Assembly: GCA_965235115.1 (NCBI GenBank)
Contig: OZ249447.1
Coordinates: 15,004,001-15,068,000 of the forward strand
Length of the DNA: 64,000 nucleotides
Reading direction: 5' to 3'
Origin: Laetmonice hystrix
Taxonomy: Eukaryota
Position numbers and translations under genes: made by a program. How positions within the stretch are numbered: position 1 is the stretch's first letter; the number at the start of each line of letters is the position of its first letter. Of this stretch, positions 1 through 64,000 are shown piece after piece. The notes under the pieces were generated by a model. The model was not told the origin of the DNA. It worked only from the letters and a program-made list of their open reading frames with translations, and ran no database searches.

Positions 1-94
1 GTGCCTTAATAACAAATCTCGTGTTAGACCGCCATGATTTGACAGTACGTTGCCTGCAGTGTGACAGTGACCTATGAAAGTTAGCACCACTCAC

Positions 95-3000
95 TGAGAT
101 AGTTTTCCACTCGCCCTCCTGTGTCGGTGGCGGCCACCGGTTTGAGTCCTTGTCCCCTACTGTTTGGCATTCACTGTTCCGGACCTATATAAACAAAAGG
201 CATGAGAGTGACAACTGAGGAAAAAAATACTTAAAAAATTATCCAGGGATGGGTTTAGATTTTCTCAGCCGTTTTCTAGCTATGCTCAGTAGAAAAACTG
301 CAGTATTAGTACATATCTTAGATGCATTTCTGTATTTTGAGGTAAGCTGAGAGTTAGTGTAATTTGACACTTGAATAGTCGCGTATCCTTTTTTCCATTA
401 TTTCTTTTAAATGTGTATATCCAGGCATGAGACTTCTGTGAATTACTGCCACTCAGACGTGTTGGGTCGGTACCACCTATTGTGCTTAGGATCTGGCCTT
501 AAAAAAATCTATTTCCGAGAACGTTTCTGAGCCAGATGTCGTACAAATTTATGATGAAGGTAACACAGACAAAAGAAACTCTTTTTCAACCAATTTCTAT
601 AGAACCACAAAGTATATTCACCCATCGTATTGAGGTGATATGGAATGAATGCAAGTGGTGGGATAAGAAACATCTAAGTGGAGGCCATGAAAACCGTAAA
701 TACTGAAGTTTCCAATCATTACGTTTATATCTCTGTAGTACTGATGTCCCGACTGGGGAATATTTCTGACATGTTCGCTGCATATATCTTCACATATTTT
801 TATTTGACATGCGATAATTAGTGTTGTATTGTTGTAGTGCGGTTAATGATTTGACCTCAAATCAAGATTAGAGAATAGATCTGTCAGTTTGAAAGAAATG
901 TCTGGCAGTTATCATGGACATGGTAGTTTCCAATTGTAGAACTGTTAGGTCTATATATAAATACTGCATTAATGGAAGAAATGTGTTGGCAGCACTGACC
1001 TGGAAGTGGAAGATGGCGTCGTCGTCTGTGTACTGGTAGGTGAACTTGGCCTCTCCGGCCCTGACGAGCGTGGCTGAGAATATGAGGCTGGCTGAGCAAC
1101 CCCCAGCCAGAGACGCCATGTAGTTCCCCTTGGGCACCCATCCTGTCCTAGACAACAGAAAACACGTCATTACGTCACACGTCACGTCAACAGACGCTAA
1201 CAACGTCATAAAGGATAGAAGTCTCGCCAGAGTTTTCCTCTCTAACCCGGCGTAAAGAGGTCACTCTGACTCTGTCATGTCATCTTATCTGAATCCTTGA
1301 ACTTGTCTGTTCACAGTCTCATCTACTGTCACAATTATCCTCTCTCATCTTCTCTACTCACAGAGAATCCTGTCCCATCTACTTAATGAGTATTATTACT
1401 TGAAGACATCATCTTATCTAACAGGGTATTTTTCCTTCAGAAAGTCTCAAACACTCTCAAGACGCTATTAGTATATACTTGAGGTACCAGGACCACACTG
1501 AACAGAATACCTTGATCAATACACCTGTTTGTCAAAAATGGGCACTCATTTTGTGATTACGGGGGGGGGGGGGGACCCTTCACTATATTATAGATACGGC
1601 ACGTCGCTGTGTACCCTACCCGTAACTCCTAACCCACTGTAAGCCCTTAACAAAGGTTTTGATCTGTAGTTCTGCACTGCAAACAATAAAGGCCCATCTC
1701 AGTTTGGGCGTGTCACAGTCATGGTGGGTGTTGTATACAGTAAACCAGCGCCACACTGACAGACCAATTAGATAAACTACAGGATGCCACACCGTCAGGT
1801 CACAACGGTTTTTCAGGACGAAAAGAAGGAGGGAATCAGTCATATATCCTGGCTTGGTTGTACATACATGTAGGCGTCCCCCTCCCTAACAGTGAGTACA
1901 ACGTGTCAGGGAGTGTTCGGGCTGGGACCAATCACACAGGTTGTTTGACAGTCCTGGGCCGTGACACCAGTTGTCAAGCGAATGTACACAGTGGTTACAA
2001 TTCAGGCAAGGCCCGGAGTCTAAAGGCTGCCACGATTATCTATCAATACTGGAGTTTCACCTCATTATGTAGTACCTACAGCACAAAGGGATAGAAACAA
2101 TACCGGTATATCTACCTACAAACCCCATGAAATATCTACTGGTTTACTCTGTCTGATGAGTGGTATGATTCAGGAGTTGATCGGGTTTTTGATGAATATA
2201 TTGTGTCCTTCTCTGCGCAGTCAAAGCCCTGTACATCTACGACTGGTGCTTAGATCACACTCATACACATTATACAATAACAGATGTTTATGGCCGCATA
2301 ATTAGCGCAAAATCTTCAAAGAAAAAGGTGTATGACGATTGCTTACAATTAGTGAATATAACCGCATAATTTTCTCATAAGGAATAGGGAAGAGAAGATA
2401 CCAATTACATATAAACGGTACTTGTTAATATATCATGCCGTATCAACAGATTCACCGCACTCCATCACGCCTCTTTCATAGAGGTCCATTGGAAATCTTG
2501 CAAAGCCAATCGATTTCTCACGCAGAGACTTATTGTCAACGGTTAGGAGGGACTGTTCAACTGTTTTACACGGGTGTGAACGGAGACGAGTTATTATTCA
2601 CGCCTCCTACCAACCACTGAGTTTGTTTAGATCTATGCACTGCGCTCTCTCATTTCACACCGATTCATTGGTGATTAACACAATGTCACTAACAAGGGCG
2701 CCATTTACTTGCCTCTAAAACAGCCTCAGAACAGCCCTCATTAGGCGAAATTAGCTATTGTGTGCCCAACTCCCCACGTTGACTCATTGTGTTTTTTATA
2801 TTTCTGGTGCTGAGTTCGTTTTTTTTTCACTTCGAAGTACATGTACTACCGGTATCAGAAAATGGCTCATTTGCTCTCTCCAAGGTCGACTTCAGGCCGG
2901 ATAGACTCTGTGGAACGGTTCTATATGACTGTCCTGTACTTTACGGATGATCAAGGCTTTAGTAAATAGGTTTGTTGATTCGGTCTATTGGCCGATAATA

Positions 3001-6000
3001 ATGAAGGGCTTCCTCCATTTTTGTCCCCTCTATTGGAGGACCCACTCAAAAAGTGTGTCGCCCGTTATTCCTCAAGATCTTTCTCGAATAGTATGAACCA
3101 GTAAAATGTTGCTGGCAAATCATAAGAATGGTTCTTTTTTTTTTCATTTTGGGACACATTTGTCTCCCCTTTCCACCATCTGAGTAAGTCAATGCTGACT
3201 GGGTCATTTCGTGTATTTTGGACACTCTTATACCTTCCATAGTTTGTCCTTTGCTGTTGTCCGAATCTTGTATTGTAGACCGTGGAACACTTCTGAAGAA
3301 AAAGCAATAAGCTGGTGCTGAGTCACTTTGATATTCAGCTTCCTGGCCTTCCAGGCGGTCTGACATCGTATCGACCAGAAAATATGCAATGACAAATTGG
3401 ATAGATACAGCCTTAATACTGTCTTATCTTCAAGGTAATATATCGTGCAGGATGACGTCCGCGAGTGTAAACGCCAGTTCTAACCGTCCAAAATCACCAA
3501 GGACTACCACCATTAGTCCCGGGGTATATTCTATATATATACTGCCTCCAATATTGGACTGATATATACTGCCTCCAATATTGGACTGATATATACTGCC
3601 TCCAATATTGGACTGATATATATACTGCCTCCAATATTGGACTGGCTCTTACTTTCAATTCTTGATACTTCCAGCTCTGATGTGTTGGGAATATATGGAG
3701 ACAAATTTCAACGCATCCAAATGAAAGTATACAAGAATAATAGTGAAGTATAAAATATTGTCCTTTCTTGTCTGACTTCCATTATCAGTAGATCAAAGCA
3801 CTTGTTCATTATAAAATTATGGAAATAACCTATTGACCACCTTGGTAACATGACAAAGTGTTGCAGTAAAACAACAACAGTGTTTCACTTGCCGCACAGC
3901 CTTTGTTAACTCTCCATCCTGCGGCTATCCCTGATTTGTCAGGATGGGAAGTGAGGCAGAATGCCGGCTTACAAACGATCACTGATGACCTTTGCGGCGG
4001 GAGGCGGAGGCAGCGGCCATGAAAGCCAGTGGGAGGGGAGGGAGGAGGCGGTGAGAAAGATGCTGTGGTCTCCTGATACACGGTGACGGAGTCAGTGGAG
4101 TGGGAGGGACCAAGGCATCCTCTTCAGTCAGGGTACCTTGCTCTGACAAGGACCGCCTTGGCCCACTCACGACGGCGTGACGCACTACACCGACTGACTG
4201 AACGCTGCAAGACGCGACGTCTGGACGCGCCAAACACCGGCAACGTTTTGTGACGTCATGATCGCAGACGACCTACGGACTGGGCGTGGAAAGGTTTTGT
4301 GCGGGGTGTCTGTCTGTTTCTGGGTTCTTTCATGTCACACTCTTAATGTTACACCCATGAAGGCACTAACCACGCCCTTCTCCGCCCAGCCACCATTCCC
4401 AAATCCTTAGAGTGGCCCAGTCAGCAAATAATTAATACTTGAGCGACCACTAAACTGAAATAAAATACAAAAAACATTCTAGTCATTGGTACTGTAAGAT
4501 TTCCAGGATAACATTGATAAAATAAGATGTGTTTTTATGATATCCTTTATTTATTCAAGATACTGAGTTAAAGCAATTTGCTTTTTTGCGAGTTTATTAA
4601 ATGTGATCAATTATCAATTAGTGCGATCAATTTTACTAACAAATGACTAAAAACCTACGAGCATCAATTAAGTCCTTCCCATGTAGCCATTTCCGTCTGC
4701 AAGGATTACTTGCCCAAATCAGTAAAACTCGTGCAATGATCCACCCAGCCATATGCGTCCACCCATATCAGTGCAGCCAAGAGAAAAATAAGCTTTATCT
4801 TTAGTTCTGGTGGATACAACTGAGTCTAAGACGGCTATGTTCTGTGTGGATGGGTAGTCGGCACTGATTGAAACCACCTCGGGTCGGCAGGAGGCGGGCT
4901 GAGAGGCAATGGATTATGTCCCTTCTTGGTATGCACTTTAACCCTACTGAGCTGGGTGCTCAGGCATGGCAAATAATCATCAGTAAAGGCCAGCTCGTTT
5001 CCTCTGAAACTTAATAACCTGAAGATGTCTGCAAGTTTCTCAAACTCAAAGGTAAATTCGGTTTTAAAAGAGTTTTAAGAAGTATCAGGGTTAGACATTG
5101 ATGTACCACGTGATCCTGTAAAATTATACCTGACATACAATTCTTAAAAGGCTTACTCGGGAGTTGAACCCAATCTTCCCCAGACATCACCCCCAATAAC
5201 TTGAGCTTGCTTGCTGACTGACATCTTCCTTCACTGTGATCGACACGGTGAATTACGAGTTCTGAGGTCCGCGGGAAACGGCTGGAAGGGCCATTGTGCC
5301 TCAAGTCCATCAGTGTCTCTGAGACGGCTCGGAGATAACCAGGCATATAAAGTCTCCGTCTCAGACAGAAGGCCGCCCCCCTCCGTCCCAACCTCAGTCC
5401 ACAGACTGCGACAATTCTACACCACTGACGTGAGCGTCCCCGACGTCTACCGCCCCACGGGGTCGGGATATGTCCGATAGGGGGCGCTCCATCGGCTGCG
5501 CCGGTCATCCACCAAATGCTCTAAACCGTGATTTGGTGCCTGTTCTATCTCCTCCCTCCCTCAGGCCCTCCTGGCTTCCTGCATCTAGCAACTACGTGCC
5601 AAAATAGGGCGGCTAGTTTGTACATCCATCAATCTCAAATAACTGGAACTGATGGCAAATACTGATGAAGGACAATATTTAGGGGGAACACTAGACAGAA
5701 TACCCATAGATTCTAGATAATCAAAATCCGAATATTACGAATTCATTTGTTTGATGAACTGTTCTCCAGTCCACAGTTTTATTTAACGAATTTCAGTTGA
5801 GAGGGAAACAGACACCACTTAGAACCATTAGGGCTCACCTGGTTCCCACGATCCTGCGTTTGCCAGATTTCCGAAGGCTGTCGCCCTAACAGCAATAAGA
5901 ACTGCAACACTTATGGCTCATTACCGTCCTAGCTGTCACAGCGAAAGCTCATAATTTTATATAAGAAATGGTCGACCAGCGTCGTGCAAAATGTTAGAGT

Positions 6001-9000
6001 TAACCTTCAGTCACATTTCAGGCCCTTCAGAAACGATGGACCAAATCTGTTTATCATTGAAAGCCTTGAGGAGAGATAAAATCTATACCGGCCATTTGTT
6101 TATTTTAAATCCTTCTGTAGTTTCTTCCACTGCTGTGCCATGACAAGGCAATAATAAGGATACCGGTATATTGAGAATCCTTAGTGTATGTCAGTACCAC
6201 TGGACCGTATCTCTGGCTGTGTTTGGGTCGCATCCCGAGACATGAAGCCATGTGCTGGTCACACTGAGTGATCAGGCCCACTGAGCCGTGCTGCCACACA
6301 TATCATGGGGGTCGTATCTCTGGGACTAGAGGGACAAAAAACGAGTCTCCAGTCAGCTGCAACCCTTCACTCCGGAAATTCATCATCTTCAGCTGCATGT
6401 GACGTAGTCAATGTCACAGACCAAGACGTAGCCTTCTTGATACAGAATTAATCCGGACCTTTTTTGGTCATAGAACTAGCATCAGACTATGATCCCATTC
6501 TAAATATCTATTGTTCTGGTGTTCCTCAGCAAAAATGAAATACACAAAATCATTTCAGCCACATATTTGAAACTTGACAGGGAATCGAACCTTGACCCGT
6601 TAATGTCATCCCAGGACCGAATGCTGAGGATGAATCATTGCCATGGGAACGGCTGCCATGACAACTGCAATTCAAGGAGTAGCAAGTGGCAAGTCTGACG
6701 CCAGATGGTATCGCATTGCCAGACAAATGTATCTTCAAGACTTCGCATCGATCGGGAAACACTGCGTCCCATGCGTTCTTTAATCCGAGTATTCAGTTTT
6801 ACGGTAAAATCAGGGTATAAATAAATATGTGTTACGGGTAGCTTGGAAGGGAATCCATTTTGTTAACATGGGCAACATTACACGAAAACAAGGTGTGTGG
6901 AAACCTATGGGCACAAGTAGTTCAAGCCATCATATAAACGCTCTTATTGGTAGTTTCTTCGTCTACACACTTCGTCTTTAATTGACTGATATACAGCGTT
7001 TGTTGAGGAACTCTCTCCTGTTCCCCCTAGACACTAATGTCAATGTGCATGATGAGTTTACAAAGACAATATTATTAGGAATGAAAGTGAAGGTAAACTA
7101 GAAAAAGATTCAAAAATCGGTATTTTTAAAGCACACTTACCGGTACATTGTACATGTAGATACTTGGAGTCCTTTACAATAGAATGCCGCCACTAATAAT
7201 TTTATTTTGGTTTTATTTCCTTGCCAAATTTAGACAAAATCAGATAATTTCCATTTAATTTAAAAAAGCGATAATCTTTGACCCGTTTTTGTTTGTTCAT
7301 TAGCCACAGGAAAACGTATTTGTATCTACCAGTAATTTAGGCTTCCAAGAAGAGTATCTTATCTGTGATATAATGGCCAACAACCAGGTCAGATAAACGG
7401 TAGAGTTTAATACTTTCTGCACATTATTGTCTTTAACCTTCCCGTTAAACGTCCCACTGATGTGATCAAGAGAACAAACCATGCAATGATTCGATTTTAC
7501 AGCGATTAGTAATTCATTTCCCACTAATAGCATGAATTCATCATTATCCAAGGGACGCATTCAGCAAAGCATCACATAATTAATATAAAATATTTAGGAA
7601 ACACAAAGACCCTGCTGAGACAAGTATCATAATGCGGCGACTGCAGGCAGTCTCTGTAAAATTATTTTCAAAATCCCTAGTGGCACTGGTTTTCCAATCA
7701 TGTGAAGGTCATGGAAAATGCCAGGGGTAGAGAGAATTTTTTTTTAAATCTCCAAACTTTTGCAAATCTCACAAAGAAGCCTATCCTCCTGTTCTGGCAT
7801 ACACTGTTGTTTACGAACAAACCACGTGCACTTACTCCGTACAGTTGCCCTTGCTGAGGTCCTTCTTCTTGGAGAAGACCTTCAAGGCCGGGATGTTGTA
7901 GCTCTCCGACTTGACGGTAAATCCTGTAGGCAGCTCCTGCCAATCCTCAAACCGAAGTCCACCGCCCAGAGAGTAGGTACCCGCCGGGCATGGCTGGCAC
8001 TCCTGGGCGCCCGTGATATCCAGGAACTGCCCAGACTCGCACGTAAACTCTGCCACAACAAAATCATCACTTGCAATGAAAACCGAGGTTATGACCTTGT
8101 GGCAAACGATACGGTTTAAGTAGGGTGTGGATACCCCCCCAAAAAACAAATTAAAACAATTACAATTGATGCTTGTGATTTTATCCCATTTCAGCAGTTT
8201 CCATGACACGTACAAGACCTGACAACAGTAACCATGCAATTACCTAAGCAGCTGATTACTAAACTTCCTCCCCAGTACCATTGTCAGCATCCTTATCATT
8301 GCTACCTGACTCACTGCCTTCAACAAGTATCCACTTCATATGGTAGGTTTCCAAATTTGCAACACGTGGCCGTTTCTAAAAACTGATACTGAACTGAGTC
8401 TCTTGAATTGGTTTGCATGAACTAAGACTAAGAGAGAAGGGAAACGTGGATGGAGTTCAGGTCTAGGAAATAGCCAAACCACTGACTTTAATTAGTTTAA
8501 TGGCTACAAAGGATTACCTGTACTATAGGTACGTATAAGTAAATATAAATAATTATATTAATTTGTTTGCATTTCATTCAGTCTATCTGCAAAATTAGAG
8601 GCAGCTTCTTGCCAGGGTTTCCGCCAGAAAAAAAAATTAGGGTACGGACCAGAGGGTTAGGGTTAAGGTTAGGGTTAGCCTAACCTAACCCTAACTGCTG
8701 TTACAAATATGTGAATTAATCAAATAAAGACTGCATATACTCTACAACATATTTGATTCCTTCAAGTTGCTCAATGCATCATCAGGAGGTTTTTATCACT
8801 TCAAGGAAAAATGGTTACCCAACGATTTTGAGGGTACGGATCCGTACGCTGGAAAAATTTTAGGGTACGGAATTTTACCCATTTTACCCTCTGGCGGAAA
8901 CCCTGCTTGCTTTTCATCAAAATTCGACTTCGCAGAACAGAGGCCAACAAAGTAACAGAATTTATGGTGTGCTCTCGACTATATTGTATTATAGACTAAA

Positions 9001-12000
9001 TGTTCCCCAACGTGATCTGATCCATTAACGTTCACCCCCCCCCCCCTCCTCCCCGATTAGAAACCAAATATAAACTCCCACTGGGATCCTCTACCTGATT
9101 ATAAGATTGATTCATTATCATTCACCGCGTGTTTTACAGAGAACATTTGGATTCTGTGACCAACCAATTTCACAGTCACCTGGGCCCGGTTTTTTTTGTT
9201 TGTTGCTCACACTGAGCTGAGCTGAGCAAGGCTGAGCTCACCATATCGGATATCGTGAGACAAGTAGCCTTGCTCAGGTTCAAGATCATGTTGGTGAACA
9301 AGCTCATCCCGTGCTCAGCTCATGGAGAAAAAAAACAAACCGGGTGTGAGCTCAGCTCAGCCTTGCTCACCCCATCTCAGCCTTGCTCACCCCATCTCAG
9401 CCTTGCTCACCCCATCTCGGCCTTGCTCACCCCATCTCAGCCTTGCTCACCCCATCTCAGCCTTGCTCACCCCATCTCAGCCTTGCTCATAAAAAACGGG
9501 CCCAGGAGCTGTTTCATACCAATAAGAACACTGAACACCAGTTGAATTACCACTGTAGCAATGACCACCTGATCAACTGGTGAGTCAGCATTACCAATCT
9601 TCCTTCTATCTGACAACAGATCAATACCTCACTTATATCTATATAGTTTACTTTGAAAGTATGTTAGCTGTGTATGTACAGCTGAGCTTTGACTAGCCGG
9701 TTCTTTCCTATCTGTTGCCTTCTGAAATACCTCGATAACACGGAGGGGTGGTGGTGCCACTGGTGGTGATGGTGGGGGGTGGGGGTGGGGGGGGGGGGGG
9801 GGGGTCCCAGCCTTGATTATAAGGTGTGTTCGAAAAGTACCGGTATCATTTCCGTCTTTAAAAGCGCCTACTCTCCTATTTCATACACACATGACGACAC
9901 CTGATGGAATATTCAATTTACTTTTCAATGTGTTTTTTTTTTGCCCCCTGCCGCTAGTCGGCTGAGTGACAATGCAATAGTTGTACAGTTGATTAAATCT
10001 ACCACAGTTCACTCAATACAAGCCGATGTACCACCGACATACCAGTAAACCTTTTTAACCTTTTCACAAATTGCTTTCGCAGAATTACCGAAGCGCCCCG
10101 AGTAAAATGAGCGCTTACATGAGTCCCTAATGATGGCTACTCGTGACGTTATAAGCCAGTCCTAAGACAGTCCACGTGTTTCTGCTGTCAATGTCACGTG
10201 GTTTTACAGTGGTATTCAGACGGGCCCAATGTCCCCCAACATCCTCCCACGCCGCTGGTGACACCAGGCAGGCCTCGGTGGCAGGTTTACTAACTACAGT
10301 ATTCTCTGACTTGACTTGACTTGCACACCACGGCATATTGCGTAACATTACGGCGTCACACATCGGGCAATTACCCATTAATTACTTCATTCAGACAACG
10401 TAGGCCTAGTTGTGCCATTTATTGCCCTGAGGTAAATGCTGGTGTTTCATTTGGTCTACGAAACCTTATTTGCCGTGTGTTTTCCATCCCTTTAATACCG
10501 TATTTTATCTTGTACTGACTTGTACGGTACTTTTCTCTTTCACTACTGTTTCAATGACTCCAGTAAAAGATTTAAGGCGATAAAATTTGTAAGGCTTGCA
10601 ATTGCTTCGGCGATATTTCCAAATCAATCATGTTTCAGCTTATTAGCGTTTCTGAAACATTTCCGCAGGTGCAATCGGTACATGTGTGACAGGGGCAGCG
10701 CCTACAAACACCATGGCAACCTTTCCCAGCCACCACTCTGCTCCAAATGATTGAGTTACCATGGAAACGTGTCCATCCCCTTCCCCTCTATTACACACCT
10801 TGGGTCAAATAAAGCTACTCAAGTACTTCACCTAAATCCCTTATCCAGAGGACACAGAGTCAATATAAAATCTATTTTGTAATTCGACAATATGATCTCT
10901 CCGGGGCATTTCTAGGTATACATACAACATCTTTTGAAATTGAGCCGACAAACTCTGCAACTATTTCTTTACAATAAATGTTTCTATGCCTATGGTCTGT
11001 AAAGTATAGTTAATGGCGTCTGGAAACAGCTGGAAGGGTGAGCAAAGTGTAGCTTCTACATCAGTGCACTCAATTAGCTTTTTTCAGACACCACATTCAC
11101 ATTTCAGATACTCATTTCCATAATATTGTGACCGAAACATCTGGTTCAGATTAATCACTTCAAATGGTATTACTATTCCAATGGAACCTAACAGGAATTT
11201 ATACACACAAAAAGTCACATCCACAGCACATTTATATGACTCTCGCACAGCATATTTCCCATAATGGTATTCCAGAGAAAATTAGTCAGTCACAAAAAAG
11301 CCTGACAATGCTCCACCATCCTTTAAAATATTTCTTCTTCTAGACATATACCGGTACTTGTGTACAATACAACCGGTATGTTATAATACAGGTCTGTAAA
11401 AACTATTGTTGTGAAAACTACTGAGTGCCTTATACTGGCTGATAACTAAATGCTTGCGGCCCAGTATCTGTCAGAACACATCATACATCCCGTCCATATA
11501 GAGACCCCGACTCGGAGCCCTGATCTACACACAACGACCTGCATACACAATCATACCAAACCCGGCCCCCACTCGCTCACAGACGAGCTGGGTTTAGCGC
11601 CGTTTTCGGACCATTCCTTTCATCCCCCAGTCGGATAATTTCCAGCTGCTCGCAGTCAGTCCCGATCGGTTAGTCCATTCTGACTGCGACTGCCTGTCGC
11701 GAGGGATTGCTACTTTATCCCACTGCTGAGCCGGCCATTATCTGAATCATTTGTTTTCTGTGAACAGCACCGTGACTCGCGCCCAAACCAAGATCATGCT
11801 GGATTGTCACATCGTAACATAATTTTCCACATGTTTCTAAAATCCAACCACATAGTCAGCCAGCTGCTTCAACAATACAAAAATGGGTTTTTATTCAAAT
11901 GTAAAAACAGAGGGCATTCTTCCTCAAATTATTCAAAGGTTTACATACTGTTTTGCTTTAGAAGTGAAAATTTTTCGATAGGGATTATAGTGACAGATCT

Positions 12001-15000
12001 GGACTGAACTTTACAATATATACAGACAACTGTTCAGATATATAAAATCTTTGTTTTCGATTACGAGAAGCCTTTATAAGACCGCACTGTGCCTGGCTCC
12101 TTGTTTGAACTCTCTGAACACGTCCCAACACTCTCTGTCCAGTTTGGTCTACTCCAACCACTGAACCAGGCTGTGGCACAGAAACAAGACCAGACACAGC
12201 GACTAGTGCCTGGAACGCTGGTACTATAGTACAAAGGCCCTATTAGTGAGCTAATATACCTTTTTGATTATATATAAATTGACTATAACTATACCAGCAG
12301 ACAGATACAAAGTGGATGTGTGTGCACGCAGGTGCGCAGACCTTGAATGCTTTCATAAAGGAAAGAGACGAAACGGTATTCTGCCAATACTGCGTCGTTT
12401 GCAGCTAATGATATTTAAAAAGGAATTATAACGATCTGCAGAAAAGGCATGCCCCTTAGTTACGTTGGAGGATCGTGGCAAGTAAGAAAAAATAAAAATA
12501 ATACTATGTTTGTTCTGCTAGTGAGGTAAGTGTCAATTACAAAGTACAATCTCATTACTGGTATCCCCCCCCAACCTGGATTGGTCATGGACCTCACAGA
12601 GACCTTCTGAATGAGGTTACCCAGTGCTCAGACGGCTCTCTGATCAGGTCAGACTGTCTGGTAACTGCCCTCCCACAACCACAGAACTGGTCATGAGAAT
12701 CCTCCTGAGATCACTGTGCATGCTAGCACTGTACATGAGTCTGTAACTAGTCAAAGGACCCCACCTGTATCACGTCAGTATGGCCTGACAGCTTGTAACT
12801 ATCGGTATGATGGAAACTGTTCCTCTCCTACATGTATTACCCATGCTGCACTATATCTGGGCATGCATTCAGTGCTGCACTCTCACTCAATACTCAGGTT
12901 TGTGAAGTTGGTTTCTAATTACGACTCTGCTCACGCTAACTGGCCGTGAAATGACTTATACTGTGACCCATGAGCTGGTACATTGTAATTGGTATACTAT
13001 TCCAACAAACCAATTACCGGTACTGGATTAAATCCACAAGACAAATGTCATGTCTAAGTTACAACAGACATGAAATATATACAACATAGTTTCTTAGTGA
13101 AACCCTACTTCCCGCTGCACACCTCTACATACACATATAAATAATTTATTTCACAACGAAAATAAAAGCTATTTCACTGGCTGTTTTTGATGGCTATATT
13201 ATATATTAATATTCTGCTACAATGGCTATCTGAGAGACAATATAAAACTCTGCATTAATTATGACAGCACCGTTGTTTGAGTTTCTAATAGGGCAGACTT
13301 ACCACATCCTTTGCCGCGGGAGGGTGGGTTAGGAGCGCCATCGACACATGTGTTGGGTTTGGGGACACTGACTCGCCATCGACCGCCCTCGCTGTCACAC
13401 TCAGTGTATTCATAGTGGAAGTCGTGCTGAAATTAACCAATATATATATTGACATTTAACCAACTCCAATAATTTCGCGATTTTTCTTCAGGCCATCCAG
13501 GCTGAATTTCAACTTCAAGGGCATTTTTAAAAAGATATTGCACAGCACTCCTAAGATCCCTTGGGGTACGTTTTGCCCACAAGAAATTTGAGACAGTTAG
13601 TTCATTTTCCAGGCCTAGGCTACATATGTTTTTACCGTTTGTCGTTACTCTGCACTTTTCTGGCTAAACTTGTATAATTTTGCTTGTAGATCTATACCAG
13701 CCAGTCAACATGTATCTGACCTATAATAATTCTCACATGAAAATTCCCAAGGACCGTGTTACATGATATTGGTATTGAGTAAGACTAATTGCCCTGATCA
13801 TTTGTGTGGCAGCCGTCAGCACCTAATGATGAGGATGGTGATGATACCAGTATAATATGATAACCATGCTAGATAATGACAGTGGGTGGATGTGGGTCGA
13901 GCTAATAATGACACGGTCCCTTCCTAACCCTGGCCTAGTAGGCGTCCCCTCCCTCCCATCAGTAGGGCTGGGACGACATACTCTGTACATCTCGATATTT
14001 GCTCCACGATACGCATTGTAATGGAGATGAACAGTGTCAAATACATGTTTATTCAAAGATGATCTCATCAGAGTTTGCCTGAAATGGCTAGTGTAATTTT
14101 GAAAGATAATTTTCAAATAGGGTATTATATCTTTCCCCCACCCACAGTTGTAGTCCAATACAAGCTATTTTAAAGGATCCAAATATCTATAAAGTACTGG
14201 TACTCAGTAACAACCAGTCAAGTGTAACTTTATCTTCTGACCACTTGATATATTGATTGGAGCTGATAATCCTAAGTACAGGTGTATGCAAATGTTTCTA
14301 GCCATACTTCATTCGTTTCTATCTAGATCTCCTTTGAGTGCCACGACTATCACGACGGTGCGTTTCACTAAGCCCGAAAGACGTCTTTGAAATGGTCGCT
14401 GAGCCAAAGAGGTCTTTGTGGCAACGGGTGTTTCACTAACCATCTATTCTTTAACATTGGCACGGCAAAGACGTCTTTCCAAAGACGTCTTTGCTAAAGA
14501 CGTCTTTTGGTAACCTTCATAACGGTAATTACTTATATTTCTGTGTAATAAATTTAGTTAAGAGGTGAGATAATACATTTTAGACAATAAAAAGGACTCA
14601 TAGTCGCCTTCCCCTCTGCATTTATTTGATATGTGTATACGTATCTTGTGAGGTGACAGGTGTGAAAGGCCTGCCGCCCTGCCATCACAGCCCATAACAT
14701 TATCGTCATTGTACTATATAATCTACCTGTGTGAACATTCACAGTATAGGTACACCACCTGCCGACTTCCCAGAGCTCCATCCCTGGCCCCTATCATCCA
14801 GTACAGGTGGCACACTTACTCCGAGCAGGCAAGGGCTAGGGCACAGGTGGTATAAACTTACAAACAACAGGTAGGGCAACTGGCCAGCCTCCCAGCTGGT
14901 CACTGTCAATATGGACATTGAACTGTCAATATAGACAATGTTTGTGTCACCATGAACACTCACAATTTACATGTACTTAGGAAGTTAGGGGAGGAATATG

Positions 15001-16644
15001 GTGCTAGGCTTTTGAACTAAGGGAATCATTACCATAATGTATTATGCAGCATGCCAATATTTGGTAAATGCGACAGTACTGAATCAATTCATTTTGACAT
15101 GTCATGGGTCACCAGACAAGCTGCATTTACAGCTGTGCATTTACAACAAGTTCACATCTAAACCTTGTGAGATTATGAAAAGTAAAATGAATTATATAAT
15201 AACTCCACAACCCAGATGTACCCCCTCATAAAGTTTCCTTCAGTCACAGCTTCACTTTTTTATTCACTCATAATGCTGACTTAGGAGTAACTTATATGGG
15301 ACTAGAGCATGGACACCCTGACTATGCAAACACAGAATATAATTCTTTTTCCTTCTAGTATAAAAAATGCTAACATATGAAAAGAACCTGATAAGCTTCT
15401 CAGCTCATTTTTCAGCTTCAGACTAATAACATGACATGAATACAAGGAAACACTTCATGATAGTGTTCAAGAGACTGTATGTGACACTCAGATGTCCCTC
15501 AGCCCTGGTCAGTGCTCAAGGTAACAGGAATCCAGGAAACAAAATGCCAGGAAATTACCCCACTTTCCTCTGATAACAGGACCGTTTGACATGCTACTAC
15601 ACCTGAGCCTGAGGCTGAGAAACAAGGTCACTAGTATAATCCAGGTCTGATCTGGCTGAGGTAACAATTTTTTATTTAGGATGTAAGAATGGTAAGAATG
15701 TAGGCCTAGATGTTACAGTTTTAATAGCATCCCAAAAAGAATGCATGCAGCCTACTCAGCCTGAACTCGAAATGGGAGATAACTTCCCAAAGCGAGAGAT
15801 TGCTCCCCTGCCATTTGATGAGGGCGCGCATAAATTCCAAGTCATGCCTCCTCCAATTTCCTCCAATAAATAGCATTCAGAAAACCTTGTTCTCCCATCC
15901 TCTAAATTCGCCTAATTAAGTTACACCTGCCCAGTGACGGATTTACTCATTTAGGCCGAACCCCCCTAAAGTTATTCCTATTTATGCAGACTGCAGCCTA
16001 GTACAAGATTCAAGAGCCAAGGCCACTGCCACTGGTGATAAGTTTTATTTTTTTCTATAGAGAGTCTACCAGTCATTGCTCATAAACGTAATAGTAATAG
16101 CCAGAGCCAGACCCAGAGGGGAATTTAATGAATTAGAAGGCGCACGCTCATCTTCCCACCCCCGTCCCTGGGCCTGGACACGCCTCCGCCTGCTGCCGTC
16201 ACTGACAAACACCGACTTGGATTCCCTGGGCTGACCGGCTCCGGGCCCCGACTCACCCCGGCCGACTACCGCCGGCCTACTCAGGCTACTGTCGGTCTGC
16301 CTAGTGCCTGGCCTTACGTAATCATCACCCCGCTATTTTTGCTGGTGTATGATCACAGATGACAGATGTATCAAAATATGAAAATGCTGCCTAAATTAAA
16401 ACCAATTAATCCCTGCAACAAATGTGAAAGTCTGATATTCTGATCTGTTATCTGTGGTTCGGCCGTTGCTTCCACAATGTTTAGCTGTTGTGACGGGAGA
16501 GGCCCATCCCTCATCATAAACCCACGGCAACGCAGGCAACGCCACGGCACTCACCGGTTGACAGGTCGGCAGGTCGTCGGCCGACGTCCCCTGCTGGCTC
16601 ACGACCGCCAGTAAAACGGCCACCGTCACGCCTAAAGTCCACAT
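95..16644 (-). CDS. ELAPOR1: ELAPOR/KIAA1324 (EIG121) family type I membrane protein; 5' five coding exons, gene continues beyond the left edge
   Basis: Exons 16555-16644 (signal peptide MWTLGVTVAVLLAVVSQQGTSADDLPTCQP), 13303-13426 (HDFHYEYTECDSEGGRWRVSVPKPNTC), 7836-8049 (EFTCESGQFLDITGAQECQPCPAGTYSLGGGLRFEDWQELP), 1000-1147 (TGWVPKGNYMAS...FTYQYTDDDAIFHFQ) and 95-184 (VRNSECQ...RWPPPTQEGEWKTIS). All have GT-AG boundaries with compatible phases (0,1,2,0). The motifs match the remembered KIAA1324 N-terminus ([54 protein letters not shown]). It is probably a co-orthologue of vertebrate ELAPOR1/2. Confidence 0.93.
3533..3644. repeat. Tandem repeat, 4 copies of a 27-29 bp unit (ATATATACTGCCTCCAATATTGGACTG)
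   Basis: Read directly; the unit contains the palindrome TCCAATATTGGA; it lies in an ELAPOR intron. Confidence 0.9.
8613..8905. mobile_element. MITE-like non-autonomous DNA element with internal TTAGGG-like run
   Basis: Perfect 16-bp terminal inverted repeats CAGGGTTTCCGCCAGA / TCTGGCGGAAACCCTG, flanked by direct repeat CTTGC (8608-8612 and 8906-8910). Confidence 0.8.
9183..9502. mobile_element. PIF/Harbinger-like MITE carrying a 20-bp tandem repeat (CTCAGCCTTGCTCACCCCAT, about 6-7 copies, ~9352-9489)
   Basis: Termini GGCCCGGTTTTT / AAAAAACGGGCC flanked by CTG and CAG (CWG target); subterminal GCTCAC/GTGAGC motifs shared with the element at 17488. Confidence 0.65.
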
Positions 16645-17050
16645 TTTCACAAACCGACGGTAGAGTCCACACGAATCCACTAGTGTCAGTGCAGTCTATG
16701 TACCAGACGCTTTAAGAATCCATTATATTTATACCATCTGACAGAAAAGCTGTACTGTTTTGATGCTGACGATCGCACAGGTGGCTGTCTTTATCGCGGA
16801 TGCGCAAGCCCCTGTCTGGTACCCTGCCAGTTAATGCTTGCCTTGGCTGCTTCAATGTGCGAACGAACGAGGCACCAGTCCTCATGGACGGCCAGCTCCG
16901 CGCAGAATTGACCTACTTACAAAAATATCTCTGCTTGTCAGAAAATTAGAATCAAAAGCAGCTTTGTTATGAAAAAGACCTGGAAATAATGTTTGGAGGT
17001 TTCTTTCAATTATTCTAAAGATTTGGTATTTTTAGAGAAAATAGACCGGA

Positions 17051-17103
17051 TGTGTTTACTGCTACCAGGTTGCAATGCGTGTTGCCAAGGTAGCTATGAC
17101 AAC
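17051..17103 (+). promoter_or_regulatory. Candidate ciliary-gene elements (forkhead site plus overlapping RFX X-boxes) in the ELAPOR/CFAP276 bidirectional promoter
   Basis: TGTTTAC at 17053-17059; GTTGCCAAGGTAGC at 17081-17094 and GTAGCTATGACAAC at 17090-17103; about 110-130 bp upstream of the CFAP276 ATG. Confidence 0.55.
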
Positions 17104-17210
17104 TAACTCTACGACATGATAAGAAGGCTGCCGTTCACAGGTGTGTGTTAGAGCGCACTCGTCATTTTGCTGTGTTTTTTGGAGAGAAGTTTACGGGGGA
17201 AACTTGCATT

Positions 17211-20200
17211 ATGATGTCGACCAGGAACCCACATCCTTTCCCAACCGTTCAGAACGATGACGATTTCATCGGCCTCAGAAGCACACAAGTAAGTACACTT
17301 TCTTTCTCGGCTTCACTCAGTCTCGGCCTCGATCAGTCACTCAGGCTCAGCGGTGTTCGGACGGCGCCGGTCGACACTGACTGCTAAACTCTGAACTAAG
17401 AGACCGGTGGTTTAATCAATCAGCATTGCTAAGACTATCACGTTTATGTTCGTGCGGTGTCTAGTAGTAGTAGGCCTAACAGTACAGGGCCCGGTTCCGT
17501 TGTGCAATTTTCGTGAGCTGAGCAGCATTTTCGTGAGCTGAGTAGCACTTTTTGTGAGCTGCTCACGGTCCACCGGTTCCTTTGTGTACTGTGAGCAGTG
17601 CTCACCGTGAGCTTTGCTCACGAAAAAGCCGTGAGACTTGAGCAAGCTAAGGAGGATGCTCACGGTGTCGTGAGCAAGCGTGAGCAAGGGAGAATTTCAC
17701 TCAAATTTACATATTTTTTTTCTTCTTTTCTTTTACTTATTTTGACCACGGGGAGCAGAATGTTATTCTCCAGAAGCCTGCAAATATCGTTTCTGAAATT
17801 AAAAAGGATTTCTAGAGCAGCCTGTTGCTGAAAATACTCTGACAGTGTCCACTCTGTCCCAAGGCAGTGTCACACTGTGGCCACAGGCACACGCGTTATT
17901 GTGACGTTAGAAATGAGGCCCTATTGTTGTATCTAGAACAGTTCCAAAAGTATTGTGACGTCACCATATCTGAGTGATGACAATAAACTGTTACGTCATA
18001 TATCCATAGTTACGGTGTCTTGCTCACCGTGAGCAAGTGCTCATGTGAGCAAGTGCTCAGGGTAAACAAAGGAACCCGATTTAGGCCTAGGCCTACTGCT
18101 CATGGTGAGCACTGCTCACGTAAGCAGTAAACTGCTGCTCAGCTCACAACATCTCAGCTCACGGAAAGAGGTAGACAACGGAACCGGGCCCAGACACTGA
18201 GACAAGAATTGAGAAGGCGAAACCGCTGTCACACCCTCCTGATATTCACTGCATTGGCCGCCCGGTAACCGTAATGTGTCCAGTGCAATGCAATGCATGG
18301 CTAACGTTATGCATTAACGTTACGTCGTTAGAGAGTCTAAGCTAGAGTATCTACTGAGTTTACGTCGTTAGTTACCCTGGTACTAACAGAACTCAAAAGA
18401 AAAAAAAACTACAGTTTGTAGTAGGCCTACAGGGCCAGCCAGGTATCGACCAAAAATTTAAGGCATTGTCAATGTTGGGGATCCAGGCCCAATATAATAA
18501 TAAAAAACACTGGGAATCCCAGGGGGCCAGTTGCCCCCCTTGACTCCCCCCCCCCCCAGTGGTGGCGCTGGGTGGGGGGCAAACGATTTAGTTTGCCCCC
18601 TGTGCCCCCCCCCAGTTTAAGTCTGCCATTATAATAATCAAAGTGTGTGACATAATATATTATGAAGACACACCTCATTTATGATTTTCCGAACAGCTTT
18701 AGTGCCCATTGAAATGTGTTTGGATTGTGAAACATAGCCTACAGATTACTGAATCTCTTTTTTTTAATGGTAGAAGAGGTTACCAGAAAGACTATATTAC
18801 GGTATTTAATGTTTTCAAATTAGGTAATTTTTCAAAATATTAACTGCAGTATTTTGTTCGGTGTTCTTGCAGAAACAACCATACACTGTGCCAACTCACC
18901 TTGCCCAGAAACAAGCACCATGGCACAGACTGAACCAGACTCCCACCTTAGCCAGCTGCAGGCGAGAGGTATACCATCATGATCCTGAATCACCTCATGA
19001 CAGCTTGGATTTTGTGCTAAAATCTCAGTACAATCATCATGGAGAGTTCTTGAAGGCACAAAATGAAACACTTGTCCAGTCTGAAACACTAAATCAAGAT
19101 CATGGGTAAGTGGAATGGCTTTGACATTTGATTAATGCTAAAAATAATATCCTAAAAAAATGTCCACGTGAGACATGTCCAGAGGAATGTCTATATCACA
19201 TCATGGCTACTTATTACTATAACTAGTTACTATTTACTGATTGTTTTTGACAAGAAAGTTTCATTGGAACTGGAAGGTTAAAAACCTTTTTCACAGGATC
19301 TAAAGTTATGCCCTGGTGTATATTCATCATTCAAGGGAAGCTTTTCAAATCCTGTGGTTTATCCTTGTGGGATTAACTAAGGATTAGAGTGGCTCTAGGT
19401 CCTTTAATCAGTATTAATACTGAGCTTGTCCATGCATGTCTGAACTTGTGAATGCACCTATTCTGTGAAAGATTTCATTTACAAATTCTAAATATCAAAA
19501 TATGACTTGAAACCGGTGCAATAATCATAGTGGGGCTTCGGGCTGCTAGATCCAAGTTGTAATTTGTATGCAGCTAGTGGTGTTGCAATGTTGTTGATCA
19601 TGCCTATTATTGGTGTGAAAACTCTAGGTTAACTATAGATTTATCAGCATGCAGCACTGTATCTAGGGAAACATCAAACAAATATATCAGCGTGGTGGGA
19701 GAAACATGTCACAGCTATTAGTGTTAGGGTGAGACAATTATCATCATCTATTGATTAACCTGTCAAAGACTTCCGATCACAACACAATACTTGCTGACAT
19801 TCATTGTAACAAGATTGGTAATAAATTTCTGGTTTTCCACTTTACATGTATTGTAATGAACTGTATTCATACCATGAATCTATATTTCTGTCCTAGGCGT
19901 GTTTTAAAGAACCGAACAATCAATGTTCCACCCGTCAAGAACCCTCTCAACCATCCACTGCGGGTGTGTGAGGCCCCCAAGAAGGAGAGCCTGCACAGTG
20001 TGAAAACAGCAATAGGTGAGCATTTCAATCTGACAAACCTTTACTCACCATCTTACAACTGACATGTTGTCATCATATTATTTAGCATACTGTCATTTTT
20101 CTCCAACAGTCATCACAGAAAAAATCTCACACGTTTACTTGCCAACTTGGTATTTTATAAGATTAGATTTTACTGAATTTACTGAAAGCAACCGAAACTG

Positions 20201-20550
20201 ACCTTGGTAAATGCAACTGACCATATAAACCTAACCGTAACCTTAATCCTAACCAAAACGTGCTTTTCAGTATGTGGGCATTTGAGCTGGGTTTCAATGC
20301 CATCTGGAGGTTGGGTTTGGTATATGCCAAGGTCGGTTTTGGTCGACCAGTTTCAGTGTTTAGTTGGACCGTATTTATAACTCGTTCTTAGCGGTTCTAC
20401 GGCAACACTGCACGGTTGATTATATTCAATAAAGTTACAGTGCATGTTTTCTAATGCAATCTTAATTTCATGGTTTCAGAGGGCCACCATACGCAGACTA
20501 CCAACAGGGGGTATTCACGTAAACCAGATGGAGGTTTCTTCACTTCATAA
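17211..20550 (+). CDS. CFAP276: Cilia- and flagella-associated protein 276 (C1orf194 orthologue), 4 exons, 166 aa
   Basis: Exons 17211-17288, 18873-19105, 19897-20015 and 20480-20550, GT-AG and phase-compatible, total 501 nt. Protein MMSTRNPHPFPTVQNDDDF...PTHLAQKQAPWHRLNQTPTLASCRREVYHHDPESPHDSLDFVLKSQYNHH...[36 protein letters not shown] matches remembered C1orf194 (PTHLAQQQEPWSRLNSTPT; YSRKKDGGFF). Confidence 0.93.
17488..18190. mobile_element. PIF/Harbinger-like MITE in CFAP276 intron 1
   Basis: Perfect 16-bp TIR GGCCCGGTTCCGTTGT / ACAACGGAACCGGGCC; 3-bp target duplication CAG (17485-17487, 18191-18193); many internal GTGAGC/GCTCAC motifs. Confidence 0.85.
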
Positions 20551-23500
20551 AGTCATCTGACATCATAGTTTACCATCACTATACTCATCTGATGCACCCA
20601 TTGTCATTCTTTCTTTTATACCCTGACACCCAAATATTTCACAGCCAACGAGCAGGAAGATCTGTGAGATAGTGTAGCTAACTGTTTACACTGACAGTAC
20701 TGTAATAGGTAGGGCAAGAGCAGGCCTGAAAACATGTTGGTATATGAAGGTATTAGGTAATTAATTGTAATCAAAGTATTAGATTATTTATAATCAAAGT
20801 ATTAGTGACCATTCAGTACAGAACGAAGAGCACTGTCAGAGGCAGTTTTTATGAGCATGAGCCGTGACCTGTCGGGACAACAACATGCTCCGATGACCTA
20901 ATATATGTATGATCAGCACAACCACTCGTAAATCTGTGTGTTGTTGAAGACAAATGGTGACAGTGTTTGCCCAGTAATTATGAGGGAGTTAAAAGTATAA
21001 AAGTATTATGCATTGTTGTATTCTTTAAAATCAAGATTATAATTTTGGATTTTATGACGAGGTCGATCAGCCAAGAAGTACATACAAATGATGGCCAGCA
21101 CCTTGATTGCTCCACAAACATTTCAGTGATGATCACTTCATTTCGAAATGAATGTACCTCTGTATGTCATGGGGCTGCCCTTACAGTGATAAGATTGTAT
21201 AAAGTTTTCCTATTAGCCAAATGTTGTAGCATACTTGATTATTTACACTGCTTATAGTTTGTTGAAAATGTTTGTTTAGTCTTAGCATTGTAAATCTTGC
21301 ATTTATATGTATTATTGTAAATGTGGACGAGTACGTAGGTACGTCTCCAGAAACCAAGCATATTGTGATAGGGCCACCCTGCCACGTTTGACCTCCTTCC
21401 CGGTAGGACCCAACATTCCACATAGCCCAAGAATTTCAAAACAATATAGCGTTCCAATTAACCCAATTCTGTTGCCAGAGAGATAGCTTAGTAGTCGTGT
21501 GATTGGCCAGTTAACATATTATGTTGTCCAGATCTTAACAGTATCATGTTCAAAGTATTACATAATGTATGTACCATAGTAGGAATTATGAAGGATATCT
21601 TATCAGTGTAATTTTTCTGTTGACATTGTGAGTTGGCTTTGGGAAAAAAAATGTTATTTCATTTTTGCTACCTGAGTAGAATGATCCCCATGACAGAATT
21701 ATACAGTATTGTACAAAAGTAATTTCGTGCTGAGGATTGACACAGTATTTACGCATGAAATCATTCTGTTGGTGTTGAGGGGCACGTGTTTGAATTTTAA
21801 ACCAGTATTAGATTTAATTACCTGGTATGTGCCATCCATTATACTTATAGCTTGATAGGACTTCAGTATTGAAATACCATATACAACTAGATGGTTCTTT
21901 GATATTTGTGCACATTATTCATTCTGTAGGCTATATTATAATCCAGTATTCTGATGGATGTCACTAATTTGTAAAGAATAAAAGAAGAAAGAAACCCAAT
22001 ACAAGTTTCCTTTGGTCTTTACCCTTACTGAACTGATGAACCTAGACCGATGGACCTGTTTACGGTACACCTGCTTGAAAGTCAGTATTTCCCTGAATTA
22101 AAACAGAATCCTTGACCGTTTTGCCACAACTTCTTGGTTCTTAAATATTCCATATTTATATAGACAACAGTCTCCGATTTCAGTGACGAAATCCTATTCT
22201 TTTGCCTGCATTTTGAAACGAGGAAAACATGACTTCAATCTCTGAAAATCCTTTTCTTTTTTAGTTTTCTCCTATTTAAATTATTACATAGGGCGGGGTT
22301 GTGAGAAGTTTGAGGAGTAAACGCCTTCATGAATTTTCAAGGTTATCTCTCAAATAGTCCTTATATGAGATCAAAATTAAAAGTGTCCAATTAACCACTG
22401 TAACGTGTTCAAGTAAAACCAGGTCGGACGTTATTACAACCAAGTCTGGATCAGAAATCTTTGAAATGTTCTAGGTCACTGTTCGACAAGTTTTTATTTT
22501 ATGTCCATCCGAGACATTTTTCCGTGACGGTAAGGTCATGAAGGTATTTATGAAGGTCTAAGAAATAAGTTTTAATATGAAAAACTTTTATTCCTTTCCA
22601 TGACATTTCTGTTATCAGGTATAACTACACGTGTATGGGACCAGCAATACCTCCAAGTTACTGAGATCACCTTACTAACATGAAGCTTGGACGGATTACT
22701 AAATGTGCTTCACAAAAAGCCTCTGTGAGAAATACTCTGGCATTTTATATAACATAGCGTTAATTATCACAGTTGTATTAAAATTATTATTTTCTAAATG
22801 ACATAATTTCTTTAACTACGATCTTGTTTTCTACTCATAACTCTCACACAGTACGATCCCAATCTTATCAGTCTGATCTATTAGGCTTTGTGACAAAACA
22901 AATATTTTACACAGATTAATGTTATGTTTTCTTCATCTTTAATTGTGAAAATATAAATGTTACTAAATCTACTTAAATGGTACAATAAATAATCGACTTT
23001 TTATTTCTGTTTCACAATAAATTACACACAAATATATTAAGTTTGATGTACATGCATGCAGAGGTGCTCTCACATTAGCGCTAAGTATTCAAAACATATG
23101 GTGTCAAGATAAAATGTGTTACTTATACAGTAATCCACGGTCACATAGAGGACAAATTATGCCAAATATTAACTGAGCAGGTTAACGTTCATAATCTAAC
23201 CACGATTTATAACTGATGTTTACTGTTACAGCCTAATTATTCATTACTGTTGGTACAATCAATTAAAAATAATAACTCCCTGTACCCTTTTCTTGCTAGT
23301 CTCTGACATACAAATACCAGTAAGATAAAGAATAGGCAACCCCATATGGCGGATATAACAAGATAATACATGTAACATGAAATCCTTTTCTTTCTACAAA
23401 CGTCTGCTTCCCCAATATCTGGGTCATGGGAGCAGCTGGGTACCTTGACTTTTCCATCTATTTCGAGGAAATCATAATGTATTTTTGCCCGTCTGTATAA

Positions 23501-23555
23501 CTTTTATACATTTCTTTCGATTATCCACGGTCACCTTTTAACATTTCCATGACGA

Positions 23556-26500
23556 CTAGAAACTTTTCTCCCTCATCTTCTGAAGAGCCTTGAGCTTCAC
23601 AAGTGTCTCGTGATGATCAGGAGGTTCAAGGTCGTTTAGAAGTTGGTCAGCAATGCGACTCCGAAGTCGTCCAATAGACTGAAATTAACCAACAAAATAT
23701 CCACTAAAGAGACGGGTAACAGGTAAACCAAACTTGTGCAAGTCAGAGAAAACATAGGATATAGTTTATCAATTATTCAAACTGAACCAACCACAAAATT
23801 AGGCAGAATTTCAATGCCGGGAACATTTTTAAAGTTAAAAAGTCTTGTTATGATTGAACTAGAGTTAACTTCTGCCAGCTCCAATCTGTGACGAGGTAAT
23901 AATAAACCATTTACTCACCGTTTTGGGTCGCTGCATACTCTTTCTGTCAGTGTTATTGGGTGCGGAGGGAGAGAGGTTATCTGGTGCTGGACTGGGGGAC
24001 CGGTTAGCAGGCCACGTGACTGGAGGTGGCCACACACCCCCGGCACTGGCGCCACCTGGCCGTGGTTTGGCTGAACTAAGGCGGGACTTGGTACGCACGG
24101 CTGGAATACGAAGAGCACGATTGGTCAATGTGAATAGGCCCCCGCGTCAGGGATTATTAAATAGATCGAGATACCTAGGGTCACTCCATTCCGCTTTATC
24201 ACAAAATAATGTCACTGTAATATCTACACCGCAATAGAATAAATTAATAGGATTAAAGGGAACGCTTCAACTTTGTAAAATCGTGATACAGCAAAAGACT
24301 ATATCCAGATACCAGATGAAAGAGTTGGTAGTCCATGCTTAAATCCCTTTCCCTCCGCACAGACCTTCAACATTCTAGATAAGAATATAGTTCTAACGCC
24401 CTGGAAATATCCGCAACAGCCTGGCTTCAGAAAGAAAGCAGCTTCTGTAATTGTGACTGATTACCATCCTGTTCCCTGCCACAGGAAAATTTATACCGCC
24501 AATTCAAACAACAAAAGTAAAAATAAGAAATGAAAGAAAAAGTCACATTCGTGCATAAAGACAACTAACTTTCCACTATAATATTTAAAATCCACAAACA
24601 TCTATGTCGTTATACTTAAGTAGAAACAGATCATAAATAAACTGAACTGACAAACGATCCAAGAATATTAAAATAACCTTAGACCAGTACAGCGTCATCT
24701 CTATCGCAAATTCACCCCAAGTGTTTCTTGATCATGCATTTTTAAAATTAATGCCTGGAATGGTGTGCAAAAATAACTTTAAAGTAAACTAGTGAGAAAA
24801 ATGTGCAACAATTTGCACACCAAATGCACACCAACACATGTAAGGTCAAGGAATCACTGAAACATTTGGCGAGTATTTGCTACCTATGTGAACCCAACAT
24901 AACGGTTAACTCCCAATCTGCATGCAAAATTACAGCGGCTCAGTTCAGCAAATACCAACTTCTGGTTAATATTTTATGTTATACTCTGGTGTTGTTTCCT
25001 ATGACACTGGGGGGACATTATACCCCTGCATTCATTATGGCTTCATAAAATGTTAAATCATTAGAGAACTGGTGGATTTTGAATGAAATGGTTGGTATAG
25101 AGGTAGTCTCTTGAATTAAGTGCAATAACACGTGTGTCACTGTCTGCTTAAACGTTAGTGCTACTGTCCTTAGCAGTATATCGGCCGTGGCGGCACCTAG
25201 TGGTCAGAATACGGCCATGGCGCCAACTGGTATTCACAATACGTCCGTAGCGCCACCTGGTGATGACGATACTCACTTCCAGTGGCAGTCTGAGGTCGCG
25301 CCCTCACTGAAGACACCTTCACGCGGTCACTTTCTAAATCTAATAAAACACCCATTTGATGGGAACACAGCAATGTTAACAACCTGTTACAGTCTTCTCC
25401 TCCCCTTCCAACGTTTGCCCTTTCTATCTACAACAAGTCCCTGATAAAACGGGACCCTGAATATAAGTCATTCTCTGAACTGTACAGGGTCGCTACCTTC
25501 TTTCCACGTACATGGTAGAACTGTAGGCAACTCCATTCACAGCTTTAGTTCCAAACAAACTTTTCAAGTGGCATAGCCTAACTGGCATAAAATAACATGA
25601 CGAATATCACCAGTTCTGTCTTGGGTTACCGTTATTACATCCTGCAAAGACCAATCTCAATGATTTTTAAAATAAACCAATTTAGTGTGTAAACACTGCT
25701 AGGAGATGCCACTTTGACTCATGTTTAATTAATAACGTTGAATTACAAAAACATCCAGTAGACACTTACTTCCCATGGCCGTCTGAGGTCTTTTAACAGT
25801 TACGGGGACAAGTCCTGTCTCTATGTCATAGATCTGAAAGTGGAAAAACCAACAAAATATTCAAGATCTTAATCTTGATTACTGAATAACTGGGACGTGT
25901 TGATACAGAGGTTTCATTACGTTAGCAACCACTGATATTCTCACAAATCTACATTGTACACACAGAGGACTCCAATTGTAAGGAGGAAGTTCTTGTTCTG
26001 TGAGTGACGTATGTTGGATTGGATGGGACCGATGTGAGTGACGTATGTTGGACTGGATGGGACCGATGTGAGTGACGTATGTTGGACTGGATGGGACCGA
26101 TGTGAGTGACGTATGTTGGACTGGATGGGACCAATGTGAGTGACGTATGTTGGACTAGATGGGACCAATGTGAGTGACGTATGTTGGACTGGATGGGACC
26201 GATGTGAGTGAGGTATGTTGGACTGGATGGGACCGATGTGAGTGAGGTATGTTGGACTGGATGGGACTGATGTGAGTGACGTATGTTAGACTGGATGGGA
26301 CCAATGTGAGTGACGTTTGTTGGACTGGTTGAGACAGATGTGAGTGATGTTTGTTGGACTGTTTGGGACCAATGTGAGTGCCGTATGTTGGACTGGATGG
26401 GACCGATGTGAGTGATGTTTGTTGGACTGTTTGGGACCAATGTGAGTGACGTTTGTTGGACTGGATGGAACCAATGTGAGTGACGTATGTTGGACCGGTT

Positions 26501-29500
26501 TAGACCGATGTGAGTGACGTATGTTGGACTAGATGGGACCAATGTGAGTGAGGTATGTTGGACCGGTTTAGACCAATGTGAGTGACGTTTGTTGGACTGG
26601 ATGGGACCAATGTGAGTGCCGTATGTTGGGCTGTTTGGGACCAATGTGAGTGACGTTTGTTGGGCTGTTTGGGACCAATGTGAATGACGTATGTTGGACA
26701 GTTTGGGACCTATGTGAGTGACATATGTTGGACCGGTTAGGACAGTGCTGACCGGTGTGAGTTACATACCTGTGTCTGTAGGTCGTCGACCCGCTGGAAG
26801 GCGTCCAGTTTGAGGGCCCGCTCGTGGATAACCTGTTTCTTCATGGCAGTCACATCCTTGCGGATTTTGTCGGTCATGATCTGGTGCAGTTTACGACCTT
26901 TGTCCTGCTCCTCGGTCATCAGCTTCATCTTCAGCCCTTTCTCGTCCAACTCTTCCAGCTTACAATCACATCAAAAACTCAGGTTTCACCAGTAGCTGTA
27001 TTAAATGTTATTCACCCATTGCAACATTCTCAAGAAATTGGGTGTAGGAGGCATTGCGTCAGGGATAGGGGAGGCCTCGGTTAGGGTCAGTGACAGGGGT
27101 AGGAGTTTGACTTCTTCTTATCAAATTGCAAGATTTCACCATATTATACCATATTAGAGTGACATCAGTACTCGTAGCCATAGAGACATCAGCACCGAGT
27201 GAACTGTGGAAACATTTGGAATCCTCAGGCGTAAACCCTGGCAGCAGAAAAAGAACCTGTGGATCGATTCCAGCTTTTTACCACAGTTAAAGAGTTCAGC
27301 CACGTTAAATATTGAATGGAAAACCTGGCATCCTTAATACAGGTAGATATCTAACGATGTTCTGTGAATAAGTACAGATATTCTGGTAACTTCACTTAGT
27401 GCCTTAAAATATAATAGTGTTATCAATAACCTGACAAGCTACCCATGTCAACGATGCACCTACGGTTCCAGGCGACCAATTCTCCAAGCATCTGTCTGTA
27501 TCTTTTTTTTATCTTATCAAGTACATGTACATGTAATATGTAGGAGGTGGGGGTAATTTATTGTTGAACGTTTTAAGAATGACGTATTTTCTAGGGTCTA
27601 TATATAATATGCCTCCCCCAATGTATTATTGCCTATTAGAATATTCACGGGACAATTTTGGTAGTCACCGTTTGTAACCTTATTTGTGTTTATCCAAACT
27701 TAACATTGAGAAGCTCATCTTATTTGTATCAAGCACTTAGCCTTTGCTCCTAATAAAGACAATGTATTACATTGTCACAGAGACCTTTATTTCAGATATC
27801 CCTATCTTGTAAAAGCTAAATACAGCTACAGCTCTGCATTATCAAGTTAGCTCTATCGTATGAGTTAGTCATTTCAATTATCACCCTTACATCTTTAAGG
27901 ATTCCGTCTTCTTGCTGAAATGGCTGAAGCTACAAGATTCAAACAAATTGATTCAGTATACGAACCTTTGACACTCACAATGTCCAGCACAGTGAATGGT
28001 TAAAGTAAATTTTGGGTTAATATTCCACTCAAGTTGTAGAAAAACTTGCAGAGAACTTCTCGAATTACATTAAGTTCTCATGCAATCAAGCACGTTCAAA
28101 ATAAACATGTCGATCGTGAATAGAAACTTTTCCAGGCAGAAACTCACCATTTTCTCCACGTTTGCTTTTCGTGCCTCTTCCAATTGCTTTTGACTCTGAG
28201 CTTTCTGCTGCGCTGCATGAGATTTCTCTTTCTTGGCTTTGAGCTGGAATTGGAGATAAAACCTAAGAAAAACAAAGATTCCAAACCGAGAAGCACCACT
28301 TTTCCCTTTTGAAAAGGATCTTTAAATGTGTTTTCTCGACCACACTCATGTTTACCTTTTTTTCTGCAAATTAGATCCTGGCGTAATGAACGGCGAACAC
28401 CTTCACACATGCCTATTATCTGCACCTGTGCACTGATCGACTAAGCCCCGTTATTCTTATATCAGTAATACATGTATTATGGTATTGACATACCACGTTG
28501 TATTGGGTACAGTTTATGACAATTTTACCACTTTTGACTTCAATTTGTATGACACAATTTCGTGGTCTACTAAATGGATTAAATAAGTGACATTGCAAAC
28601 TCTGAACACATTACGAACAGGTGCTTCAGTAAGGTGGCACGGCTGTGCGATGTCACCCAATGAAGCACATAAAGACACAATAAGGAACATATAAGTATAA
28701 CTGTGAACGTACAATATATCTAACTTACATCAGTCTTCTCTCCACATTCCTCTATACTCTCCCTCTGTGAGGAAAACTTAAATGTCACCTTCCGAGAAAA
28801 CTTTTGTTTCTGGAAGACTTGTGTGTGAAAATGGTTCTAGTACTTGGTGAATGAATTCAAAATGTTGGAAACTCACGTTCACTTTTCTCTGCATAGTTTG
28901 ATATTGCAGATAAAGAAAATGACAATTCTTTTTTCAATCAACACCAGACTATTACCTTAAGGACAAGTGCCAGTGTGAGGCCAAAAATATTTTTGAGACA
29001 GATTTTTTTAACCAAGTTGTCATAATGGTGTTATGACAAATAGAAGTGGTAAACAAAATTTTTAAAACATGTTTGACTTTGAACATTTTCACTGTGGTGT
29101 AAATGAGCAAACACTGTATTAACATGACGAACATACCAATTTCAAATGCTCTTAACAAAAAAAACTAACCCGGAGAGTATCATTTTTTTGCTGAATTTTG
29201 AAAGAGGAGAACATACCCTGTTTATCTGCAAATTTTTAAAAAAATCTGTCTCGAAAATTTATTTGGCCTCACACTAGTACTTGCCCTTGACTTGTCCCCA
29301 CATTAGTCAAATTTCTGTCTCTCACCTCTTTCTCGAGCTCCTTTTTAACCTGCCTCGCTTCTGTCTCAGACAGACGGAGCGCGTTCCTCAGAGCCACCAG
29401 TTGTTGCCGTAGTAACACCACCTCCTGACGAGCCAGCATCTTCAGTTCGTTATGCTCTTTTTTCAATTTTTCAGAATCATATCGAAGTTCAGCAACCTAG

Positions 29501-32500
29501 AGGGAATAAGGTTAAATTTAGCTTCTTCTACCTTTCTTTTTATGTTTTTTCCCCCAGTTTTTATTCTCATAATTACAGCTTTAGTGTAGCCCCTAAAATT
29601 TAATTTAATTATTTCAAAGAATTTCCTTTACCTGTTTGGCGCCACTGATCTGGTTGTGAGTTTGCTTCCACCGGTTCATGACTGTCAGTTTGGTGACGAG
29701 AACATTGAGGTCATGGTTTTGGTTCCGTATCTGGTGCATCTGCTCTGAATGCTTCTGAATATACTGGGCCTCATCGTCATCTGTAAGAAAGGTAGTGGTA
29801 AGTTAATTATCCTCTAACATCCATAGCAGAAAGCTATGTTATCTGTCCTTAATCTGGCACGTTCCCTTTCCTAATTTAGGCTTATTCACTCATTCTTATT
29901 TTTCCTGAGGTGAGGCAAGCAATTTGATAGTTAACTTCTAGGACTGTATCCTACTGGTTTGAAAACAAATAGGTATTTTCGTGAGCAGTCAAGTCCTGGG
30001 GACCGTTTCACTAAACACTCGTATTTTACGAGCTTGTATTTTCTATAGATCATAATAGCAAAATGTACGAGTTTTTTTCTTGTTTACGAGCTATAAGGCC
30101 ATATACGAGCTCGTACAGTCTTAGTGAAATGAGCCCCTGATCTCTCACCGACCTTTCTGTCTTCCAGCTTTCTGTTGAACACGGGCCATGGCCTCAGACG
30201 CCTCAAAACGTGCGTCTTCAATCTTATCCATCACGTCCTTATGTAGAGTATCCCTTAAAAATATTTACACATCTCAACCCTGGTTTCTAATAAATAACAG
30301 GACTAATCCTCAGAGAGCTTATCCTTGCAGAATTTGCCGGTCCTATCGTTATAACGGACTACATGCAAGTAAATAAAGGCACTCACTGCAGCCAAAAACG
30401 GTGGGGCGTCTTGGAGAGAAAAGATGTAAAAAAATCAACGTCTGCTCTGAACTTACTTGAACTCATCAAACTTCTTTTTGAGATCGAAGGTGGACGTGAA
30501 GAGGTTATGGACAAGGCCGTTGTAGTCGTCCTTGATGCGCTGCCTGAGGTGCCACTCCTGACTGAGTGTGTGCTCCCTCATCTCAGCCACCTTGGCCCTC
30601 AGAGCTGTCACCTCCATCAACAAGTCCTGGGAACGGTCTGCCAGCTGGCACTGGACCTCCACCTCCACGTTATTCCGAGCTGCCGCCAACTGGTCTCGGA
30701 GCTGCTTAACCTCCTGTAGGAAAGGGTCACAACATCAGCAAATACCCAACACCACATCCAACATCAGCAAATGTCCAACACCAGCAAACATCCAAAGAGG
30801 CGACTTTAGGCTCTCAACAGAATCTACTTGAATAATGTGCTATTTATTTCACAGGCTTTGAATGACGGTACAAGTAAAATTAATTAATTCATGAAATAAA
30901 CTTATAAATATCAAAAGGCTAAACAATGATATGCACTTTACGTCAAAAAAACTCAGATGCTCAAAGACATTAAAATATCTATTTGCCACAAAGGTACCAT
31001 TATGTAGCCCCCATTGCAGCTATTCTAGTGCTACCACTTTCAGAGCTTCTAACCTAGCCATATCTGATTAAACAGAATGCAGTCAAAGAATAAAAACGTT
31101 TCGCATGCTTAAGTGCATGCGGTATTCATACACCATAACACCAATTCCCATTGATTATAGAGGACATTCAAAGGTACCGTTACACACTGAAGTACTAAAA
31201 ACAGCAGTCAAAAATTGAAAAAGGTAATTGCATGCAATGAATAACCACCTCCCACAAAATATGGTCGTTCTTTTGAACTCATACAGGCAATTAAAAGTAC
31301 AGTATACAAAATTACTACACAACAATGAGATAGGACAAAGAGCAAAGTTTTGCAGACGAAAATGCAGCAAGATTTCGTGAAATACCTAGAAACGTACCAT
31401 CATTAAAAATATCTTACCCTGTCACCTGATATATTAGAATAAAACACATCAGTTGTTTCATCATTTGTATGTCAGAATAGATTTTCCCTTCACAGGTTTA
31501 CACGGGTTTGTGACCAAGGTTTTACTAACTCACTCACAACATTACATGACAGACCATAAACATTTGATCCGTTATGGAAAGATTTGACTTAAAGGGATCA
31601 CCAGAGATAACCTGTCCTGTCTGCACAGAAATATATCATATTACAACGTTCTGCCTCAATATGTGTTGATTTTCTAACAATAGCGAAACTGGACGTGCCA
31701 TTTTTGCTTGGATGGTGAAAAATACAATCACGATTTACCCCGGATGGTTGACATTCTTGCCCACAAGCACCTGTCTGATTAAACGGTGAAATCGACCAAA
31801 ACTTCATTGCCATCTGGTTGTCGGTGTCGGTATATGCAAAGGTCGGCGATATTCTACCATTACCAAACATGATTGGCATCTGGTCTGAGATGAATTTGCA
31901 AACATGCAGGTAGATGTATATCGGAAAGAGTCGGAATCTTTCTAACATAAGATGTACATTTGTTGTACCCGGGTAGTTGGATCCCTTTAATCTAAGCAAC
32001 ATACCTGCTGTCGACTGTATAGCAGCTGATGGTGATTGCGAAGTAGGTTTTCATAATACATGCTGTAGCTAGTAAGAAGAAAAAAACACAATATGAGAAA
32101 TTCAATATTAGCAGGAAGGGGTAGGGCCTGTTCTTATTTTCTTAAGTGCGAGTCACGTCCACAATCAATCTATTTCTGTAGTAGGAGGAAAACTATAACA
32201 TTATTCCCCAATGATCCTAGACAAAATTTGAATTCTCTCTTCAATCCATTTGTGCCACCATACAGGAGATTTATTGGGTTATTTACCTCTCGTAGTTTTG
32301 TTTTTCCCGTGCCATGACCTCCGACGCCAGGTATGACAGACAAGAATTAAGATGATCGTGGGAAAACGTGACGCTCGTGTCTGACTCCTGGGCAGTAGAC
32401 ATAAGCTGAGAGATGAAGTCCTCAGCAATATGGGGTTTGTTGATGGTGAAGCTCTCCCGGATACTCTGCACAAAATGTCAAACCTCTTTCAAGTTAGCAT

Positions 32501-35500
32501 GTTAGAAATGCATTCTTCTAATTCACTTATTTCTCCTCGATTCATTTGAAATATATATTTTACACAAATGACTTAAATGTGTGCCTTTCATAACATTTGA
32601 GTCTCTATCTTTAAAACATTTTCAAAAACATAACATAATGTTCTTGCCACGCTTGCAGGCTAAAAATCCAGGTTATTTGAATCCAATGGTTTTACCGGTC
32701 TTTTCCAGAGGTCGGTTGGCAGAGCTGATTCTTCCCGAGCTCGCTCCGTGATTACCAAGTTGAGCTCCTTCATCAACTTCTTCCTGACCTCCATTATCAT
32801 GTGACAGTCTATGCTCTCAAGGAGCTTCACGAGCTGCTCAAACAAGGGGAAAAAAAGATTTTCTAGGCTGACACCTTTGGGGGAATATCTAGTATCCCTA
32901 AAAGGTTTTGAGCAGTTTCTGCTTTGCATATTTCTCTAAAACCAAACTTTATTAACATTTTACCACTTGAATTTATATAGAACAGTAGTTAATTTCTTCA
33001 AAATACTGTCTTTAGCAAGAAGGTACCAGTTTCTTCATCTCCCAAGTCAACCATGGAGGACCGAGTGTAGGTGTTTACCTGTCGGAGTCTGACTTCATAC
33101 TCTGGGGCTCCTTTAGGAATAACGAGAGGTTCATTGTCTGATACCATTCCTTCATACAGATCAGCCTGACCGTAACGTCGTGCGACGCTCGACAACACAG
33201 GAAACAGCACTTCTCTCTTGTACTCCTTACTGTCACAATAACACAGACAATCAACAAACAACACACAATTTTACAAACCCTTAATCTTAATCATATAGTT
33301 TGCTGTTTGCTTTTTTAAATCTCCACTAAATATTCTTGAAACAGTGATCCGTACCAGAATTTTTTATACAGACTGGGAGTACCGATCGCGGGAACCTGCA
33401 GCCGCTGACATCCCCAGGTGTACTTCATTATCTCCAGCCGTTTCCATAGCAACAGGAACGATTTCAGCACCTTGTAGGCTTCGATTGGTTTCTCTGTCCT
33501 TGACAATGGTTTCTTGGGTCCTGGAGAAACGGTGTTGTTACTTCAAAACTGGTCACAACATCTTGAAATTAACTCAGCTAGGAAATCAAAGGCTACGTTT
33601 AAAATAAAGTCCCATTTAGTCTAGTGTTTTAAACGTTGAAAAAATGTCACAGGAGGGTTTTAACTTTATCAAAAAGTACAACTAAAAAGTTCCTGTTATC
33701 AAGTACCTCTACGGCCGTCTGTTGAGCTGGGTGGACGTGACGACGGAGCTCGACTGAGTTGTGAGATGGGCCGTGCAGGGGACGCTGCTGGTGGGACAGC
33801 ACTGATGACGTCATCGTGGGGCTGAGGTTCGGCGTCCTCCATGACGACAGCACGGTCTTGCTGGCCCATCGTCAGGACGTCTTCCATCAGCAGAGATACT
33901 CCCAGGATCTCACCGTTAGCAACGTGCCTGACAGCAGCAAATGATAACGTTCTAATACAAGATAACAAATCCACAAACAAACAAAAAACACATTTTATCA
34001 CTGGCTAGTCAGATTGCAGATATTGCAGATATTGCACTGCATAAATGTTCCAACCACACAACCTCTGTAAAAATTTGGTATATAATCAACCTGCTATTTG
34101 GTTGCAGACTTACCTGTCGACTTCCTTCAGTCCTGCTATACACAACTGGAGTGCATCCTCAATATTTGACCACTGCCAAAAATGCACTGGGAATGGACCA
34201 TGCCTAAAAAAAAAGAAAATTCCTCATCAAAAAAAAAATTTTGAATTTTTTCTTATTTAAACTTAGTTTATCAACTCTTATCAAAGAAACATATTGACAT
34301 CGTTTCCACCGTACCTGTTGATGAACGATCTCCATGGAAACAGAAGTCTGGCCTCAGGATCCCGTGCCTCCAATGGTTGCGGGACTGTCAGGTAGAGGGC
34401 GCTCAAACTCTCCTTTTGTGTATTACTCAGGAAATCCAGGGCAAAGTGCATGCACTGCGAGACGGCCTGTGGGACACGATAAACACCAGAAATCCATTTC
34501 AGTTTACTGTTTACCATTTTTCCTTTCAGTATTGCCAACTGAATATTACATAAATCTGGCCATTTCTACCTCCCTCTATTAGATACGATAACTTTATATA
34601 TTCACCTATAAATCCTCATTTATAAGGCTGTTTTTCTTTACTGGATGACTGAATCCTAGGAATTGACAGATTTGTTGATGCATTTTAAAAGGGGATTTTT
34701 GACCTTAAAGGCAGGAAGGTTACTGGTGGCCAGGAAAGTGTCCCTCATCGCATGCCTCACAGCGGCGTCAAACTCCAGAAACATGACGTCACGTCGTAAC
34801 ATCAGGAACTGACACACCTGCTCAGGGTTGGTGCGATCGTTAAGGTGGTCCATCTGTTTCTGAATCTCCCGAAGGTCAGCACCTGAGTCAAAGATCTATG
34901 AATGATTCATCGGTCTTTGCCTGAGTGTAATAAATCGCCAGGATCACTTGCTGCCATTACAGGTGTGAAGATTTTTTGTATTTCTTTTTTCTTTTTGATT
35001 CCGACTACAGTCTACAACTGCTCTTTATATATCCGTACGGAGTCCTTTTTGAATCAAGAAGCAGGAAGTATTATCGAACGTTAGAATAAACTTATTTGAA
35101 ACAAAAGACTAGGCCTATTGTCTCATGCCAACAAAGATGATGCAAAACTGAACCCGACTAGTTTTCAGCCCAGATTTAACACCATACCCACAACCTTGGC
35201 CAGACTGATTTTCTGTTTATACTAACCAACGCCTTCTGTTCCTCCCCAGTCTGCCGATACAAACTCGACTCTCTGTGAGCCGAGCCGAGCGTGAGCACTG
35301 CCGAGTCGGGAATGAGCACACAAGTACTGTACGATATCATGCAGGGCTGACACAATCTTCAGCTGGTACTGTAGAGCCCGCCGACATGACGCGTCATCCA
35401 ATGTCTTGAACATCACGAGCAGTTCCGAGTGATGCGGGATGAACCAGACATTCAGAACAAAGTGTCCGTCATCTGTCAGAACCCGACGGGGACGTTTTCT

Positions 35501-37778
35501 CAATACCCTGTTCACACCAAAATCATCAATTAGTACTGTAACAATGTATCAATACTTCAACCAAAGCTCCTGTAACATTGCTTCTATAGGGTGAATGAAC
35601 GATATCCAAGTGTACAAGTGTACAAAGTACAATTCACATTGTACAAGGTACAATTCGCATTGTACAAGGTACAATTCGCATTGTACAAGGTACGATTCGC
35701 ATTGTACAAGGTACGATTCGCATTGTACAAGGTACGATTCGCATTGTACAAGGTACGATTCGCATTGTACAAGGTACGATTCGCATTGTACAAGGTACGA
35801 TTCGCATTGTACAAGGTACGATTCGCATTGTACAAGGTACGATTCGCATTGTACAAGGTACGATTCGCATTGCCACCAAGGACGGACACAGTCTCATCTT
35901 TAACAGGGCATGCCACACGGGACATGCTACTACATGTTCTGCTTTTCAAAGATCTCTCCCAGTGAAAAAAGAAACTACACTCCAAGGAACGAAAAAAGGG
36001 GAGACTCATGGAACCAAAGAACAAGAAAAGGCTCTGTGGCTTCCTTAAGAATACCAAAAGAAAACTTGGCATACTGTCCACCATCGTGTCTCTATATCCG
36101 TGCTGTGTAGCATATGTTGTGTAGCATAATGTTGTGTAGCTTATGTTGTGTAGAGTGTGCGGTATATATAGAGCACGCATTGTGTCTGATTCCGCCACAC
36201 TTACCTTGTATGCCTGGGTAAATTGCTAAATAGCAAACAAATGTCTGGATTGTACAGATGGTTTTGAGTCATTTGAGTTACTCTCTTGGATACTTTGTGT
36301 GTAACCGTAAAATCTGACCCAGCGGGAAGTACAGTATACTGAGTGCCATTAGAGTACTCCACATATTCTTACCTGAACATTTCGCTGTTCATTTACAATG
36401 AGTTACCCACCCATTACATGCGAGTTACCGGTAACCAAAGCTGACAGGATGCATGCCCTGCATTAGTAGACCAAGGATAAGTTCTCACGAGCAGTGAGTC
36501 TGCTTCCACTGTATAATTGTAGACTCACCTTGCGTCAGCCTCCAGTCCTTTGAGAGAGTCCTGGTTACTTTTCTTCTCATTCGGATCCCCCACCAGGAAG
36601 TAGGTCTCTCTGGTGGCAGGAGCATCAAGTTCATGTAATGTTCACAATCATATATCAACTCTGAGGAGTAATTTACTCAATTCTCTATTAACTTGTGACA
36701 ATAAAACTTTACACTCAGTTGGACATAAATACTACTTGAAAATATGGCCAAATATGACAGAAATCCCATTTAGTATAACCACAGAATAGGTAGATGTACA
36801 TATTCTGTGGTATAACCCTAAAAGGATTTCTGGTTCGGAAGCATAAGTTTCAAATTTCATGTATATTCAACGAATGGGATTCAAGTTCTGCTTGCTCCCA
36901 CAGGCTCATGATATTTAACTTGACTGATAGGTACAGGCCTTCAGATACATTTGATTTCCACCTTAAAATAGGAAGTTAATGCAATGTCCCATACTTAACA
37001 CTTGGGAAGTCATTAAGCAAGCCAAGAAGGGAGTTGTAGTATGCGATGATCTGAGACCGCAGTGCATACTGAGCCAGTCTCTGATTGGCTCGTTGGCAGT
37101 ACTCAAGGATCAACTTCCTAAAACACACCATGTAACACGACTTTTCATGACATAAACATTCAAAGAACATAACCGCTGACGTTCAAAGATTCTCAATGAT
37201 TGTTCTAAATTCTAAAAACATGTCACAGACAACCTATACATGGAGGTTCCATGTCGGAACAGGAAGGCTCTGTTACAAATATGATGCTGTTACCTTTTAA
37301 AGTTCTCCATTTCTTTTGCGTTTTTCAGCAAGGCCGCCATTGCTGTTTTCTTGTTGATGAATTCGTTGAGCATGAGATCACGACTAGGTCCCTAACAACA
37401 TAAAAAACATGTGATATAATAATTATGATATTATAATAACCCAGCTTCACAGGTTACACATAGTCTCATGACAATAACCAATGCAAATTCAGACTAATTA
37501 ATTTACTTTAATTCAGCTAATTAAGGAACTTGTTTTGTTACTAAACTTTATTTCTATCCACTATAACCACTACGCAATACAGATGACCGCCAGTAGAGCG
37601 CACCTTCTCAAGCTGCAGAGAGACGAACGCCTCAGGAGAGCGCGTCTGTTTGGGCGGGTAGCCTCCGCCCCGCCTGCCGGCTACCGGTGACGTCATCTGG
37701 GTGGCAGACGACATCCCTGTTGTCGCAGTCACTGAGCTCTTCTCGCTCTTTGTCTCAGTTGGACTGCCAGGACGTCCA
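23556..37778 (-). CDS. CCDC162: Large coiled-coil protein, probably CCDC162-like; 3' 24 exons (~1160 aa), 5' exons not in the window
   Basis: Phase-compatible GT-AG exons: 37604-37778, 37294-37391, 36995-37117, 36529-36609, 35227-35507, 34704-34882, 34315-34466, 34114-34203, 33707-33927, 33355-33520, 33079-33229, 32696-32833, 32287-32465, 32005-32068, 30457-30713, 30153-30253, 29632-29780, 29326-29496, 28148-28243, 26770-26958, 25770-25833, 25277-25339, 23919-24100 and 23556-23678 (stop TAG). Peptides include KRPRRVLTDDGHFVLNVWFIPH, SADWGGTEG, YSMYYENLLRNHHQLLY and HERALKLDAFQRVDDLQ. The gene itself is very well supported; the CCDC162 name is from memory and less certain. Confidence 0.7.
25999..26740. 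repeat. Minisatellite, 34-bp unit (TGTGAGTGACGTATGTTGGACTGGATGGGACCGA), about 22 copies
   Basis: Read directly; no unique spacers; intronic in the CCDC162-like gene; it produces the spurious repetitive ORFs in the track. Confidence 0.95.
29999..30136. mobile_element. Small Harbinger-like MITE
   Basis: Imperfect TIR GGGACCGTTTCACTAA / TTAGTGAAATGAGCCC, CTG direct repeats on both sides, internal TACGAG/CTCGTA motifs. Confidence 0.6.
35620..35872. repeat. Minisatellite, 21-bp unit (TGTACAAGGTACGATTCGCAT), about 12 copies
   Basis: Read directly; intronic. Confidence 0.95.
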
Positions 37779-38057
37779 CTACAACATACAAAAGGAGAAT
37801 AACTTACGGAAATGTCAACTGTCCATATTTTTTTAATGATTGAGGGCACTGAAGTTTGGACGGGAAACAGCGTTGGGTATAAACCGGGCATGGGCAAGAA
37901 CAAAGATAAAAAATGATAGGATTCAATAATTTATTTTTTTACATATGTACAGTGTGCATAAATAATATTTACATCATCCAATTGCTTGGCATACAAAGCA
38001 CCGATGCAATGAGAGACTTCACAAGTTCGTATTCACACGCGGCCATAAGTTCAGGCT

Positions 38058-39134
38058 CTAATCTCTGGACTTCCTGGAGCCGGCAAACAGGATGGACTCG
38101 GACGACACGGTTCTCAGGCGCTGACGGTGGGCGGTGATCTCCTTGAAGGCCTTGGTGTTGCCCACCCTCTTGCGCTTGTTGGCGAACCACTTCTTGACCT
38201 GTTCCGAGGTGATGTCTCCTGCCTTGGCCATCACTTCAGCAGTGGACGGGCTCGGGTACGGGTGGTCCTCATTACGTTTGTACCACAGGTTCATGATCTT
38301 GACGGCGGTCGGGTTGAGGGCGGCGGACTTCCTCTTACGGGCCAGGACCTTCTGTGTTCCTGTTAGGGTCTGGGTCAAGTCCTCCAGGTCGGCACCGCTG
38401 CGTTCCTCTGGGCGTCTTTGGTGGCAGGAGAAGAGAAGGTGAAGGCTGCTCTCGACACGACTGACAAGGTGGTGCTGGAGGAGGTCGTAGTAACCATGGA
38501 TATTCTGGGACAACCACGGAGTGCTGACGGACTGATGGAGGCTCTTGTTGCGGTCCGTCTCGATCAGCGACGTCTGGTGGTCGTAGAAGTTGCGGAGCTG
38601 GTCCAGTTGTGACCTGTCGCCGACGGTTGATGCTGCACGGAGGAAGTTGTTGTGGAGACTGGGGGCACGGACCTGGAAGGACTCTGGGAAGGTGGTCGGG
38701 GTCGACATCAAGGTGAACGGTAGAGACGCCTGGTGACACTCGCTGTGGATAGCAATCTGTAGGTCCGGGAACATTGGGTGGGCGGCGATTCGCTGTACCT
38801 CAGGGTTGACGGAGTCAGGGATCTGGTAACTGTAGACATCCTGGATTCTGGTCTCAGTGTGGACGACGTCTGGTGGGAGTGGAGACAGAGGGCGGTACTG
38901 CAAGTGGAAGGACACGATGAGCACAAATATCGGAGAAATAATTTGGTCAATCCGCCAGACAAGTATATTGAACTCTTACTAACTCTAACTACACACTTCA
39001 AAATACATCAAGCTCTCTATAAGGAGATGAAGGGGTATTCGAGCCCCATAGCTTACCAAGGTCATAGGGTCAGGAAGATGAGTATCTTCTACCGTGAGGT
39101 CAAGGGTCAGGGCAGCGGGGCGTTTAGAAGTCAT
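38058..39134 (-). CDS. Divergent PBX-like TALE homeobox gene, type A copy 1 (2 exons, 305 aa)
   Basis: Exon 1 39057-39134 (MTSKRPAALTLDLTVEDTHLPDPMTL), intron 38898-39056 (GT-AG), exon 2 38058-38897. Homeodomain RKRKSAALNPTAVKIMNLWYKRNEDHPYPSPSTAEVMAKAGDITSEQVKKWFANKRKR has the TALE PYP loop and WFxNKR. Confidence 0.9.
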
Positions 39135-39955
39135 GGTGGACGTTGCCGAGTAGCTTGATAAGTCGCTTGATTCTGGAGATGTTGATAGCTCGAGTCTCGG
39201 ATGAGGTTTGGCTGACTCCTCTAGCTGGGCCTGTATATATACCGTCCCACCCCTCGGCTGGGGCTGAGTGCCGGGGCTGAGACCATCTTTGAGCTGCCCC
39301 TCGGTTCACACCTCGGCCCTTTGACCTATTGTGGGCCTCAGGAAGGGCGGCTTACTCGCTAACCTGTTTGAAGCCCACTTCAAAAGGAAGGTGTGACTCT
39401 CAGGTCCCAGTTTGCTCTTTCTCAAAAAGGGAGGTGTGAATGAGGTGTAAGCAGGCTTTGCAAACAATACTTTCCCGGATTGTGAACAACATCCGAATAT
39501 TACCTTACGCTCCGTTTATCTCTTATTTTTATTGTCGTATATTACGCGGACAATACACGGACAAGACATACCTTTTTGCTATAAATAATGTTTGATGTAA
39601 CGAAAATAAGGCCTCCTGTCTCCAGGAGACATAGTTTCTGTAACCAGCATGCTCTGCAGTAGATTATGCCATTCATAACTTTACATAATAACAGGGATTG
39701 AATTAAAAGGTTCTAAATGTTTTACACTGAAGTTGTTTTATGAAGATGCCCGTAAGGCATATAGCGGTAAGACTATTAACATTTCTACCAAAACGCGCGT
39801 ATAACCACTAAAACACAATCATTATCCCTAGCTCCAACCCTAACCCCCTAGATCTGACTATCAGATCTCCTCCAACCCCCCAACCCCCCGCCCTAAGTTT
39901 GTGTTCCCAATGGGGATCAGCCGATAAGCACGCAGCACAAAGTCGGAAGAGAAAA

Positions 39956-41169
39956 GGGATACCCCAGGGGAGCGTTTTAGGACCTCTGCTGTATCTACTA
40001 TATGTCAATGATATCATGGACTGCGATACTGCATCAGATTTAAACATGTTTGCAGATGACACAGCGATGGTGGCCCATGGAAGGGACCTGGAAGAAGTCA
40101 CGGCACAGATCAAGGACGACATGACCAAGCTGACAGGATGGTTTAACGCTAACAAACTAACAGTAAATCTCAACAAAACAAAATGTATGTTTTTCAGCAA
40201 GAATGTTCACAAGGACCATGAACTACCTGGCATAGAAGCGAATGGTGTTCAACTAAACTTTGTACATCAATATTCATACCTGGGTGTAACTCTGGACGAC
40301 AAACTACAGTTCAATGAGCATATAAGGAATAGTATTAAGAAAGCAGGTAATAAGGTGTACATGTTAGCAAAGATAAGACAGTTCATCAACACCCAGACAG
40401 CTCTTACCGTATTTAAAGCTATGATACTGCCCTATATAGAGTATGGAAACATCTTTCACGGGACATGTAATGAGGCCTACCAACAGAAGCTACAAGTCAT
40501 TCAAAATAATGGTTTAAAAATAGCGCTGAAAAGGGACATTTTATACAGAACGGTCGACCTACACATAGAAGCTAAGATCATACCTTGTAAATACAGAAGA
40601 CTTGTGATGTTACAAAAACGTATAAAGAGGTCAAGGAGGGTCAGGCACCACTGAACCGCAGAAACATCAGAACAAGAACTCATGAGGCAGCAACACTTGT
40701 CGTGCCATTTCCTAAGTCAGAATTATTTAAGAAATCTAACGCATACAGTAAAACTGTAAATTGGAATGCTTTACCCCCTTATCTAAGAAACTTAGGTGAG
40801 TATAACCGGTTCAAGCAAGAGATAAAAAATTATTATACCAGTATGTTCCTAACAGATAACAATCGTGGCAAGAATTGCTAATAGGGAAATTCAGGCAGAG
40901 TATAAAATTAGTAACATTTAAGTCTATCACTGCGCAGTTGTTATTACCCGAAAATATTTATGTGTCAAGTTGTTCACACTCTGCATTATATGATTACGGC
41001 TTGCTTGGTGAATTACTAAAATAATACTATGACTGTATGTATATTATGTATATATGTCATGTCTGTAGATACTGTACATATTCAAAACAGGACCCCACAT
41101 TTGTTACGGCATCCAGCCGAGTGGGAACTCCTGGGTAAAGATGTCAATAAAAAAAAAAAAAAAAAAAAA
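39956..41169 (+). mobile_element. 5'-truncated non-LTR retrotransposon (CR1/L2/Jockey-like LINE): RT C-terminus, 3' UTR and polyA tail
   Basis: GIPQGSVLGPLLYLLYVND...MFADDT...YLGVTLDDKLQF; after a frameshift near 40620-40650 it continues ...FKKSNAYSKTVNWNALPPYLR...FKQEIK to stop 40879-40881; AATAAA merging into an A-run at 41146-41169. Confidence 0.9.
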
Positions 41170-41559
41170 GGCTGTAGGTTGAAGTGTTCAAAATAGCCAC
41201 CAGGTGGTGTCAACAGTATCTCAGGAGTAACACCAGGGGGCATTGTGGTATGCGTACTTTGACAGACTGCAGACTAGCGATGATTTCGCATACTATTATA
41301 AATCAATTCACACAAACGAAAACAGCACACCGGGGTTTCTTAAAGAATTATGAAAAAAAAAATCGATTAATAAATTATCCAGCTTAAAGATGTAAAAAAA
41401 TTAATACTAATGCAGCTGAACATAAATAACATGGCACAAACGTTGATAGCGACATATGTATGATCATCTAAAATATTATATTGATTGACAGGCATGGGGA
41501 GTATTAGACATCCAAACTCTTTCGTTACAATCTCTATTCTATAGAAATACACATGACCT

Positions 41560-41860
41560 TGCTTTTGAAGTGGGGTTCAAAAGGCTCCACACTCGAGACG
41601 CCCTCGTTTAAGTGGTACTCAACATACTTGTAACGGTAACACCTCATTCACATGCACCGTCCTATTCTAGGAGGAGCAAACTGGGACCTGAGAGTCACAC
41701 CTTCCTTTTGAAGTGGGCTTCAAACAGGTTGGCGAGTAAGCCGCCCTTCCTGAGGCCACAATAGGTCAAAGGGCCGAGGTGTGAACCGAGGGGCAGCTCA
41801 AAGATGGTCTCAGCCCCGGCACTCAGCCCCAGCCAAGGGGTGGGACGGTATATATACAGG
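41560..41860 (+). promoter_or_regulatory. Type-A promoter: T-box half-sites, TTTGAAG palindromes and TATA (mirrored at ~39230-39450 for copy A1)
   Basis: TAACACCT 41637, TCACACCT 41695, AGGTGTGA 41777, TTTTGAAGTGGGGTTCAAAA 41563-41582, CTTTTGAAGTGGGCTTCAAA ~41705, TATATATA 41849-41856; ATG at 41956. Confidence 0.6.
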
Positions 41861-41955
41861 CCCAGCTAGAGGAGTCAGCCAAACCTCATCCGAGACTCGA
41901 GCTATCAACATCTCCGGAATCAAGCGACTTATCAAGCTACTCGGCAACGTCCACC

Positions 41956-43015
41956 ATGACTTCTAAACGCCCTACTGCCCTGACCCTTGACCTCACGGTA
42001 GAAGATACTCATCTTCCTGACCCTATGACCTTGGTAAGCTATGGGGCTCGAATACTCCCTTCATGTCCTCATTGAGAGATTCAAGTGTAAGAGTTCAATA
42101 TATACTTGAAATCAGTCTGACGGATTGACCAAATTATTTCTCTTTATATTTGTGTTCATCGTGTTCTTCTGCTTGCAGTACCGCCCTCTGTCTCCACTGT
42201 CACCAAACGTCGTCCACACTGAGACCAGAAACCAGGATGTCTACAGTTACCAGATCCCTGACTCCGTCAACCCTGAGGTACAGCGAATCGCCGCCCACCC
42301 AATGTTCCCGGACCTACAGACTGCTATCCATAGCGAGTGTCACCAGGCGTCTCTACCGTTCACCTTGATGTCGACCCCGACCACCTTCCCAGAGTCCTTC
42401 CAGGTCCGTGCCGCCAGCCTACACAACAACTTCCTCCGTGCAGCATCAACCGTCGGCGACAGGTCACAACTGGATCAGCTTCGCAACTTCTACGACCACC
42501 AGACGTCGCTGATCGAGACGGACCGAAGCAAAAGCCTCCATCAGTCCGTCAGCACTCCGTGGTTGTCTCAGAATATCCATGGTTACTACGACCTCCTCCA
42601 GCACCACCTTGTCAGCCGTGTAGAGAGCAGCCTCCACCTATTCTCCTGCCACCAAAGACGCCCAGAGGAACGCAGCGGTGCCGACCTGGAGGACCTGACC
42701 CAGACCCTAACAGGAACACAGAAGGTCCTGGCCCGTAAGAGAAAGTCCGCCGCCCTCAACCCGACCGCCGTCAAGATCATGAACCTCTGGTACAAACGTA
42801 ACGAGGACCACCCGTACCCGAGCCCGTCCACGGCTGAAGTGATGGCCAAGGCAGGAGACATCACCTCGGAACAGGTCAAGAAGTGGTTCGCCAACAAGCG
42901 CAAGAGGATGGGCAACACCAAGGCCTTCAAGGAGATCACCGCCCAACGTCAGCGCCTAAGAACCGTGTCGTCCGAGTCAATCCTGCTTGCCGGCTCCAGG
43001 AAGTCCAGAGATTAG
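41956..43015 (+). CDS. Divergent PBX-like TALE homeobox gene, type A copy 2 (2 exons, 304 aa)
   Basis: Exon 1 41956-42033, intron 42034-42178 (GT-AG, phase 0), exon 2 42179-43015; near-identical inverted copy of A1; CCACCATG start context. Confidence 0.9.
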
Positions 43016-43244
43016 AGAGACCCTCATCATGAACTTTGTAACCACCGGTGCTGCTTGTGTGATCATGTATAGAAACTTGTATATACTATCTACATTATGT
43101 AAATACTACCAACGAATAAATTATTCTATTCCTCACATTTACTTCTTGTTATTACTCCCCTCCCCTGCACGTACCCACCGTAACTGTACTATATCGTCAT
43201 GCCAGAACCCCCAAGGTAAAAACCATAGAAAATTGATAGCAAAA

Positions 43245-43760
43245 AGGTCTCACAAACCAGTCGGGTGCGACTCTCTCTCTCTCTCTTTATCTATGTGATG
43301 TACCTCTCAGCATGAGAGGGGTTACCCTGCATGTTACCCTACATGCAGTAAGATGTTAACAACAACAAGTACGATCTGAGCCTCTCACTTTAAAGTAAGC
43401 TCCAACAGCCAGGAATGTATTACCGACTCTGTCCTGTGTGACTCTACCACCTAGTGAGGTGTTAGATTTCCTTTTGAAGTAGGGTCTCACAAAGCAGGAA
43501 GGTGTCACATTGTCCCTTTGAAGTTAGCTCTATCATCCAGTAAGGTGTTACCGCGTCACTTTATCATCCAGTAAGGTGTGAAGTTACCATTTGAAGTAGA
43601 GTCTCACCAACCGGTAAGGTGTGACTCAGTTCTTTTGATGTTACTGTTTTTCAAAGAACAATGTGTTACAAGCTCAGCGCTTTTATCTGAGATCAAACTG
43701 CAGCTCAAAGAGAGCCAATAAAATTATGCGTTGTTACGCCAGTATCAGTATAAATAGAGG
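43245..43760 (+). promoter_or_regulatory. Type-B promoter/enhancer of B1 (AGGTGTNA and TTTGAAGT motif array, CCAAT, TATAAATA 43749-43756)
   Basis: Repeated motifs read directly; this is a diverged version of the B2-B5 promoters. Confidence 0.65.
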
Positions 43761-43844
43761 CTCTCATTGGGTGAGCAGGTCATACCATCCTTACTGCTCA
43801 CCGTGACCACATCAAGCTCTCATCCACAAAACGACACCGTTAAG

Positions 43845-44657
43845 ATGGCGACCACTGAGCTGACTTTCCACGACCTTCTCGACATGCTGCCCTTACCCTG
43901 CAGTAGTCCATGCCCTCAGCCTCCAGACAGTCCCCTGTCTCAGCACCAGCACACCGACGCTAACCCGACCTTCCACGATCTACAGACTGCCATCCACAGT
44001 GCCTGCCAACAGACGTCTCTCCCGTTCACCCTGATGTCCACCCCGGCCACCTTCCCAGTGCCCTTCCAGATCCGAGCCGCCAGCCTTCAGACCAGGTTCA
44101 CTACGGAACTCACAGTCACTGACAGTCCAGAGCTGGGCCAGCTTCGTGTCTTCTACGACCAGCAGGTGTCCCACATCGAGATGGAGCGCAACCACAGTCT
44201 ACAGCTGTCCGCCAAGTTACCATGGTTGTTCTTCACCATCAACAGTTACTACGACAACCTCCAGCATCAGCTTGTCAGCCGCGTCGAGAGCAGCCTCAAC
44301 TTCCTCTTTTCCTACCGCCAGCAGCCATACCAACCCAAGGCCAGCCAACATGTCTCTACACCTTGCAAGCAAAAGGTTCCGGTCAGGAAGCCCAAGTCCC
44401 CTTCCCTCAACCCGACTGCGGTCAAGATCATGAGCCTGTGGTACAAACGTAACCAAGCCCACCCGTACCCATCCCAGTCGGCAACTGAAGTGATGGCCAA
44501 GACAGGAGGGATCCGAGCTGAGCAGGTCAGGAAATGGTTCGCCAACAAGCGCAAGAGATCTGGATACACCAAGAAGTTCGACGTCTCCGGCAAGCCCCGC
44601 TGCAGCACAACTGTACCGAGTGATCATCTACTGCTCACCACAGCCACCCGGGAGTGA
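43845..44657 (+). CDS. Divergent PBX-like TALE homeobox gene, type B copy 1 (intronless, 270 aa)
   Basis: AAGATGG start 96 nt after TATA; homeodomain RKPKSPSLNPTAVKIMSLWYKRNQAHPYPSQSATEVMAKTGGIRAEQVRKWFANKRKR; AATAAA at 44812. Confidence 0.9.
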   Translation: MATTELTFHDLLDMLPLPCSSPCPQPPDSPLSQHQHTDANPTFHDLQTAIHSACQQTSLPFTLMSTPATFPVPFQIRAASLQTRFTTELTVTDSPELGQLRVFYDQQVSHIEMERNHSLQLSAKLPWLFFTINSYYDNLQHQLVSRVESSLNFLFSYRQQPYQPKASQHVSTPCKQKVPVRKPKSPSLNPTAVKIMSLWYKRNQAHPYPSQSATEVMAKTGGIRAEQVRKWFANKRKRSGYTKKFDVSGKPRCSTTVPSDHLLLTTATRE

Positions 44658-45654
44658 ACACGTCTGCTTTATGGGCATGAACTGGCGATTGCTGTAATTT
44701 ACCATGACTGTCTATAATGTGTAAAAATGTGTAATTTACATGTATTATATGTATTATATCTTGTACATGTATCACCAAGGTGCAATATCAGATGTATATA
44801 CTGTACATAGCAATAAAATAAAAATCCATTCTAATTTACATCCTCTGGTCGATCTGTTCCTGTATATTTTCAATTTTCATTTCGTTGTTTTTCCTCGACA
44901 ACCTATCATTCGTTATTTAAAATTTACAATCTCAAAAAATCCTTTCAAGTCATATATTACTCGTCAATCACGATTTATATTCAGATTGCTCGTAATCTTC
45001 CTGAAGGCGAAAAGGAGTTCTTCGTAGCGCCATCTGTTGGTTACAGATTTTCAAACTTTGAGCAGAATAGAGGCACGTTCAAAGCGCCACCTAGTGAAAT
45101 CATTCCAAGACCAACTCAATAATTTTTATGGTTTCAGCGGGTCAAAAATCAACTTTTAATTTTCCTTTGAAATTTTTCTATTACTCTTTTCACCAAGGTC
45201 CAAGAGAGTTATAATATATTAATATACACGTATTTCTTGTCCCAGTTACCCACGATGCTATCTCAGCTATATATGTGTATAACGTACGTTTCATGTTTTT
45301 TATCATAATAAATACTGGTCATATCCCAAAGAAGTCTCCCGAGTTGGTCCTCTGACAAAGTGTCTCTTCGTCTTGAACTCGTCCCCTGGTCAAGTCAGCA
45401 GCACCGAATCCTATTCTCGGTTGGTTACGGACAACATATTCTTCATGTGCAGTTATCAGTGCCCTTCTGGGGGTTCTTGAAGATAATGTATTAACACCAC
45501 CTGGTGACTACTTTGAACACTTCATTCTCCCGTCTTCCCCCTTTCCGACCGCATGCTGTGTTGACAAATGACCAATTTTTTCCATCGAATAGAAATCCCT
45601 TAGAAGTTTTCTCTATCAACACTGCCCTGTAACACTCTGCCACGAAACAACGTG

Positions 45655-46215
45655 TTAAGTTTCCTTTTGTTGTAGGCTCTCACAAACCAATCGGGTGCGA
45701 CTCTCTCTCTCTCTGTGATGTACCTCTCAGCATGAGAGGTGTTACCGACTCTGTCTTAATGACTCTTATAATGTAGTACGGTGTTAATGTACCTTTTGAA
45801 GTAAGACCTCAACAACAAGTAAGATCTGAGCCTCTCACTTTGAAGTCAGGCTCTAATAGCCAGGAATGTGTGACCGACTCTGTCCTGTGTGACTCTACCT
45901 CCTAGTAGGTGTTAGATTTCCTTTTGAAGTAGGGTCTCACAAAGCAGGAAGGTGTCACATTGTCCCTTTGAAGTTAGCTCTATCATCCAGTAAGGTGTTA
46001 CCGCGTCACTTTATTATCCAGTAAGGTGTCAAGTTACCATTTGAAGTAGAGTCTCACCAACCGGTAAGGTGTGACTCAGTTCTTTTGATGTTACTGTTTT
46101 TCAAAGAACAATGTGTTACAAGCTTAGCGCTTTTATCTGAGATCAAAGTGCAGCTCAAAGAGAGCCAATCAAGGTATGCCTTGCGCACCTCCCGCCAGTA
46201 TCAGTATAAATAGAG
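45655..46215 (+). promoter_or_regulatory. Type-B promoter, short form (B2)
   Basis: Same motif array; TATAAATA 46205-46212. Confidence 0.65.
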
Positions 46216-48880
46216 GCCCTCATTCAGCGAGCAGGTCATACCATCCTTACTGCTCACCGTGACCACATCAAGCTCTCATCCACAAAACGACACCGTGAAG
46301 ATGGCGACCACTGAGCTGACTTTCCACGACTTTCTCGACATGCTGCCCTAACCCTGCAGTAGTCCATGCCCTCAGCCTCCAGACAGTCCCCTGTCTCAGC
46401 ACCAGCACACCGACGCTAACCCGACCTTCCACGATCTACAGACTGCCGTCAACAGTGCCTGCCAACAGACGTCTCTCCCGTTCCCATTGATGTCCACCCC
46501 AGCCACCTTCCCAGTGCCCTTCCAGATCCGAGCCGCCAGCCTTCAGACCAGGTTCACTACGGCACTCACAGTCACTGACAGTCCAGAGCTGGGCCAGCTT
46601 CGTGTCTTCTACGACCAGCAGGTGTCCCACATCGAGATGGAGCGCAACCACAGTCTACAGCTGTCCGCCAAGTTACCATGGTTGTTCTTCACCATCAACA
46701 GTTACTACGACAACCTCCAGCATCAGCTTGTCAGCCGCGTCGAGAGCAGCCTCAACCTCCTCTTCTCCTACCGCCAGCAGTCCGACCAACCCAAGGCCAG
46801 CCAACATGTCTCTACACCTTGCAAGCACAAGGTCCCGGTCAGGAAGCCCAAGTCTCCTTCCCTCAACCCGACTGCTGTCAAGATCATGAGCCTGTGGTAC
46901 AAGCGTAACCATAACAGTTTCGGAGGAAACTGATTGTTAATAAATACGCGATACTTACCTCATAACATATAAGAGACTTACAGTTTCTCGATTCCCAATG
47001 GTCAAAAAATTTAATAAAAGTGTTCTAAGTGAAACAAGAATGAGTTCCACCAGAACTCCTGTCTATCTAACATATTCGGTGTATGGCTCCCTCTAGCGGA
47101 GATCCGCTGGATCGTGCGCCCCCTAGTGTCCATGTGACCTAGTAGTCAGATTTAAATGACCACTAAGCGGGGAGGCGGGAAGGGCCTTTAATGTTATGAG
47201 GTAAGTATCGCGTATTTATTAACAATCAGTTTCCTCCGAAACTGTTATGGTTAATTACATACGCTTCTACTTACCTCATAACATATGAGAGCGAGTGCTA
47301 AGCATAGGAGGTGGGAAGACAGAAATATTCACTCCACAGCCATACCCATTGAGGCGTAGGCCCATGCACTTGTTTTCACCTGGGAACGTTTATAGCGTTA
47401 AATCCTGAAAACTGCTATACGTGTGTAGGGAAGGTAATACCTGCTCCTTGTGAGGGAACCAAGGGCCGGAAGACTGAACAGATAACATCTGCCCCCCCCC
47501 CTTCTTTTTGTCCCACGCTCTCCATCATGCAGTGACGTGGACAAACAACGGCCTGGACCACTATGAGGTGGCCCAGACTAAAAGGGCGTCCTCCTGACCA
47601 CCAGGTTCACGCAATAAGACTGTAAAGGTGGTGTCTGATAGCCAAAAGGCAGCCTCGAGGAATTCGGCGAAGGTTACTCCATTAATAGGAGCCAAGGACG
47701 CAGAAATCGCCCGCACCTCAAGAACCTTAACACGATGAAACTGTAAAGACTTGGACAAGGCCGCGTCTGCCCGAGTCAAGGCTATAAGCTAAAGCCTTCC
47801 ACCTTCCACAATTGTAGCGGGCGTGATGTCGAGGGGTACGCACTCACCAAAGACACGACACCCCCTCTAACAGGCAGCTCTACAGGCGCTCCTCATCATC
47901 CGGCCTGAGCTCGGAGCTCAGAGCCAGGGTCGGGTTGTTAGCCACAGATTGTGGTAACAAAGGTCACAATGGAGGAACAGGGGCCAAAACGCGCTCCCCC
48001 GAAGGCAGTAAATTCCGACCACCTCAGCCCTGAGGTTAATGCTACAGGAACATGGTCTTTCAAGTACAACTTGGTGTACGGAAGACATAAGATAAATAAG
48101 GGGGGACGCAACAATGCGTTCAGTACCACCGACCAACTCCAGTAAGGGGCCTTCCTCGGCTTTACGGGCTCAAGAAATATCAAATTGCGTAATAGCGCAC
48201 TGAGTTCCCGTCAAGAGCTAAAGGAACCTCCGCCTGGTGCTGATGCATTTGCTGCAATCACTGATCTGATTCCTCGCACGGCGGAGACCGACAACCCCCG
48301 AAGAAACCTGTCAAGCAGACAATCGGCTACTGACAGGGGGCGGTGAGATCAAAGTCATATGTTCCCCTGCCCATTCAATAAGGAAGGCCCGCTGTCTCGA
48401 TACGCAGCTTGCGAGGAGGGCCTATGTTTCTCGGCCATGCTCTGGGCCGCTTGTCCCGAGAATCCACGCTTCTCACCTCTGTTCCTGACAAGCAGAGGGG
48501 TGTAAATCGAAAATCTTCGGAGCTGAATGCCACTTCCCTCTCTAAAACAACAGATCGGGGTCATAAGGCAGGGATCGAGCCCAATCCCGCAACAATTCTG
48601 ATATCTCTGTGAAACAAGGCCAACCCGGCCCATATTATGACTGGCCCAGACAGGCGCGTTTCGCGGCGCGTTCGAGACGCGTCGGCCATTTTCATGCACG
48701 CCTCTTGACGCACGCACGCACGCACGCCCCTGTGTGTCCCCGGCTTTAAACTTGCCCTGCACATGAAATGACGCACAACGTCACTCGGTGCTGGCGACAC
48801 CACCAGAGGATGTCCCCGGTTATCCGGAATAGTAGCAGTGACCGAGTGTCCCTTTGATTTAACAGATAGGTCACTGCCAT

Positions 48881-49043
48881 CCCAACTAACACACAACCTT
48901 TTCACAACGTTGAATAAAGTTGTAGTTTGGTCACTTCACAACGTTGTGTCTAACGAAACTACAACGTTGTGGCAACATAGAAGACCAAACAAATTTACGT
49001 AGCGTTATGGGAACGTTGTAGCAACGTAATATTGCTAGCGGGG
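48881..49043. mobile_element. Small CACTA/EnSpm-like MITE nested in the DIRS element
   Basis: Imperfect termini CCCAACTAACA / TGCTAGCGGGG, AT on both flanks, internal CAACGTTG repeats. Confidence 0.45.
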
Positions 49044-51958
49044 ATCGTACTGTCGGGGTGGATCAGGACTACTGATCGCGTCGGTAGCCAGGCGAAGTGA
49101 TGAAGAGCCTAGGAAAATTGCCTTTAATTCTAGACCATATATGTGTCCGTGTCACACCCCGCTCCAACTATTTAGGAAATAGCTCACAAACCTCCCTGAG
49201 ATATCTGTGGAGAAGGGAAACATCCGGGGTTAGATATTCCAAAGTACACCCCTCTGAAAAGTCTGTGGATCGATCCACCACTGGAGGAACTGCGCCAGAG
49301 ACCGAGGAAGGAGAACCCTGCACCCGCAGAGGAAATCCCTGCTCGAGCGCCACGCACTCAACAACGCAAACTGCATCAGTCACCCATGCAGTTTGCCAAG
49401 CGGTCCTGAGTTCAAAAAAGAAACTCCGATAAACTGCAGACATAGCTTGTCGGTGCAACTTCCAGGCCTATACACTTCACCAGGTTTATCCTCCATCCCA
49501 GGGGAGGTAAAACTGAGAGCAACTGGGTGGCCTGAACGGGCCACACCATGTAAGGATGAAGCTCCATCCCTTCCGACCTGTCCAGCTTCCCAACTGTGTT
49601 GCCAGCTAGGTAAACTCGGACCGAACGGCAGAACTACCAACTGGAAACATGGACTGTCGTTGGAACACTGAGAAACTTCTAGTGCAAGAAAGTGTCCTCG
49701 ATGTCTATCGTGTCTATCGTATCTACCTATAGACACTGAGACACCCCACGTTTCTAGAGAACCCCTACGGGTTGAAGGAAAATAATTCCCGGGGCGGACT
49801 CACTACCGACCCCAAAGTGACGACTGCACCTTTCTCTCGAAGTTTCCTGATCTCTCCTATTCTTTAGCTAGAACTTAAGGAAACAGAAAGGGAGGGCCCT
49901 GCGAGAGTGAGCCGATGAACGGGCCATACCTGGCGGGCTCGACAAACTCCAGACGCAATCACTCCCTGAGAACAGACAGGGTCCACGGAATCGGGTAATG
50001 ATGAAGCAAGCTCACCGCTTGTGTGTGCCTCGTTGTAAGCGAACGCTTAATTCCGAACCAAAATGTCCAGATCCAACTCAGGCTTATATCGCTAGACGGC
50101 TATGCAAAACTAAGGACTTAGAGTCGAACCCCGGCGAAACAGGATAGAGTAGATAGGAATTAAAAACCAAACTCTATGCCGAGTGACGTATAAGGCCAGG
50201 GCCGCCCTAGTCCTATCGCCGAAAGATATAGCCTCCGGCGACTATAACCAAGGTCGGCCTAGATGGCCGCCGCCGTGACTAGGCGAACACGGTTTGCCTG
50301 AGCAAAGAAAGGGCACTTTGGAACTGAAAAGGTCGAAGGCTCCTTCAGTCCAAGAGAAAGGTCCCTTGGGTCCAACCTAGAACCCCCTACCAGGAAGGTC
50401 CGAATGCAGAGTACATTCCGCCATAAAAAACGGATTAACGGGGGTTGATCTCCCCTAACGTCCGACCGAAGTAGGGTACAAGGGGAAGGGATCCGTGAAA
50501 AGATCCATAGTTGGACAAACTGAGCGTAGATCCTCTACACCCCCCGAAACTCTGCCCGTAACCGTCTAGATATTGGCAACCAATCCATGCCAAATCGCCA
50601 CAAATAACAGACCATATAGGACTCTACTTAATCCGATGTGATTAACTCAAAAAGAATTTTTGAGTCACCATGTTTTTCCTTTGTCTCTCAATTTAAAAAC
50701 TGTATCAACATGCAGTTTTCCAGATAGTCTGATCTTTACCACCGTTTCCATAGACTACTCACAGCAATAGATGGCGCTACAAGGACTCTACCTCGTGCCA
50801 TCATGGTCCCCAAGCCAGTTTAAATAACTTCATATGTGTCAGGCGGGGGACAAAGAGAACAGGAAATTTTAGGATTTTCCAAAAAAGCCGATTTAAAGAT
50901 TTTCAAGGCTTACTTGACTTCAAGGTGCTGCGGAGACCCTGCAAGCATACAAGAGAGAGGCCGCCTCTAGCCTACTGACTCCCCCGATCCGCGAGGGAGG
51001 CGCGATTACGCTGCCTGGCCGACAGAGCACTCCTGGATCGGTCGCGTAAGCCTAGGCCATAGGCCTATACTGATCGACATCTCTCATGGTCCCAAGATCT
51101 AGACCAGACCATGGTAACGACGCTGTCCTATGAAAACCCCAAAGTCTAGTGCGACGGCCAACTTGACCCGGGCAACGATCCTGAGATCGACGACCAGCGT
51201 GAAAGAGACGTTCCTAGGTACAGACGATCACGAACGCTCCCGATCTCGGTCTGGATGCCGCCTCTGGGATTAAATATATATAATATCGCCTGCACAATAT
51301 CGTCTCAATGGTCTAGATGCGAGAGATATCTTCCTGGCATGTAGATCTCTAGCCAAGGCATCGATCTCGAACTCGATCTTGATCTAGTCATTACGGGGAG
51401 ATCGATCAACAAACAAAATCGTCTATGCGATCTTGTCTCTTAATGCACTTAGTGCGAGAGAACTCTTTCCTCGCATGTATCCTAGGCCTAGATCTCTAGC
51501 TCCAGGCACCGATCCTGATCCTTATCCCGATCCTGATCTGGATTCCGATCCTAACTGGATCCCGATCTCATCGATCTCGAGCTCGACGGACCTGCCAAAT
51601 CTTGTGCCTATCAAGCGGGGAAATCTTCCACTTGATGCCATCTCCAGCGGGAGATAAACTGTATCCCTAATTCATGACGGGTGCAAATAACCCCAAAATT
51701 CGGGAGTTCTCCCGCCTAAGCAGGAGTAACGATCTCGACCTCGAGCCAGGAACGAACTGGAGTAAGGCTCGGTGCCTGATCTTGATCAGATCGGATCAGA
51801 TCGGGGGATCGAACCGCAGATCATCAATTGATCGACTGCCCGACATCGTCTTAGTGAGCCTATACGAGAGATCTCAATCCTCGCATGCCCGAGGCACCGA
51901 GGCCCAAAGGCACATATGCCCGATCTCAGGAAGAATCCCCGATTGTCTACGCGCGTCT

Positions 51959-52350
51959 GCGCGGCTGGCCCGGGTGGTCTCCTCGAGGAGACCACCGGAC
52001 GCAGACGAGGGGGAGAACGGTCGCTCGAGCTCTGGCTCGAGGCGAACGCGAGTCTCCCCTCGCGTCAAGAGATCGATCCCGAGCCGACTCGCGCGGCTGG
52101 CCCGGGTGGCCTCCTCGAGGAGACCACCGGACGCAGACGAGGGGGAGAACGGTTGCTCGAGCTCTGGCTCGAGGCGAACGCGAGTCTCCCCTCGCGTCAA
52201 GAGATGGATCTAGGGCTCGCGCGGCTCGCGCGGCTGGCCCGGGTGGCCTCCTCGAGGAGACCCCCGGACGCAGACGAGGGGGAGAACGGTCGCTCGAGCT
52301 CTGGCTCGAGGCGAACTCGAGTCTCCCCTCGCGTCAAGAGATCGATCCAG
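51959..52350. repeat. Three ~132-137-bp tandem repeats in the DIRS gag-like region
   Basis: Units start at 51959, 52091 and 52228 (GCGCGGCTGGCCCGGGTGG...GCGTCAAGAGAT). Confidence 0.9.
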
Positions 52351-54394
52351 AGACGCTGAACGTCTGCGTGTGATCGTCTCAACGTCTCAACGGGCTTAAT
52401 TCCCTTCCTCGCGTGGGAAGCCCGAGGCACCGATCCCGAGACATTATCATTTCGACCCAGTGATCGGTGCCTACGCTGTACGCCACCCGCTGTGCGTGAT
52501 TGGGCGTATCAGCGTATTCAGACTGGTCAGGTGGGTGCGTAGGTCGAGGATCCATGACCTTACGCTTACCCACCTAGTCCTGCACGGGACTGACCAGCTG
52601 ATTGAGACGTGACGTCACACCCTTAGCCACCACGGTGGGCGGGTGACACGCTTCATTGCCTGGAGCAAGCACAGTGTGCACCCCGGCTCACTGCTGACCG
52701 TTCCGCCTGGTCAGACAAGGCCAAAGGAAAACTTGTCGGTCAACATGGCCTCGCTTACCTGGACTAACAGAGGCCGACAAGGAGTGTACCTGGCCCTTAG
52801 AATAACTAAGGGAACATGCTGAATAACTTCTACCACACAAGGAGGTAGTGCGTCTACCTATACTGGTAGACTACAAACAACAAATAGACAGGAATGACCA
52901 AAGGGAATACAGAACTATAAGGAAAAAACCACGGTACTCACGAAGACGTCCTGCGGTAGCAGTGGTCATTTCAAATCTGACTACTAGGTCACATGGACAC
53001 TAGGGGGCGCACGATCCAGCGGATCTCCGCTAGAGGGAGCCATACACCGAATATGTTAGATAGACAGGAGTTCTGGTGGAACTCATTCTTGTTTCACTTA
53101 GAACACTTTTATTAAATTTTTTGACCATTGGGAATCGAGAAACTGTAAGTCTCTCATATGTTATGAGGTAAGTAGAAGCGTATGTAATTAACCAAGCCCA
53201 CCCGTACCCATCCCAGTCGGCAACTGAAGTGATGGCCAAGACAGGAGGGATCCGAGCTGAGCAGGTCAGGAAGTGGTTCGCCAACAAGCGCAAGAGATCT
53301 GGATACACCAAGAAGTTCGACGTCTCTGGCAAGCCCCGCTGCAGCACAACTGTACCGAGTGATCATCTACTGCTCACCACAGCCGCCCGCGACTGAACAC
53401 GTCTGCTTTATGGGCATGAACTGGCGATTGCTGTGATTTACCATGACTGTCTATAATGTGTAATAATGTGTAATCTACATGTATTATATCTTGTACATGT
53501 ATCACCAAGGTGATATATCAGATGTATATACTGTACATAGCAATAAAATAAAAATCCATTCTAATTTACATCCTCTGGTCGATCTATTCCTGTATATTTT
53601 CAATTTTCCTTTAGTTGTTTTTCCTCGACAACCTATCATTCGTTATTTTAAATTTACAATCTCAAAACATCCTTTCAAGTCAAATATTACTCGTCAATCA
53701 CGATTTATATTCAGAGGATTGCTCGTAATCTTTCTGAAGGCGAAAAGGAGTTCTTCGTAGCGCCACCTGTTGGTTACAGATTATCAAACTTTGAGCAGAA
53801 TAGAGGCACGTTCAAAGCGCAACCTAGTGGAATCATTCCAAGACCAACTCAATAATTTTGATAGTTTCAGCAGGTCAAAAATTAACTTTTAATTTTCCTT
53901 TGAAATTTTTCTATTAGGCCCCTACTCTTTTTACCTAGGTCCAAAAGAGTTATAATATATTAATAATATACACGTATTTCCTGTCCTAGTTACCCACGAT
54001 GCTATCTCAGCTATATGGTGTATAACATACGTTTCATGTTTTTTATCATAATAAATACTGGTCATATCCCAAAGAAGTCTCCCGAGTTGGTCCTCTGACA
54101 AAGTGTCTCTTCGTCTTGAACTCGTCCCCTGGTCAAGTCAGCAGCACTGAATCCTATTCTCGGTTGGTTACGGACAACATAATCTTCATGTGCAGTTATC
54201 AGTGCCCTCTGGGGGTTCTTGAAGATACTGTATTAACACCACCTGGTGACTACTTTGAACACTTCATTCTCCCGTCTTCCCCCTTTCCGACCGCATGCTG
54301 TGTTGACAAATGACCAATTTTTCCCATCGAATAGGAATCCCTTAGAAGTTTTTTCTATCAACACTGCCCTGTAAGACTCTGCCACGAAACAACG

Positions 54395-55085
54395 TGTTAA
54401 GTTTCCTTTTGTTGTAGGCTCTCACAAACCAATCGGGTGCGACTCTCTCTCTCTGTGATGTACCTCTCAGCATGAGAGGTGTTACCGACTCTGTCTTAAT
54501 GACTCTTATAATGTAGTACGGTGTTAATGTACCTTTTGAAGTAAGACCTCAACAACAAGTAAGATCTGAGCCTCTCACTTTGAAGTCAGGCTCTAATAGC
54601 CAGGAATGTGTGACCGACTCTGTCCTGTGTGACTCTACCACCTAGTGAGGTGTTAGATTTCTTTTTGAAGTAGGGTCTCACCAACCAGTAAGGTGTCCCT
54701 TTGTCCCTTTGAAGTTAGCCCTATCATCCAGTAAGGTGCTACCGACTCTGTCCTGTGTGACTCTACCACCTAGTGAGGTGTTAGATTTCCCTTTGAAGTA
54801 GGGTCTCACAAAGCAGGAAGGTGTCACATTGTCTCTTTGAAGTTAGCTCTATCATCCAGTAAGGTGTTACCGCGTCACTTTACTATCCAGTAAGGTGTCA
54901 AGTTACCATTTGAAGTAGAGTCTCGCCAACCGGTAAGGTGTGACTCAGTTCTTTTGATGTTACTGTTTTTCAAAGAACAATGTGTTACAAGCTCAGCGCT
55001 TTTATCTGAGATCAAAGTGCAGCTCGAAGAGAGCCAATCAAGGTATGCCTTGCGCACCTCCCGCCAGTATCAGTATAAATAGAGG
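54395..55085 (+). promoter_or_regulatory. Type-B promoter, long form with internal ~128-bp duplication (B3)
   Basis: ACCGACTCTGTCCTGTG...CCAGTAAGGTG block present twice; TATAAATA 55074-55081. Confidence 0.65.
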
Positions 55086-55169
55086 CCCTCATTCAGCGAG
55101 CAGGTCATACCATCCTTACTGCTCACCGTGACCACATCAAGCTCTCATCCACAAAACGACACCGTGAAG

Positions 55170-55997
55170 ATGGCGACCACTGAGCTGACTTTCCACGACC
55201 TTCTCGACATGCTGCCCTTAGCCTGCAGCAGTCCATGCCCTCAGCCTCCAGACAGTCCCCTGTCTCAGCACCTGCACACCGACGCTAACCCGACCTTCCA
55301 CGATCTTCAGACTGCCATCCGCAGTGCCTGCCAACAGACGTCTCTCCCGTTCACCCTGATGTCCACCCCGGCCACCTTCCCAGTGCCCTTCCAGATCCGA
55401 GCCGCCAGCCTTCAGACCAGGTTCACTACGGCACTCACAGTCACTGACAGTCCAGAGCTGGGCCAGCTTCGTGTCTTCTACGACCAGCAGGTGTCCCACA
55501 TCGAGATGGAGCGCAACCACAGTCTACAGCTGTCCGCCAAGTTACCATGGTTGTTCTTCACCATCAACAGTTACTACGACAACCTCCAGCATCAACTTGT
55601 CAGCCGCGTCGAGAGCAGCCTCAACTTCCTCTTTTCCTACCGCCAGCAGCCATACCAACCCAAGGCCAGCCAACATGTCTCTACACCTTGCAAGCAAAAG
55701 GTTCCGGTCAGGAAGCCCAAGTCCCCTTCCCTCAACCCGACTGCGGTCAAGATCATGAGCCTGTGGTACAAACGTAACCAAGCCCACCCGTACCCATCCC
55801 AGTCGGCAACTGAAGTGATGGCCAAGACAGGAGGGATCCGAGCTGAGCAGGTCAGGAAATGGTTCGCCAACAAGCGCAAGAGATCTGGATACACCAAGAA
55901 GTTCGACGTCTCCGGCAAGCCCCGCTGCAGCACAACTGTACCGAGTGATCCTCACCACAGCCACCCGGGAGTGAACACGTCTGGTTTATGGGCATGA
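55170..55997 (+). CDS. TALE homeobox type B copy 3 (275 aa; C-terminal tail frameshifted after the homeodomain)
   Basis: Homeodomain intact; an 8-nt deletion (ATCTACTG) between 55950 and 55951 changes the tail to PHHSHPGVNTSGLWA*. Confidence 0.85.
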   Translation: MATTELTFHDLLDMLPLACSSPCPQPPDSPLSQHLHTDANPTFHDLQTAIRSACQQTSLPFTLMSTPATFPVPFQIRAASLQTRFTTALTVTDSPELGQLRVFYDQQVSHIEMERNHSLQLSAKLPWLFFTINSYYDNLQHQLVSRVESSLNFLFSYRQQPYQPKASQHVSTPCKQKVPVRKPKSPSLNPTAVKIMSLWYKRNQAHPYPSQSATEVMAKTGGIRAEQVRKWFANKRKRSGYTKKFDVSGKPRCSTTVPSDPHHSHPGVNTSGLWA

Positions 55998-56975
55998 ACT
56001 GGCGATTGCTGTAATTTACCATGACTGTCTATAATGTGTAAAAATGTGTAATTTACATGTATTATATGTATTATATCTTGTACATGTATCACCAAGGTGC
56101 TATATCAGATGTATATACTGTACATAGCAATAAAATAAAAATCCATTCTAATTTACATCCTCTGGTCGATCTGTTCCTGTATATTTTCAATTTTCATTTC
56201 GTTGTTTTTCCTCGACAACCTATCATTCGTTATTTAAAATTTACAATCTCAAAAAATCCTTTCAAGTCATATATTACTCGTCAATCACGATTTATATTCA
56301 GATTGCTCGTAATCTTCCTGAAGGCGAAAAGGAGTTCTTCGTAGCGCCATCTGTTGGTTACAGATTTTCAAACTTTGAGCAGAATAGAGGCATGTTCAAA
56401 GCGCCACCTAGTGAAATCATTCCAAGACCAACTCAATAATTTTTATGGTTTCAGCGGGTCAAAAATCAACTTTTAATTTTCCTTTGAAATTTTTCTAATA
56501 CTCTTTTCACCAAGGTCCAAGAGAGTTATAATATATTAATATACACGTATTTCTTGTCCCAGTTACCCACGATGCTATCTCAGCTATATATGTGTATAAC
56601 GTACGTTTCATGTTTTTTATCATAATAAATACTGGTCATATCCCAAAGAAGTCTCCCGAGTTGGTCCTCTGACAAAGTGTCTCTTCGTCTTGAACTCGTC
56701 CCCTGGTCAAGTCAGCAGCACCGAATCCTATTCTCGGTTGGTTACGGACAACATATTCTTCATGTGCAGTTATCAGTGCCCTTCTGGGGGTTCTTGAAGA
56801 TAATGTATTAACACCACCTGGTGACTACTTTGAACACTTCATTCTCCCGTCTTCCCCCTTTCCGACCGCATGCTGTGTTGACAAATGACCAATTTTTTCC
56901 ATCGAATAGAAATCCCTTAGAAGTTTTCTCTATCAACACTGCCCTGTAACACTCTGCCACGAAACAACGTGTTAA

Positions 56976-58092
56976 AGCGATCCGAAACCTCCACAAGCAA
57001 TAGGGCCCATGGATAACCATGGTATAGTGCCTTTTACCTGCCACCATCTAATTCCCACAAAGTCTGTGTGTTAAAAGTAATCCCCGATAGAAACTGACAG
57101 TTGACCGTTTGCCTACTGCGGCCATTTTGCACCAGACACTGCTGTGAGACCTTAAGAAAATGGCGTGCCTAGAGCCTACCCCATTCCCAATCACTGTGTT
57201 GGTCAACCATCTTCACCGACACTATGTACAATAATGGTTACTGGTGAACTCGGACCATGGTTATCTCGGACCATGTCGATTACATGACTTCATGTCCCCT
57301 TCATGCGTGCCCTGTCCCAGGCTCCATGCCTCACTCACCCCGACACCCGAGTCAGGTGGTCAAGTCAACAACGGGGCAGCACGGTGCTCCCGACGGGCGT
57401 GCACTGGTGGTTGGACGGGGCCAGACATGCCAATTTGGTCGATCGACAACATAGTGAAAAATCTCTTACCGGGCGCTTAAACGAACAGAAACTCGTCGCA
57501 ATACCCTCCAACGCAGGAAATGATGGCTGAAAGCTATTATTTATACGGAGAATTGTCAACTGGGGAATGAAATGTACACTGGTCGGGTCATGGATGGAGT
57601 CTGACACAGTAGTGACAGACTACGCGGCAGTCTACGGCCGGGGACATGGCGTGCACTGGAGCCTCGGGCTACCGTTCAGCACACCCAGGCATATCTTCAC
57701 GAAGTATCAGCACCAAGTCAGTGGTGTGGTTAGACCTGCTGATCGGTCTCCTAGTACTATGACACGGATAATCTTACTCGCAGCTCTCAGTCTAGACTCT
57801 GACTACCTTGTTTCCTCACCCGATCTGACAGCTGGTCGAAACTCGCGGCTCTGGCGACGTCACACTTCCGGGTGACCTGACTGTTTTTGATTGGCTGAAT
57901 CAATCTCCCATGTGATAATGTGATGTAAAATGGCGCCGAGTTCATTTCTCGGCTAGAGGTACGGTACTCGTAGTTTAAGGTTGGCATTCTCGTTTATGTG
58001 AAACCTATTGACCTGCATTTATTGCTGATGTTATTCTTTATTGTATAAGGCATATGGGAAGGTATAAGGTAGCTGGATTGTTGCATTTGGCT
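56976..58092. mobile_element. 1.1-kb non-coding insertion with TTAA target duplication (Kolobok- or piggyBac-like non-autonomous element)
   Basis: Other units read GTGTTAAGTTTCC; here TTAA is duplicated at 56972-56975 and 58093-58096. The ends AGC.../...GCT fit a Kolobok-like RR start better than the piggyBac CC start; TIRs are poor. Confidence 0.75.
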
Positions 58093-58655
58093 TTAAGTTT
58101 CCTTTTGTTGTAGGCTCTCACAAACCAATCGGGTGCGACTCTCTCTCTCTGTGATGTACCTCTCAGCATGAGAGGTGTTACCGACTCTGTCTTAATGACT
58201 CTTATAATGTAGTACGGTGTTAATGTACCTTTTGAAGTAAGACCTCAACAACAAGTAAGATCTGAGCCTCTCACTTTGAAGTCAGGCTCTAATAGCCAGG
58301 AATGTGTGACCGACTCTGTCCTGTGTGACTCTACCTCCTAGTAGGTGTTAGATTTCCTTTTGAAGTAGGGTCTCACAAAGCAGGAAGGTGTCACATTGTC
58401 CCTTTGAAGTTAGCTCTATCATCCAGTAAGGTGTTACCGCGTCACTTTATTATCCAGTAAGGTGTCAAGTTACCATTTGAAGTAGAGTCTCACCAACCGG
58501 TAAGGTGTGACTCAGTTCTTTTGATGTTACTGTTTTTCAAAGAACAATGTGTTACAAGCTCAGCGCTTTTATCTGAGATCAAAGTGCAGCTCAAAGAGAG
58601 CCAATCAAGGTATGCCTTGCACACCTCCCGCCAGTATCAGTATAAATAGAGGCCC
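58093..58655 (+). promoter_or_regulatory. Type-B promoter, short form (B4)
   Basis: 6 AGGTGT and 5 TTTGAAGT counted by eye, plus TTCAAAG, AGATCAAAG, CCAAT and TATAAATA 58641-58648. Confidence 0.65.
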
Positions 58656-58736
58656 TCATTCAGCGAGCAGGTCATACCATCCTTACTGCTCACCGTGACC
58701 ACATCAAGCTCTCATCCACAAAACGACACCGTGAAG

Positions 58737-59549
58737 ATGGCGACCACTGAGCTGACTTTCCACGACTTTCTCGACATGCTGCCCTTACCCTGCAGTAGTC
58801 CATGCCCTCAGCCTCCAGACAGTCCCCTGTCTCAGCACCAGCACACCGACGCTAACCCGACCTTCCACGATCTACAGACTGCCGTCAACAGTGCCTGCCA
58901 ACAGACGTCTCTCCCGTTCACCCTGATGTCCACCCCAGCCAGCTTCCCAGTGCCCTTCCAGATCCGAGCTGCCAGCCTTCAGACTAGGTTCACTACGGCA
59001 CTCACAGTCACTGACAGTCCAGAGCTGGGCCAGCTTCGTGTCTTCTACGACCAGCAGGTGTCCCACATCGAGATGGAGCGCAACCACAGTCTACAGCTGT
59101 CCGCCAAGTTACCATGGTTGTTCTTCACCATCAACAGTTACTACGACAACCTCCAGCATCAGCTTGTCAGCCGCGTCGAGAGCAGCCTCAACCTCCTCTT
59201 CTCCTACCGCCAGCAGCCAGACCAGCCCAAGGCCAGCCAACATGTCTCCACACCTTGCAAGCAAAAGGTTCCGGTCAGGAAGCCCAAGTCTCCTTCCCTC
59301 AACCCGACTGCTGTCAAGATCATGAGCCTGTGGTACAAGCGTAACCAAGCCCACCCGTACCCATCCCAGTCGGCAACTGAAGTGATGGCCAAGACAGGAG
59401 GGATCCGAGCTGAGCAGGTCAGGAAGTGGTTCGCCAACAAGCGCAAGAGATCTGGATACACCAAGAAGTTCGACGTCTCTGGCAAGCCCCGCTGCAGCAC
59501 AACTGTGCCGAGTGACCATCTACTGCTCACCACATCCAGCCGGGAGTGA
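58737..59549 (+). CDS. TALE homeobox type B copy 4 (intronless, 270 aa)
   Basis: Intact ORF nearly identical to B1; same homeodomain. Confidence 0.9.
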   Translation: MATTELTFHDFLDMLPLPCSSPCPQPPDSPLSQHQHTDANPTFHDLQTAVNSACQQTSLPFTLMSTPASFPVPFQIRAASLQTRFTTALTVTDSPELGQLRVFYDQQVSHIEMERNHSLQLSAKLPWLFFTINSYYDNLQHQLVSRVESSLNLLFSYRQQPDQPKASQHVSTPCKQKVPVRKPKSPSLNPTAVKIMSLWYKRNQAHPYPSQSATEVMAKTGGIRAEQVRKWFANKRKRSGYTKKFDVSGKPRCSTTVPSDHLLLTTSSRE

Positions 59550-60559
59550 ACACGTCTGTTTTATGGGCATGAACTGGCGATTGCTGTGATTTACCATTAC
59601 TGTCTATAATGTGTAAAAATGTGTAATCTACATGTATTATATGTATTATATCTTGTACATGTATCACCAAGGTGCTATATCAGATGTATATACTGTACAT
59701 AGCAATAAAATAAAAATCCATTCTAATTTACATCCCCTGGTCGATATATTCGTGTATATTTTCAATTTTCCTTTAGTTGTTTTTCCTCGACAACCTATCA
59801 TTCGTTATTTAAAATTTACAATCTCAAAACATCCTTTCAAGTCAAATATTACTCGTCAATCACGATTGATATTCAGAGGATTGCTCGTAATCTTTCTGAA
59901 GGCGAAAAGGAGTTCTTCGTAGCGCCACCTGTTGGTTACAGATTTTCAAACTTTGAGCAGAATAGAGGCACGTTCAAAGCGCAACCTAGTGGAATCATTC
60001 CAAGACCAACTCAATAATTTTGATAGTTTCAGCAGGTCAAAAATTAACTTTTAATTTTCCTTTGAAATTTTTCTATTAGGCCCCTACTCTTTTTACCTAG
60101 GTCCAAAAGAGTTATAATATATTAATAATATACACGTATTTCCTGTCCCAGTTACCCACGATGCTATCTCAGCTATATGGTGTATAACGTACGTTTCATG
60201 TTTTTTATCATAATAAATACTGGTCATATCCCAAAGAAGTCTCCCGAGTTGGCCCTCTGACAAAGTGTCTCTTCGTCTTGAACTCGTCCCCTGGTCAAGT
60301 CAGCAGCACCGAATCCTATTCTCGGTTGGTTACGGACAACATAATCTTCATGTGCAGTTATCAGTGCCCTCTGGGGGTTCTTGAAGATACTGTATTAACA
60401 CCACCTGGTGACTACTTTGAACACTTCATTCTCCCGTCTTCCCCCTTTCCGACCGCATGCTGTGTTGACTAATGACCAATTTTTTCCATCGAATAGAAAT
60501 CCCTTAGAAGTTTTCTCTATCAACACTGCCCTGTAAGACTCTGCCACGAAACAACGTGT

Positions 60560-61245
60560 TAAGTTTCCTTTTGTTGTAGGCTCTCACAAACCAATCGGGT
60601 GCGACTCTCTCTCTCTGTGATGTACCTCTCAGCATGAGAGGTGTTACCGACTCTGTCTTCATGGCTCTTATAATGTAGTACGGTGTTAATGTACCTTTTG
60701 AAGTAAGACCTCAACAACAAGTAAGATCTGAGCCTCTCACTTTGAAGTCAGGCTCTAATAGCCAGGAATGTGTGACCGACTCTGTCCTGTGTGACTCTAC
60801 CACCTAGTGAGGTGTTAGATTTCTTTTTGAAGTAGGGTCTCACCAACCAGTAAGGTGTCCCTTTGTCCCTTTGAAGTTAGCCCTATCATCCAGTAAGGTG
60901 CTACCGACTCTGTCCTGTGTGACTCTACCACCTAGTGAGGTGTTAGATTTCCCTTTGAAGTAGGGTCTCACAAAGCAGGAAGGTGTCACATTGTCCCTTT
61001 GAAGTTAGCTCTATCATCCAGTAAGGTGTTACCGCGTCACTTTATTATCCAGTAAGGTGTCAAGTTACCATTTGAAGTAGAGTCTCACCAACCGGTAAGG
61101 TGTGACTCAGTTCTTTTGATGTTACTGTTTTTCAAAGAACAATGTGTTACAAGCTCAGCGCTTTTATCTGAGATCAAAGTGCAGCTCAAAGAGAGCCAAT
61201 CAAGGTATGCCTTGCGCACCTCCCGCCAGTATCAGTATAAATAGA
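60560..61245 (+). promoter_or_regulatory. Type-B promoter, long form (B5)
   Basis: 8 AGGTGT and 7 TTTGAAGT counted by eye; duplication period 128 bp (60775 vs 60903); TATAAATA 61236-61243. Confidence 0.65.
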
Positions 61246-61331
61246 GGCCCTCATTCAGCGAGCAGGTCATACCATCCTTACTGCTCACCGTGACCACATC
61301 AAGCTCTCATCCACAAAACGACACCGTGAAG

Positions 61332-62144
61332 ATGGCGACCACTGAGCTGACTTTCCACGACTTTCTCGACATGCTGCCCTTACCCTGCAGTAGTCCATGC
61401 CCTCAGCCTCCAGACAGTCCCCTGTCTCAGCACCACCATACCGACGCTAACCCGACCTTCCACGATCTACAGACTGCCGTCAACAGTGCCTGCCAGCAGA
61501 CGTCTCTCCCGTTCACCCTGATGTCCACCCCGGCCACCTTCCCAGTGCCCTTCCAGATCCGAGCCGCCAGCCTTCAGACCAGGTTCACTACGGCACTCAC
61601 AGTCACTGACAGTCCAGAGCTGGGCCAGCTTCGTGTCTTCTACGACCAGCAGGTGTCCCACATCGAGATGGAGCGCAACCACAGTCTACAGCTGTCCGCC
61701 AAGTTACCATGGTTGTTCTTCACCATCAACAGTTACTACGACAACCTCCAGCATCAGCTTGTCAGCCGCGTCGAGAGCAGCCTCAACCTCCTCTTCTCCT
61801 ACCGCCAGCAGTCGGACCAACCCAAGGCCAGCCAACATGTCTCCACACCTTGCAAGCACAAGGTCCCGGTCAGGAAGCCCAAGTCTCCTTCCCTCAACCC
61901 GACTGCTGTCAAGATCATGAGCCTGTGGTACAAGCGTAACCAAGCCCACCCGTACCCATCCCAGTCGGCAACTGAAGTGATGGCCAAGACAGGAGGGATC
62001 CGAGCTGAGCAGGTCAGGAAGTGGTTCGCCAACAAGCGCAAGAGATCTGGATACACCAAGAAGTTCGACGTCTCCGGCAAGCCCCGCTGCAGCACAACTG
62101 TACCGAGTGATCATCTACTGCTCACCACAGCCGCCCGCGACTGA
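61332..62144 (+). CDS. TALE homeobox type B copy 5 (intronless, 270 aa)
   Basis: Intact ORF; same homeodomain. Confidence 0.9.
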   Translation: MATTELTFHDFLDMLPLPCSSPCPQPPDSPLSQHHHTDANPTFHDLQTAVNSACQQTSLPFTLMSTPATFPVPFQIRAASLQTRFTTALTVTDSPELGQLRVFYDQQVSHIEMERNHSLQLSAKLPWLFFTINSYYDNLQHQLVSRVESSLNLLFSYRQQSDQPKASQHVSTPCKHKVPVRKPKSPSLNPTAVKIMSLWYKRNQAHPYPSQSATEVMAKTGGIRAEQVRKWFANKRKRSGYTKKFDVSGKPRCSTTVPSDHLLLTTAARD

Positions 62145-63242
62145 ACACGTCTGCTTTATGGGCATGAACTGGCGATTGCTGTGATTTACCATGACTGTCT
62201 ATAATGTGTAAAAATGTGTAATCTACATGTATTATATGTATTATATCTTGTACATGTATCACCAAGGTGCTATATCAGATGTATATACTGTACATAGCAA
62301 TAAAATAAAAATCCATTCTAATTTACATCCTCTGGTCGATCTATTCCTGTATATTTTTAATTTTCCTTTAGTTGTTTTTCCTCGACAACCTATCATTCGT
62401 TATTTAAAATTTACAATCTCAAAAAATCCTTTCAAGTCAAATATTACTCGTCAATCACGATTTATATTCAGAGGATTGCTCGTAATCTTTCTGAAGGCGA
62501 AAAGGAGTTCTTCGTAGCGCCACCTGTTGGTTACAGATTTTCAAACTTTGAGCAGAATAGAGGCACGTTCAAAGCGCAACCTAGTGGAATCATTCCAAGA
62601 CCAACTCAATAATTTTGATAGTTTCAGCAGGTCAAAAATTAACTTTTAATTTTCCTTTGAAATTTTTCTATTAGGCCCCTACTCTTTTTACCTAGGTCCA
62701 AAAGAGTTATAATATATTAATAATATACACGTATTTCCTGTCCTAGTTACCCACGATGCTATCTCAGCTATATGGTGTATAACGTACGTTTCATGTTTTT
62801 TATCATAATAAATACTGGTCATATCCCAAAGAAGTCTCCCGAGTTGGTCCTCTGACAAAGTGTCTCTTCGTCTTGAACTCGTCCCCTGGTCAAGTCAGCA
62901 GCACCGAATCCTATTCTCGGTTGGTTACGGACAACATAATCTTCATGTGCAGTTATCAGTGCCCTCTGGGGGTTCTTGAAGATACTGTATTAACACCACC
63001 TGGTGACTACTTTGAACACTTCATTCTCCCGTCTTCCCCCTTTCCGACCGCATGCTGTGTTGACAAATGACCAATTTTTCCCATCGAATAGGAATCCTTT
63101 AGAAGTTTTCTCTATCAACACTGCCCTGTAAGACTCTGCCACGAAACAACGTGTTAAGTTTCCTTTTGTTGTAGGCTCTCACAAACCAATCGGGTGCGAC
63201 TCTCTCTCTCTGTGATGTACCTCTCAGCATGAGAGGTGTTAC

Positions 63243-64000
63243 CATAGAACTGTACTGGAGGGAAGGCCAACTCTCTTTCGTGCCCCAATTATCGCTCAAA
63301 TATGTAGGGTCGTTCGCAGCGCCCCCATGTGGTTATGAGACCGGTGCTTGGGTGCAACGCTCGGCATAGCACGGCGACATTAGGCCTAGACTCTCTTGGA
63401 TTTAAACATCAACTGGATTATGGATAAAGTGTATAGGCAGTGGAGCAGAATGTAGCAAAGGCTTGGAAAAAATCTAGGTGTCCTAGCAAACTCTTAGATA
63501 TTTTAAAATCAATTACCTAGAATTAAAATCGAGAGACCCAATCAGCGACGTCAGGAACAATGCACAATAGCGCTACGTCACAATGGTCATTTGGAATGTG
63601 ATCATAACGGGCCTAAATATTAATGGCGGACGGTGCTTCGCTTCGCCAGTTCAAACGTCTCTAACTGCTAAAATACACAAGGAAGAACGTTGAAACGTGA
63701 CATAAGGGGATAAAATATTGAACCAAACAATGTCACTGACTTAGAATTGTTTAGCAAGGTCCCCCCTTTCTTAATTCAAGCACTGTCATCGCCGGAGATC
63801 GGTGAAGTTTGTGACGTTACAATTTCGTACCCTCGTAATCTGACAGTTTTTTTGGGGTAAATTTTGAAAAGATTAAGTAACAGATGTGAATGCCATATAC
63901 ATTTATAGATCGAGGATTACTCTAAAATCCGGCCTGGATAGATTCTAAAATTATTGTTGTGATTTAGTATTTCTAATGGGCCGTTCTTATTGGGGGTTGA
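63243..64000. mobile_element. Unidentified sequence interrupting the start of a sixth type-B promoter (probable insertion; right end outside the window)
   Basis: The unit sequence runs 63155-63243 (...GAGAGGTGTTACC) and then switches abruptly to unrelated sequence (ATAGAACTGTACTGG...). Confidence 0.45.

What the first reader, a model, noticed from the sequence alone, without database searches (positions are those of the whole stretch)
37779..64000. Homeobox cluster apparently nested in a single giant intron of the CCDC162-like gene
The most 5' host exon found (37604-37778) starts mid-codon after an acceptor AG, so more exons must lie upstream. I found none in the next 26 kb, which holds only homeobox units and transposons. 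A1 ends just 280 bp from this exon on the host's strand, with its own polyA signal at 37930; the other six copies are antisense to the host. A developmental TF array expanding inside an intron of a probably germline/ciliary gene is unusual and raises questions of premature polyadenylation, transcriptional interference and shared chromatin opening.
Basis: partly seen in the sequence, partly recalled or inferred. Interest (0 to 1): 0.78.

Follow-up and report, generated by a model that had tools for sequence, protein, structure and literature searches.

The report
Homeobox gene cluster inside CCDC162 intron
Seven copies of a fast-evolving developmental (TALE homeobox) gene sit upstream of an internal exon of the conserved gene CCDC162, and a sister species shows the same cluster inside that same intron, so this is a real but fairly ordinary case of genes nested within a gene.

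Summary
The minus-strand exon 37604-37778 is a true internal CCDC162 exon, matching residues 1132-1188 of a protein of about 2,270 residues. Its acceptor and split Ser codon (AG|T) are the same in four species. Nothing in 37779-64000 matches the N-terminal 1,131 residues. I tested about 120 orthologues and the upstream exons of a sister species, with positive controls.

The stretch holds seven TALE homeobox units: A1 on the host strand, then A2 and B1-B5 antisense. It also holds a reverse-transcriptase fragment, a 6.3-kb element with inverted terminal repeats that splits B2, and 757 bp of unique DNA.

The nested reading is supported by comparison, not directly. On a 369-kb contig of the closest relative found, three related homeobox genes lie in a 10.8-kb intron at exactly this position. 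Host exons for residues 440-1131 lie on one side and 1132 onward on the other. The sense copy is again next to the acceptor.

In Paralvinella the same intron is about 200 bp, and in Physella about 207 bp. No homeobox match lies in either locus, nor in the compact Lineus and Dimorphilus genes.

The upstream exons of this genome lie beyond the window and were not seen, and no RNA data exist.

This is a new member of a known kind and of moderate interest.

The parts
37604..37778 (-). Host (CCDC162-like) internal exon, residues about 1132-1188 of the orthologues. Acceptor AG at 37780-37779, donor GT at 37603-37602.
   Evidence: homology starts at the acceptor; acceptor and phase are the same in the window, the relative, Physella and Paralvinella
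23580..37388 (-). The remaining host exons, about 20, covering residues about 1189-2255 (C-terminal half). Introns are about 0.1-2.6 kb.
   Evidence: tblastn, colinear; 65-94% aa identity to the relative's exons; dN/dS 0.05
37779..64000 (-). Visible part (26.2 kb) of the host intron between residues 1131 and 1132. It has no host exon, and its upstream end lies beyond the window.
   Evidence: no matches, with controls
38058..38924 (-). A1, main exon of a TALE homeobox gene on the host strand. The ORF starts at a conserved acceptor TTGCAG|TACCG.
37930..37935 (-). AATAAA downstream of A1, about 150 nt upstream of the host acceptor.
38925..39448 (-). A1 upstream region, duplicated with A2. It holds patches conserved in the relative and a TATATATA near 39240. 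Probably the promoter and 5' exon.
39899..40654 (+). Reverse-transcriptase fragment (retroelement remnant) between A1 and A2.
   Evidence: RVT_1, E 2.4e-11
41639..43017 (+). A2 unit (ORF 42125-43015). It is an inverted duplicate of A1 (93.8% over 1.4 kb) and antisense to the host.
43360..63243 (+). Tandem array of five B units of about 2.6 kb, 95-99% alike. ORFs: B1 43767-44657, B2 46487-46911 plus about 53189-53396 (split), B3 55128-55997, B4 58695-59549, B5 61290-62144. All are antisense to the host.
46906..53194 (.). 6.3-kb insertion that splits B2. It has 205-nt terminal inverted repeats (99% complementary) and internal 128-nt tandem repeats. No protein domain was found.
63244..64000 (.). 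Unique sequence beyond the array, with no detectable exon.

Best explanation
A lineage-specific cluster of TALE-class homeobox genes lies inside one intron of an intact CCDC162 gene. This intron separates the codons for residues 1131 and 1132 and is about 200 bp long in the two outgroup loci where I measured it. One or more homeobox genes entered it in the common ancestor of this (probably annelid) species and its sister. The cluster has since grown by inverted duplication (A1/A2), by tandem duplication of a 2.6-kb unit (B1-B5) and by transposon insertion. The intron is 10.8 kb in the sister and more than 26.2 kb here.

The nested genes are probably autonomous units. The A copies have their own conserved upstream motifs, a TATA-like element, a 5' exon and a poly(A) signal. 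The paralogues are under purifying selection.

The host polymerase must read through the whole array, including A1's poly(A) signal 150 nt before the acceptor, and then splice across it. I infer that host and nested genes are used in different cells or stages, which would limit interference.

Shown: the anatomy, the absence of host exons in 26 kb, the conserved intron position and phase, nesting in the sister species, and short homeobox-free introns in outgroups. Inferred: that upstream host exons follow beyond position 64000, that one transcript spans the array, and the expression pattern.
For: Exon identity and boundary.

No host exon in 37779-64000, with controls.

Sister-species contig (ENA ERZ26222911 ctg1020246, 369 kb): host exons for residues 440-1131 at L005:286-10926. 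Then a 10.8-kb gap with three Homeobox_KN genes (L003:2105-2815 minus, 6502-7362 minus, 9803-10687 plus). Then the exon for residues 1132-1188 at L003:11788-11967, and further exons onward. The order and strands match the window: the sense copy is next to the acceptor and antisense copies lie upstream.

Window and relative are sisters (SH-aLRT 100) and group with the annelid Paralvinella (96). Their four-fold sites are saturated at 39% identity, so the arrangement is old.

Host C-terminal exons: 79-81% aa identity and dN/dS 0.05.

Same intron: about 207 bp in Physella and about 202 bp in Paralvinella. No homeobox match in those loci or in the Lineus (17.8 kb) and Dimorphilus (8.8 kb) genes.

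Contigs from three sequencing runs of one sample bridge 36000-38086, from the host exon into the 3' end of A1.

Paralogue dN/dS is 0.18-0.42. The A-type acceptor and upstream motifs are conserved.
Against: The upstream host exons of this genome were not seen. The window ends 757 bp beyond the array, and I found no way to read further.

No RNA run holds the stretch, so no splice junction across the array has been observed in either species.

The sequencing runs laid probably come from the sample that was assembled, so they are not independent support.

The orthology of A with the relative's HB1, and of B with HB2, is unresolved in the tree.
Confidence: 0.85

Rival explanations
1. The host gene is broken in this genome. 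A rearrangement inside the repeat-rich intron (inverted duplication, tandem array, transposons) moved or deleted the N-terminal half. The array would then lie beside a truncated gene, not inside an intron.
For: No upstream exon appears in 26.2 kb. The region holds an inverted duplication and two transposon remnants, which could mediate rearrangement.
Against: All of the 20 or so downstream exons are open and colinear. They are 79-81% identical to the sister's, with dN/dS 0.05. The acceptor and its pyrimidine tract are intact. The sister has the same layout inside an uninterrupted gene. A break would have to be very recent.
Confidence: 0.08
2. Gene fission or an internal promoter. The C-terminal half is transcribed on its own from a start inside or just downstream of the array, for example using the in-frame ATG at 37891-37889. 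The array would then be effectively intergenic, or it would drive a short host isoform as ceh-10 does for polq-1 in C. elegans.
For: The frame is open from an ATG at about 37891 through the acceptor into the exon. Databases hold several C-terminal-half-only CCDC162 models, though these may be partial predictions. Nested genes inducing short host transcripts are documented (PMC12274878).
Against: In the sister species in-frame stops lie 8 codons upstream of the acceptor, so the upstream ORF is not conserved. The acceptor and the AG|T phase are conserved across four species, as expected if splicing to an upstream exon is kept. A short isoform could also coexist with the full-length transcript, so it would not remove the nesting.
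Confidence: 0.05
3. Assembly artefact. The array was wrongly joined to the host gene.
For: Tandem units 95-99% alike are hard to assemble. One contig of one run branches at 37923.
Against: Contigs of all three runs bridge the host exon and the end of A1. The same adjacency exists on an independent 369-kb contig of another species.
Confidence: 0.02

Closest known systems
Opposite-strand nested homeobox gene ceh-10 inside an intron of polq-1 in C. elegans (PMC12274878)
   Same: A homeobox transcription-factor gene lies inside an intron of an unrelated, larger host gene. This raises the same questions of interference or co-activation.
   Different: Here it is a cluster of seven copies in two subfamilies, on both strands, that has expanded in place. 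No expression data exist, so no regulatory coupling has been shown.
Lineage-specific tandem duplications of spiralian TALE (SPILE) homeobox genes, e.g. eight near-identical copies in Lottia and seven on one scaffold in a chiton (PMC8524836; classification in PMC6118893)
   Same: TALE-class homeobox genes restricted to spiralians that evolve fast and duplicate in tandem, giving near-identical copies.
   Different: Those papers do not mention an intronic location (a text search of PMC8524836 found 'intron' and 'nested' 0 times). I did not test whether the copies here belong to a named SPILE clade.
SPILE-D homeobox gene nested in a VPS16 intron of this same genome (earlier scan note s1-330523; not checked by me)
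   Same: A TALE homeobox gene kept inside one intron of a conserved housekeeping-type host gene across related species.
   Different: That is a single copy on the host strand. This is an expanding multi-copy array in a different host gene.
CCDC162 (C6orf183/C6orf184; DUF4549 plus CCDC162_mid) orthologues of other animals
   Same: The window's exons are colinear with residues 1132-2255. The intron position and phase at 1131|1132 are identical.
   Different: In Physella and Paralvinella this intron is about 200 bp. No homeobox match lies anywhere in those loci or in the compact Lineus and Dimorphilus genes.

Membership tests
CCDC162 family (host gene) | Colinear sequence homology to proteins that sources name CCDC162 / CC162 / C6orf183 homolog | tested here: met
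   about 20 exons map in order to residues 1132-2255 at 45-65% identity; the hit list includes proteins named coiled-coil domain containing 162
CCDC162 family (host gene) | Central CCDC162_mid domain (PF28523) | tested here: inconclusive
   Precomputed hits mark PF28523 on the orthologues and on the relative's ORF L003:17067-17309, which matches window 33075-33251. The local Pfam copy did not report this family, and the window exons gave no Pfam hit on their own.
CCDC162 family (host gene) | N-terminal DUF4549 domain (PF15082) | not testable with these tools
   The domain lies at residues 1-150 of the orthologues. That part of the gene is outside the window.
Nested (intronic) gene arrangement | Host exons of one gene, on one strand and phase-compatible, on both sides of the inner genes | tested here: inconclusive
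   In this window only the 3' side is visible. In the sister species both sides lie on one contig with a compatible AG|T phase.
Nested (intronic) gene arrangement | A host transcript that splices across the inner genes | not testable with these tools
   No RNA run holds the stretch.
TALE-class homeobox genes | Homeodomain of the KN/TALE type (Pfam Homeobox_KN above its gathering score) | tested here: met
   41.9-42.0 bits against a cut-off of 24 in the four copies scanned (A1, A2, B1, B4). The motif WFANKRKR and the HPYPS loop are visible in those and in B3 and B5. B2 is split within the homeobox.
SPILE (spiralian TALE) clade | Placement inside the SPILE clade in a homeodomain phylogeny with reference sequences | not tested
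Only four relatives were found among 5.8 billion proteins.

The most novel reading that the evidence does not exclude
The nesting is functional and not just tolerated. The sense copy is held next to the host's 3' splice site in two deeply diverged species. Activation of the array in early embryos may drive a short C-terminal CCDC162 transcript, as in the ceh-10/polq-1 case. Alternatively, host transcription through the array in ciliated or germ cells may set its chromatin state or terminate at A1's poly(A) site, so that array copy number tunes host output.
Probability: 0.1. Interest if true: 0.7.

Novelty: new member of a known kind. Interest (0 to 1): 0.36.

Why it matters
This gives a dated, comparative example of a conserved intron growing more than 100-fold, from about 200 bp to 10.8 kb and then over 26 kb. 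The growth came from capturing a fast-evolving developmental homeobox family and then amplifying it in place. It also offers a natural test bed for interference between a host gene and same-strand or opposite-strand nested genes, and for how spiralian TALE arrays expand. It does not overturn any expectation, because nested genes and TALE tandem expansions are both known.

Tried and rejected
1. Reading beyond the window failed.
- Exact look-ups of B5 with two different starts found no record.
- The homeobox search listed no protein of this genome, so the gene collection appears not to hold it.
- Notes of this scan gave nothing on neighbouring sequence.

2. RNA evidence: no RNA run holds the stretch. 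The one read-laying run therefore went on an assembly check.

3. Pfam on single host exons gave nothing.

4. Exon 37604-37778 as a first exon using the in-frame ATG at about 37891. I rejected this as a conserved feature because the relative has in-frame stops 8 codons upstream of the acceptor.

5. A1 spliced onto the upstream host exon as a fusion or alternative terminal exon. The host donor leaves two bases (AG|), while the A1 ORF starts in phase 0 after TTGCAG|. The homeodomain would be out of frame, so I rejected this by inference.

6. tRNA genes in the array, as in another TALE array of this genome: none found.

7. The Owenia orthologue locus is not on record.

8. Orthology of the A and B types with the relative's three copies stayed unresolved.

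9. Pfam on ORFs of the 6.3-kb insert and the 57-58 kb spacer insert found no domain.

10. I did not search any tool with a joined spliced model of the host. Only single exons were searched, by reference. Pooled exon columns were used only inside scripts, for dN/dS and one tree.
Full report
**What is in the window**

The minus strand of 23580-37780 carries about 20 exons. They map in order to residues 1132-2255 of a 2,265-residue protein of Physella acuta. That protein was found with one window exon as the query. It has the DUF4549 and CCDC162_mid domains. Its relatives include proteins that their sources name coiled-coil domain containing 162, CC162 or C6orf183 homolog. The host is therefore a CCDC162-family gene, and the window holds only its C-terminal half.

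**The 5'-most exon**

Exon 37604-37778 aligns to residues 1132-1188. Similarity starts exactly at SGRPGSPTETKSEK, directly after the AG at 37780-37779. One longer alignment, to Paralvinella, only extends weakly into the intron.

The acceptor has the form pyrimidine tract, TAG, then T GGN/GTA CGN. It is the same in the window, its sister species, Physella and Paralvinella. In the three species where the upstream exon is visible, that exon ends in AG|GT, so the split codon is AGT (Ser).

**No host exon in 37779-64000**

- About 120 orthologues, three of them annelid, give no tblastn match right of 37790 at E<1e-3. At E up to 10 there are only chance hits.
- The most sensitive probe is the sister species' own upstream 11.1 kb with 17 exons. 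It gives 0 tblastx hits in the whole window. Its downstream part hits the matching window exons (residues 1132 to about 1804) at 65-94% identity.
- Frog and fish proteins detect at least 14 N-terminal exons in the Physella locus. The N-terminal half is therefore conserved enough to be found.

**What fills the 26 kb**

- A1 (38058-38924, host strand). Its stop is 280 bp from the host exon, and an AATAAA lies at 37935-37930.
- A reverse-transcriptase fragment at 39899-40654.
- A2 (42125-43015), an inverted 1.4-kb duplicate of A1 at 93.8% identity.
- Five tandem B units of about 2.6 kb, 95-99% alike, spanning 43360-63243.
- A 6.3-kb element that splits B2. It has 205-nt inverted terminal repeats that are 99% complementary. 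No protein domain was found in it.
- 757 bp of unique sequence at the right end of the window.

The four ORFs scanned (A1, A2, B1, B4) match Pfam Homeobox_KN well above its threshold. B3 and B5 show the same homeodomain motifs. There are no tRNA genes in the stretch.

**Is the cluster inside an intron?**

This genome cannot be read beyond position 64000 with the tools given, and no RNA run holds the stretch. The decisive evidence is comparative.

A search with B4 found only four relatives among 5.8 billion proteins. Two of them are 57-58% identical and come from one ENA assembly. One lies on a 369-kb contig. That contig carries, on one strand:

- CCDC162 exons for residues 440-1131, separated by small introns.
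- A 10.8-kb gap holding three Homeobox_KN genes, in the order minus, minus, plus.
- The exon for residues 1132-1188, followed by further exons up to about residue 1804.

The layout mirrors the window. The copy on the host strand lies next to the acceptor, and the antisense copies lie upstream of it.

In a tree of 666 aligned CCDC162 columns, the window and this relative are sisters (SH-aLRT 100). Together they group with the annelid Paralvinella (96). Their host exons are 79-81% identical in protein, with dN/dS about 0.05. Four-fold degenerate sites are saturated at 39% identity. The shared arrangement is therefore old, and the host's C-terminal half is under strong constraint.

**The ancestral state**

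The same intron is about 207 bp in Physella and about 202 bp in Paralvinella. The whole gene spans 17.8 kb in Lineus and 8.8 kb in Dimorphilus. None of the four loci gives any match to the homeobox proteins.

The homeobox genes therefore entered this intron on the branch leading to the window's species and its sister. The array then grew in place.

**Assembly**

Contigs from three sequencing runs of one sample, probably the sample that was assembled, bridge 36000-38086. That stretch runs from the host exon into the 3' end of A1. The independent contig of the sister species shows the same adjacency.

**How it probably works**

The nested genes look autonomous:

- A1, A2 and the sister's sense copy all start their main ORF at a conserved acceptor, TTGCAG|TACCG, so they have a 5' exon.
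- Upstream patches and a TATATATA element are conserved between A1, A2 and, in part, the sister.
- Paralogue pairs have dN/dS of 0.18-0.42.

The host transcript must read through seven genes and A1's poly(A) signal before splicing. I infer, without data, that the host and the nested genes are used in different cells or stages.

**Alternatives**

- A break or truncation of the host gene (0.08).
- A separate C-terminal transcript starting in or beside the array (0.05).
- Misassembly (0.02).

The in-frame ATG upstream of the acceptor is not conserved in the sister. A host-A1 fusion would be out of frame.

**Comparison with what is known**

Nested genes are common. One studied case is a homeobox gene, ceh-10, nested on the opposite strand in polq-1 (PMC12274878). 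Lineage-specific tandem duplications of spiralian TALE genes are published (PMC8524836; PMC6118893).

What is new here is the particular host, the in-place expansion to seven copies, and the growth of the intron by more than 100-fold.

**Method note**

I did not send a joined spliced model of the host to any search tool. Exons were searched singly, by reference. Pooled exon columns were used only inside scripts, for dN/dS and one tree.

Noticed in passing
window 38058-38790: In the contigs of all three runs, words of the A-type coding region have 12-26 times the depth of the flanking unique DNA. They differ from A1 at 3-5% of positions, and their 3' flank is unlike A1's (loose end at 38058). 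This suggests many more A-like homeobox copies elsewhere in the genome. The tool warns that depth is not a copy number.
   Followed up: partly
window 38900-38935, 42140-42180; L003:9800-9830: The A-type homeobox ORFs have no ATG near their start. They begin right after a conserved acceptor, TTGCAG|TACCG, in A1, A2 and the sister's sense copy. A-type genes therefore have a 5' exon and are not intronless. The B-type ORFs have a conserved KMAT... start.
   Followed up: partly
window 39231-39420 and 41668-41860; L003:9251-9420: Upstream patches are conserved between A1, A2 and the sister species (CCTTCCTTTTGAAGT..TTCAAACAGGT and GCTCAAAGATGG.CTCAGCC). In the window a TATATATA follows. This is a probable shared promoter with TCF-like and T-box-like motifs.
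   Followed up: no
A1 vs L003:9818-10687; B4 vs L003:6502-7362: Between the two species, synonymous sites of the homeobox genes are less diverged than those of the host gene around them. Four-fold site identity is 46-55% against 39%, and NG86 dS is 0.8-0.9 against 2.5-3. GC3 is 70-78% in the homeobox genes against 60% in the host. Codon or composition bias may explain it, but this is not settled.
   Followed up: partly
window 37923: One contig of run X3 follows the window from 36000 to 37923 and then continues in unlike sequence for 255 letters. The branch is at A1's poly(A) region. The other two runs bridge the place. It may be an allele with an insertion or an assembly-graph branch.
   Followed up: no
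L002:58943-62280 (Paralvinella); window about 16555-17288: In Paralvinella a DUF3695 gene lies just downstream of CCDC162 on the other strand. If the two genes correspond, this is conserved local synteny. I did not test whether the window's gene has DUF3695.
   Followed up: no
L004 (8.7-kb contig, 18x) vs L003 (32x): The sister's assembly holds a second short contig with the same two homeobox genes. One protein is identical and the other nearly so. It is probably the other haplotype of the same locus.
   Followed up: no
window 56975-58093: A 1.1-kb insert is found only in the spacer between B3 and B4. It has no other copy in the window and no Pfam hit in its ORFs.
   Followed up: partly

Follow-up and report, generated by a model that had tools for sequence, protein, structure and literature searches.

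Tandem PADRE-TALE homeobox genes in an annelid, probably part of a SPILE-type expansion

To which family do the repeated homeobox genes of this annelid locus belong, and what might account for their number? The locus lies in a 64,000-nucleotide stretch of Laetmonice hystrix DNA, the whole of which is called the window below. The spiralian TALE (SPILE) genes are, to our knowledge, the largest known taxon-restricted homeobox expansion. They reportedly form a spiralian-specific TALE clade, as Morino et al. are said to have described in 2017, and TALE clade VIII reportedly goes back to Paps in 2015 and Barton-Owen in 2018. Typical of SPILE genes is an expression that is maternal or, in early cleavage, zygotic, with a stagger along the animal-vegetal axis. 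Limpets and mussels use these genes to set blastomere fates within a highly conserved cleavage programme. As far as we know, this knowledge comes mostly from molluscs and from fragmentary assemblies. We consider it reasonably probable that the present locus is part of a lineage-specific, SPILE-type TALE homeobox expansion in an annelid, and that its products may regulate early cleavage.

Gene models and layout of the two arrays

Seven TALE homeobox genes lie in the window, two of type A and five of type B. All seven reading frames reported in an earlier sequence-only reading, together with the start of a sixth B unit, were found in place, and the array proved larger than had been claimed. Positions below are those of the window, except where a position on C13, the chromosome-scale contig, is given.

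38058-39134, minus strand: gene A1 (PADRE and TALE homeodomain); exon 2 38058-38897, intron 38898-39056, exon 1 39057-39134
about 39228-39241, minus strand: TATA box of A1
39899-40654, plus strand: LINE-type reverse-transcriptase fragment at the centre of the A1/A2 palindrome (Pfam RVT_1, E 2.4e-11)
41848-43015, plus strand: gene A2, read directly from the sequence; TATA box 41848-41861, exon 1 41956-42033, intron 42034-42178, exon 2 42179-43015
43388-44657, plus strand: gene B1 with its 5' flank; single-exon coding sequence 43845-44657; a TATA box (about 43749), a CCAAT box and upstream repeats bearing AGGTGTGA sites lie in the flank
46301-46911, plus strand: pseudogene B2, 5' part; TAA at codon 17, broken inside the homeobox
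46912-53183, no strand assigned: non-autonomous 6.3-kb TIR transposon within B2; terminal inverted repeats of 205 nt (99% identity), target-site duplication TAACCA
53184-53396, plus strand: pseudogene B2, 3' part; remaining homeodomain and tail
54520-54872, plus strand: 128-bp tandem repeat of the kind that precedes every B gene; further occurrences at 60682-61034 and 45703-46002
55170-55997, plus strand: gene B3; homeodomain intact, C-terminal tail altered, 275 aa
58737-59549, plus strand: gene B4, intact, 270 aa
61332-62144, plus strand: gene B5, intact, 270 aa; the reference copy
62145-64000, plus strand: spacer belonging to the next unit; outside the window come B6, B7, B8 and C
C13:15069021, 15071610 and 15074205: B6, B7 and B8, beyond the window
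C13:15077429-15078607: divergent paralogue C, beyond the window

The A copies had been read as single open reading frames (38058-38924 on the minus strand, 42125-43015 on the plus strand); these frames exist, but the single-frame model was abandoned in favour of a two-exon gene. In A1, exon 1 encodes 26 aa from an ATG in Kozak context, the frame of exon 2 is intact with a stop at its end, and the splice signals, as far as sequence signals can tell, are a GTAAG donor paired with a CAG acceptor (phase 0). The short intron is conserved among the A copies, with its predicted splice sites kept. A1 and A2 face each other head to head as an inverted pair, with arms that are 94 to 98% complementary. 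For the B genes, the starts first proposed were GTG or TTG codons of the bacterial code; these were replaced by the ATG of MATTELTF (43845, 46301, 55170, 58737 and 61332). The five B copies do all carry a TALE homeobox, as was claimed, but they are not all whole genes, B2 being a pseudogene and B3 having a changed tail. B genes in the window are spaced 2.46 to 3.57 kb apart, or 8.87 kb where the transposon sits.

Sequence signals predict that each copy has a TATA promoter, a start codon and a poly(A) signal of its own. All 69 genome matches of the 128-bp upstream repeat lie within the two C13 arrays, and the idea that it is a genome-wide transposon was rejected on this basis.

The second array is 140 kb long (C13:10.93-11.07 Mb), lies 4 Mb upstream and comprises 18 units, each an A-B pair. 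Together the two arrays bring the chromosome to approximately 47 copies (about 20 A, 26 B and 1 C). The earlier proposal of two subfamilies in a young tandem array undergoing turnover is borne out, and extended by this larger A-B array.

Selection, decay and copy number

Variants among the copies were counted by codon position. Counts at positions 1/2/3 were 14/10/42 for A (P = 1e-6) and 17/18/45 for B (P = 8e-5), and the per-site variant rate was 0.026 at position 2, 0.047 in the spacer and 0.101 at position 3. This concentration at third positions argues for purifying selection on the A and B proteins, either now or until recently. CpG hypermutation was rejected as its cause, since the excess stays when CpG sites are removed. 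With two methods that ignore transition bias and gene conversion, dN/dS (NG86) was 0.16 for A between the loci and 0.27 to 0.30 for B, and omega from variant counts came to 0.20 in A (P = 1.6e-10) and 0.53 in B (P = 0.004), with 0.12 when the B homeodomain is taken alone. The comparison of A1 with A2 gave an omega of 0.13 (P = 2e-7). Against sister-species proteins, agreement was 79 to 84% in the homeodomain, 53 to 61% in PADRE and 18 to 72% in the remainder (mostly 18 to 46%). Among the B units of the window, the total nucleotide divergence of the open reading frames (1 to 3.5%) is no lower than that of the spacer (0.3 to 3%), and constraint on B is therefore modest.

This near equality is what would be seen if the amplification were a passenger process, in which unequal crossing-over recently multiplied a segment that by chance held one functional A-B pair, leaving most copies redundant, effectively neutral and decaying, and the copy number functionless. 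We regard such a history as possible, but as distinctly less probable than a SPILE-type expansion of functional genes. The upstream array also speaks for it: the units are almost homogeneous (dS about 0.008), and their omega of 0.45 to 0.6, drawn from too few variants, is not distinguishable from 1. Moreover, dead or altered copies already exist, namely, at the window locus, three B copies out of eight (B2, B3 and B8, the last carrying R53H, that is, WFANKHKR) and, in the upstream array, a single A and a single B. Against it stand the approximately 42 of 47 copies that have complete frames, promoters and splice sites, and the older copies of the window (dS 0.07 to 0.11 among themselves), which keep a third-position excess and an omega of 0.13 to 0.5; constraint therefore continued after duplication there.

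Indexed public runs were searched with window positions 41500 to 47400 and with one unit of the upstream array; only three DNA runs and no RNA run matched. In the Logan contigs of these three runs, the depth of the unique flanks was 54 to 81, and that of the B-ORF contig carrying upstream-array variants was 1130 to 1292. The latter corresponds to a k-mer depth approximately 16 to 17 times that of a single copy, compared to 17 to 18 assembled copies. The transposon within B2 reached a k-mer depth of approximately 11,000, compared to approximately 66 for a single copy. Near-identical repeats of 7 to 8 kb pose difficulties for assembly, and the DNA runs, all of one sample, were probably made from the individual that was assembled; nevertheless, because depth, a check put forward with the first reading, fits the assembled copy number, it is very improbable that haplotigs or mis-joined repeats have inflated the count. 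The two loci, moreover, are built from different units and are separated by 4 Mb of the same contig, and copy-specific variants, unit-length variants and a transposon with its target-site duplication were seen among the copies.

Protein domains and family placement

Every window copy matches the Pfam domain Homeobox_KN (PF05920) above the gathering score, with E about 1e-10 (8e-11). The TALE loop and the WFANKRKR motif claimed for all copies were both recovered: HPYP, which contains the three-residue P-Y-P loop between helices 1 and 2, and WFANKRKR occur in all seven. Over both arrays, HPYP occurs in every copy, WFANKRKR is present in all A and B copies except B8 and the broken copies, and C has WFANRRQR. 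The DNA-contact residues of the recognition helix (W48, F49, N51 and R53) are kept in the C13 copies, again bar B8 and the broken ones. Ala50, which had been proposed as a mark of the group, is indeed present, but it is shared with IRX and MKX; what sets the group apart is the motif WFANKRxR.

In the encoded proteins a PADRE domain of three helices precedes the TALE homeodomain. In the AF2 model pLDDT is >90 for the PADRE helices (74-161) and for the homeodomain, and the three long helices of PADRE reach >95. When the PADRE segment alone was compared, B matched oyster TALE-VI_13 with E 2e-7 and A matched Pinctada TALE-VII with E 3e-13. In 69 family members, no PBC or MEINOX Pfam domain was detected at E <= 1, nor any Pfam domain beyond the homeodomain. 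In a Foldseek search of Swiss-Prot models, the whole model could be aligned to BELL, PBX, KNOX and MEIS proteins (E 2e-5 to 5e-4), though with a TM of only 0.2 to 0.3. Going by such predicted models, PADRE may be a PBC/MEINOX homologue, which we take as a lead and not as a finding. A predicted complex of the A and B PADRE segments scored 0.00, in a run made without controls, and counts neither for nor against an A-B heterodimer formed through PADRE.

A maximum-likelihood tree was built from 45 homeodomains, on an alignment of only 63 columns. The canonical TALE families were separated at 99/98, and the window genes fell inside the clade that holds NfSPILE-A to E, apart from PBX, MEIS, PKNOX, TGIF, IRX, MKX and TALE-I. 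Within that clade, A, B and C group with annelid TALE-VIII/Ct_orphC (94/79), as sister to the mollusc A/C clade; the 94/79 clade shared by the window genes, Ct_VIIIA2 and Sl_VIIIH is a polytomy. The homeodomain phylogeny suggested as a check thus points, together with the presence of PADRE, to the SPILE expansion and not to PBX. Homeodomain identity is 22 to 32% to canonical families, compared to 56 to 67% to unnamed relatives of annelid type, and the B homeodomain is 57% identical to Ct_orphC. An A/B duplication limited to this species was not rejected by the AU test (P = 0.19), the tree showing a polytomy with the two sister-species proteins. A word-indexed protein search returned four relatives only; the family became visible with an exhaustive profile search, which yielded full-length matches to 141 clusters at E <= 1e-30; those that carry a name are bivalve.

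What marks PBX/Exd proteins is a near-invariant homeodomain with Gly50 (WFGNKRIR), together with PBC-A/B domains. In the window genes residue 50 is Ala, and their homeodomains are 29 to 32% identical to that of Capitella Pbx. Although they have Lys52 (WF-NKR) in common with PBX, which is the nearest canonical branch (92/82), and although the whole model aligns to PBX, BELL and KNOX proteins at E of about 1e-5 to 1e-4, the reading of these genes as ordinary orthologues of PBX, MEIS, PKNOX, TGIF, IRX or MKX is refuted, to near certainty, by identity, tree and Pfam domain search, and true canonical TALE genes lie elsewhere in the genome, with Pfam scores of 68 to 72 bits compared to 46 for the window genes.

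Related systems and proposed role

The gene class, as had been supposed, is a known one, SPILE genes being known from molluscs and annelids. In molluscs, SPILE A/C genes (NfSPILE-A/C, and the oyster and pearl-oyster TALE clades VI, VII, X, XV and XVII) have the same PADRE of about 90 to 120 aa directly upstream of a WFANKRxR TALE homeodomain, have likewise undergone lineage-specific tandem duplication, and resemble the window genes over both domains (PMC5322547, PMC8524836). They are zygotic from the 4- to 16-cell stage, and in Lottia eight near-identical copies form a tandem array (PMC8524836). The window genes differ in lying on the annelid side, as sister to the mollusc clade and not inside it, in their much larger scale (approximately 47 copies) and in having an A-B pair of paralogues as the repeat unit. 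The nearest named homeodomains are those of annelid TALE-VIII (Capitella, Spirobranchus) and the Capitella orphan C (Barton-Owen et al. 2018, PMC6118893), which have the WY-RN--HPYPS and AEVMAKAG-type motifs in common with the window genes and belong to the same 94/79 clade. For annelid TALE-VIII, PADRE has not been reported and arrays of this size have not been described (PMC6118893), whereas the window genes have both.

The ancestral unit was an A-B gene pair. At the window locus B was then amplified as a 2.6-kb unit, and at the second locus the whole 7- to 8-kb A-B unit 18 times, with single copies decaying through a nonsense codon, a transposon insertion or R53H. By analogy with other spiralians, the proteins may be sequence-specific DNA-binding regulators, zygotic in early cleavage, with a SPILE-type role in blastomere fate; many short, nearly intron-free copies could provide a burst of transcripts in short cell cycles. 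We infer the timing of expression by analogy with SPILE/TALE genes of limpet, mussel and Owenia (PMC8524836, PMC12550047); multi-copy, non-canonical annelid TALE genes, likened by description and not by sequence, would give the proposed pattern.

A bolder version, which we offer tentatively and think rather unlikely, is that the A-B arrays are a copy-number device, supplying two partner PADRE-TALE factors in a burst when zygotic transcription first begins in the cleavage embryo. They would be switched on via array-specific upstream repeats with T-box-type AGGTGTGA sites, common to the otherwise unalignable promoters of A, B and C; PADRE would be a diverged helical interaction domain of PBC type, and SPILE genes would descend from PBX.

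The locus shows, at chromosome scale in an annelid, a route of expansion in which an A-B pair is amplified whole or in part, and makes the birth and death of copies visible within one species. It gives complete predicted gene models with promoters, extends PADRE to the annelid branch, and offers the AGGTGTGA sites as a candidate shared upstream motif. If many copies did fire at genome activation, the locus would offer a tractable counterpart, in an invertebrate, to the Dux/Obox arrays. Like DUX4/D4Z4, Dux and Obox of mammals, it consists of compact homeobox genes in many tandem copies that turn over rapidly, and a role in the early embryo is proposed for them. The copies are tandem, but their class is TALE and not PRD as in Dux/Obox, which places them outside that type and limits homology to the homeodomain fold; unlike those arrays, the units each have an ordinary TATA promoter. 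Within the same genome, a tRNA-Ser/TALE macrosatellite on contig C1 also contains tandem intronless TALE homeobox frames, with approximately 30% identity to B.

Gene copies and amplification on contig C13

The two C13 arrays encode PADRE-TALE DNA-binding proteins of the SPILE group (SPILE, spiralian TALE homeobox genes; PADRE, the domain N-terminal to the homeodomain in mollusc SPILE A/C genes), in genes that are complete and under selection. All seven ORFs that the sequence-only reading had taken for a tandem TALE array are present, each with a Homeobox_KN (Pfam) match (E ~1e-10) and with the HPYP and WFANKRKR motifs. The A1 and A2 copies form a head-to-head inverted pair with arms 94 to 98% complementary; the B copies recur in direct orientation at intervals of 2,456 to 3,567 nt, or of 8,869 nt at a transposon insertion. 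The window covers C13:15004001-15068000; past its edge, a six-frame search with B5, the reference copy, detected three further B copies and a divergent paralogue, C (C13:15077429-15078607), whose homeodomain has one inserted residue and shares 56% identity with the B homeodomain. Copies A1, A2, B1, B4, B5, B6 and B7 are intact. In B3, the C-terminal tail is shifted and the homeodomain intact; B8 carries R53H and lacks one codon; B2 is interrupted by a TAA at codon 17 and, within its homeobox, by a 6.3-kb element. From k-mer depth, this element would be present in the genome in about 170 copies.

Inserted elements at the window locus (window positions)
39899-40654: truncated LINE reverse-transcriptase ORF, centre of the A1/A2 palindrome
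46912-53183: non-autonomous transposon in B2, 6.3 kb, with 205-nt terminal inverted repeats (99% identity) and target-site duplication TAACCA
51950-52348: GC-rich 137-bp tandem repeat inside the B2 transposon

Long-ORF inspection of window positions 1-36000 recognised no gene. At 25999-26733, 21.6 copies of a 34-bp tandem repeat give rise to a repetitive ORF of 231 residues; a minisatellite with 12 copies of a 21-bp unit lies at 35619-35872.

In the second array, about 4 Mb upstream (C13:10.93-11.07 Mb, 10930000-11068000), the B5 search found 18 units of 7.0 to 9.9 kb, each with one A gene, one B gene and a fragment of A; 17 of the 18 A genes are intact, as are 17 of the 18 B genes. The A fragment is 360 nt of the A PADRE region, directly upstream of A, and a repeat of about 750 bp also occurs three times per unit. 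Alternating B tail variants in the distal half suggest duplication in two-unit blocks. Homology between the loci is unbroken over 41563-45093, that is, A2, B1 and their flanks; because it spans both genes continuously, the ancestral unit was an A-B pair. The unit re-amplified thereafter was B alone at the window locus and the whole A-B pair at the upstream locus. Amplification proceeded by unequal exchange, and copies continue to be lost. Fixed differences between the loci number 22 for A and only 1 for B, despite duplication as one block; B may have been exchanged between loci by gene conversion, or replaced more recently.

Three public runs contain the window locus, and since the spacers are covered as well, these runs are DNA; they probably come from the assembled individual. 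In runs X1 and X2, respectively, depth was 54-66 and 72-81 on unique flanks, and 1130 and 1292 on the B-ORF contig with upstream-array variants. The ratio of about 16 to 17, a test of the assembly and not of population copy number, agrees with the 17 to 18 assembled copies. Across the genome (627 Mb, 35 contigs), the Pfam profile found at least 107 TALE homeoboxes, about 46 of them in the two C13 arrays and about 38 in an array on contig C1. Two TALE homeoboxes lie within one 887-residue open frame (G000:C20:4063625-4064152), the same architecture as reported for TALE-IV/SPILE-B genes.

Sequence signals allowed gene models to be predicted for A, B and C. All B copies, which are intronless, have a CCAAT box, a TATA box 96 nt ahead of the MATTELTF ATG, and AATAAA about 155 nt past the stop (range 132-256 nt). 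In all A copies, a TATA box precedes a Kozak ATG, and exon 1 is 78 nt long; its 26 residues resemble the N-termini of B and of the sister-species protein. The putative A intron (144-169 nt, phase 0) begins with a GTAAG donor (pattern matched in 18/20 copies) and ends, after a polypyrimidine tract, with a CAG acceptor. A separate TATA box and ATG serve C.

Relationship to SPILE genes and the PADRE domain

We aligned 45 homeodomains: seven of window genes, 22 of database matches and 16 taken from Barton-Owen et al. (supplementary file 8). The maximum-likelihood tree bears out the suggestion, made from the sequence alone, of a spiralian TALE expansion: PBX, MEIS, PKNOX, TGIF, IRX, MKX and TALE-I are separated (99/98) from a clade of all SPILE references together with A, B and C. 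Within it, the window genes group (94/79) with Capitella TALE-VIII and orphan C, Spirobranchus TALE-VIII and unnamed, probably annelid, relatives; the mollusc A/C clade is their sister (91/83). Homeodomain identity to canonical families is 22 to 32%, and the nearest canonical branch is PBX (92/82), with Lys52 in common. In a full-length tree, A, B and the sister-species proteins P0001 and P0002 form a polytomy, and C pairs with P0005, which adjoins P0002 in the sister species.

A word-indexed protein search returned only four relatives; an exhaustive profile search returned 3,249 matches (141 clusters at E<=1e-30), and most of the best align across their whole length. Those with names are uncharacterised proteins of bivalves (Mytilus, Pinctada, Saccostrea). 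P0119 has the oyster TALE-VI_13 homeodomain and the literal PADRE peptide, and P0013 the homeodomain of Pinctada HD13, a TALE-VII gene. The segment upstream of the homeodomain by itself matches P0119 for B (E 2e-7) and P0013 for A (E 3e-13, 123 residues); A and B therefore carry PADRE, a domain that Paps et al. defined (PMC5322547) and that later work (PMC8524836) linked to the SPILE A/C clade. In an AlphaFold model (69 sequences), PADRE is predicted as three long helices (residues 74-161, pLDDT >95), with a canonical three-helix homeodomain C-terminal to it; the model resembles PBX, BELL and KNOX proteins weakly in fold. PADRE may have a part in dimerisation.

SPILE A/C genes of limpet and mussel are zygotic from the 4-16-cell stage (PMC8524836). 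By analogy, the array genes would be expressed in early cleavage, and copy number would serve dosage. The gene class, the PADRE domain and tandem duplication have already been described; the C13 arrays add an annelid case of about 47 copies spread over two loci, an A-B pair as the unit of amplification, full gene models and evidence of purifying selection.

Purifying selection

Substitutions in A and B (each variant counted once in variant counts)
NG86 dN/dS: 0.16 for A and 0.30 for B between loci; 0.27 for B among copies of the window locus; 0.50 for A versus B (dS 0.77)
Omega from variant counts: 0.20 for A (p 1.6e-10); 0.53 for B (p 0.004); 0.12 for the B homeodomain
Variants by codon position (1/2/3): 14/10/42 in A (p 1e-6); 17/18/45 in B (p 8e-5)
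A1 versus A2: 20 synonymous, 9 non-synonymous, omega 0.13

The third-position excess remains without CpG sites. Among B1-B7, position 2 has a variant rate of 0.026 and position 3 one of 0.101, with the spacer between them at 0.047. The ORF as a whole has thus diverged at least as much as the spacer, yet its variants are distributed as in a translated, constrained frame. The upstream array is young, with too few internal variants to judge selection within it. Identity to sister-species proteins is 79 to 84% in the homeodomain, 53 to 61% in PADRE and 18 to 72% in the remainder (mostly 18 to 46%, the top value being the A C-tail against P0002).

Upstream repeats and a recurrent octamer

The octamer AGGTGTGA, the T-box half-site consensus, is present at 13 places in the window where 3.1 would be expected, an enrichment spotted post hoc among copies that are not independent. 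Over the 84 kb examined there are 27 sites, 25 of them positioned 65-860 nt ahead of the A, B and C TATA boxes; 11 copies lie upstream of C, inside a 65-72-bp tandem repeat (C13:15076708-15077389). That this promoter clustering marks a meaningful motif is purely hypothetical. A 128-bp repeat carrying the octamer precedes each B gene; because all 69 of its genome matches fall within the C13 arrays, the repeat is a 5' element specific to them, as opposed to a dispersed transposon.

Upstream elements (window positions)
39306-39439, 41695-41784, 43574-43624, 46067, 54936, 58503, 61098: AGGTGTGA sites or clusters
45703-46002, 54520-54872, 60682-61034: 128-bp tandem repeat upstream of B genes

In another species, about 13 TGTCA cores (a MEIS/TGIF-type TALE site) lie within 400 nt upstream of the PADRE-TALE relative P0008 (L048:9600-10000, GCA_029979725.1), a cluster that may be a sign of TALE autoregulation.

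What the first reader, a model, noticed from the sequence alone, without database searches (positions are those of the whole stretch)
42179..42720. N-terminal region looks like a highly derived PBC/MEINOX dimerisation domain
By eye, QRIAAHPMFPDLQTAIHSEC resembles MEIS IYGHPLFPLLALIFEKC. RSQLDQLRNFY...IHGYYDLLQHHLVSRVESSLHLL resembles PBX1 PBC-B RAKLSQIRQIY...[23 protein letters not shown] (reference sequences from memory). These blocks are the parts conserved between types A and B (B: ELGQLRVFY...INSYYDNLQHQLVSRVESSL). The genes would then be PBX-derived and might dimerise with, or titrate, MEIS/PREP. The block may also be what was named the PADRE domain in lophotrochozoan TALE genes, which would make PADRE a diverged PBC domain (inference).
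Basis: inference. Interest (0 to 1): 0.72.

Follow-up and report, generated by a model that had tools for sequence, protein, structure and literature searches.

The report
PADRE domain with a PBX-like fold

Summary
The quoted peptides are present, apart from one residue. They lie in exon 2 of a two-exon TALE homeobox gene (type A). This gene belongs to a cluster of two type A and five type B copies.

The N-terminal block is a real domain:
- dN/dS between types A and B is about 0.33, against 0.28 for the homeodomain and about 1 for the flanks.
- An exhaustive profile search finds it in 106 cluster representatives, nearly all with a TALE homeodomain.
- AlphaFold2 gives a confident all-helical model (pLDDT 87).

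It is very probably the PADRE domain of spiralian SPILE genes.

The PBC/MEINOX reading is only partly supported.
- Against it: no Pfam PBC or Meis hit recurs among 107 members. Profile-profile comparison with 20 real PBX sequences gives P of 0.05-0.27. Shuffled PBC profiles score as well 10-14% of the time.
- For it: the nearest model in the ESM Atlas to the N-terminal domain alone is a PBX4/PBC cluster (TM 0.56, 116 residues). The helix order matches PBX. The homeodomain profile is closest to PBX/Exd.

I put homology with PBC at about 0.4. MEIS/PREP binding is untested. An earlier scan note on this window had already called these genes SPILE-like.

The parts
41957..42034 (+). Inferred exon 1 of the type A gene (26 codons, MTSKRP...PMTL).
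   Evidence: An ATG lies about 100 nt downstream of a TATATATA box at about 41850. The reading frame is open up to a GTAAGC donor at 42035. Inferred from sequence only; no RNA run was found.
42035..42178 (+). Inferred phase-0 intron (GT..AG, pyrimidine-rich 3' end).
   Evidence: The frame of exon 1 joins the frame of the ORF at 42179.
42179..43015 (+). Exon 2 of the type A gene: 278 codons plus the stop. It holds the N-terminal domain, a linker, the homeodomain and the tail.
   Evidence: ORF. Pfam Homeobox_KN at aa 204-243, E = 8e-11. AATAAA lies about 100 nt after the stop.
42272..42370 (+). Short N-terminal helices of the domain (exon-2 aa 32-64). They include the conserved P-x-F-x-x-L-Q...E-C helix (HPMFPDLQTAIHSEC) and the SLPFTLMSTP turn.
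   Evidence: AF2 model helices H8-14, H19-31 and H37-40, pLDDT about 89-94. Family consensus. Largely outside the stretch that superposes on PBX.
42398..42658 (+). Three-helix core of the domain (exon-2 aa 74-160, 87 residues): one helix of 18 residues followed by a hairpin of 28 and 34 residues. This is the PADRE-sized block.
   Evidence: AF2 helices H50-67, H71-98 and H103-136, pLDDT 94-98. Nearly invariant L, R and D columns across the 105-sequence domain alignment. dN/dS of 0.33-0.34 between types A and B. Superposes on a PBX4/PBC model.
42659..42733 (+). Variable linker between the domain and the homeodomain.
   Evidence: 15% identity between types A and B. pLDDT 54-60.
42734..42922 (+). 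TALE homeodomain (RKRKSAALN...WFANKRKRMGN).
   Evidence: The closest solved relatives are PBX1/Exd.
38058..38897 (-). Exon 2 of the inverted twin type A gene (97% identical protein).
   Evidence: Inverted repeat arms 38056-39436 and 41655-43017.
39056..39133 (-). Inferred exon 1 of the twin type A gene.
   Evidence: Mirror of 41957-42034 inside the inverted repeat arm I3, 98% complementary. Inferred.
43845..44657 (+). Type B gene, copy 1. Same domain plus homeodomain, 54% identical to type A.
46487..46933 (+). Truncated type B copy. The ORF ends inside the homeodomain.
   Evidence: An earlier scan note attributes the break to a DIRS element insertion; I did not re-test that.
55170..55997 (+). 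Type B gene, copy with a changed C-terminal tail.
58737..59549 (+). Type B gene copy.
61332..62144 (+). Type B gene copy.

Best explanation
The region is the N-terminal companion domain of a spiralian-specific (SPILE-type) TALE homeobox transcription factor, the domain published as PADRE. It is an autonomously folding, all-helical module. Two or three short helices pack on an 87-residue three-helix core, made of one 18-residue helix and a 28+34-residue helical hairpin. A variable linker joins this module to a PBX-like TALE homeodomain.

Shown here:
- The domain is conserved under purifying selection as strong as that on the homeodomain.
- It occurs in about a hundred diverged protein clusters, nearly all with a TALE homeodomain.
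- It is confidently predicted to fold.

Inferred:
- It works as a protein-protein interaction (dimerisation or partner-docking) surface that sets the partner choice of the homeodomain. The helical modules upstream of other TALE homeodomains (PBC, MEINOX, and fungal HD1/HD2 N-termini) work this way.
- Its origin is most economically a compacted PBC domain. The short PBX helix H3 and the H4/H5 hairpin would be retained, the disordered linker lost, and the hairpin shortened by about 15 residues. I rate this at about 0.4.
- If so, the genes are fast-evolving PBX paralogues amplified in tandem.

The confidence given here (0.8) is for the core statement: a real, folded PADRE-type interaction domain of a SPILE-type TALE gene. 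The PBC-origin clause carries its own figure of about 0.4.
For: Domain reality:
- dN/dS is 0.33-0.34 for the domain, 0.28 for the homeodomain and about 1 for the flanks.
- An exhaustive HMMER search with the window-only N-terminal profile finds 106 representatives at E <= 1e-3 and 23 at E <= 1e-10. Of the 107 scanned members (106 representatives plus the window's type A protein), 92 carry Homeobox_KN.
- The AF2 model has pLDDT 87 and pTM 0.67.

PADRE identity:
- The confident core of the model is 87 residues.
- Hit P0081 has the domain at residues 51-180, directly before a homeodomain. That homeodomain is about 83% identical, by my count, to Lottia Lgig_1410135, which is TALE-XVII A and PADRE-bearing.
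- A slowly evolving bivalve/annelid subfamily matches the domain profile with hhalign probability 99.7% and E = 9e-27.

PBX link:
- The ESM Atlas search with the N-terminal domain alone returns a PBX4 cluster (PF03792 in 100% of members) as the first row. It has TM 0.56 and 116 residues aligned at 3.8 A. The other rows have TM 0.26-0.44 and 56-91 residues aligned.
- No PDB chain aligned by Foldseek exceeds TMq 0.47.
- The helix order is the same as in my AF2 model of PBX (H101-112, H142-186, H194-236). It also matches the published AF3 PBX1 model, with a short H3 packed on the H4/H5 hairpin.
- The family homeodomain profile scores PBX1/Exd at 74 bits, PKNOX1 at 61 and MEIS at 60. The PBX alignment runs on into the post-homeodomain extension.
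- NCBI's automatic names for members are extradenticle-like, PBX2/4-like and ceh-40-like.
Against: - No sequence method links the domain to PBC or MEINOX.
- Neither Pfam PBC nor Meis_PKNOX_N appears for the two window proteins at E <= 10. Neither is among the 25 families most often matched by the 107 scanned members.
- None of the 106 exhaustive hits is a PBX.
- hhalign against 20 real PBX N-termini gives probability below 1% and P of 0.05-0.17. 10-14% of shuffled PBC profiles do as well.
- A PBC HMM scores real members no better than their reversed or shuffled versions.
- The slowest-evolving subfamily gives a different, non-collinear best hit, P = 0.27.
- The reciprocal Atlas search with my PBX model did not recover even PBX clusters.
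- The Atlas's own low-confidence model of member P0133 has no PBX neighbour.
- The structural link therefore rests on one search with one model.
- The direct alignment to the published PADRE box could not be read, because the figure was only partly machine-readable.
Confidence: 0.8

Rival explanations
1. PADRE is a lineage-specific invention, or is diverged from an unidentifiable source. It shares only a common helical-bundle arrangement with PBC. The PBX4 hit reflects convergence on 'short helix plus long hairpin'. On this reading the domain is still a folded interaction module, but it says nothing about PBX ancestry or MEIS binding.
For: - All sequence tests are negative.
- The structural hit was not replicated.
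- The literature treats the origin of these clades as obscured (PMC5322547).
Against: - Out of millions of Atlas clusters, the first row is the one family that has a helical module in the same place before the most similar homeodomain class.
- That row aligns more residues (116) than any unrelated hit at comparable rmsd.
Confidence: 0.4
2. The domain derives from the MEINOX (MEIS/PKNOX HM1/HM2) domain rather than from PBC. The genes would then be MEIS/PREP-like and would pair with PBX.
For: - The conserved P-x-F-x-x-L...E-C helix resembles, by eye, the MEIS HPLFPLL...EKC motif.
- PBC itself is reported to contain a MEINOX motif (Burglin 1998, cited in PMC6219170).
Against: - Meis_PKNOX_N was not reported for the window proteins or among the recurrent Pfam families.
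- The homeodomain profile prefers PBX over MEIS and PKNOX by about 13 bits.
- No MEIS-labelled cluster appears among the Atlas rows.
- WFANKR is of the PBX type (NKR), not the MEIS type (NAR).
Confidence: 0.07
3. The similarity to PBX is real and functional. The domain keeps the PBC docking surface, so these proteins dimerise with or titrate MEIS/PREP in the early embryo.
For: The part that superposes on PBX includes the hairpin. In the AF3 PBX1-PREP1 model the hairpin gives the hydrophobic docking site for PREP1 helix H4.
Against: - The PBX1 head helices H1-H2 that dock on the MEINOX bundle have no demonstrated counterpart here.
- The hairpin is about 15 residues shorter.
- In the monomer model the 18-residue helix already completes a three-helix bundle with the hairpin. 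It might fill the groove a partner would use (inference).
- No multimer prediction or binding data are available.
Confidence: 0.12

Closest known systems
PADRE domain of spiralian-specific TALE (SPILE) homeobox genes (Paps et al. 2015, PMC5322547; Barton-Owen et al. 2018, PMC6118893; PMC8524836, 2021)
   Same: - A conserved block of about 87-90 aa N-terminal to a TALE homeodomain with WFANKR.
- Spiralian proteins, often in tandem clusters.
- One family member has a homeodomain about 83% identical to a PADRE-bearing Lottia gene.
   Different: - The conserved unit seen here is longer, at about 130 aa. It adds two or three short helices with a P-x-F-x-x-L-Q...E-C motif in front of the 87-residue core.
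- No structure or origin had been proposed for PADRE in the papers found.
PBC domain of PBX/Extradenticle (Pfam PF03792)
   Same: - A helical module directly upstream of the most similar homeodomain class.
- A short helix followed by a long helical hairpin.
- It is the nearest Atlas model (TM 0.56).
- The best, though non-significant, profile hit falls at the start of the first long helix in both.
   Different: - No significant sequence or profile similarity.
- No disordered Ala/Gly linker between the short helix and the hairpin.
- Hairpin arms are 28 and 34 residues, against 45 and 43.
- No demonstrated counterpart of the PBC-A head helices.
- A variable linker precedes the homeodomain, where PBX has a continuous helix.
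- Position 50 of the homeodomain is A, not G.
MEINOX domain of MEIS/PKNOX/KNOX (Pfam PF16493 Meis_PKNOX_N)
   Same: A helical dimerisation module upstream of a TALE homeodomain, with a by-eye likeness in one short motif.
   Different: No recurrent Pfam hit. The homeodomain is further from MEIS than from PBX. I did not test this with real MEIS sequences.
PBL (PBC-B-like) domains of algal PBX/GLX TALE proteins (PMC6219170)
   Same: A precedent for PBC-type heterodimerisation domains that have diverged until only short motifs and secondary structure remain.
   Different: They come from other kingdoms, and I made no direct comparison here.

Membership tests
TALE-class homeodomain (Homeobox_KN, PF05920) | Homeodomain with a three-residue loop extension between helices 1 and 2; Pfam hit above the gathering score. 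| tested here: met
   PF05920 at 42 bits against a cut-off of 24, for both type A and type B. The loop ...NEDHPYPS... is visible.
PADRE-domain SPILE TALE genes | A conserved region of about 87-90 aa N-terminal to the homeodomain. | tested here: met
   The confident three-helix core spans 87 residues. It is conserved in 106 representatives and under purifying selection.
PADRE-domain SPILE TALE genes | Homology of that region to the published PADRE box of CgTALE9-13, LgTALE or NfSPILE-A/C. | tested here: inconclusive
   The evidence is indirect only. Member P0081 has the domain and a homeodomain about 83% identical to Lottia TALE-XVII A. The published alignment figure was machine-read only for the homeodomain part, and none of the cluster members I looked up carried an accession number.
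PADRE-domain SPILE TALE genes | Restricted to Spiralia (molluscs, annelids, brachiopods). | tested here: inconclusive
   All named true members are bivalves or the annelid Owenia. Most hits come from unnamed ENA or Logan assemblies. One plant protein among the hits (P0071) is a repeat-driven false positive.
PBC domain (PF03792) | Match to the Pfam PBC model. | tested here: not met
   No PBC match for the two window proteins at E <= 10. PBC is not among the 25 families most often matched by the 107 scanned members.
PBC domain (PF03792) | Profile-profile similarity to real PBX N-termini. | tested here: not met
   hhalign probability below 1% and P of 0.05-0.27. The shuffle control gives 8-11 of 80. 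The HMM control with reversed or shuffled sequences shows no difference.
PBC domain (PF03792) | PBC-type fold: a short helix packed on a long helical hairpin upstream of the homeodomain. | tested here: inconclusive
   The first Atlas row is a PBX4/PBC cluster, TM 0.56 over 116 residues, and the helix order is the same. However, it is a single search, the reciprocal and second-model searches were uninformative, and the PDB shows only generic bundles.
PBC domain (PF03792) | PBC-class homeodomain next to it. | tested here: inconclusive
   The family profile is closest to PBX1/Exd (74 bits, against 60-61 for PKNOX/MEIS) and includes the post-homeodomain extension. But residue 50 is A in most members (G in three of them), and I built no class-wide tree.
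PBC domain (PF03792) | Heterodimerisation with MEIS/PREP through the domain. | not testable with these tools
   No multimer prediction or binding assay was available.
MEINOX (Meis_PKNOX_N, PF16493) | Match to the Pfam model, or to real MEIS/PKNOX N-termini. | tested here: not met
   Not reported for the window proteins or among the recurrent families. I could not obtain real MEIS sequences, so no profile-profile test was run.

The most novel reading that the evidence does not exclude
PADRE is a compacted PBC domain. The spiralian-specific SPILE/PADRE TALE genes arose from PBX. They kept the short H3 helix and the H4/H5 hairpin as a tight three-helix bundle, and lost the disordered linker and perhaps the MEINOX-docking head. 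This would give the 'orphan' spiralian TALE expansion an origin. It would also predict an altered or lost MEIS/PREP partnership in cleavage-stage blastomere specification.
Probability: 0.4. Interest if true: 0.7.

Novelty: new member of a known kind. Interest (0 to 1): 0.5.

Why it matters
SPILE/PADRE genes are reported to specify blastomere fates in spiralian embryos. Their origin is described as obscured, and their companion domain has no assigned structure or function.

This work adds three things:
- a confident structural model of the domain
- an extended boundary for it, about 130 aa rather than 87
- a concrete, testable candidate origin, the PBX H3-H5 module

It also shows that the by-eye sequence argument does not stand on its own. 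If the PBX link holds, it ties a lineage-specific developmental novelty to the ancient PBX-MEIS partnership. It would then say which interaction to test first.

Tried and rejected
- **Word-index search, N-terminal 190 aa.** Nothing at E <= 0.01.
- **Two more word-index searches** (homeodomain of P0096; the full-length family alignment). These gave only family members, mostly unnamed, and no PBX or MEIS.
- **Getting PBX sequences through the protein tools.** This failed. I fetched them instead by a degenerate DNA pattern for WFGNKRIRYKK in metagenome and metatranscriptome contigs. I kept 20 non-redundant ORFs with at least 278 in-frame residues upstream of the WFGNKRIRYKK motif.
- **Human contigs.** I took none of the contigs for human. 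The short vertebrate-looking fragments were not used further.
- **MEIS/PKNOX sequences.** The MEIS motif is therefore untested.
- **Profile of the N-terminal domain against PDB sequences.** Only noise.
- **Language-model feature search.** It gave a basidiomycete HD1/Mating_N cluster twice, at 0.81 and 0.77. That is within the tool's noise range, so I treat it only as a lead.
- **Literal 'PADRE' string.** Not found in any fetched protein.
- **Cluster look-up of ten top hits.** No names or accession numbers.
- **RNA evidence for the gene model.** No RNA run holds the stretch, so I did not use read laying.
- **By-eye motif matches of my own.** I found further ones, such as DPALVAIQE against DPQLMRLDN. 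I set them aside because hhalign produces equally good non-collinear matches.

Full report
**What is at the coordinates**

The stretch 42179-42720 is the first 180 codons of exon 2 of a TALE homeobox gene, which I call type A.
- An ATG at 41957 lies about 100 nt downstream of a TATA-like box. It opens 26 codons that end at a GTAAGC donor (42035).
- A pyrimidine-rich tract and an AG precede 42179, and the frames join.
- Exon 2 runs to a stop at 43013-43015, with AATAAA about 100 nt beyond.
- The splice is inferred. No RNA run holding the stretch was found.

Pfam finds only the TALE homeodomain, at exon-2 residues 204-243.

The gene has an inverted twin with a 97% identical protein. The repeat arms are 38056-39436 and 41655-43017, with a reverse-transcriptase fragment between them.

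Five copies of a second type, type B, follow on the + strand. They are 54% identical to type A, and one is truncated. An earlier scan note on this window had already called these genes SPILE-like TALE genes.

**The observation**

The quoted peptides are present. One detail differs: this copy reads SSLHLF. The quoted SSLHLL belongs to the twin copy, which has one more codon.

I could not check the MEIS string.

**The N-terminal block is a real domain**

Conservation between types A and B:

| Region | dN/dS |
|---|---|
| Exon-2 residues 39-160 (domain) | 0.33-0.34 |
| Homeodomain | 0.28 |
| Segment before the domain | about 1 |
| Linker | not calculable (dS saturated); 15% identity |
| C-terminal tail | about 1 |

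A profile of the window's six N-terminal regions, without the homeodomain, was scored against 1.84 billion representatives.
- It found 106 proteins at E <= 1e-3 and 23 at E <= 1e-10.
- Of the 107 scanned sequences (the 106 plus the window's type A protein), 92 carry Homeobox_KN.
- Most of the 106 have WFANKR in helix 3.
- One plant protein is a repeat-driven false positive.

With a 105-sequence alignment of the domain, AlphaFold2 gives a confident model with pLDDT 87 and pTM 0.67.
- Short helices lie at model residues 8-14, 19-31 and 37-40.
- Then come helices 50-67, 71-98 and 103-136.
- The last three form an 87-residue core with pLDDT 94-98.

**Identity with PADRE**

Paps et al. [quoted passage not shown] Later papers extend it to clades XV, XVII and XVIII, and to SPILE clades A/C, with modified forms in B and D (PMC6118893, PMC8524836).

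The evidence that this domain is PADRE:
- The size and position fit.
- Hit P0081 carries the domain at residues 51-180, immediately before a homeodomain. By my residue count that homeodomain is about 83% identical to Lottia Lgig_1410135, which is TALE-XVII A and listed as PADRE-bearing.
- A slowly evolving subfamily matches the domain profile at hhalign probability 99.7%. Its named members come from Argopecten, Mya, Ruditapes, Mizuhopecten, Dreissena, Mytilus, Ostrea, Magallana and the annelid Owenia.

I could not align to the published PADRE box itself. The supplementary figure was machine-read only for the homeodomain part, and the cluster look-ups gave no accession numbers. I rate the PADRE identity at about 0.85.

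**Is it a derived PBC/MEINOX domain? Sequence tests**

All sequence tests are negative.
- Pfam shows no PBC or Meis_PKNOX_N match for the window proteins at E <= 10. Neither family is among the 25 most often matched by the 107 scanned members.
- None of the 106 exhaustive hits is a PBX.
- To run a profile-profile test I needed real PBX sequences. The protein tools did not reach them. I scanned metagenome contigs for a degenerate pattern encoding WFGNKRIRYKK and kept 20 non-redundant cDNA-like PBX N-termini. I took none for human, and vertebrate-looking fragments were left unused.
But the probability is below 1% and P is 0.05-0.17, whether whole domains or halves are compared, in local or global mode.
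- 8-11 of 80 column-shuffled PBC profiles score as high.
- A PBC HMM scores real family members no better than their reversed or shuffled versions.
- The slow subfamily gives a different, non-collinear best hit, P = 0.27.
The family has N there in 73 of 105 sequences.

The by-eye resemblance is therefore not more than chance by any sequence measure I could apply.

**Structure tests**

A shape search of the ESM Atlas cluster representatives was run with the N-terminal domain model alone.
- It returns a PBX4 cluster as its first row. All members of that cluster carry PF03792.
- For that row, TM by query is 0.56, with 116 residues aligned at 3.8 A, covering model residues 29-152.
- The other rows are unrelated helical proteins, with TM 0.26-0.44 and 56-91 residues aligned.

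My AF2 model of a PBX N-terminus has helices at 41-52, 56-64, 72-91 and 101-112, then a disordered linker, then 142-186 and 194-236. A 2026 preprint models PBX1-PREP1 with AF3. It describes exactly this layout: H1-H2 in a head that docks on MEINOX, a short H3 packed on the H4/H5 hairpin, and PREP1 H4 docking on the hairpin. The authors found no similar fold in the PDB (10.64898/2026.02.16.706105).

The PADRE core (18-residue helix, tight turn, 28+34-residue hairpin) has the same order of elements. It lacks the disordered linker, and its hairpin is about 15 residues shorter. The slow subfamily's hairpin is 8 residues longer than in type A.

Two attempts to replicate the structural hit were uninformative:
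- The reciprocal Atlas search with my PBX model (pLDDT 71) did not recover even PBX clusters.
- The Atlas's own low-confidence model of member P0133 has only generic neighbours.

**The homeodomain**

The type A homeodomain alone, and a profile of 85 family homeodomains, were both compared with PDB sequences. Both find PBX1/Exd first.

| Solved relative | Profile score (bits) |
|---|---|
| PBX1/Exd | 74 (E = 5e-20) |
| PKNOX1 | 61 |
| MEIS | 60 |
| MATalpha2 | 50 |
| TGIF | 46 |

The PBX alignment continues past the homeodomain into the PBX C-terminal extension, with a one-residue gap. NCBI's automatic names for members point the same way. Position 50 is A in most members and G in three. I did not build a class-wide tree, for lack of the other classes' sequences.

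**Weighing it**

For PBC ancestry:
- The nearest Atlas model is the one family that has a helical module in the same place before the most similar homeodomain class.
- That hit is the most extensive structural match found in any library.
- The helix order agrees.
- PBC-type domains are known to diverge beyond sequence recognition (PMC6219170).

Against it:
- There is no sequence signal at all.
- The core arrangement is generic in PDB terms.
- The evidence is a single, unreplicated structural hit.

I put homology with PBC at about 0.4, a lineage-specific or untraceable origin at about 0.4, and MEINOX origin at about 0.07. Retained MEIS/PREP binding is a further question, which I put at about 0.12.

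**How it most likely works**

Shown: a folded, constrained helical module tethered by a variable linker to a PBX-like TALE homeodomain, in a tandemly amplified gene family.

Inferred: it is a protein-protein interaction module that determines the partner of the homeodomain, like the helical modules before other TALE homeodomains.

Whether the partner is MEIS/PREP, PBX, itself or none cannot be decided here. In the monomer model the 18-residue helix already completes a three-helix bundle with the hairpin. It may therefore occupy the position taken by either PBX H3 or the partner's helix. This last point is speculation.

**Novelty**

PADRE and the SPILE genes are published, so the object is a new member of a known kind. 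The papers found propose no structure or origin for PADRE. The structural model, the extended boundary and the candidate PBX link are new, but the link is unproven.

Noticed in passing
window 38056-39436 and 41655-43017: The two type A genes form a head-to-head inverted duplication, 92-98% complementary. An ORF resembling a reverse transcriptase fragment (39899-40654) lies in the 2.2 kb between them. The two copies differ by one codon in the last helix of the domain (HLLF against HLF).
   Followed up: partly
window 46487-46933: A type B copy has an ORF that stops inside the homeodomain (…WYKRNHNSFGGN). An earlier scan note attributes this to a DIRS element insertion at 46906-53194. The ORFs at 51674-52373 are internally repetitive.
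   Followed up: no
L121:2105-2986 (-) and L121:10001-10687 (+): A contig from another assembly (ENA ERZ26222911) carries the two best homologues. P0001 is 62% identical to type A. The other is a 293-aa gene, the length of P0002, which lies on the same contig. They sit head to head, 7 kb apart, so the paired arrangement is not unique to this genome.
   Followed up: partly
window:42179-42748 (exon-2 residues 1-190) and P0133:1-168: The language-model feature search gives the same first hit for two different family members' N-termini, with the homeodomain excluded. The hit is a basidiomycete HD1 mating-type cluster with Pfam Mating_N, at scores 0.81 and 0.77. This is inside the tool's noise range. 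It is curious because Mating_N is also a dimerisation module upstream of a TALE-like homeodomain.
   Followed up: no
P0071 (Buddleja alternifolia, 1104 aa): A plant WIYLD-domain protein appears among the profile hits through six short repeated stretches that match profile positions 94-120. I take it as a false positive. It also explains the odd one-member Pfam families in the alignment scan.
   Followed up: partly
window 25949-26644 (-) and 35584-36198 (-): These are long ORFs made of tandem peptide repeats (…SNIRHSHWS…PTYVTHIGP… and NANRTLY x n). They are probably translated satellite or minisatellite DNA rather than genes.
   Followed up: no
hhalign of the slow subfamily against the family: The slowly evolving bivalve/annelid subfamily has 8 extra residues at the tip of the helical hairpin compared with types A and B. 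Hairpin length therefore varies within the family, in the direction of the longer PBX hairpin.
   Followed up: no

Follow-up and report, generated by a model that had tools for sequence, protein, structure and literature searches.

Each type-B TALE homeobox gene in the window (the whole stretch of Laetmonice hystrix DNA analysed, 64,000 nucleotides) is preceded by a tandem array of 43-bp units, which has a defined anatomy and is associated exclusively with genes of this type. Judged from its sequence, this array is most likely a real array of binding sites, and it probably represents a gene-specific, promoter-proximal tandem-repeat enhancer of an amplified family of SPILE-like TALE genes. Two short words, one T-box-like (word 1) and one HMG/TCF-like (word 2), are preferentially retained across the diverged paralogous promoters of this family. 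The comparison of these promoters supports a model in which gene-specific promoters are built from two recurring, constrained words.

The array of the B5 promoter (60639 to 61183, + strand) is resolved by cutting at GGTGT anchors into 13 head-to-tail units, all of 42-43 bp except for one of 31 bp. Because three unit types alternate, the array has a higher-order period of 128 bp, which spans three units. Two of the unit types read AGGTGT(T/C/G)A, 8-9 nt and then TTTGAAGT, and the third reads AGGTG(T/C)TACCGACTCTGTCC and then TGTGTGAC. Most units therefore read AGGTGTNA, 8-9 nt and TTTGAAGT, as represented by AGGTGTTA-N8-TTTGAAGT at 60938, AGGTGTCA-N9-TTTGAAGT at 60981 and AGGTGTCA-N8-TTTGAAGT at 61055, and the whole array contains 10 T-box-like words and 8 TTTGA(A/T)GT words. 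Arrays with periods of 43 and 128 bp are also reported by Tandem Repeats Finder at 54520-54872 and 60682-61034. The array is followed by, and partly overlaps, the proximal promoter (61131 to 61244, + strand), which contains reverse-oriented HMG/TCF-like sites (TTCAAAG at 61131, AGATCAAAG at 61171-61179 with (AG)ATCAAAG at 61173, and CTCAAAG at 61185), CCAAT at 61195 and the TATA box TATAAATAG at 61236-61244. The earlier note on this DNA described the B promoter as a degenerate tandem array of AGGTGT(T/C/G)A and a second word that ends in TTCAAAG, AGATCAAAG, CCAAT and TATAAATAG; this description agrees with the anatomy given here, and all strings quoted in the note are found in their places.

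The other four B promoters of the window are paralogues of the B5 promoter, and the five are almost identical over about 640-770 bp, with an identical proximal promoter in all of them. The array and proximal promoter of B4 (58173 to 58649, + strand; ATG at 58737) contain one 128-bp unit fewer than those of B5, and those of B3 (54477 to 55082, + strand; ATG at 55170) have the same 13-unit form as those of B5. The array and proximal promoter of B2 lie at 45737 to 46213 (+ strand; ATG at 46301), upstream of a gene that a DIRS-type insertion interrupts near 46906. The array of B1 (43457 to 43757, + strand; ATG at 43845) is the shortest form and begins just downstream of the A2 gene. Thus, the B copies differ in the copy number of the 128-bp higher-order unit, and their arrays always abut the CCAAT and TATA boxes in the orientation of the gene. 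The composite AGGTGTNA-N7-10-TTTGAAGT matches the window 17 times, against 0.00 matches expected from shuffles, but these matches are not independent, because the units are copies of one ancestor and the promoters are near-identical paralogues. All 17 are located on the + strand inside the five B promoters.

The B5 gene (61332 to 62144, + strand) is an uninterrupted open reading frame of 270 codons, in which a Homeobox_KN domain covers residues 199-238, and it is the last of the five type-B genes of the window. Two divergent type-A genes are also present, at 38058-38924 (− strand) and 42125-43015 (+ strand), and their protein is 55% identical to that of type B. The Homeobox_KN domain is detected with E=8e-11 in both types, and the homeodomain has the three-residue loop of the TALE class. 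The nearest named relative is an uncharacterised TALE protein of Mytilus with 34% identity, and homology to the relatives spans residues ~25-266, well past the homeodomain. There are 26 type-B genes, about 20 type-A genes and one type-C gene. The B and C genes are single uninterrupted open reading frames of 270-387 codons, and the TATA boxes are located about 95 nt upstream of the ATG. The type-A gene is predicted to have a first coding exon of 78 nt, which starts at the ATG at 41956, and an intron of 145 nt (42034-42178) with GT at 42034 and AG at 42177-42178. In B2 (46301-46912 and 53181-53393), residues 1-204 stop at the DIRS-type insertion (46906-53194) and residues 200-270 resume beyond it; the inserted element contains a 137-bp tandem repeat of three units (51950-52348). 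The match of B3 (55128-55997) to B5 stops at residue 260, and its open reading frame continues to a different stop. This diverged C-terminal tail suggests that B3 is a frameshift variant among copies that are otherwise 96-99% identical.

By their sequences, these genes are a massively amplified, SPILE-like family of short, TATA-driven TALE homeobox genes, of which the clade placement is putative. In common with the SPILE genes, they encode a TALE homeodomain that is preceded by a conserved region, their sequences evolve rapidly, and near-identical copies are clustered in tandem. The SPILE clusters contain 8 copies in Lottia and 7 in a chiton (PMC8524836), whereas the copy number is far higher here and one array comprises 18 units, each of 7-10 kb. 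A cis-regulatory description of a SPILE gene was not found in the literature searched.

The type-A promoters do not align to the B promoters. The A2 promoter (41540 to 41860, + strand) is non-repetitive and contains two TTTTGAAGTGGG(G/C)TTCAAA elements, TAACACCT, GTCACACCT, GGTCAAAGG-N4-AGGTGTGAA, GCAGCTCAAAGA and a TATATATA box. The A1 promoter (39230 to 39470, − strand) repeats the A2 promoter in mirror image and contains TTACACCT and TTCACACCT in direct repeat, in addition to the proximal words of A2. The words are located at 41560-41800 and, mirrored, at 39260-39470. The A promoters carry either TAACACCT or TTCACACCT, together with GTCACACCT 3 nt from TTTTGAAGT. Both A1 and A2 bear out the claim of the earlier note that the two words recur in the type-A promoters despite their different organisation. 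GCAGCTCAAAGA is located about 55 nt upstream of the TATA box in the A promoters and at an equal distance in the B promoters. One of the type-A composite sites is decayed in the copies at the second locus (described below). A fragment of a reverse transcriptase (RVT_1; 39899-40654) lies between the two divergent A genes and ends in a poly(A) of 21 nt (41149-41169). It is located directly upstream of the A2 promoter and truncates the homology between the A1 and A2 promoters.

The type-C gene is located just beyond the end of the window (L033:1684-3608; G000:C13:15076683-15078607) and encodes a protein with 42% identity. Its promoter contains an array of its own, with 10.5 units of 65 bp, which is unique in the genome, and carries CCAAT and TATAAATA boxes. 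Each unit reads CTTTGAGG, 5 nt, CCTCAAAGG, 2 nt, AGGTGTGA and then GTCTCACC, so that a perfect AAGGTGTGA and an inverted CTTTGAG/CTCAAAG pair are present in every unit. A third word, GAGTCTCACC, is common to the B and C arrays, and together with AGGTGTGA it makes up an imperfect everted palindrome in C. A consensus 5' splice-site string, AAG|GTAAGG, is likewise present in each C unit, where it overlaps the T-box-like word, and the N-terminal coding region of the C gene contains a 66-bp repeat of 2.9 units (L033:2711-2903). A single-copy paralogue on chromosome 21 (L034, 35% identical) contains AAGGTGTGA, 12 nt and CTTTGAGG once in its upstream region, which is not significant alone. A canonical PBX-MEIS type composite, TGATTGACAG, is located about 35 nt from this site (L034:1790-1880; G000:C21:~4512290-4512380).

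The earlier note described the sites as composite and of fixed spacing. The spacing between the two words is indeed 8-9 nt in the B arrays, because the units are tandem duplicates of one ancestor, but it is 3-4 nt in A, 2 nt in C and 12 nt in the chromosome-21 paralogue. The T-box-like word of type A is present in either orientation relative to the gene. A spacing-constrained composite element is therefore not found across A, B, C and the chromosome-21 gene, since neither spacing nor orientation is conserved among them, and only the close adjacency of the two words (12 nt or less) is kept.

The words themselves are shared to an extent that points to constraint. The A, B and C promoters were compared by their k-mers in an unbiased manner, without words chosen beforehand. 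The only 9-mers common to the three are AAGGTGTGA, AGGTGTGAC, GGTGTGACT and GGAAGGTGT, which are tiles of GGAAGGTGTGAC; the common 8-mers add TCAAAGGG, and none of 300 shuffles reaches these counts. The synonymous divergence (dS) of the genes is 0.76 between A and B, 1.06 between B and C and 0.67 between A and C, and it is very unlikely that a neutral 9-mer survives unchanged at a dS of 0.7-1.1. AAGGTGTGA matches the window 8 times against 0.9 (0.91) expected, and TTTGAAGTRGG matches 10 times against 0.1 expected; all of these matches are in TALE promoters, in which the near-identical copies of one locus count as one observation. Between the B promoters of the two loci, 1 of 95 word positions is changed, as compared with 22 of 266 other positions (Fisher one-sided p=0.007), in a single comparison of 361 collinear positions that was defined after the words were known; the coding dS between the two B loci is 0.059. 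The B and C arrays show residual similarity outside the words, such as GAGTCTCACC and TCTACCAC, and part of the word sharing may therefore reflect common descent rather than selection. The pattern TCAAAGG-N1-5-AGGTGTGA matches the genome 48 times, of which 29 are in A or C promoters. The remaining 19 matches, outside the TALE loci, were considered as members of a wider regulon, and this candidate was rejected: among the 12 flanks read, several belong to transposon copies with near-identical flanks and the rest are chance-like.

The distribution of the array in the genome is restricted. BLAST against the 627-Mb assembly detects the B5-type array at only 26 places, all at two loci of contig C13: 8 at 15.047-15.074 Mb (the window and its continuation) and 18 at 10.93-11.07 Mb. 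As determined by a protein search, every one of these places precedes a type-B TALE gene. The composite pattern matches the genome 113 times, as compared with 3 times for a control pattern. Of the 100 composite matches listed, at least 94 are inside the two C13 loci. The second locus (G000:C13:10930000-11068000; loci L007-L030, L035 and L036) consists of 18 head-to-tail units of 7.0-9.9 kb, each of which contains a type-A gene, then a type-B gene with a 43-bp array, and also a TALE-like fragment with 47% identity over residues 78-195. The 43-bp arrays of this locus have about 17 units and are partly degraded. A reading of the array as an RNA gene or hairpin was rejected, since neither an Rfam match nor inverted repeats are found in it.

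These results bear on two explanations, in which the array has no function in the expression of the genes. It is hardly conceivable that the array is a fragment of a dispersed satellite or transposable element unrelated to the genes, which is the outcome that the earlier note had named as fatal to its proposal. Mobile elements are close by, with the DIRS element inside B2 and the reverse-transcriptase fragment between the two A genes, but all matches to the array in the assembly are in the 26 B-gene promoters, it matches no Rfam family and has neither terminal nor inverted repeats, and the type-C array is not found anywhere else in the genome. The array may instead be a selectively neutral minisatellite, which was present in an ancestral promoter and has been spread and homogenised by duplication and conversion, with coincidental matches to the words. 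Variation in the copy number of the 128-bp unit, the presence of degraded units at the second locus and the ability of homogenisation to mimic conservation are all consistent with this explanation. It is nevertheless improbable, because the words persist in the non-repetitive A promoter and in a C array of another unit length at a dS of 0.7-1.1, because substitutions between the loci avoid the words, and because the array always abuts CCAAT and TATA in gene orientation.

Word 1 corresponds to the Brachyury/T-box half-site AGGTGTGA, and the preferred 5' A of this site is present in most units. The form of the half-site selected by TBX1 in SELEX is AGGTG(T/C)(G/T)A with a GTGT core, and tandem half-sites are used by T-box proteins (PMC4010391). 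A perfect AAGGTGTGA is present once in each B promoter (twice in B1), once in each type-A promoter and in every C unit; in A2 it is on the − strand and in A1 on the + strand, so that it faces its gene in the same way in both. Each A promoter contains an additional AGGTGTGA with a 5' G. The other B units read AGGTGT(T/C)A or AGGTGCTA. The commonest variants in B are AGGTGTTA and AGGTGTCA, neither of which is an optimal T-box site; AGGTGTTA and AGGTGCTA fit the TBX1 form, and AGGTGTCA is outside it. The identification of the first word with the T-box element in the earlier note is thus borne out as a match in sequence, either to AGGTGTGA or to the TBX1 form. A, B, C and the chromosome-21 paralogue thus have in common with known T-box elements the exact half-site, including its preferred 5' A, but these putative sites are 43 or 65 bp apart here, instead of being adjacent. 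About eight T-box genes are present in the genome, and a T-box protein is plausible as the likeliest binder of word 1, being the assignment that fits best. Readings of the words as an E-box or as a Snail, Zelda, nuclear-receptor, NF-kB, Su(H) or AP-1 site were examined by eye and rejected, because each fits a minority of the units.

The assignment of word 2 is less straightforward. Conservation is highest in the block formed by TTTGAAGT and the RGG after it, and the word is HMG/TCF-like in the reading YTTTGAR. The TCF core is CTTTG(A/T)(A/T), or (A/T)(A/T)CAAAG on the other strand, so that the base before TTTG must be C. Among 18 distinct distal units, TTTGAAGT is preceded by T in 8, by C in 5, by A in 3 and by G in 1. 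The strict core WTCAAAG is present 6 times in B against 0.24 expected, mainly owing to ACTTCAAAG and to AGATCAAAG of the proximal promoter. It does not occur in A or C; CTCAAAG, GTCAAAG or TTCAAAA are used there instead, frequently in inverted pairs with 6-7 nt between them. Sox-like CATTGT or CTTTGT is located in the spacer of the b-type units at both loci. The earlier note equated this word with the TCF/LEF element, which fits the enriched sites of the B promoters in sequence but does not extend to A, to C or to most of the distal units; its own reservation, that the second factor may not be TCF, agrees well with the presence of the critical C in only 5 of the 18. An HMG-box factor (TCF or Sox) is a candidate for word 2, and an unknown factor would fit as well. 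In a homologue of another organism (L031, 40% identical), WTCAAAG is present 5 times in the upstream region against 0.39 expected (0 of 500 shuffles), together with four (A/G)GTGTCA words and one AGGTGTCA upstream of a TATAAATAGG box, which is the same box as here. Both words are absent from the promoters of the 34%-identical homologues (L032 of Mytilus, and L038 and L039 of two Logan contigs), which are too distant for a close comparison, and the upstream sequence of L052 and L053 was too short to be used.

Xenopus nodal5/6 receive joint input from VegT, a T-box protein, and beta-catenin/TCF, and the earlier note, which drew this analogy, predicted that a maternal T-box factor and beta-catenin/TCF act at fixed spacing on the multicopy homeobox array as an AND-gate. 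The match of word 1 to the T half-site (PMC4010391), the matches of ACTTCAAAG and AGATCAAAG to the TCF consensus, the enrichment of WTCAAAG in B and in L031, and the distance between the two words, which never exceeds 12 nt in A, B, C or the chromosome-21 paralogue, are in accord with this proposal. It is nonetheless unlikely to be correct in this form, because most of the distal units lack the C that is critical for TCF, because the A and C promoters do not contain the strict TCF core, and because spacing and orientation vary between the gene types, the fixed spacing being explained by tandem duplication. The words may be functional but read by other proteins: a Sox-type HMG protein, the TALE proteins themselves, or an unknown zinc-finger protein that recognises TTTGAAGTRGGG. 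A Sox protein would account for the CATTGT or CTTTGTT that the b-type units also carry at both loci, and a TALE auto- or cross-regulatory loop would account for the TGTCA core inside AGGTGTCA and for the alanine at position 50 of the homeodomain. Other readers are also suggested by the four (A/G)GTGTCA words of L031 and by the most conserved block, which is TTTGAAGT with RGG and not CTTTGAA. However, the C array does not contain any TGTCA, yet has a perfect AAGGTGTGA in each unit, and no long word other than the canonical T half-site, with the 5' A preferred there, is shared by A, B and C. This explanation is therefore a possible but minor one, with a somewhat better chance than the AND-gate.

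If the array is a tandem-repeat enhancer, as we consider probable, it may work as follows. Each unit would present a T-box half-site-like (A/G)AGGTGTNA beside TTTGAAGT(A/G)GG, and the stacking of 10-17 units in gene orientation would concentrate many like sites in the ~600 bp that precede CCAAT and TATA. Sequence-specific factors that already exist and are probably maternal would occupy these sites, with a T-box protein on word 1 and, on word 2, either an HMG-box protein such as TCF or Sox or another, unknown factor, and the loading of the array would permit fast and strong transcription from many gene copies at once. We infer the binding of the words, the factors that bind them, the timing of expression and the start site from the DNA. 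The genes have the features of first-wave zygotic genes, in that they are tandemly multicopy and short, have no or one intron, and are preceded by TATA and CCAAT boxes and a dense cluster of like sites. In limpet and mussel, the zygotic expression of SPILE genes of the A/C and B clades begins at the 4-16-cell stage (PMC8524836). The zygotic genes that are expressed first in vertebrates (miR-427/430 and nodal5/6) are multicopy and intron-poor (10.1101/488056), and in ascidians a T-box protein has a part in genome activation (10.64898/2026.07.30.741679). Because of these features, the timing of SPILE expression and the vertebrate and ascidian parallels, the array is read as a tandem-repeat enhancer that would load many copies quickly.

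The genes resemble Xenopus nodal5/6 and miR-427 and zebrafish miR-430 in being tandemly amplified, short and intron-poor, and the promoters of those genes are loaded with sites for maternal factors, to which the putative site clusters here would correspond. They differ from them in that they encode spiralian TALE homeodomain proteins and in that the sites are arranged in a strict tandem repeat of 43 bp (B) or 65 bp (C). Tandem-repeat enhancers are represented by the 72-bp repeats of SV40, the 60/81-bp enhancer repeats of the Xenopus rDNA spacer and promoter VNTRs. As in these enhancers, sites for transcription factors appear to be multiplied by duplication of a short unit directly upstream of the core promoter, and the copy number varies between alleles or copies. 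However, the units here are many more (10-17) and have a three-unit higher-order structure, and the array precedes each member of an amplified developmental gene family.

The blastomere quartets of spiral-cleaving embryos are specified by SPILE genes, which belong to the first zygotic genes of these embryos. It may be speculated, with little confidence, that a maternal T-box protein and an HMG partner (TCF/beta-catenin or SoxB) directly switch on the ~47 SPILE-type genes through their repeat-built promoters at the first zygotic wave, and that the two loci form high-capacity transcription hubs like that of zebrafish miR-430, which would couple the animal-vegetal asymmetry of beta-catenin in spiral cleavage to quartet identity. 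The promoters provide a compact candidate for a cis-regulatory code, in which two or three short words are repeated 10-17 times before every gene copy. If the T-box and HMG readings are true, this code would parallel, in a spiralian, the way in which maternal T-box and Wnt control amplified early genes in the frog, and it would be a case in which regulatory sites are kept through heavy turnover of the promoter.

Homologues of the type-C gene closer than 31% are not found. TGA codons are present in the mitochondrial COX1 gene. The closest relatives of the family in other organisms are P0001, P0002 and P0011, with 47-60% identity, and P0002 and P0011 adjoin each other and a CCDC162-type gene on a contig of ENA ERZ26222911.
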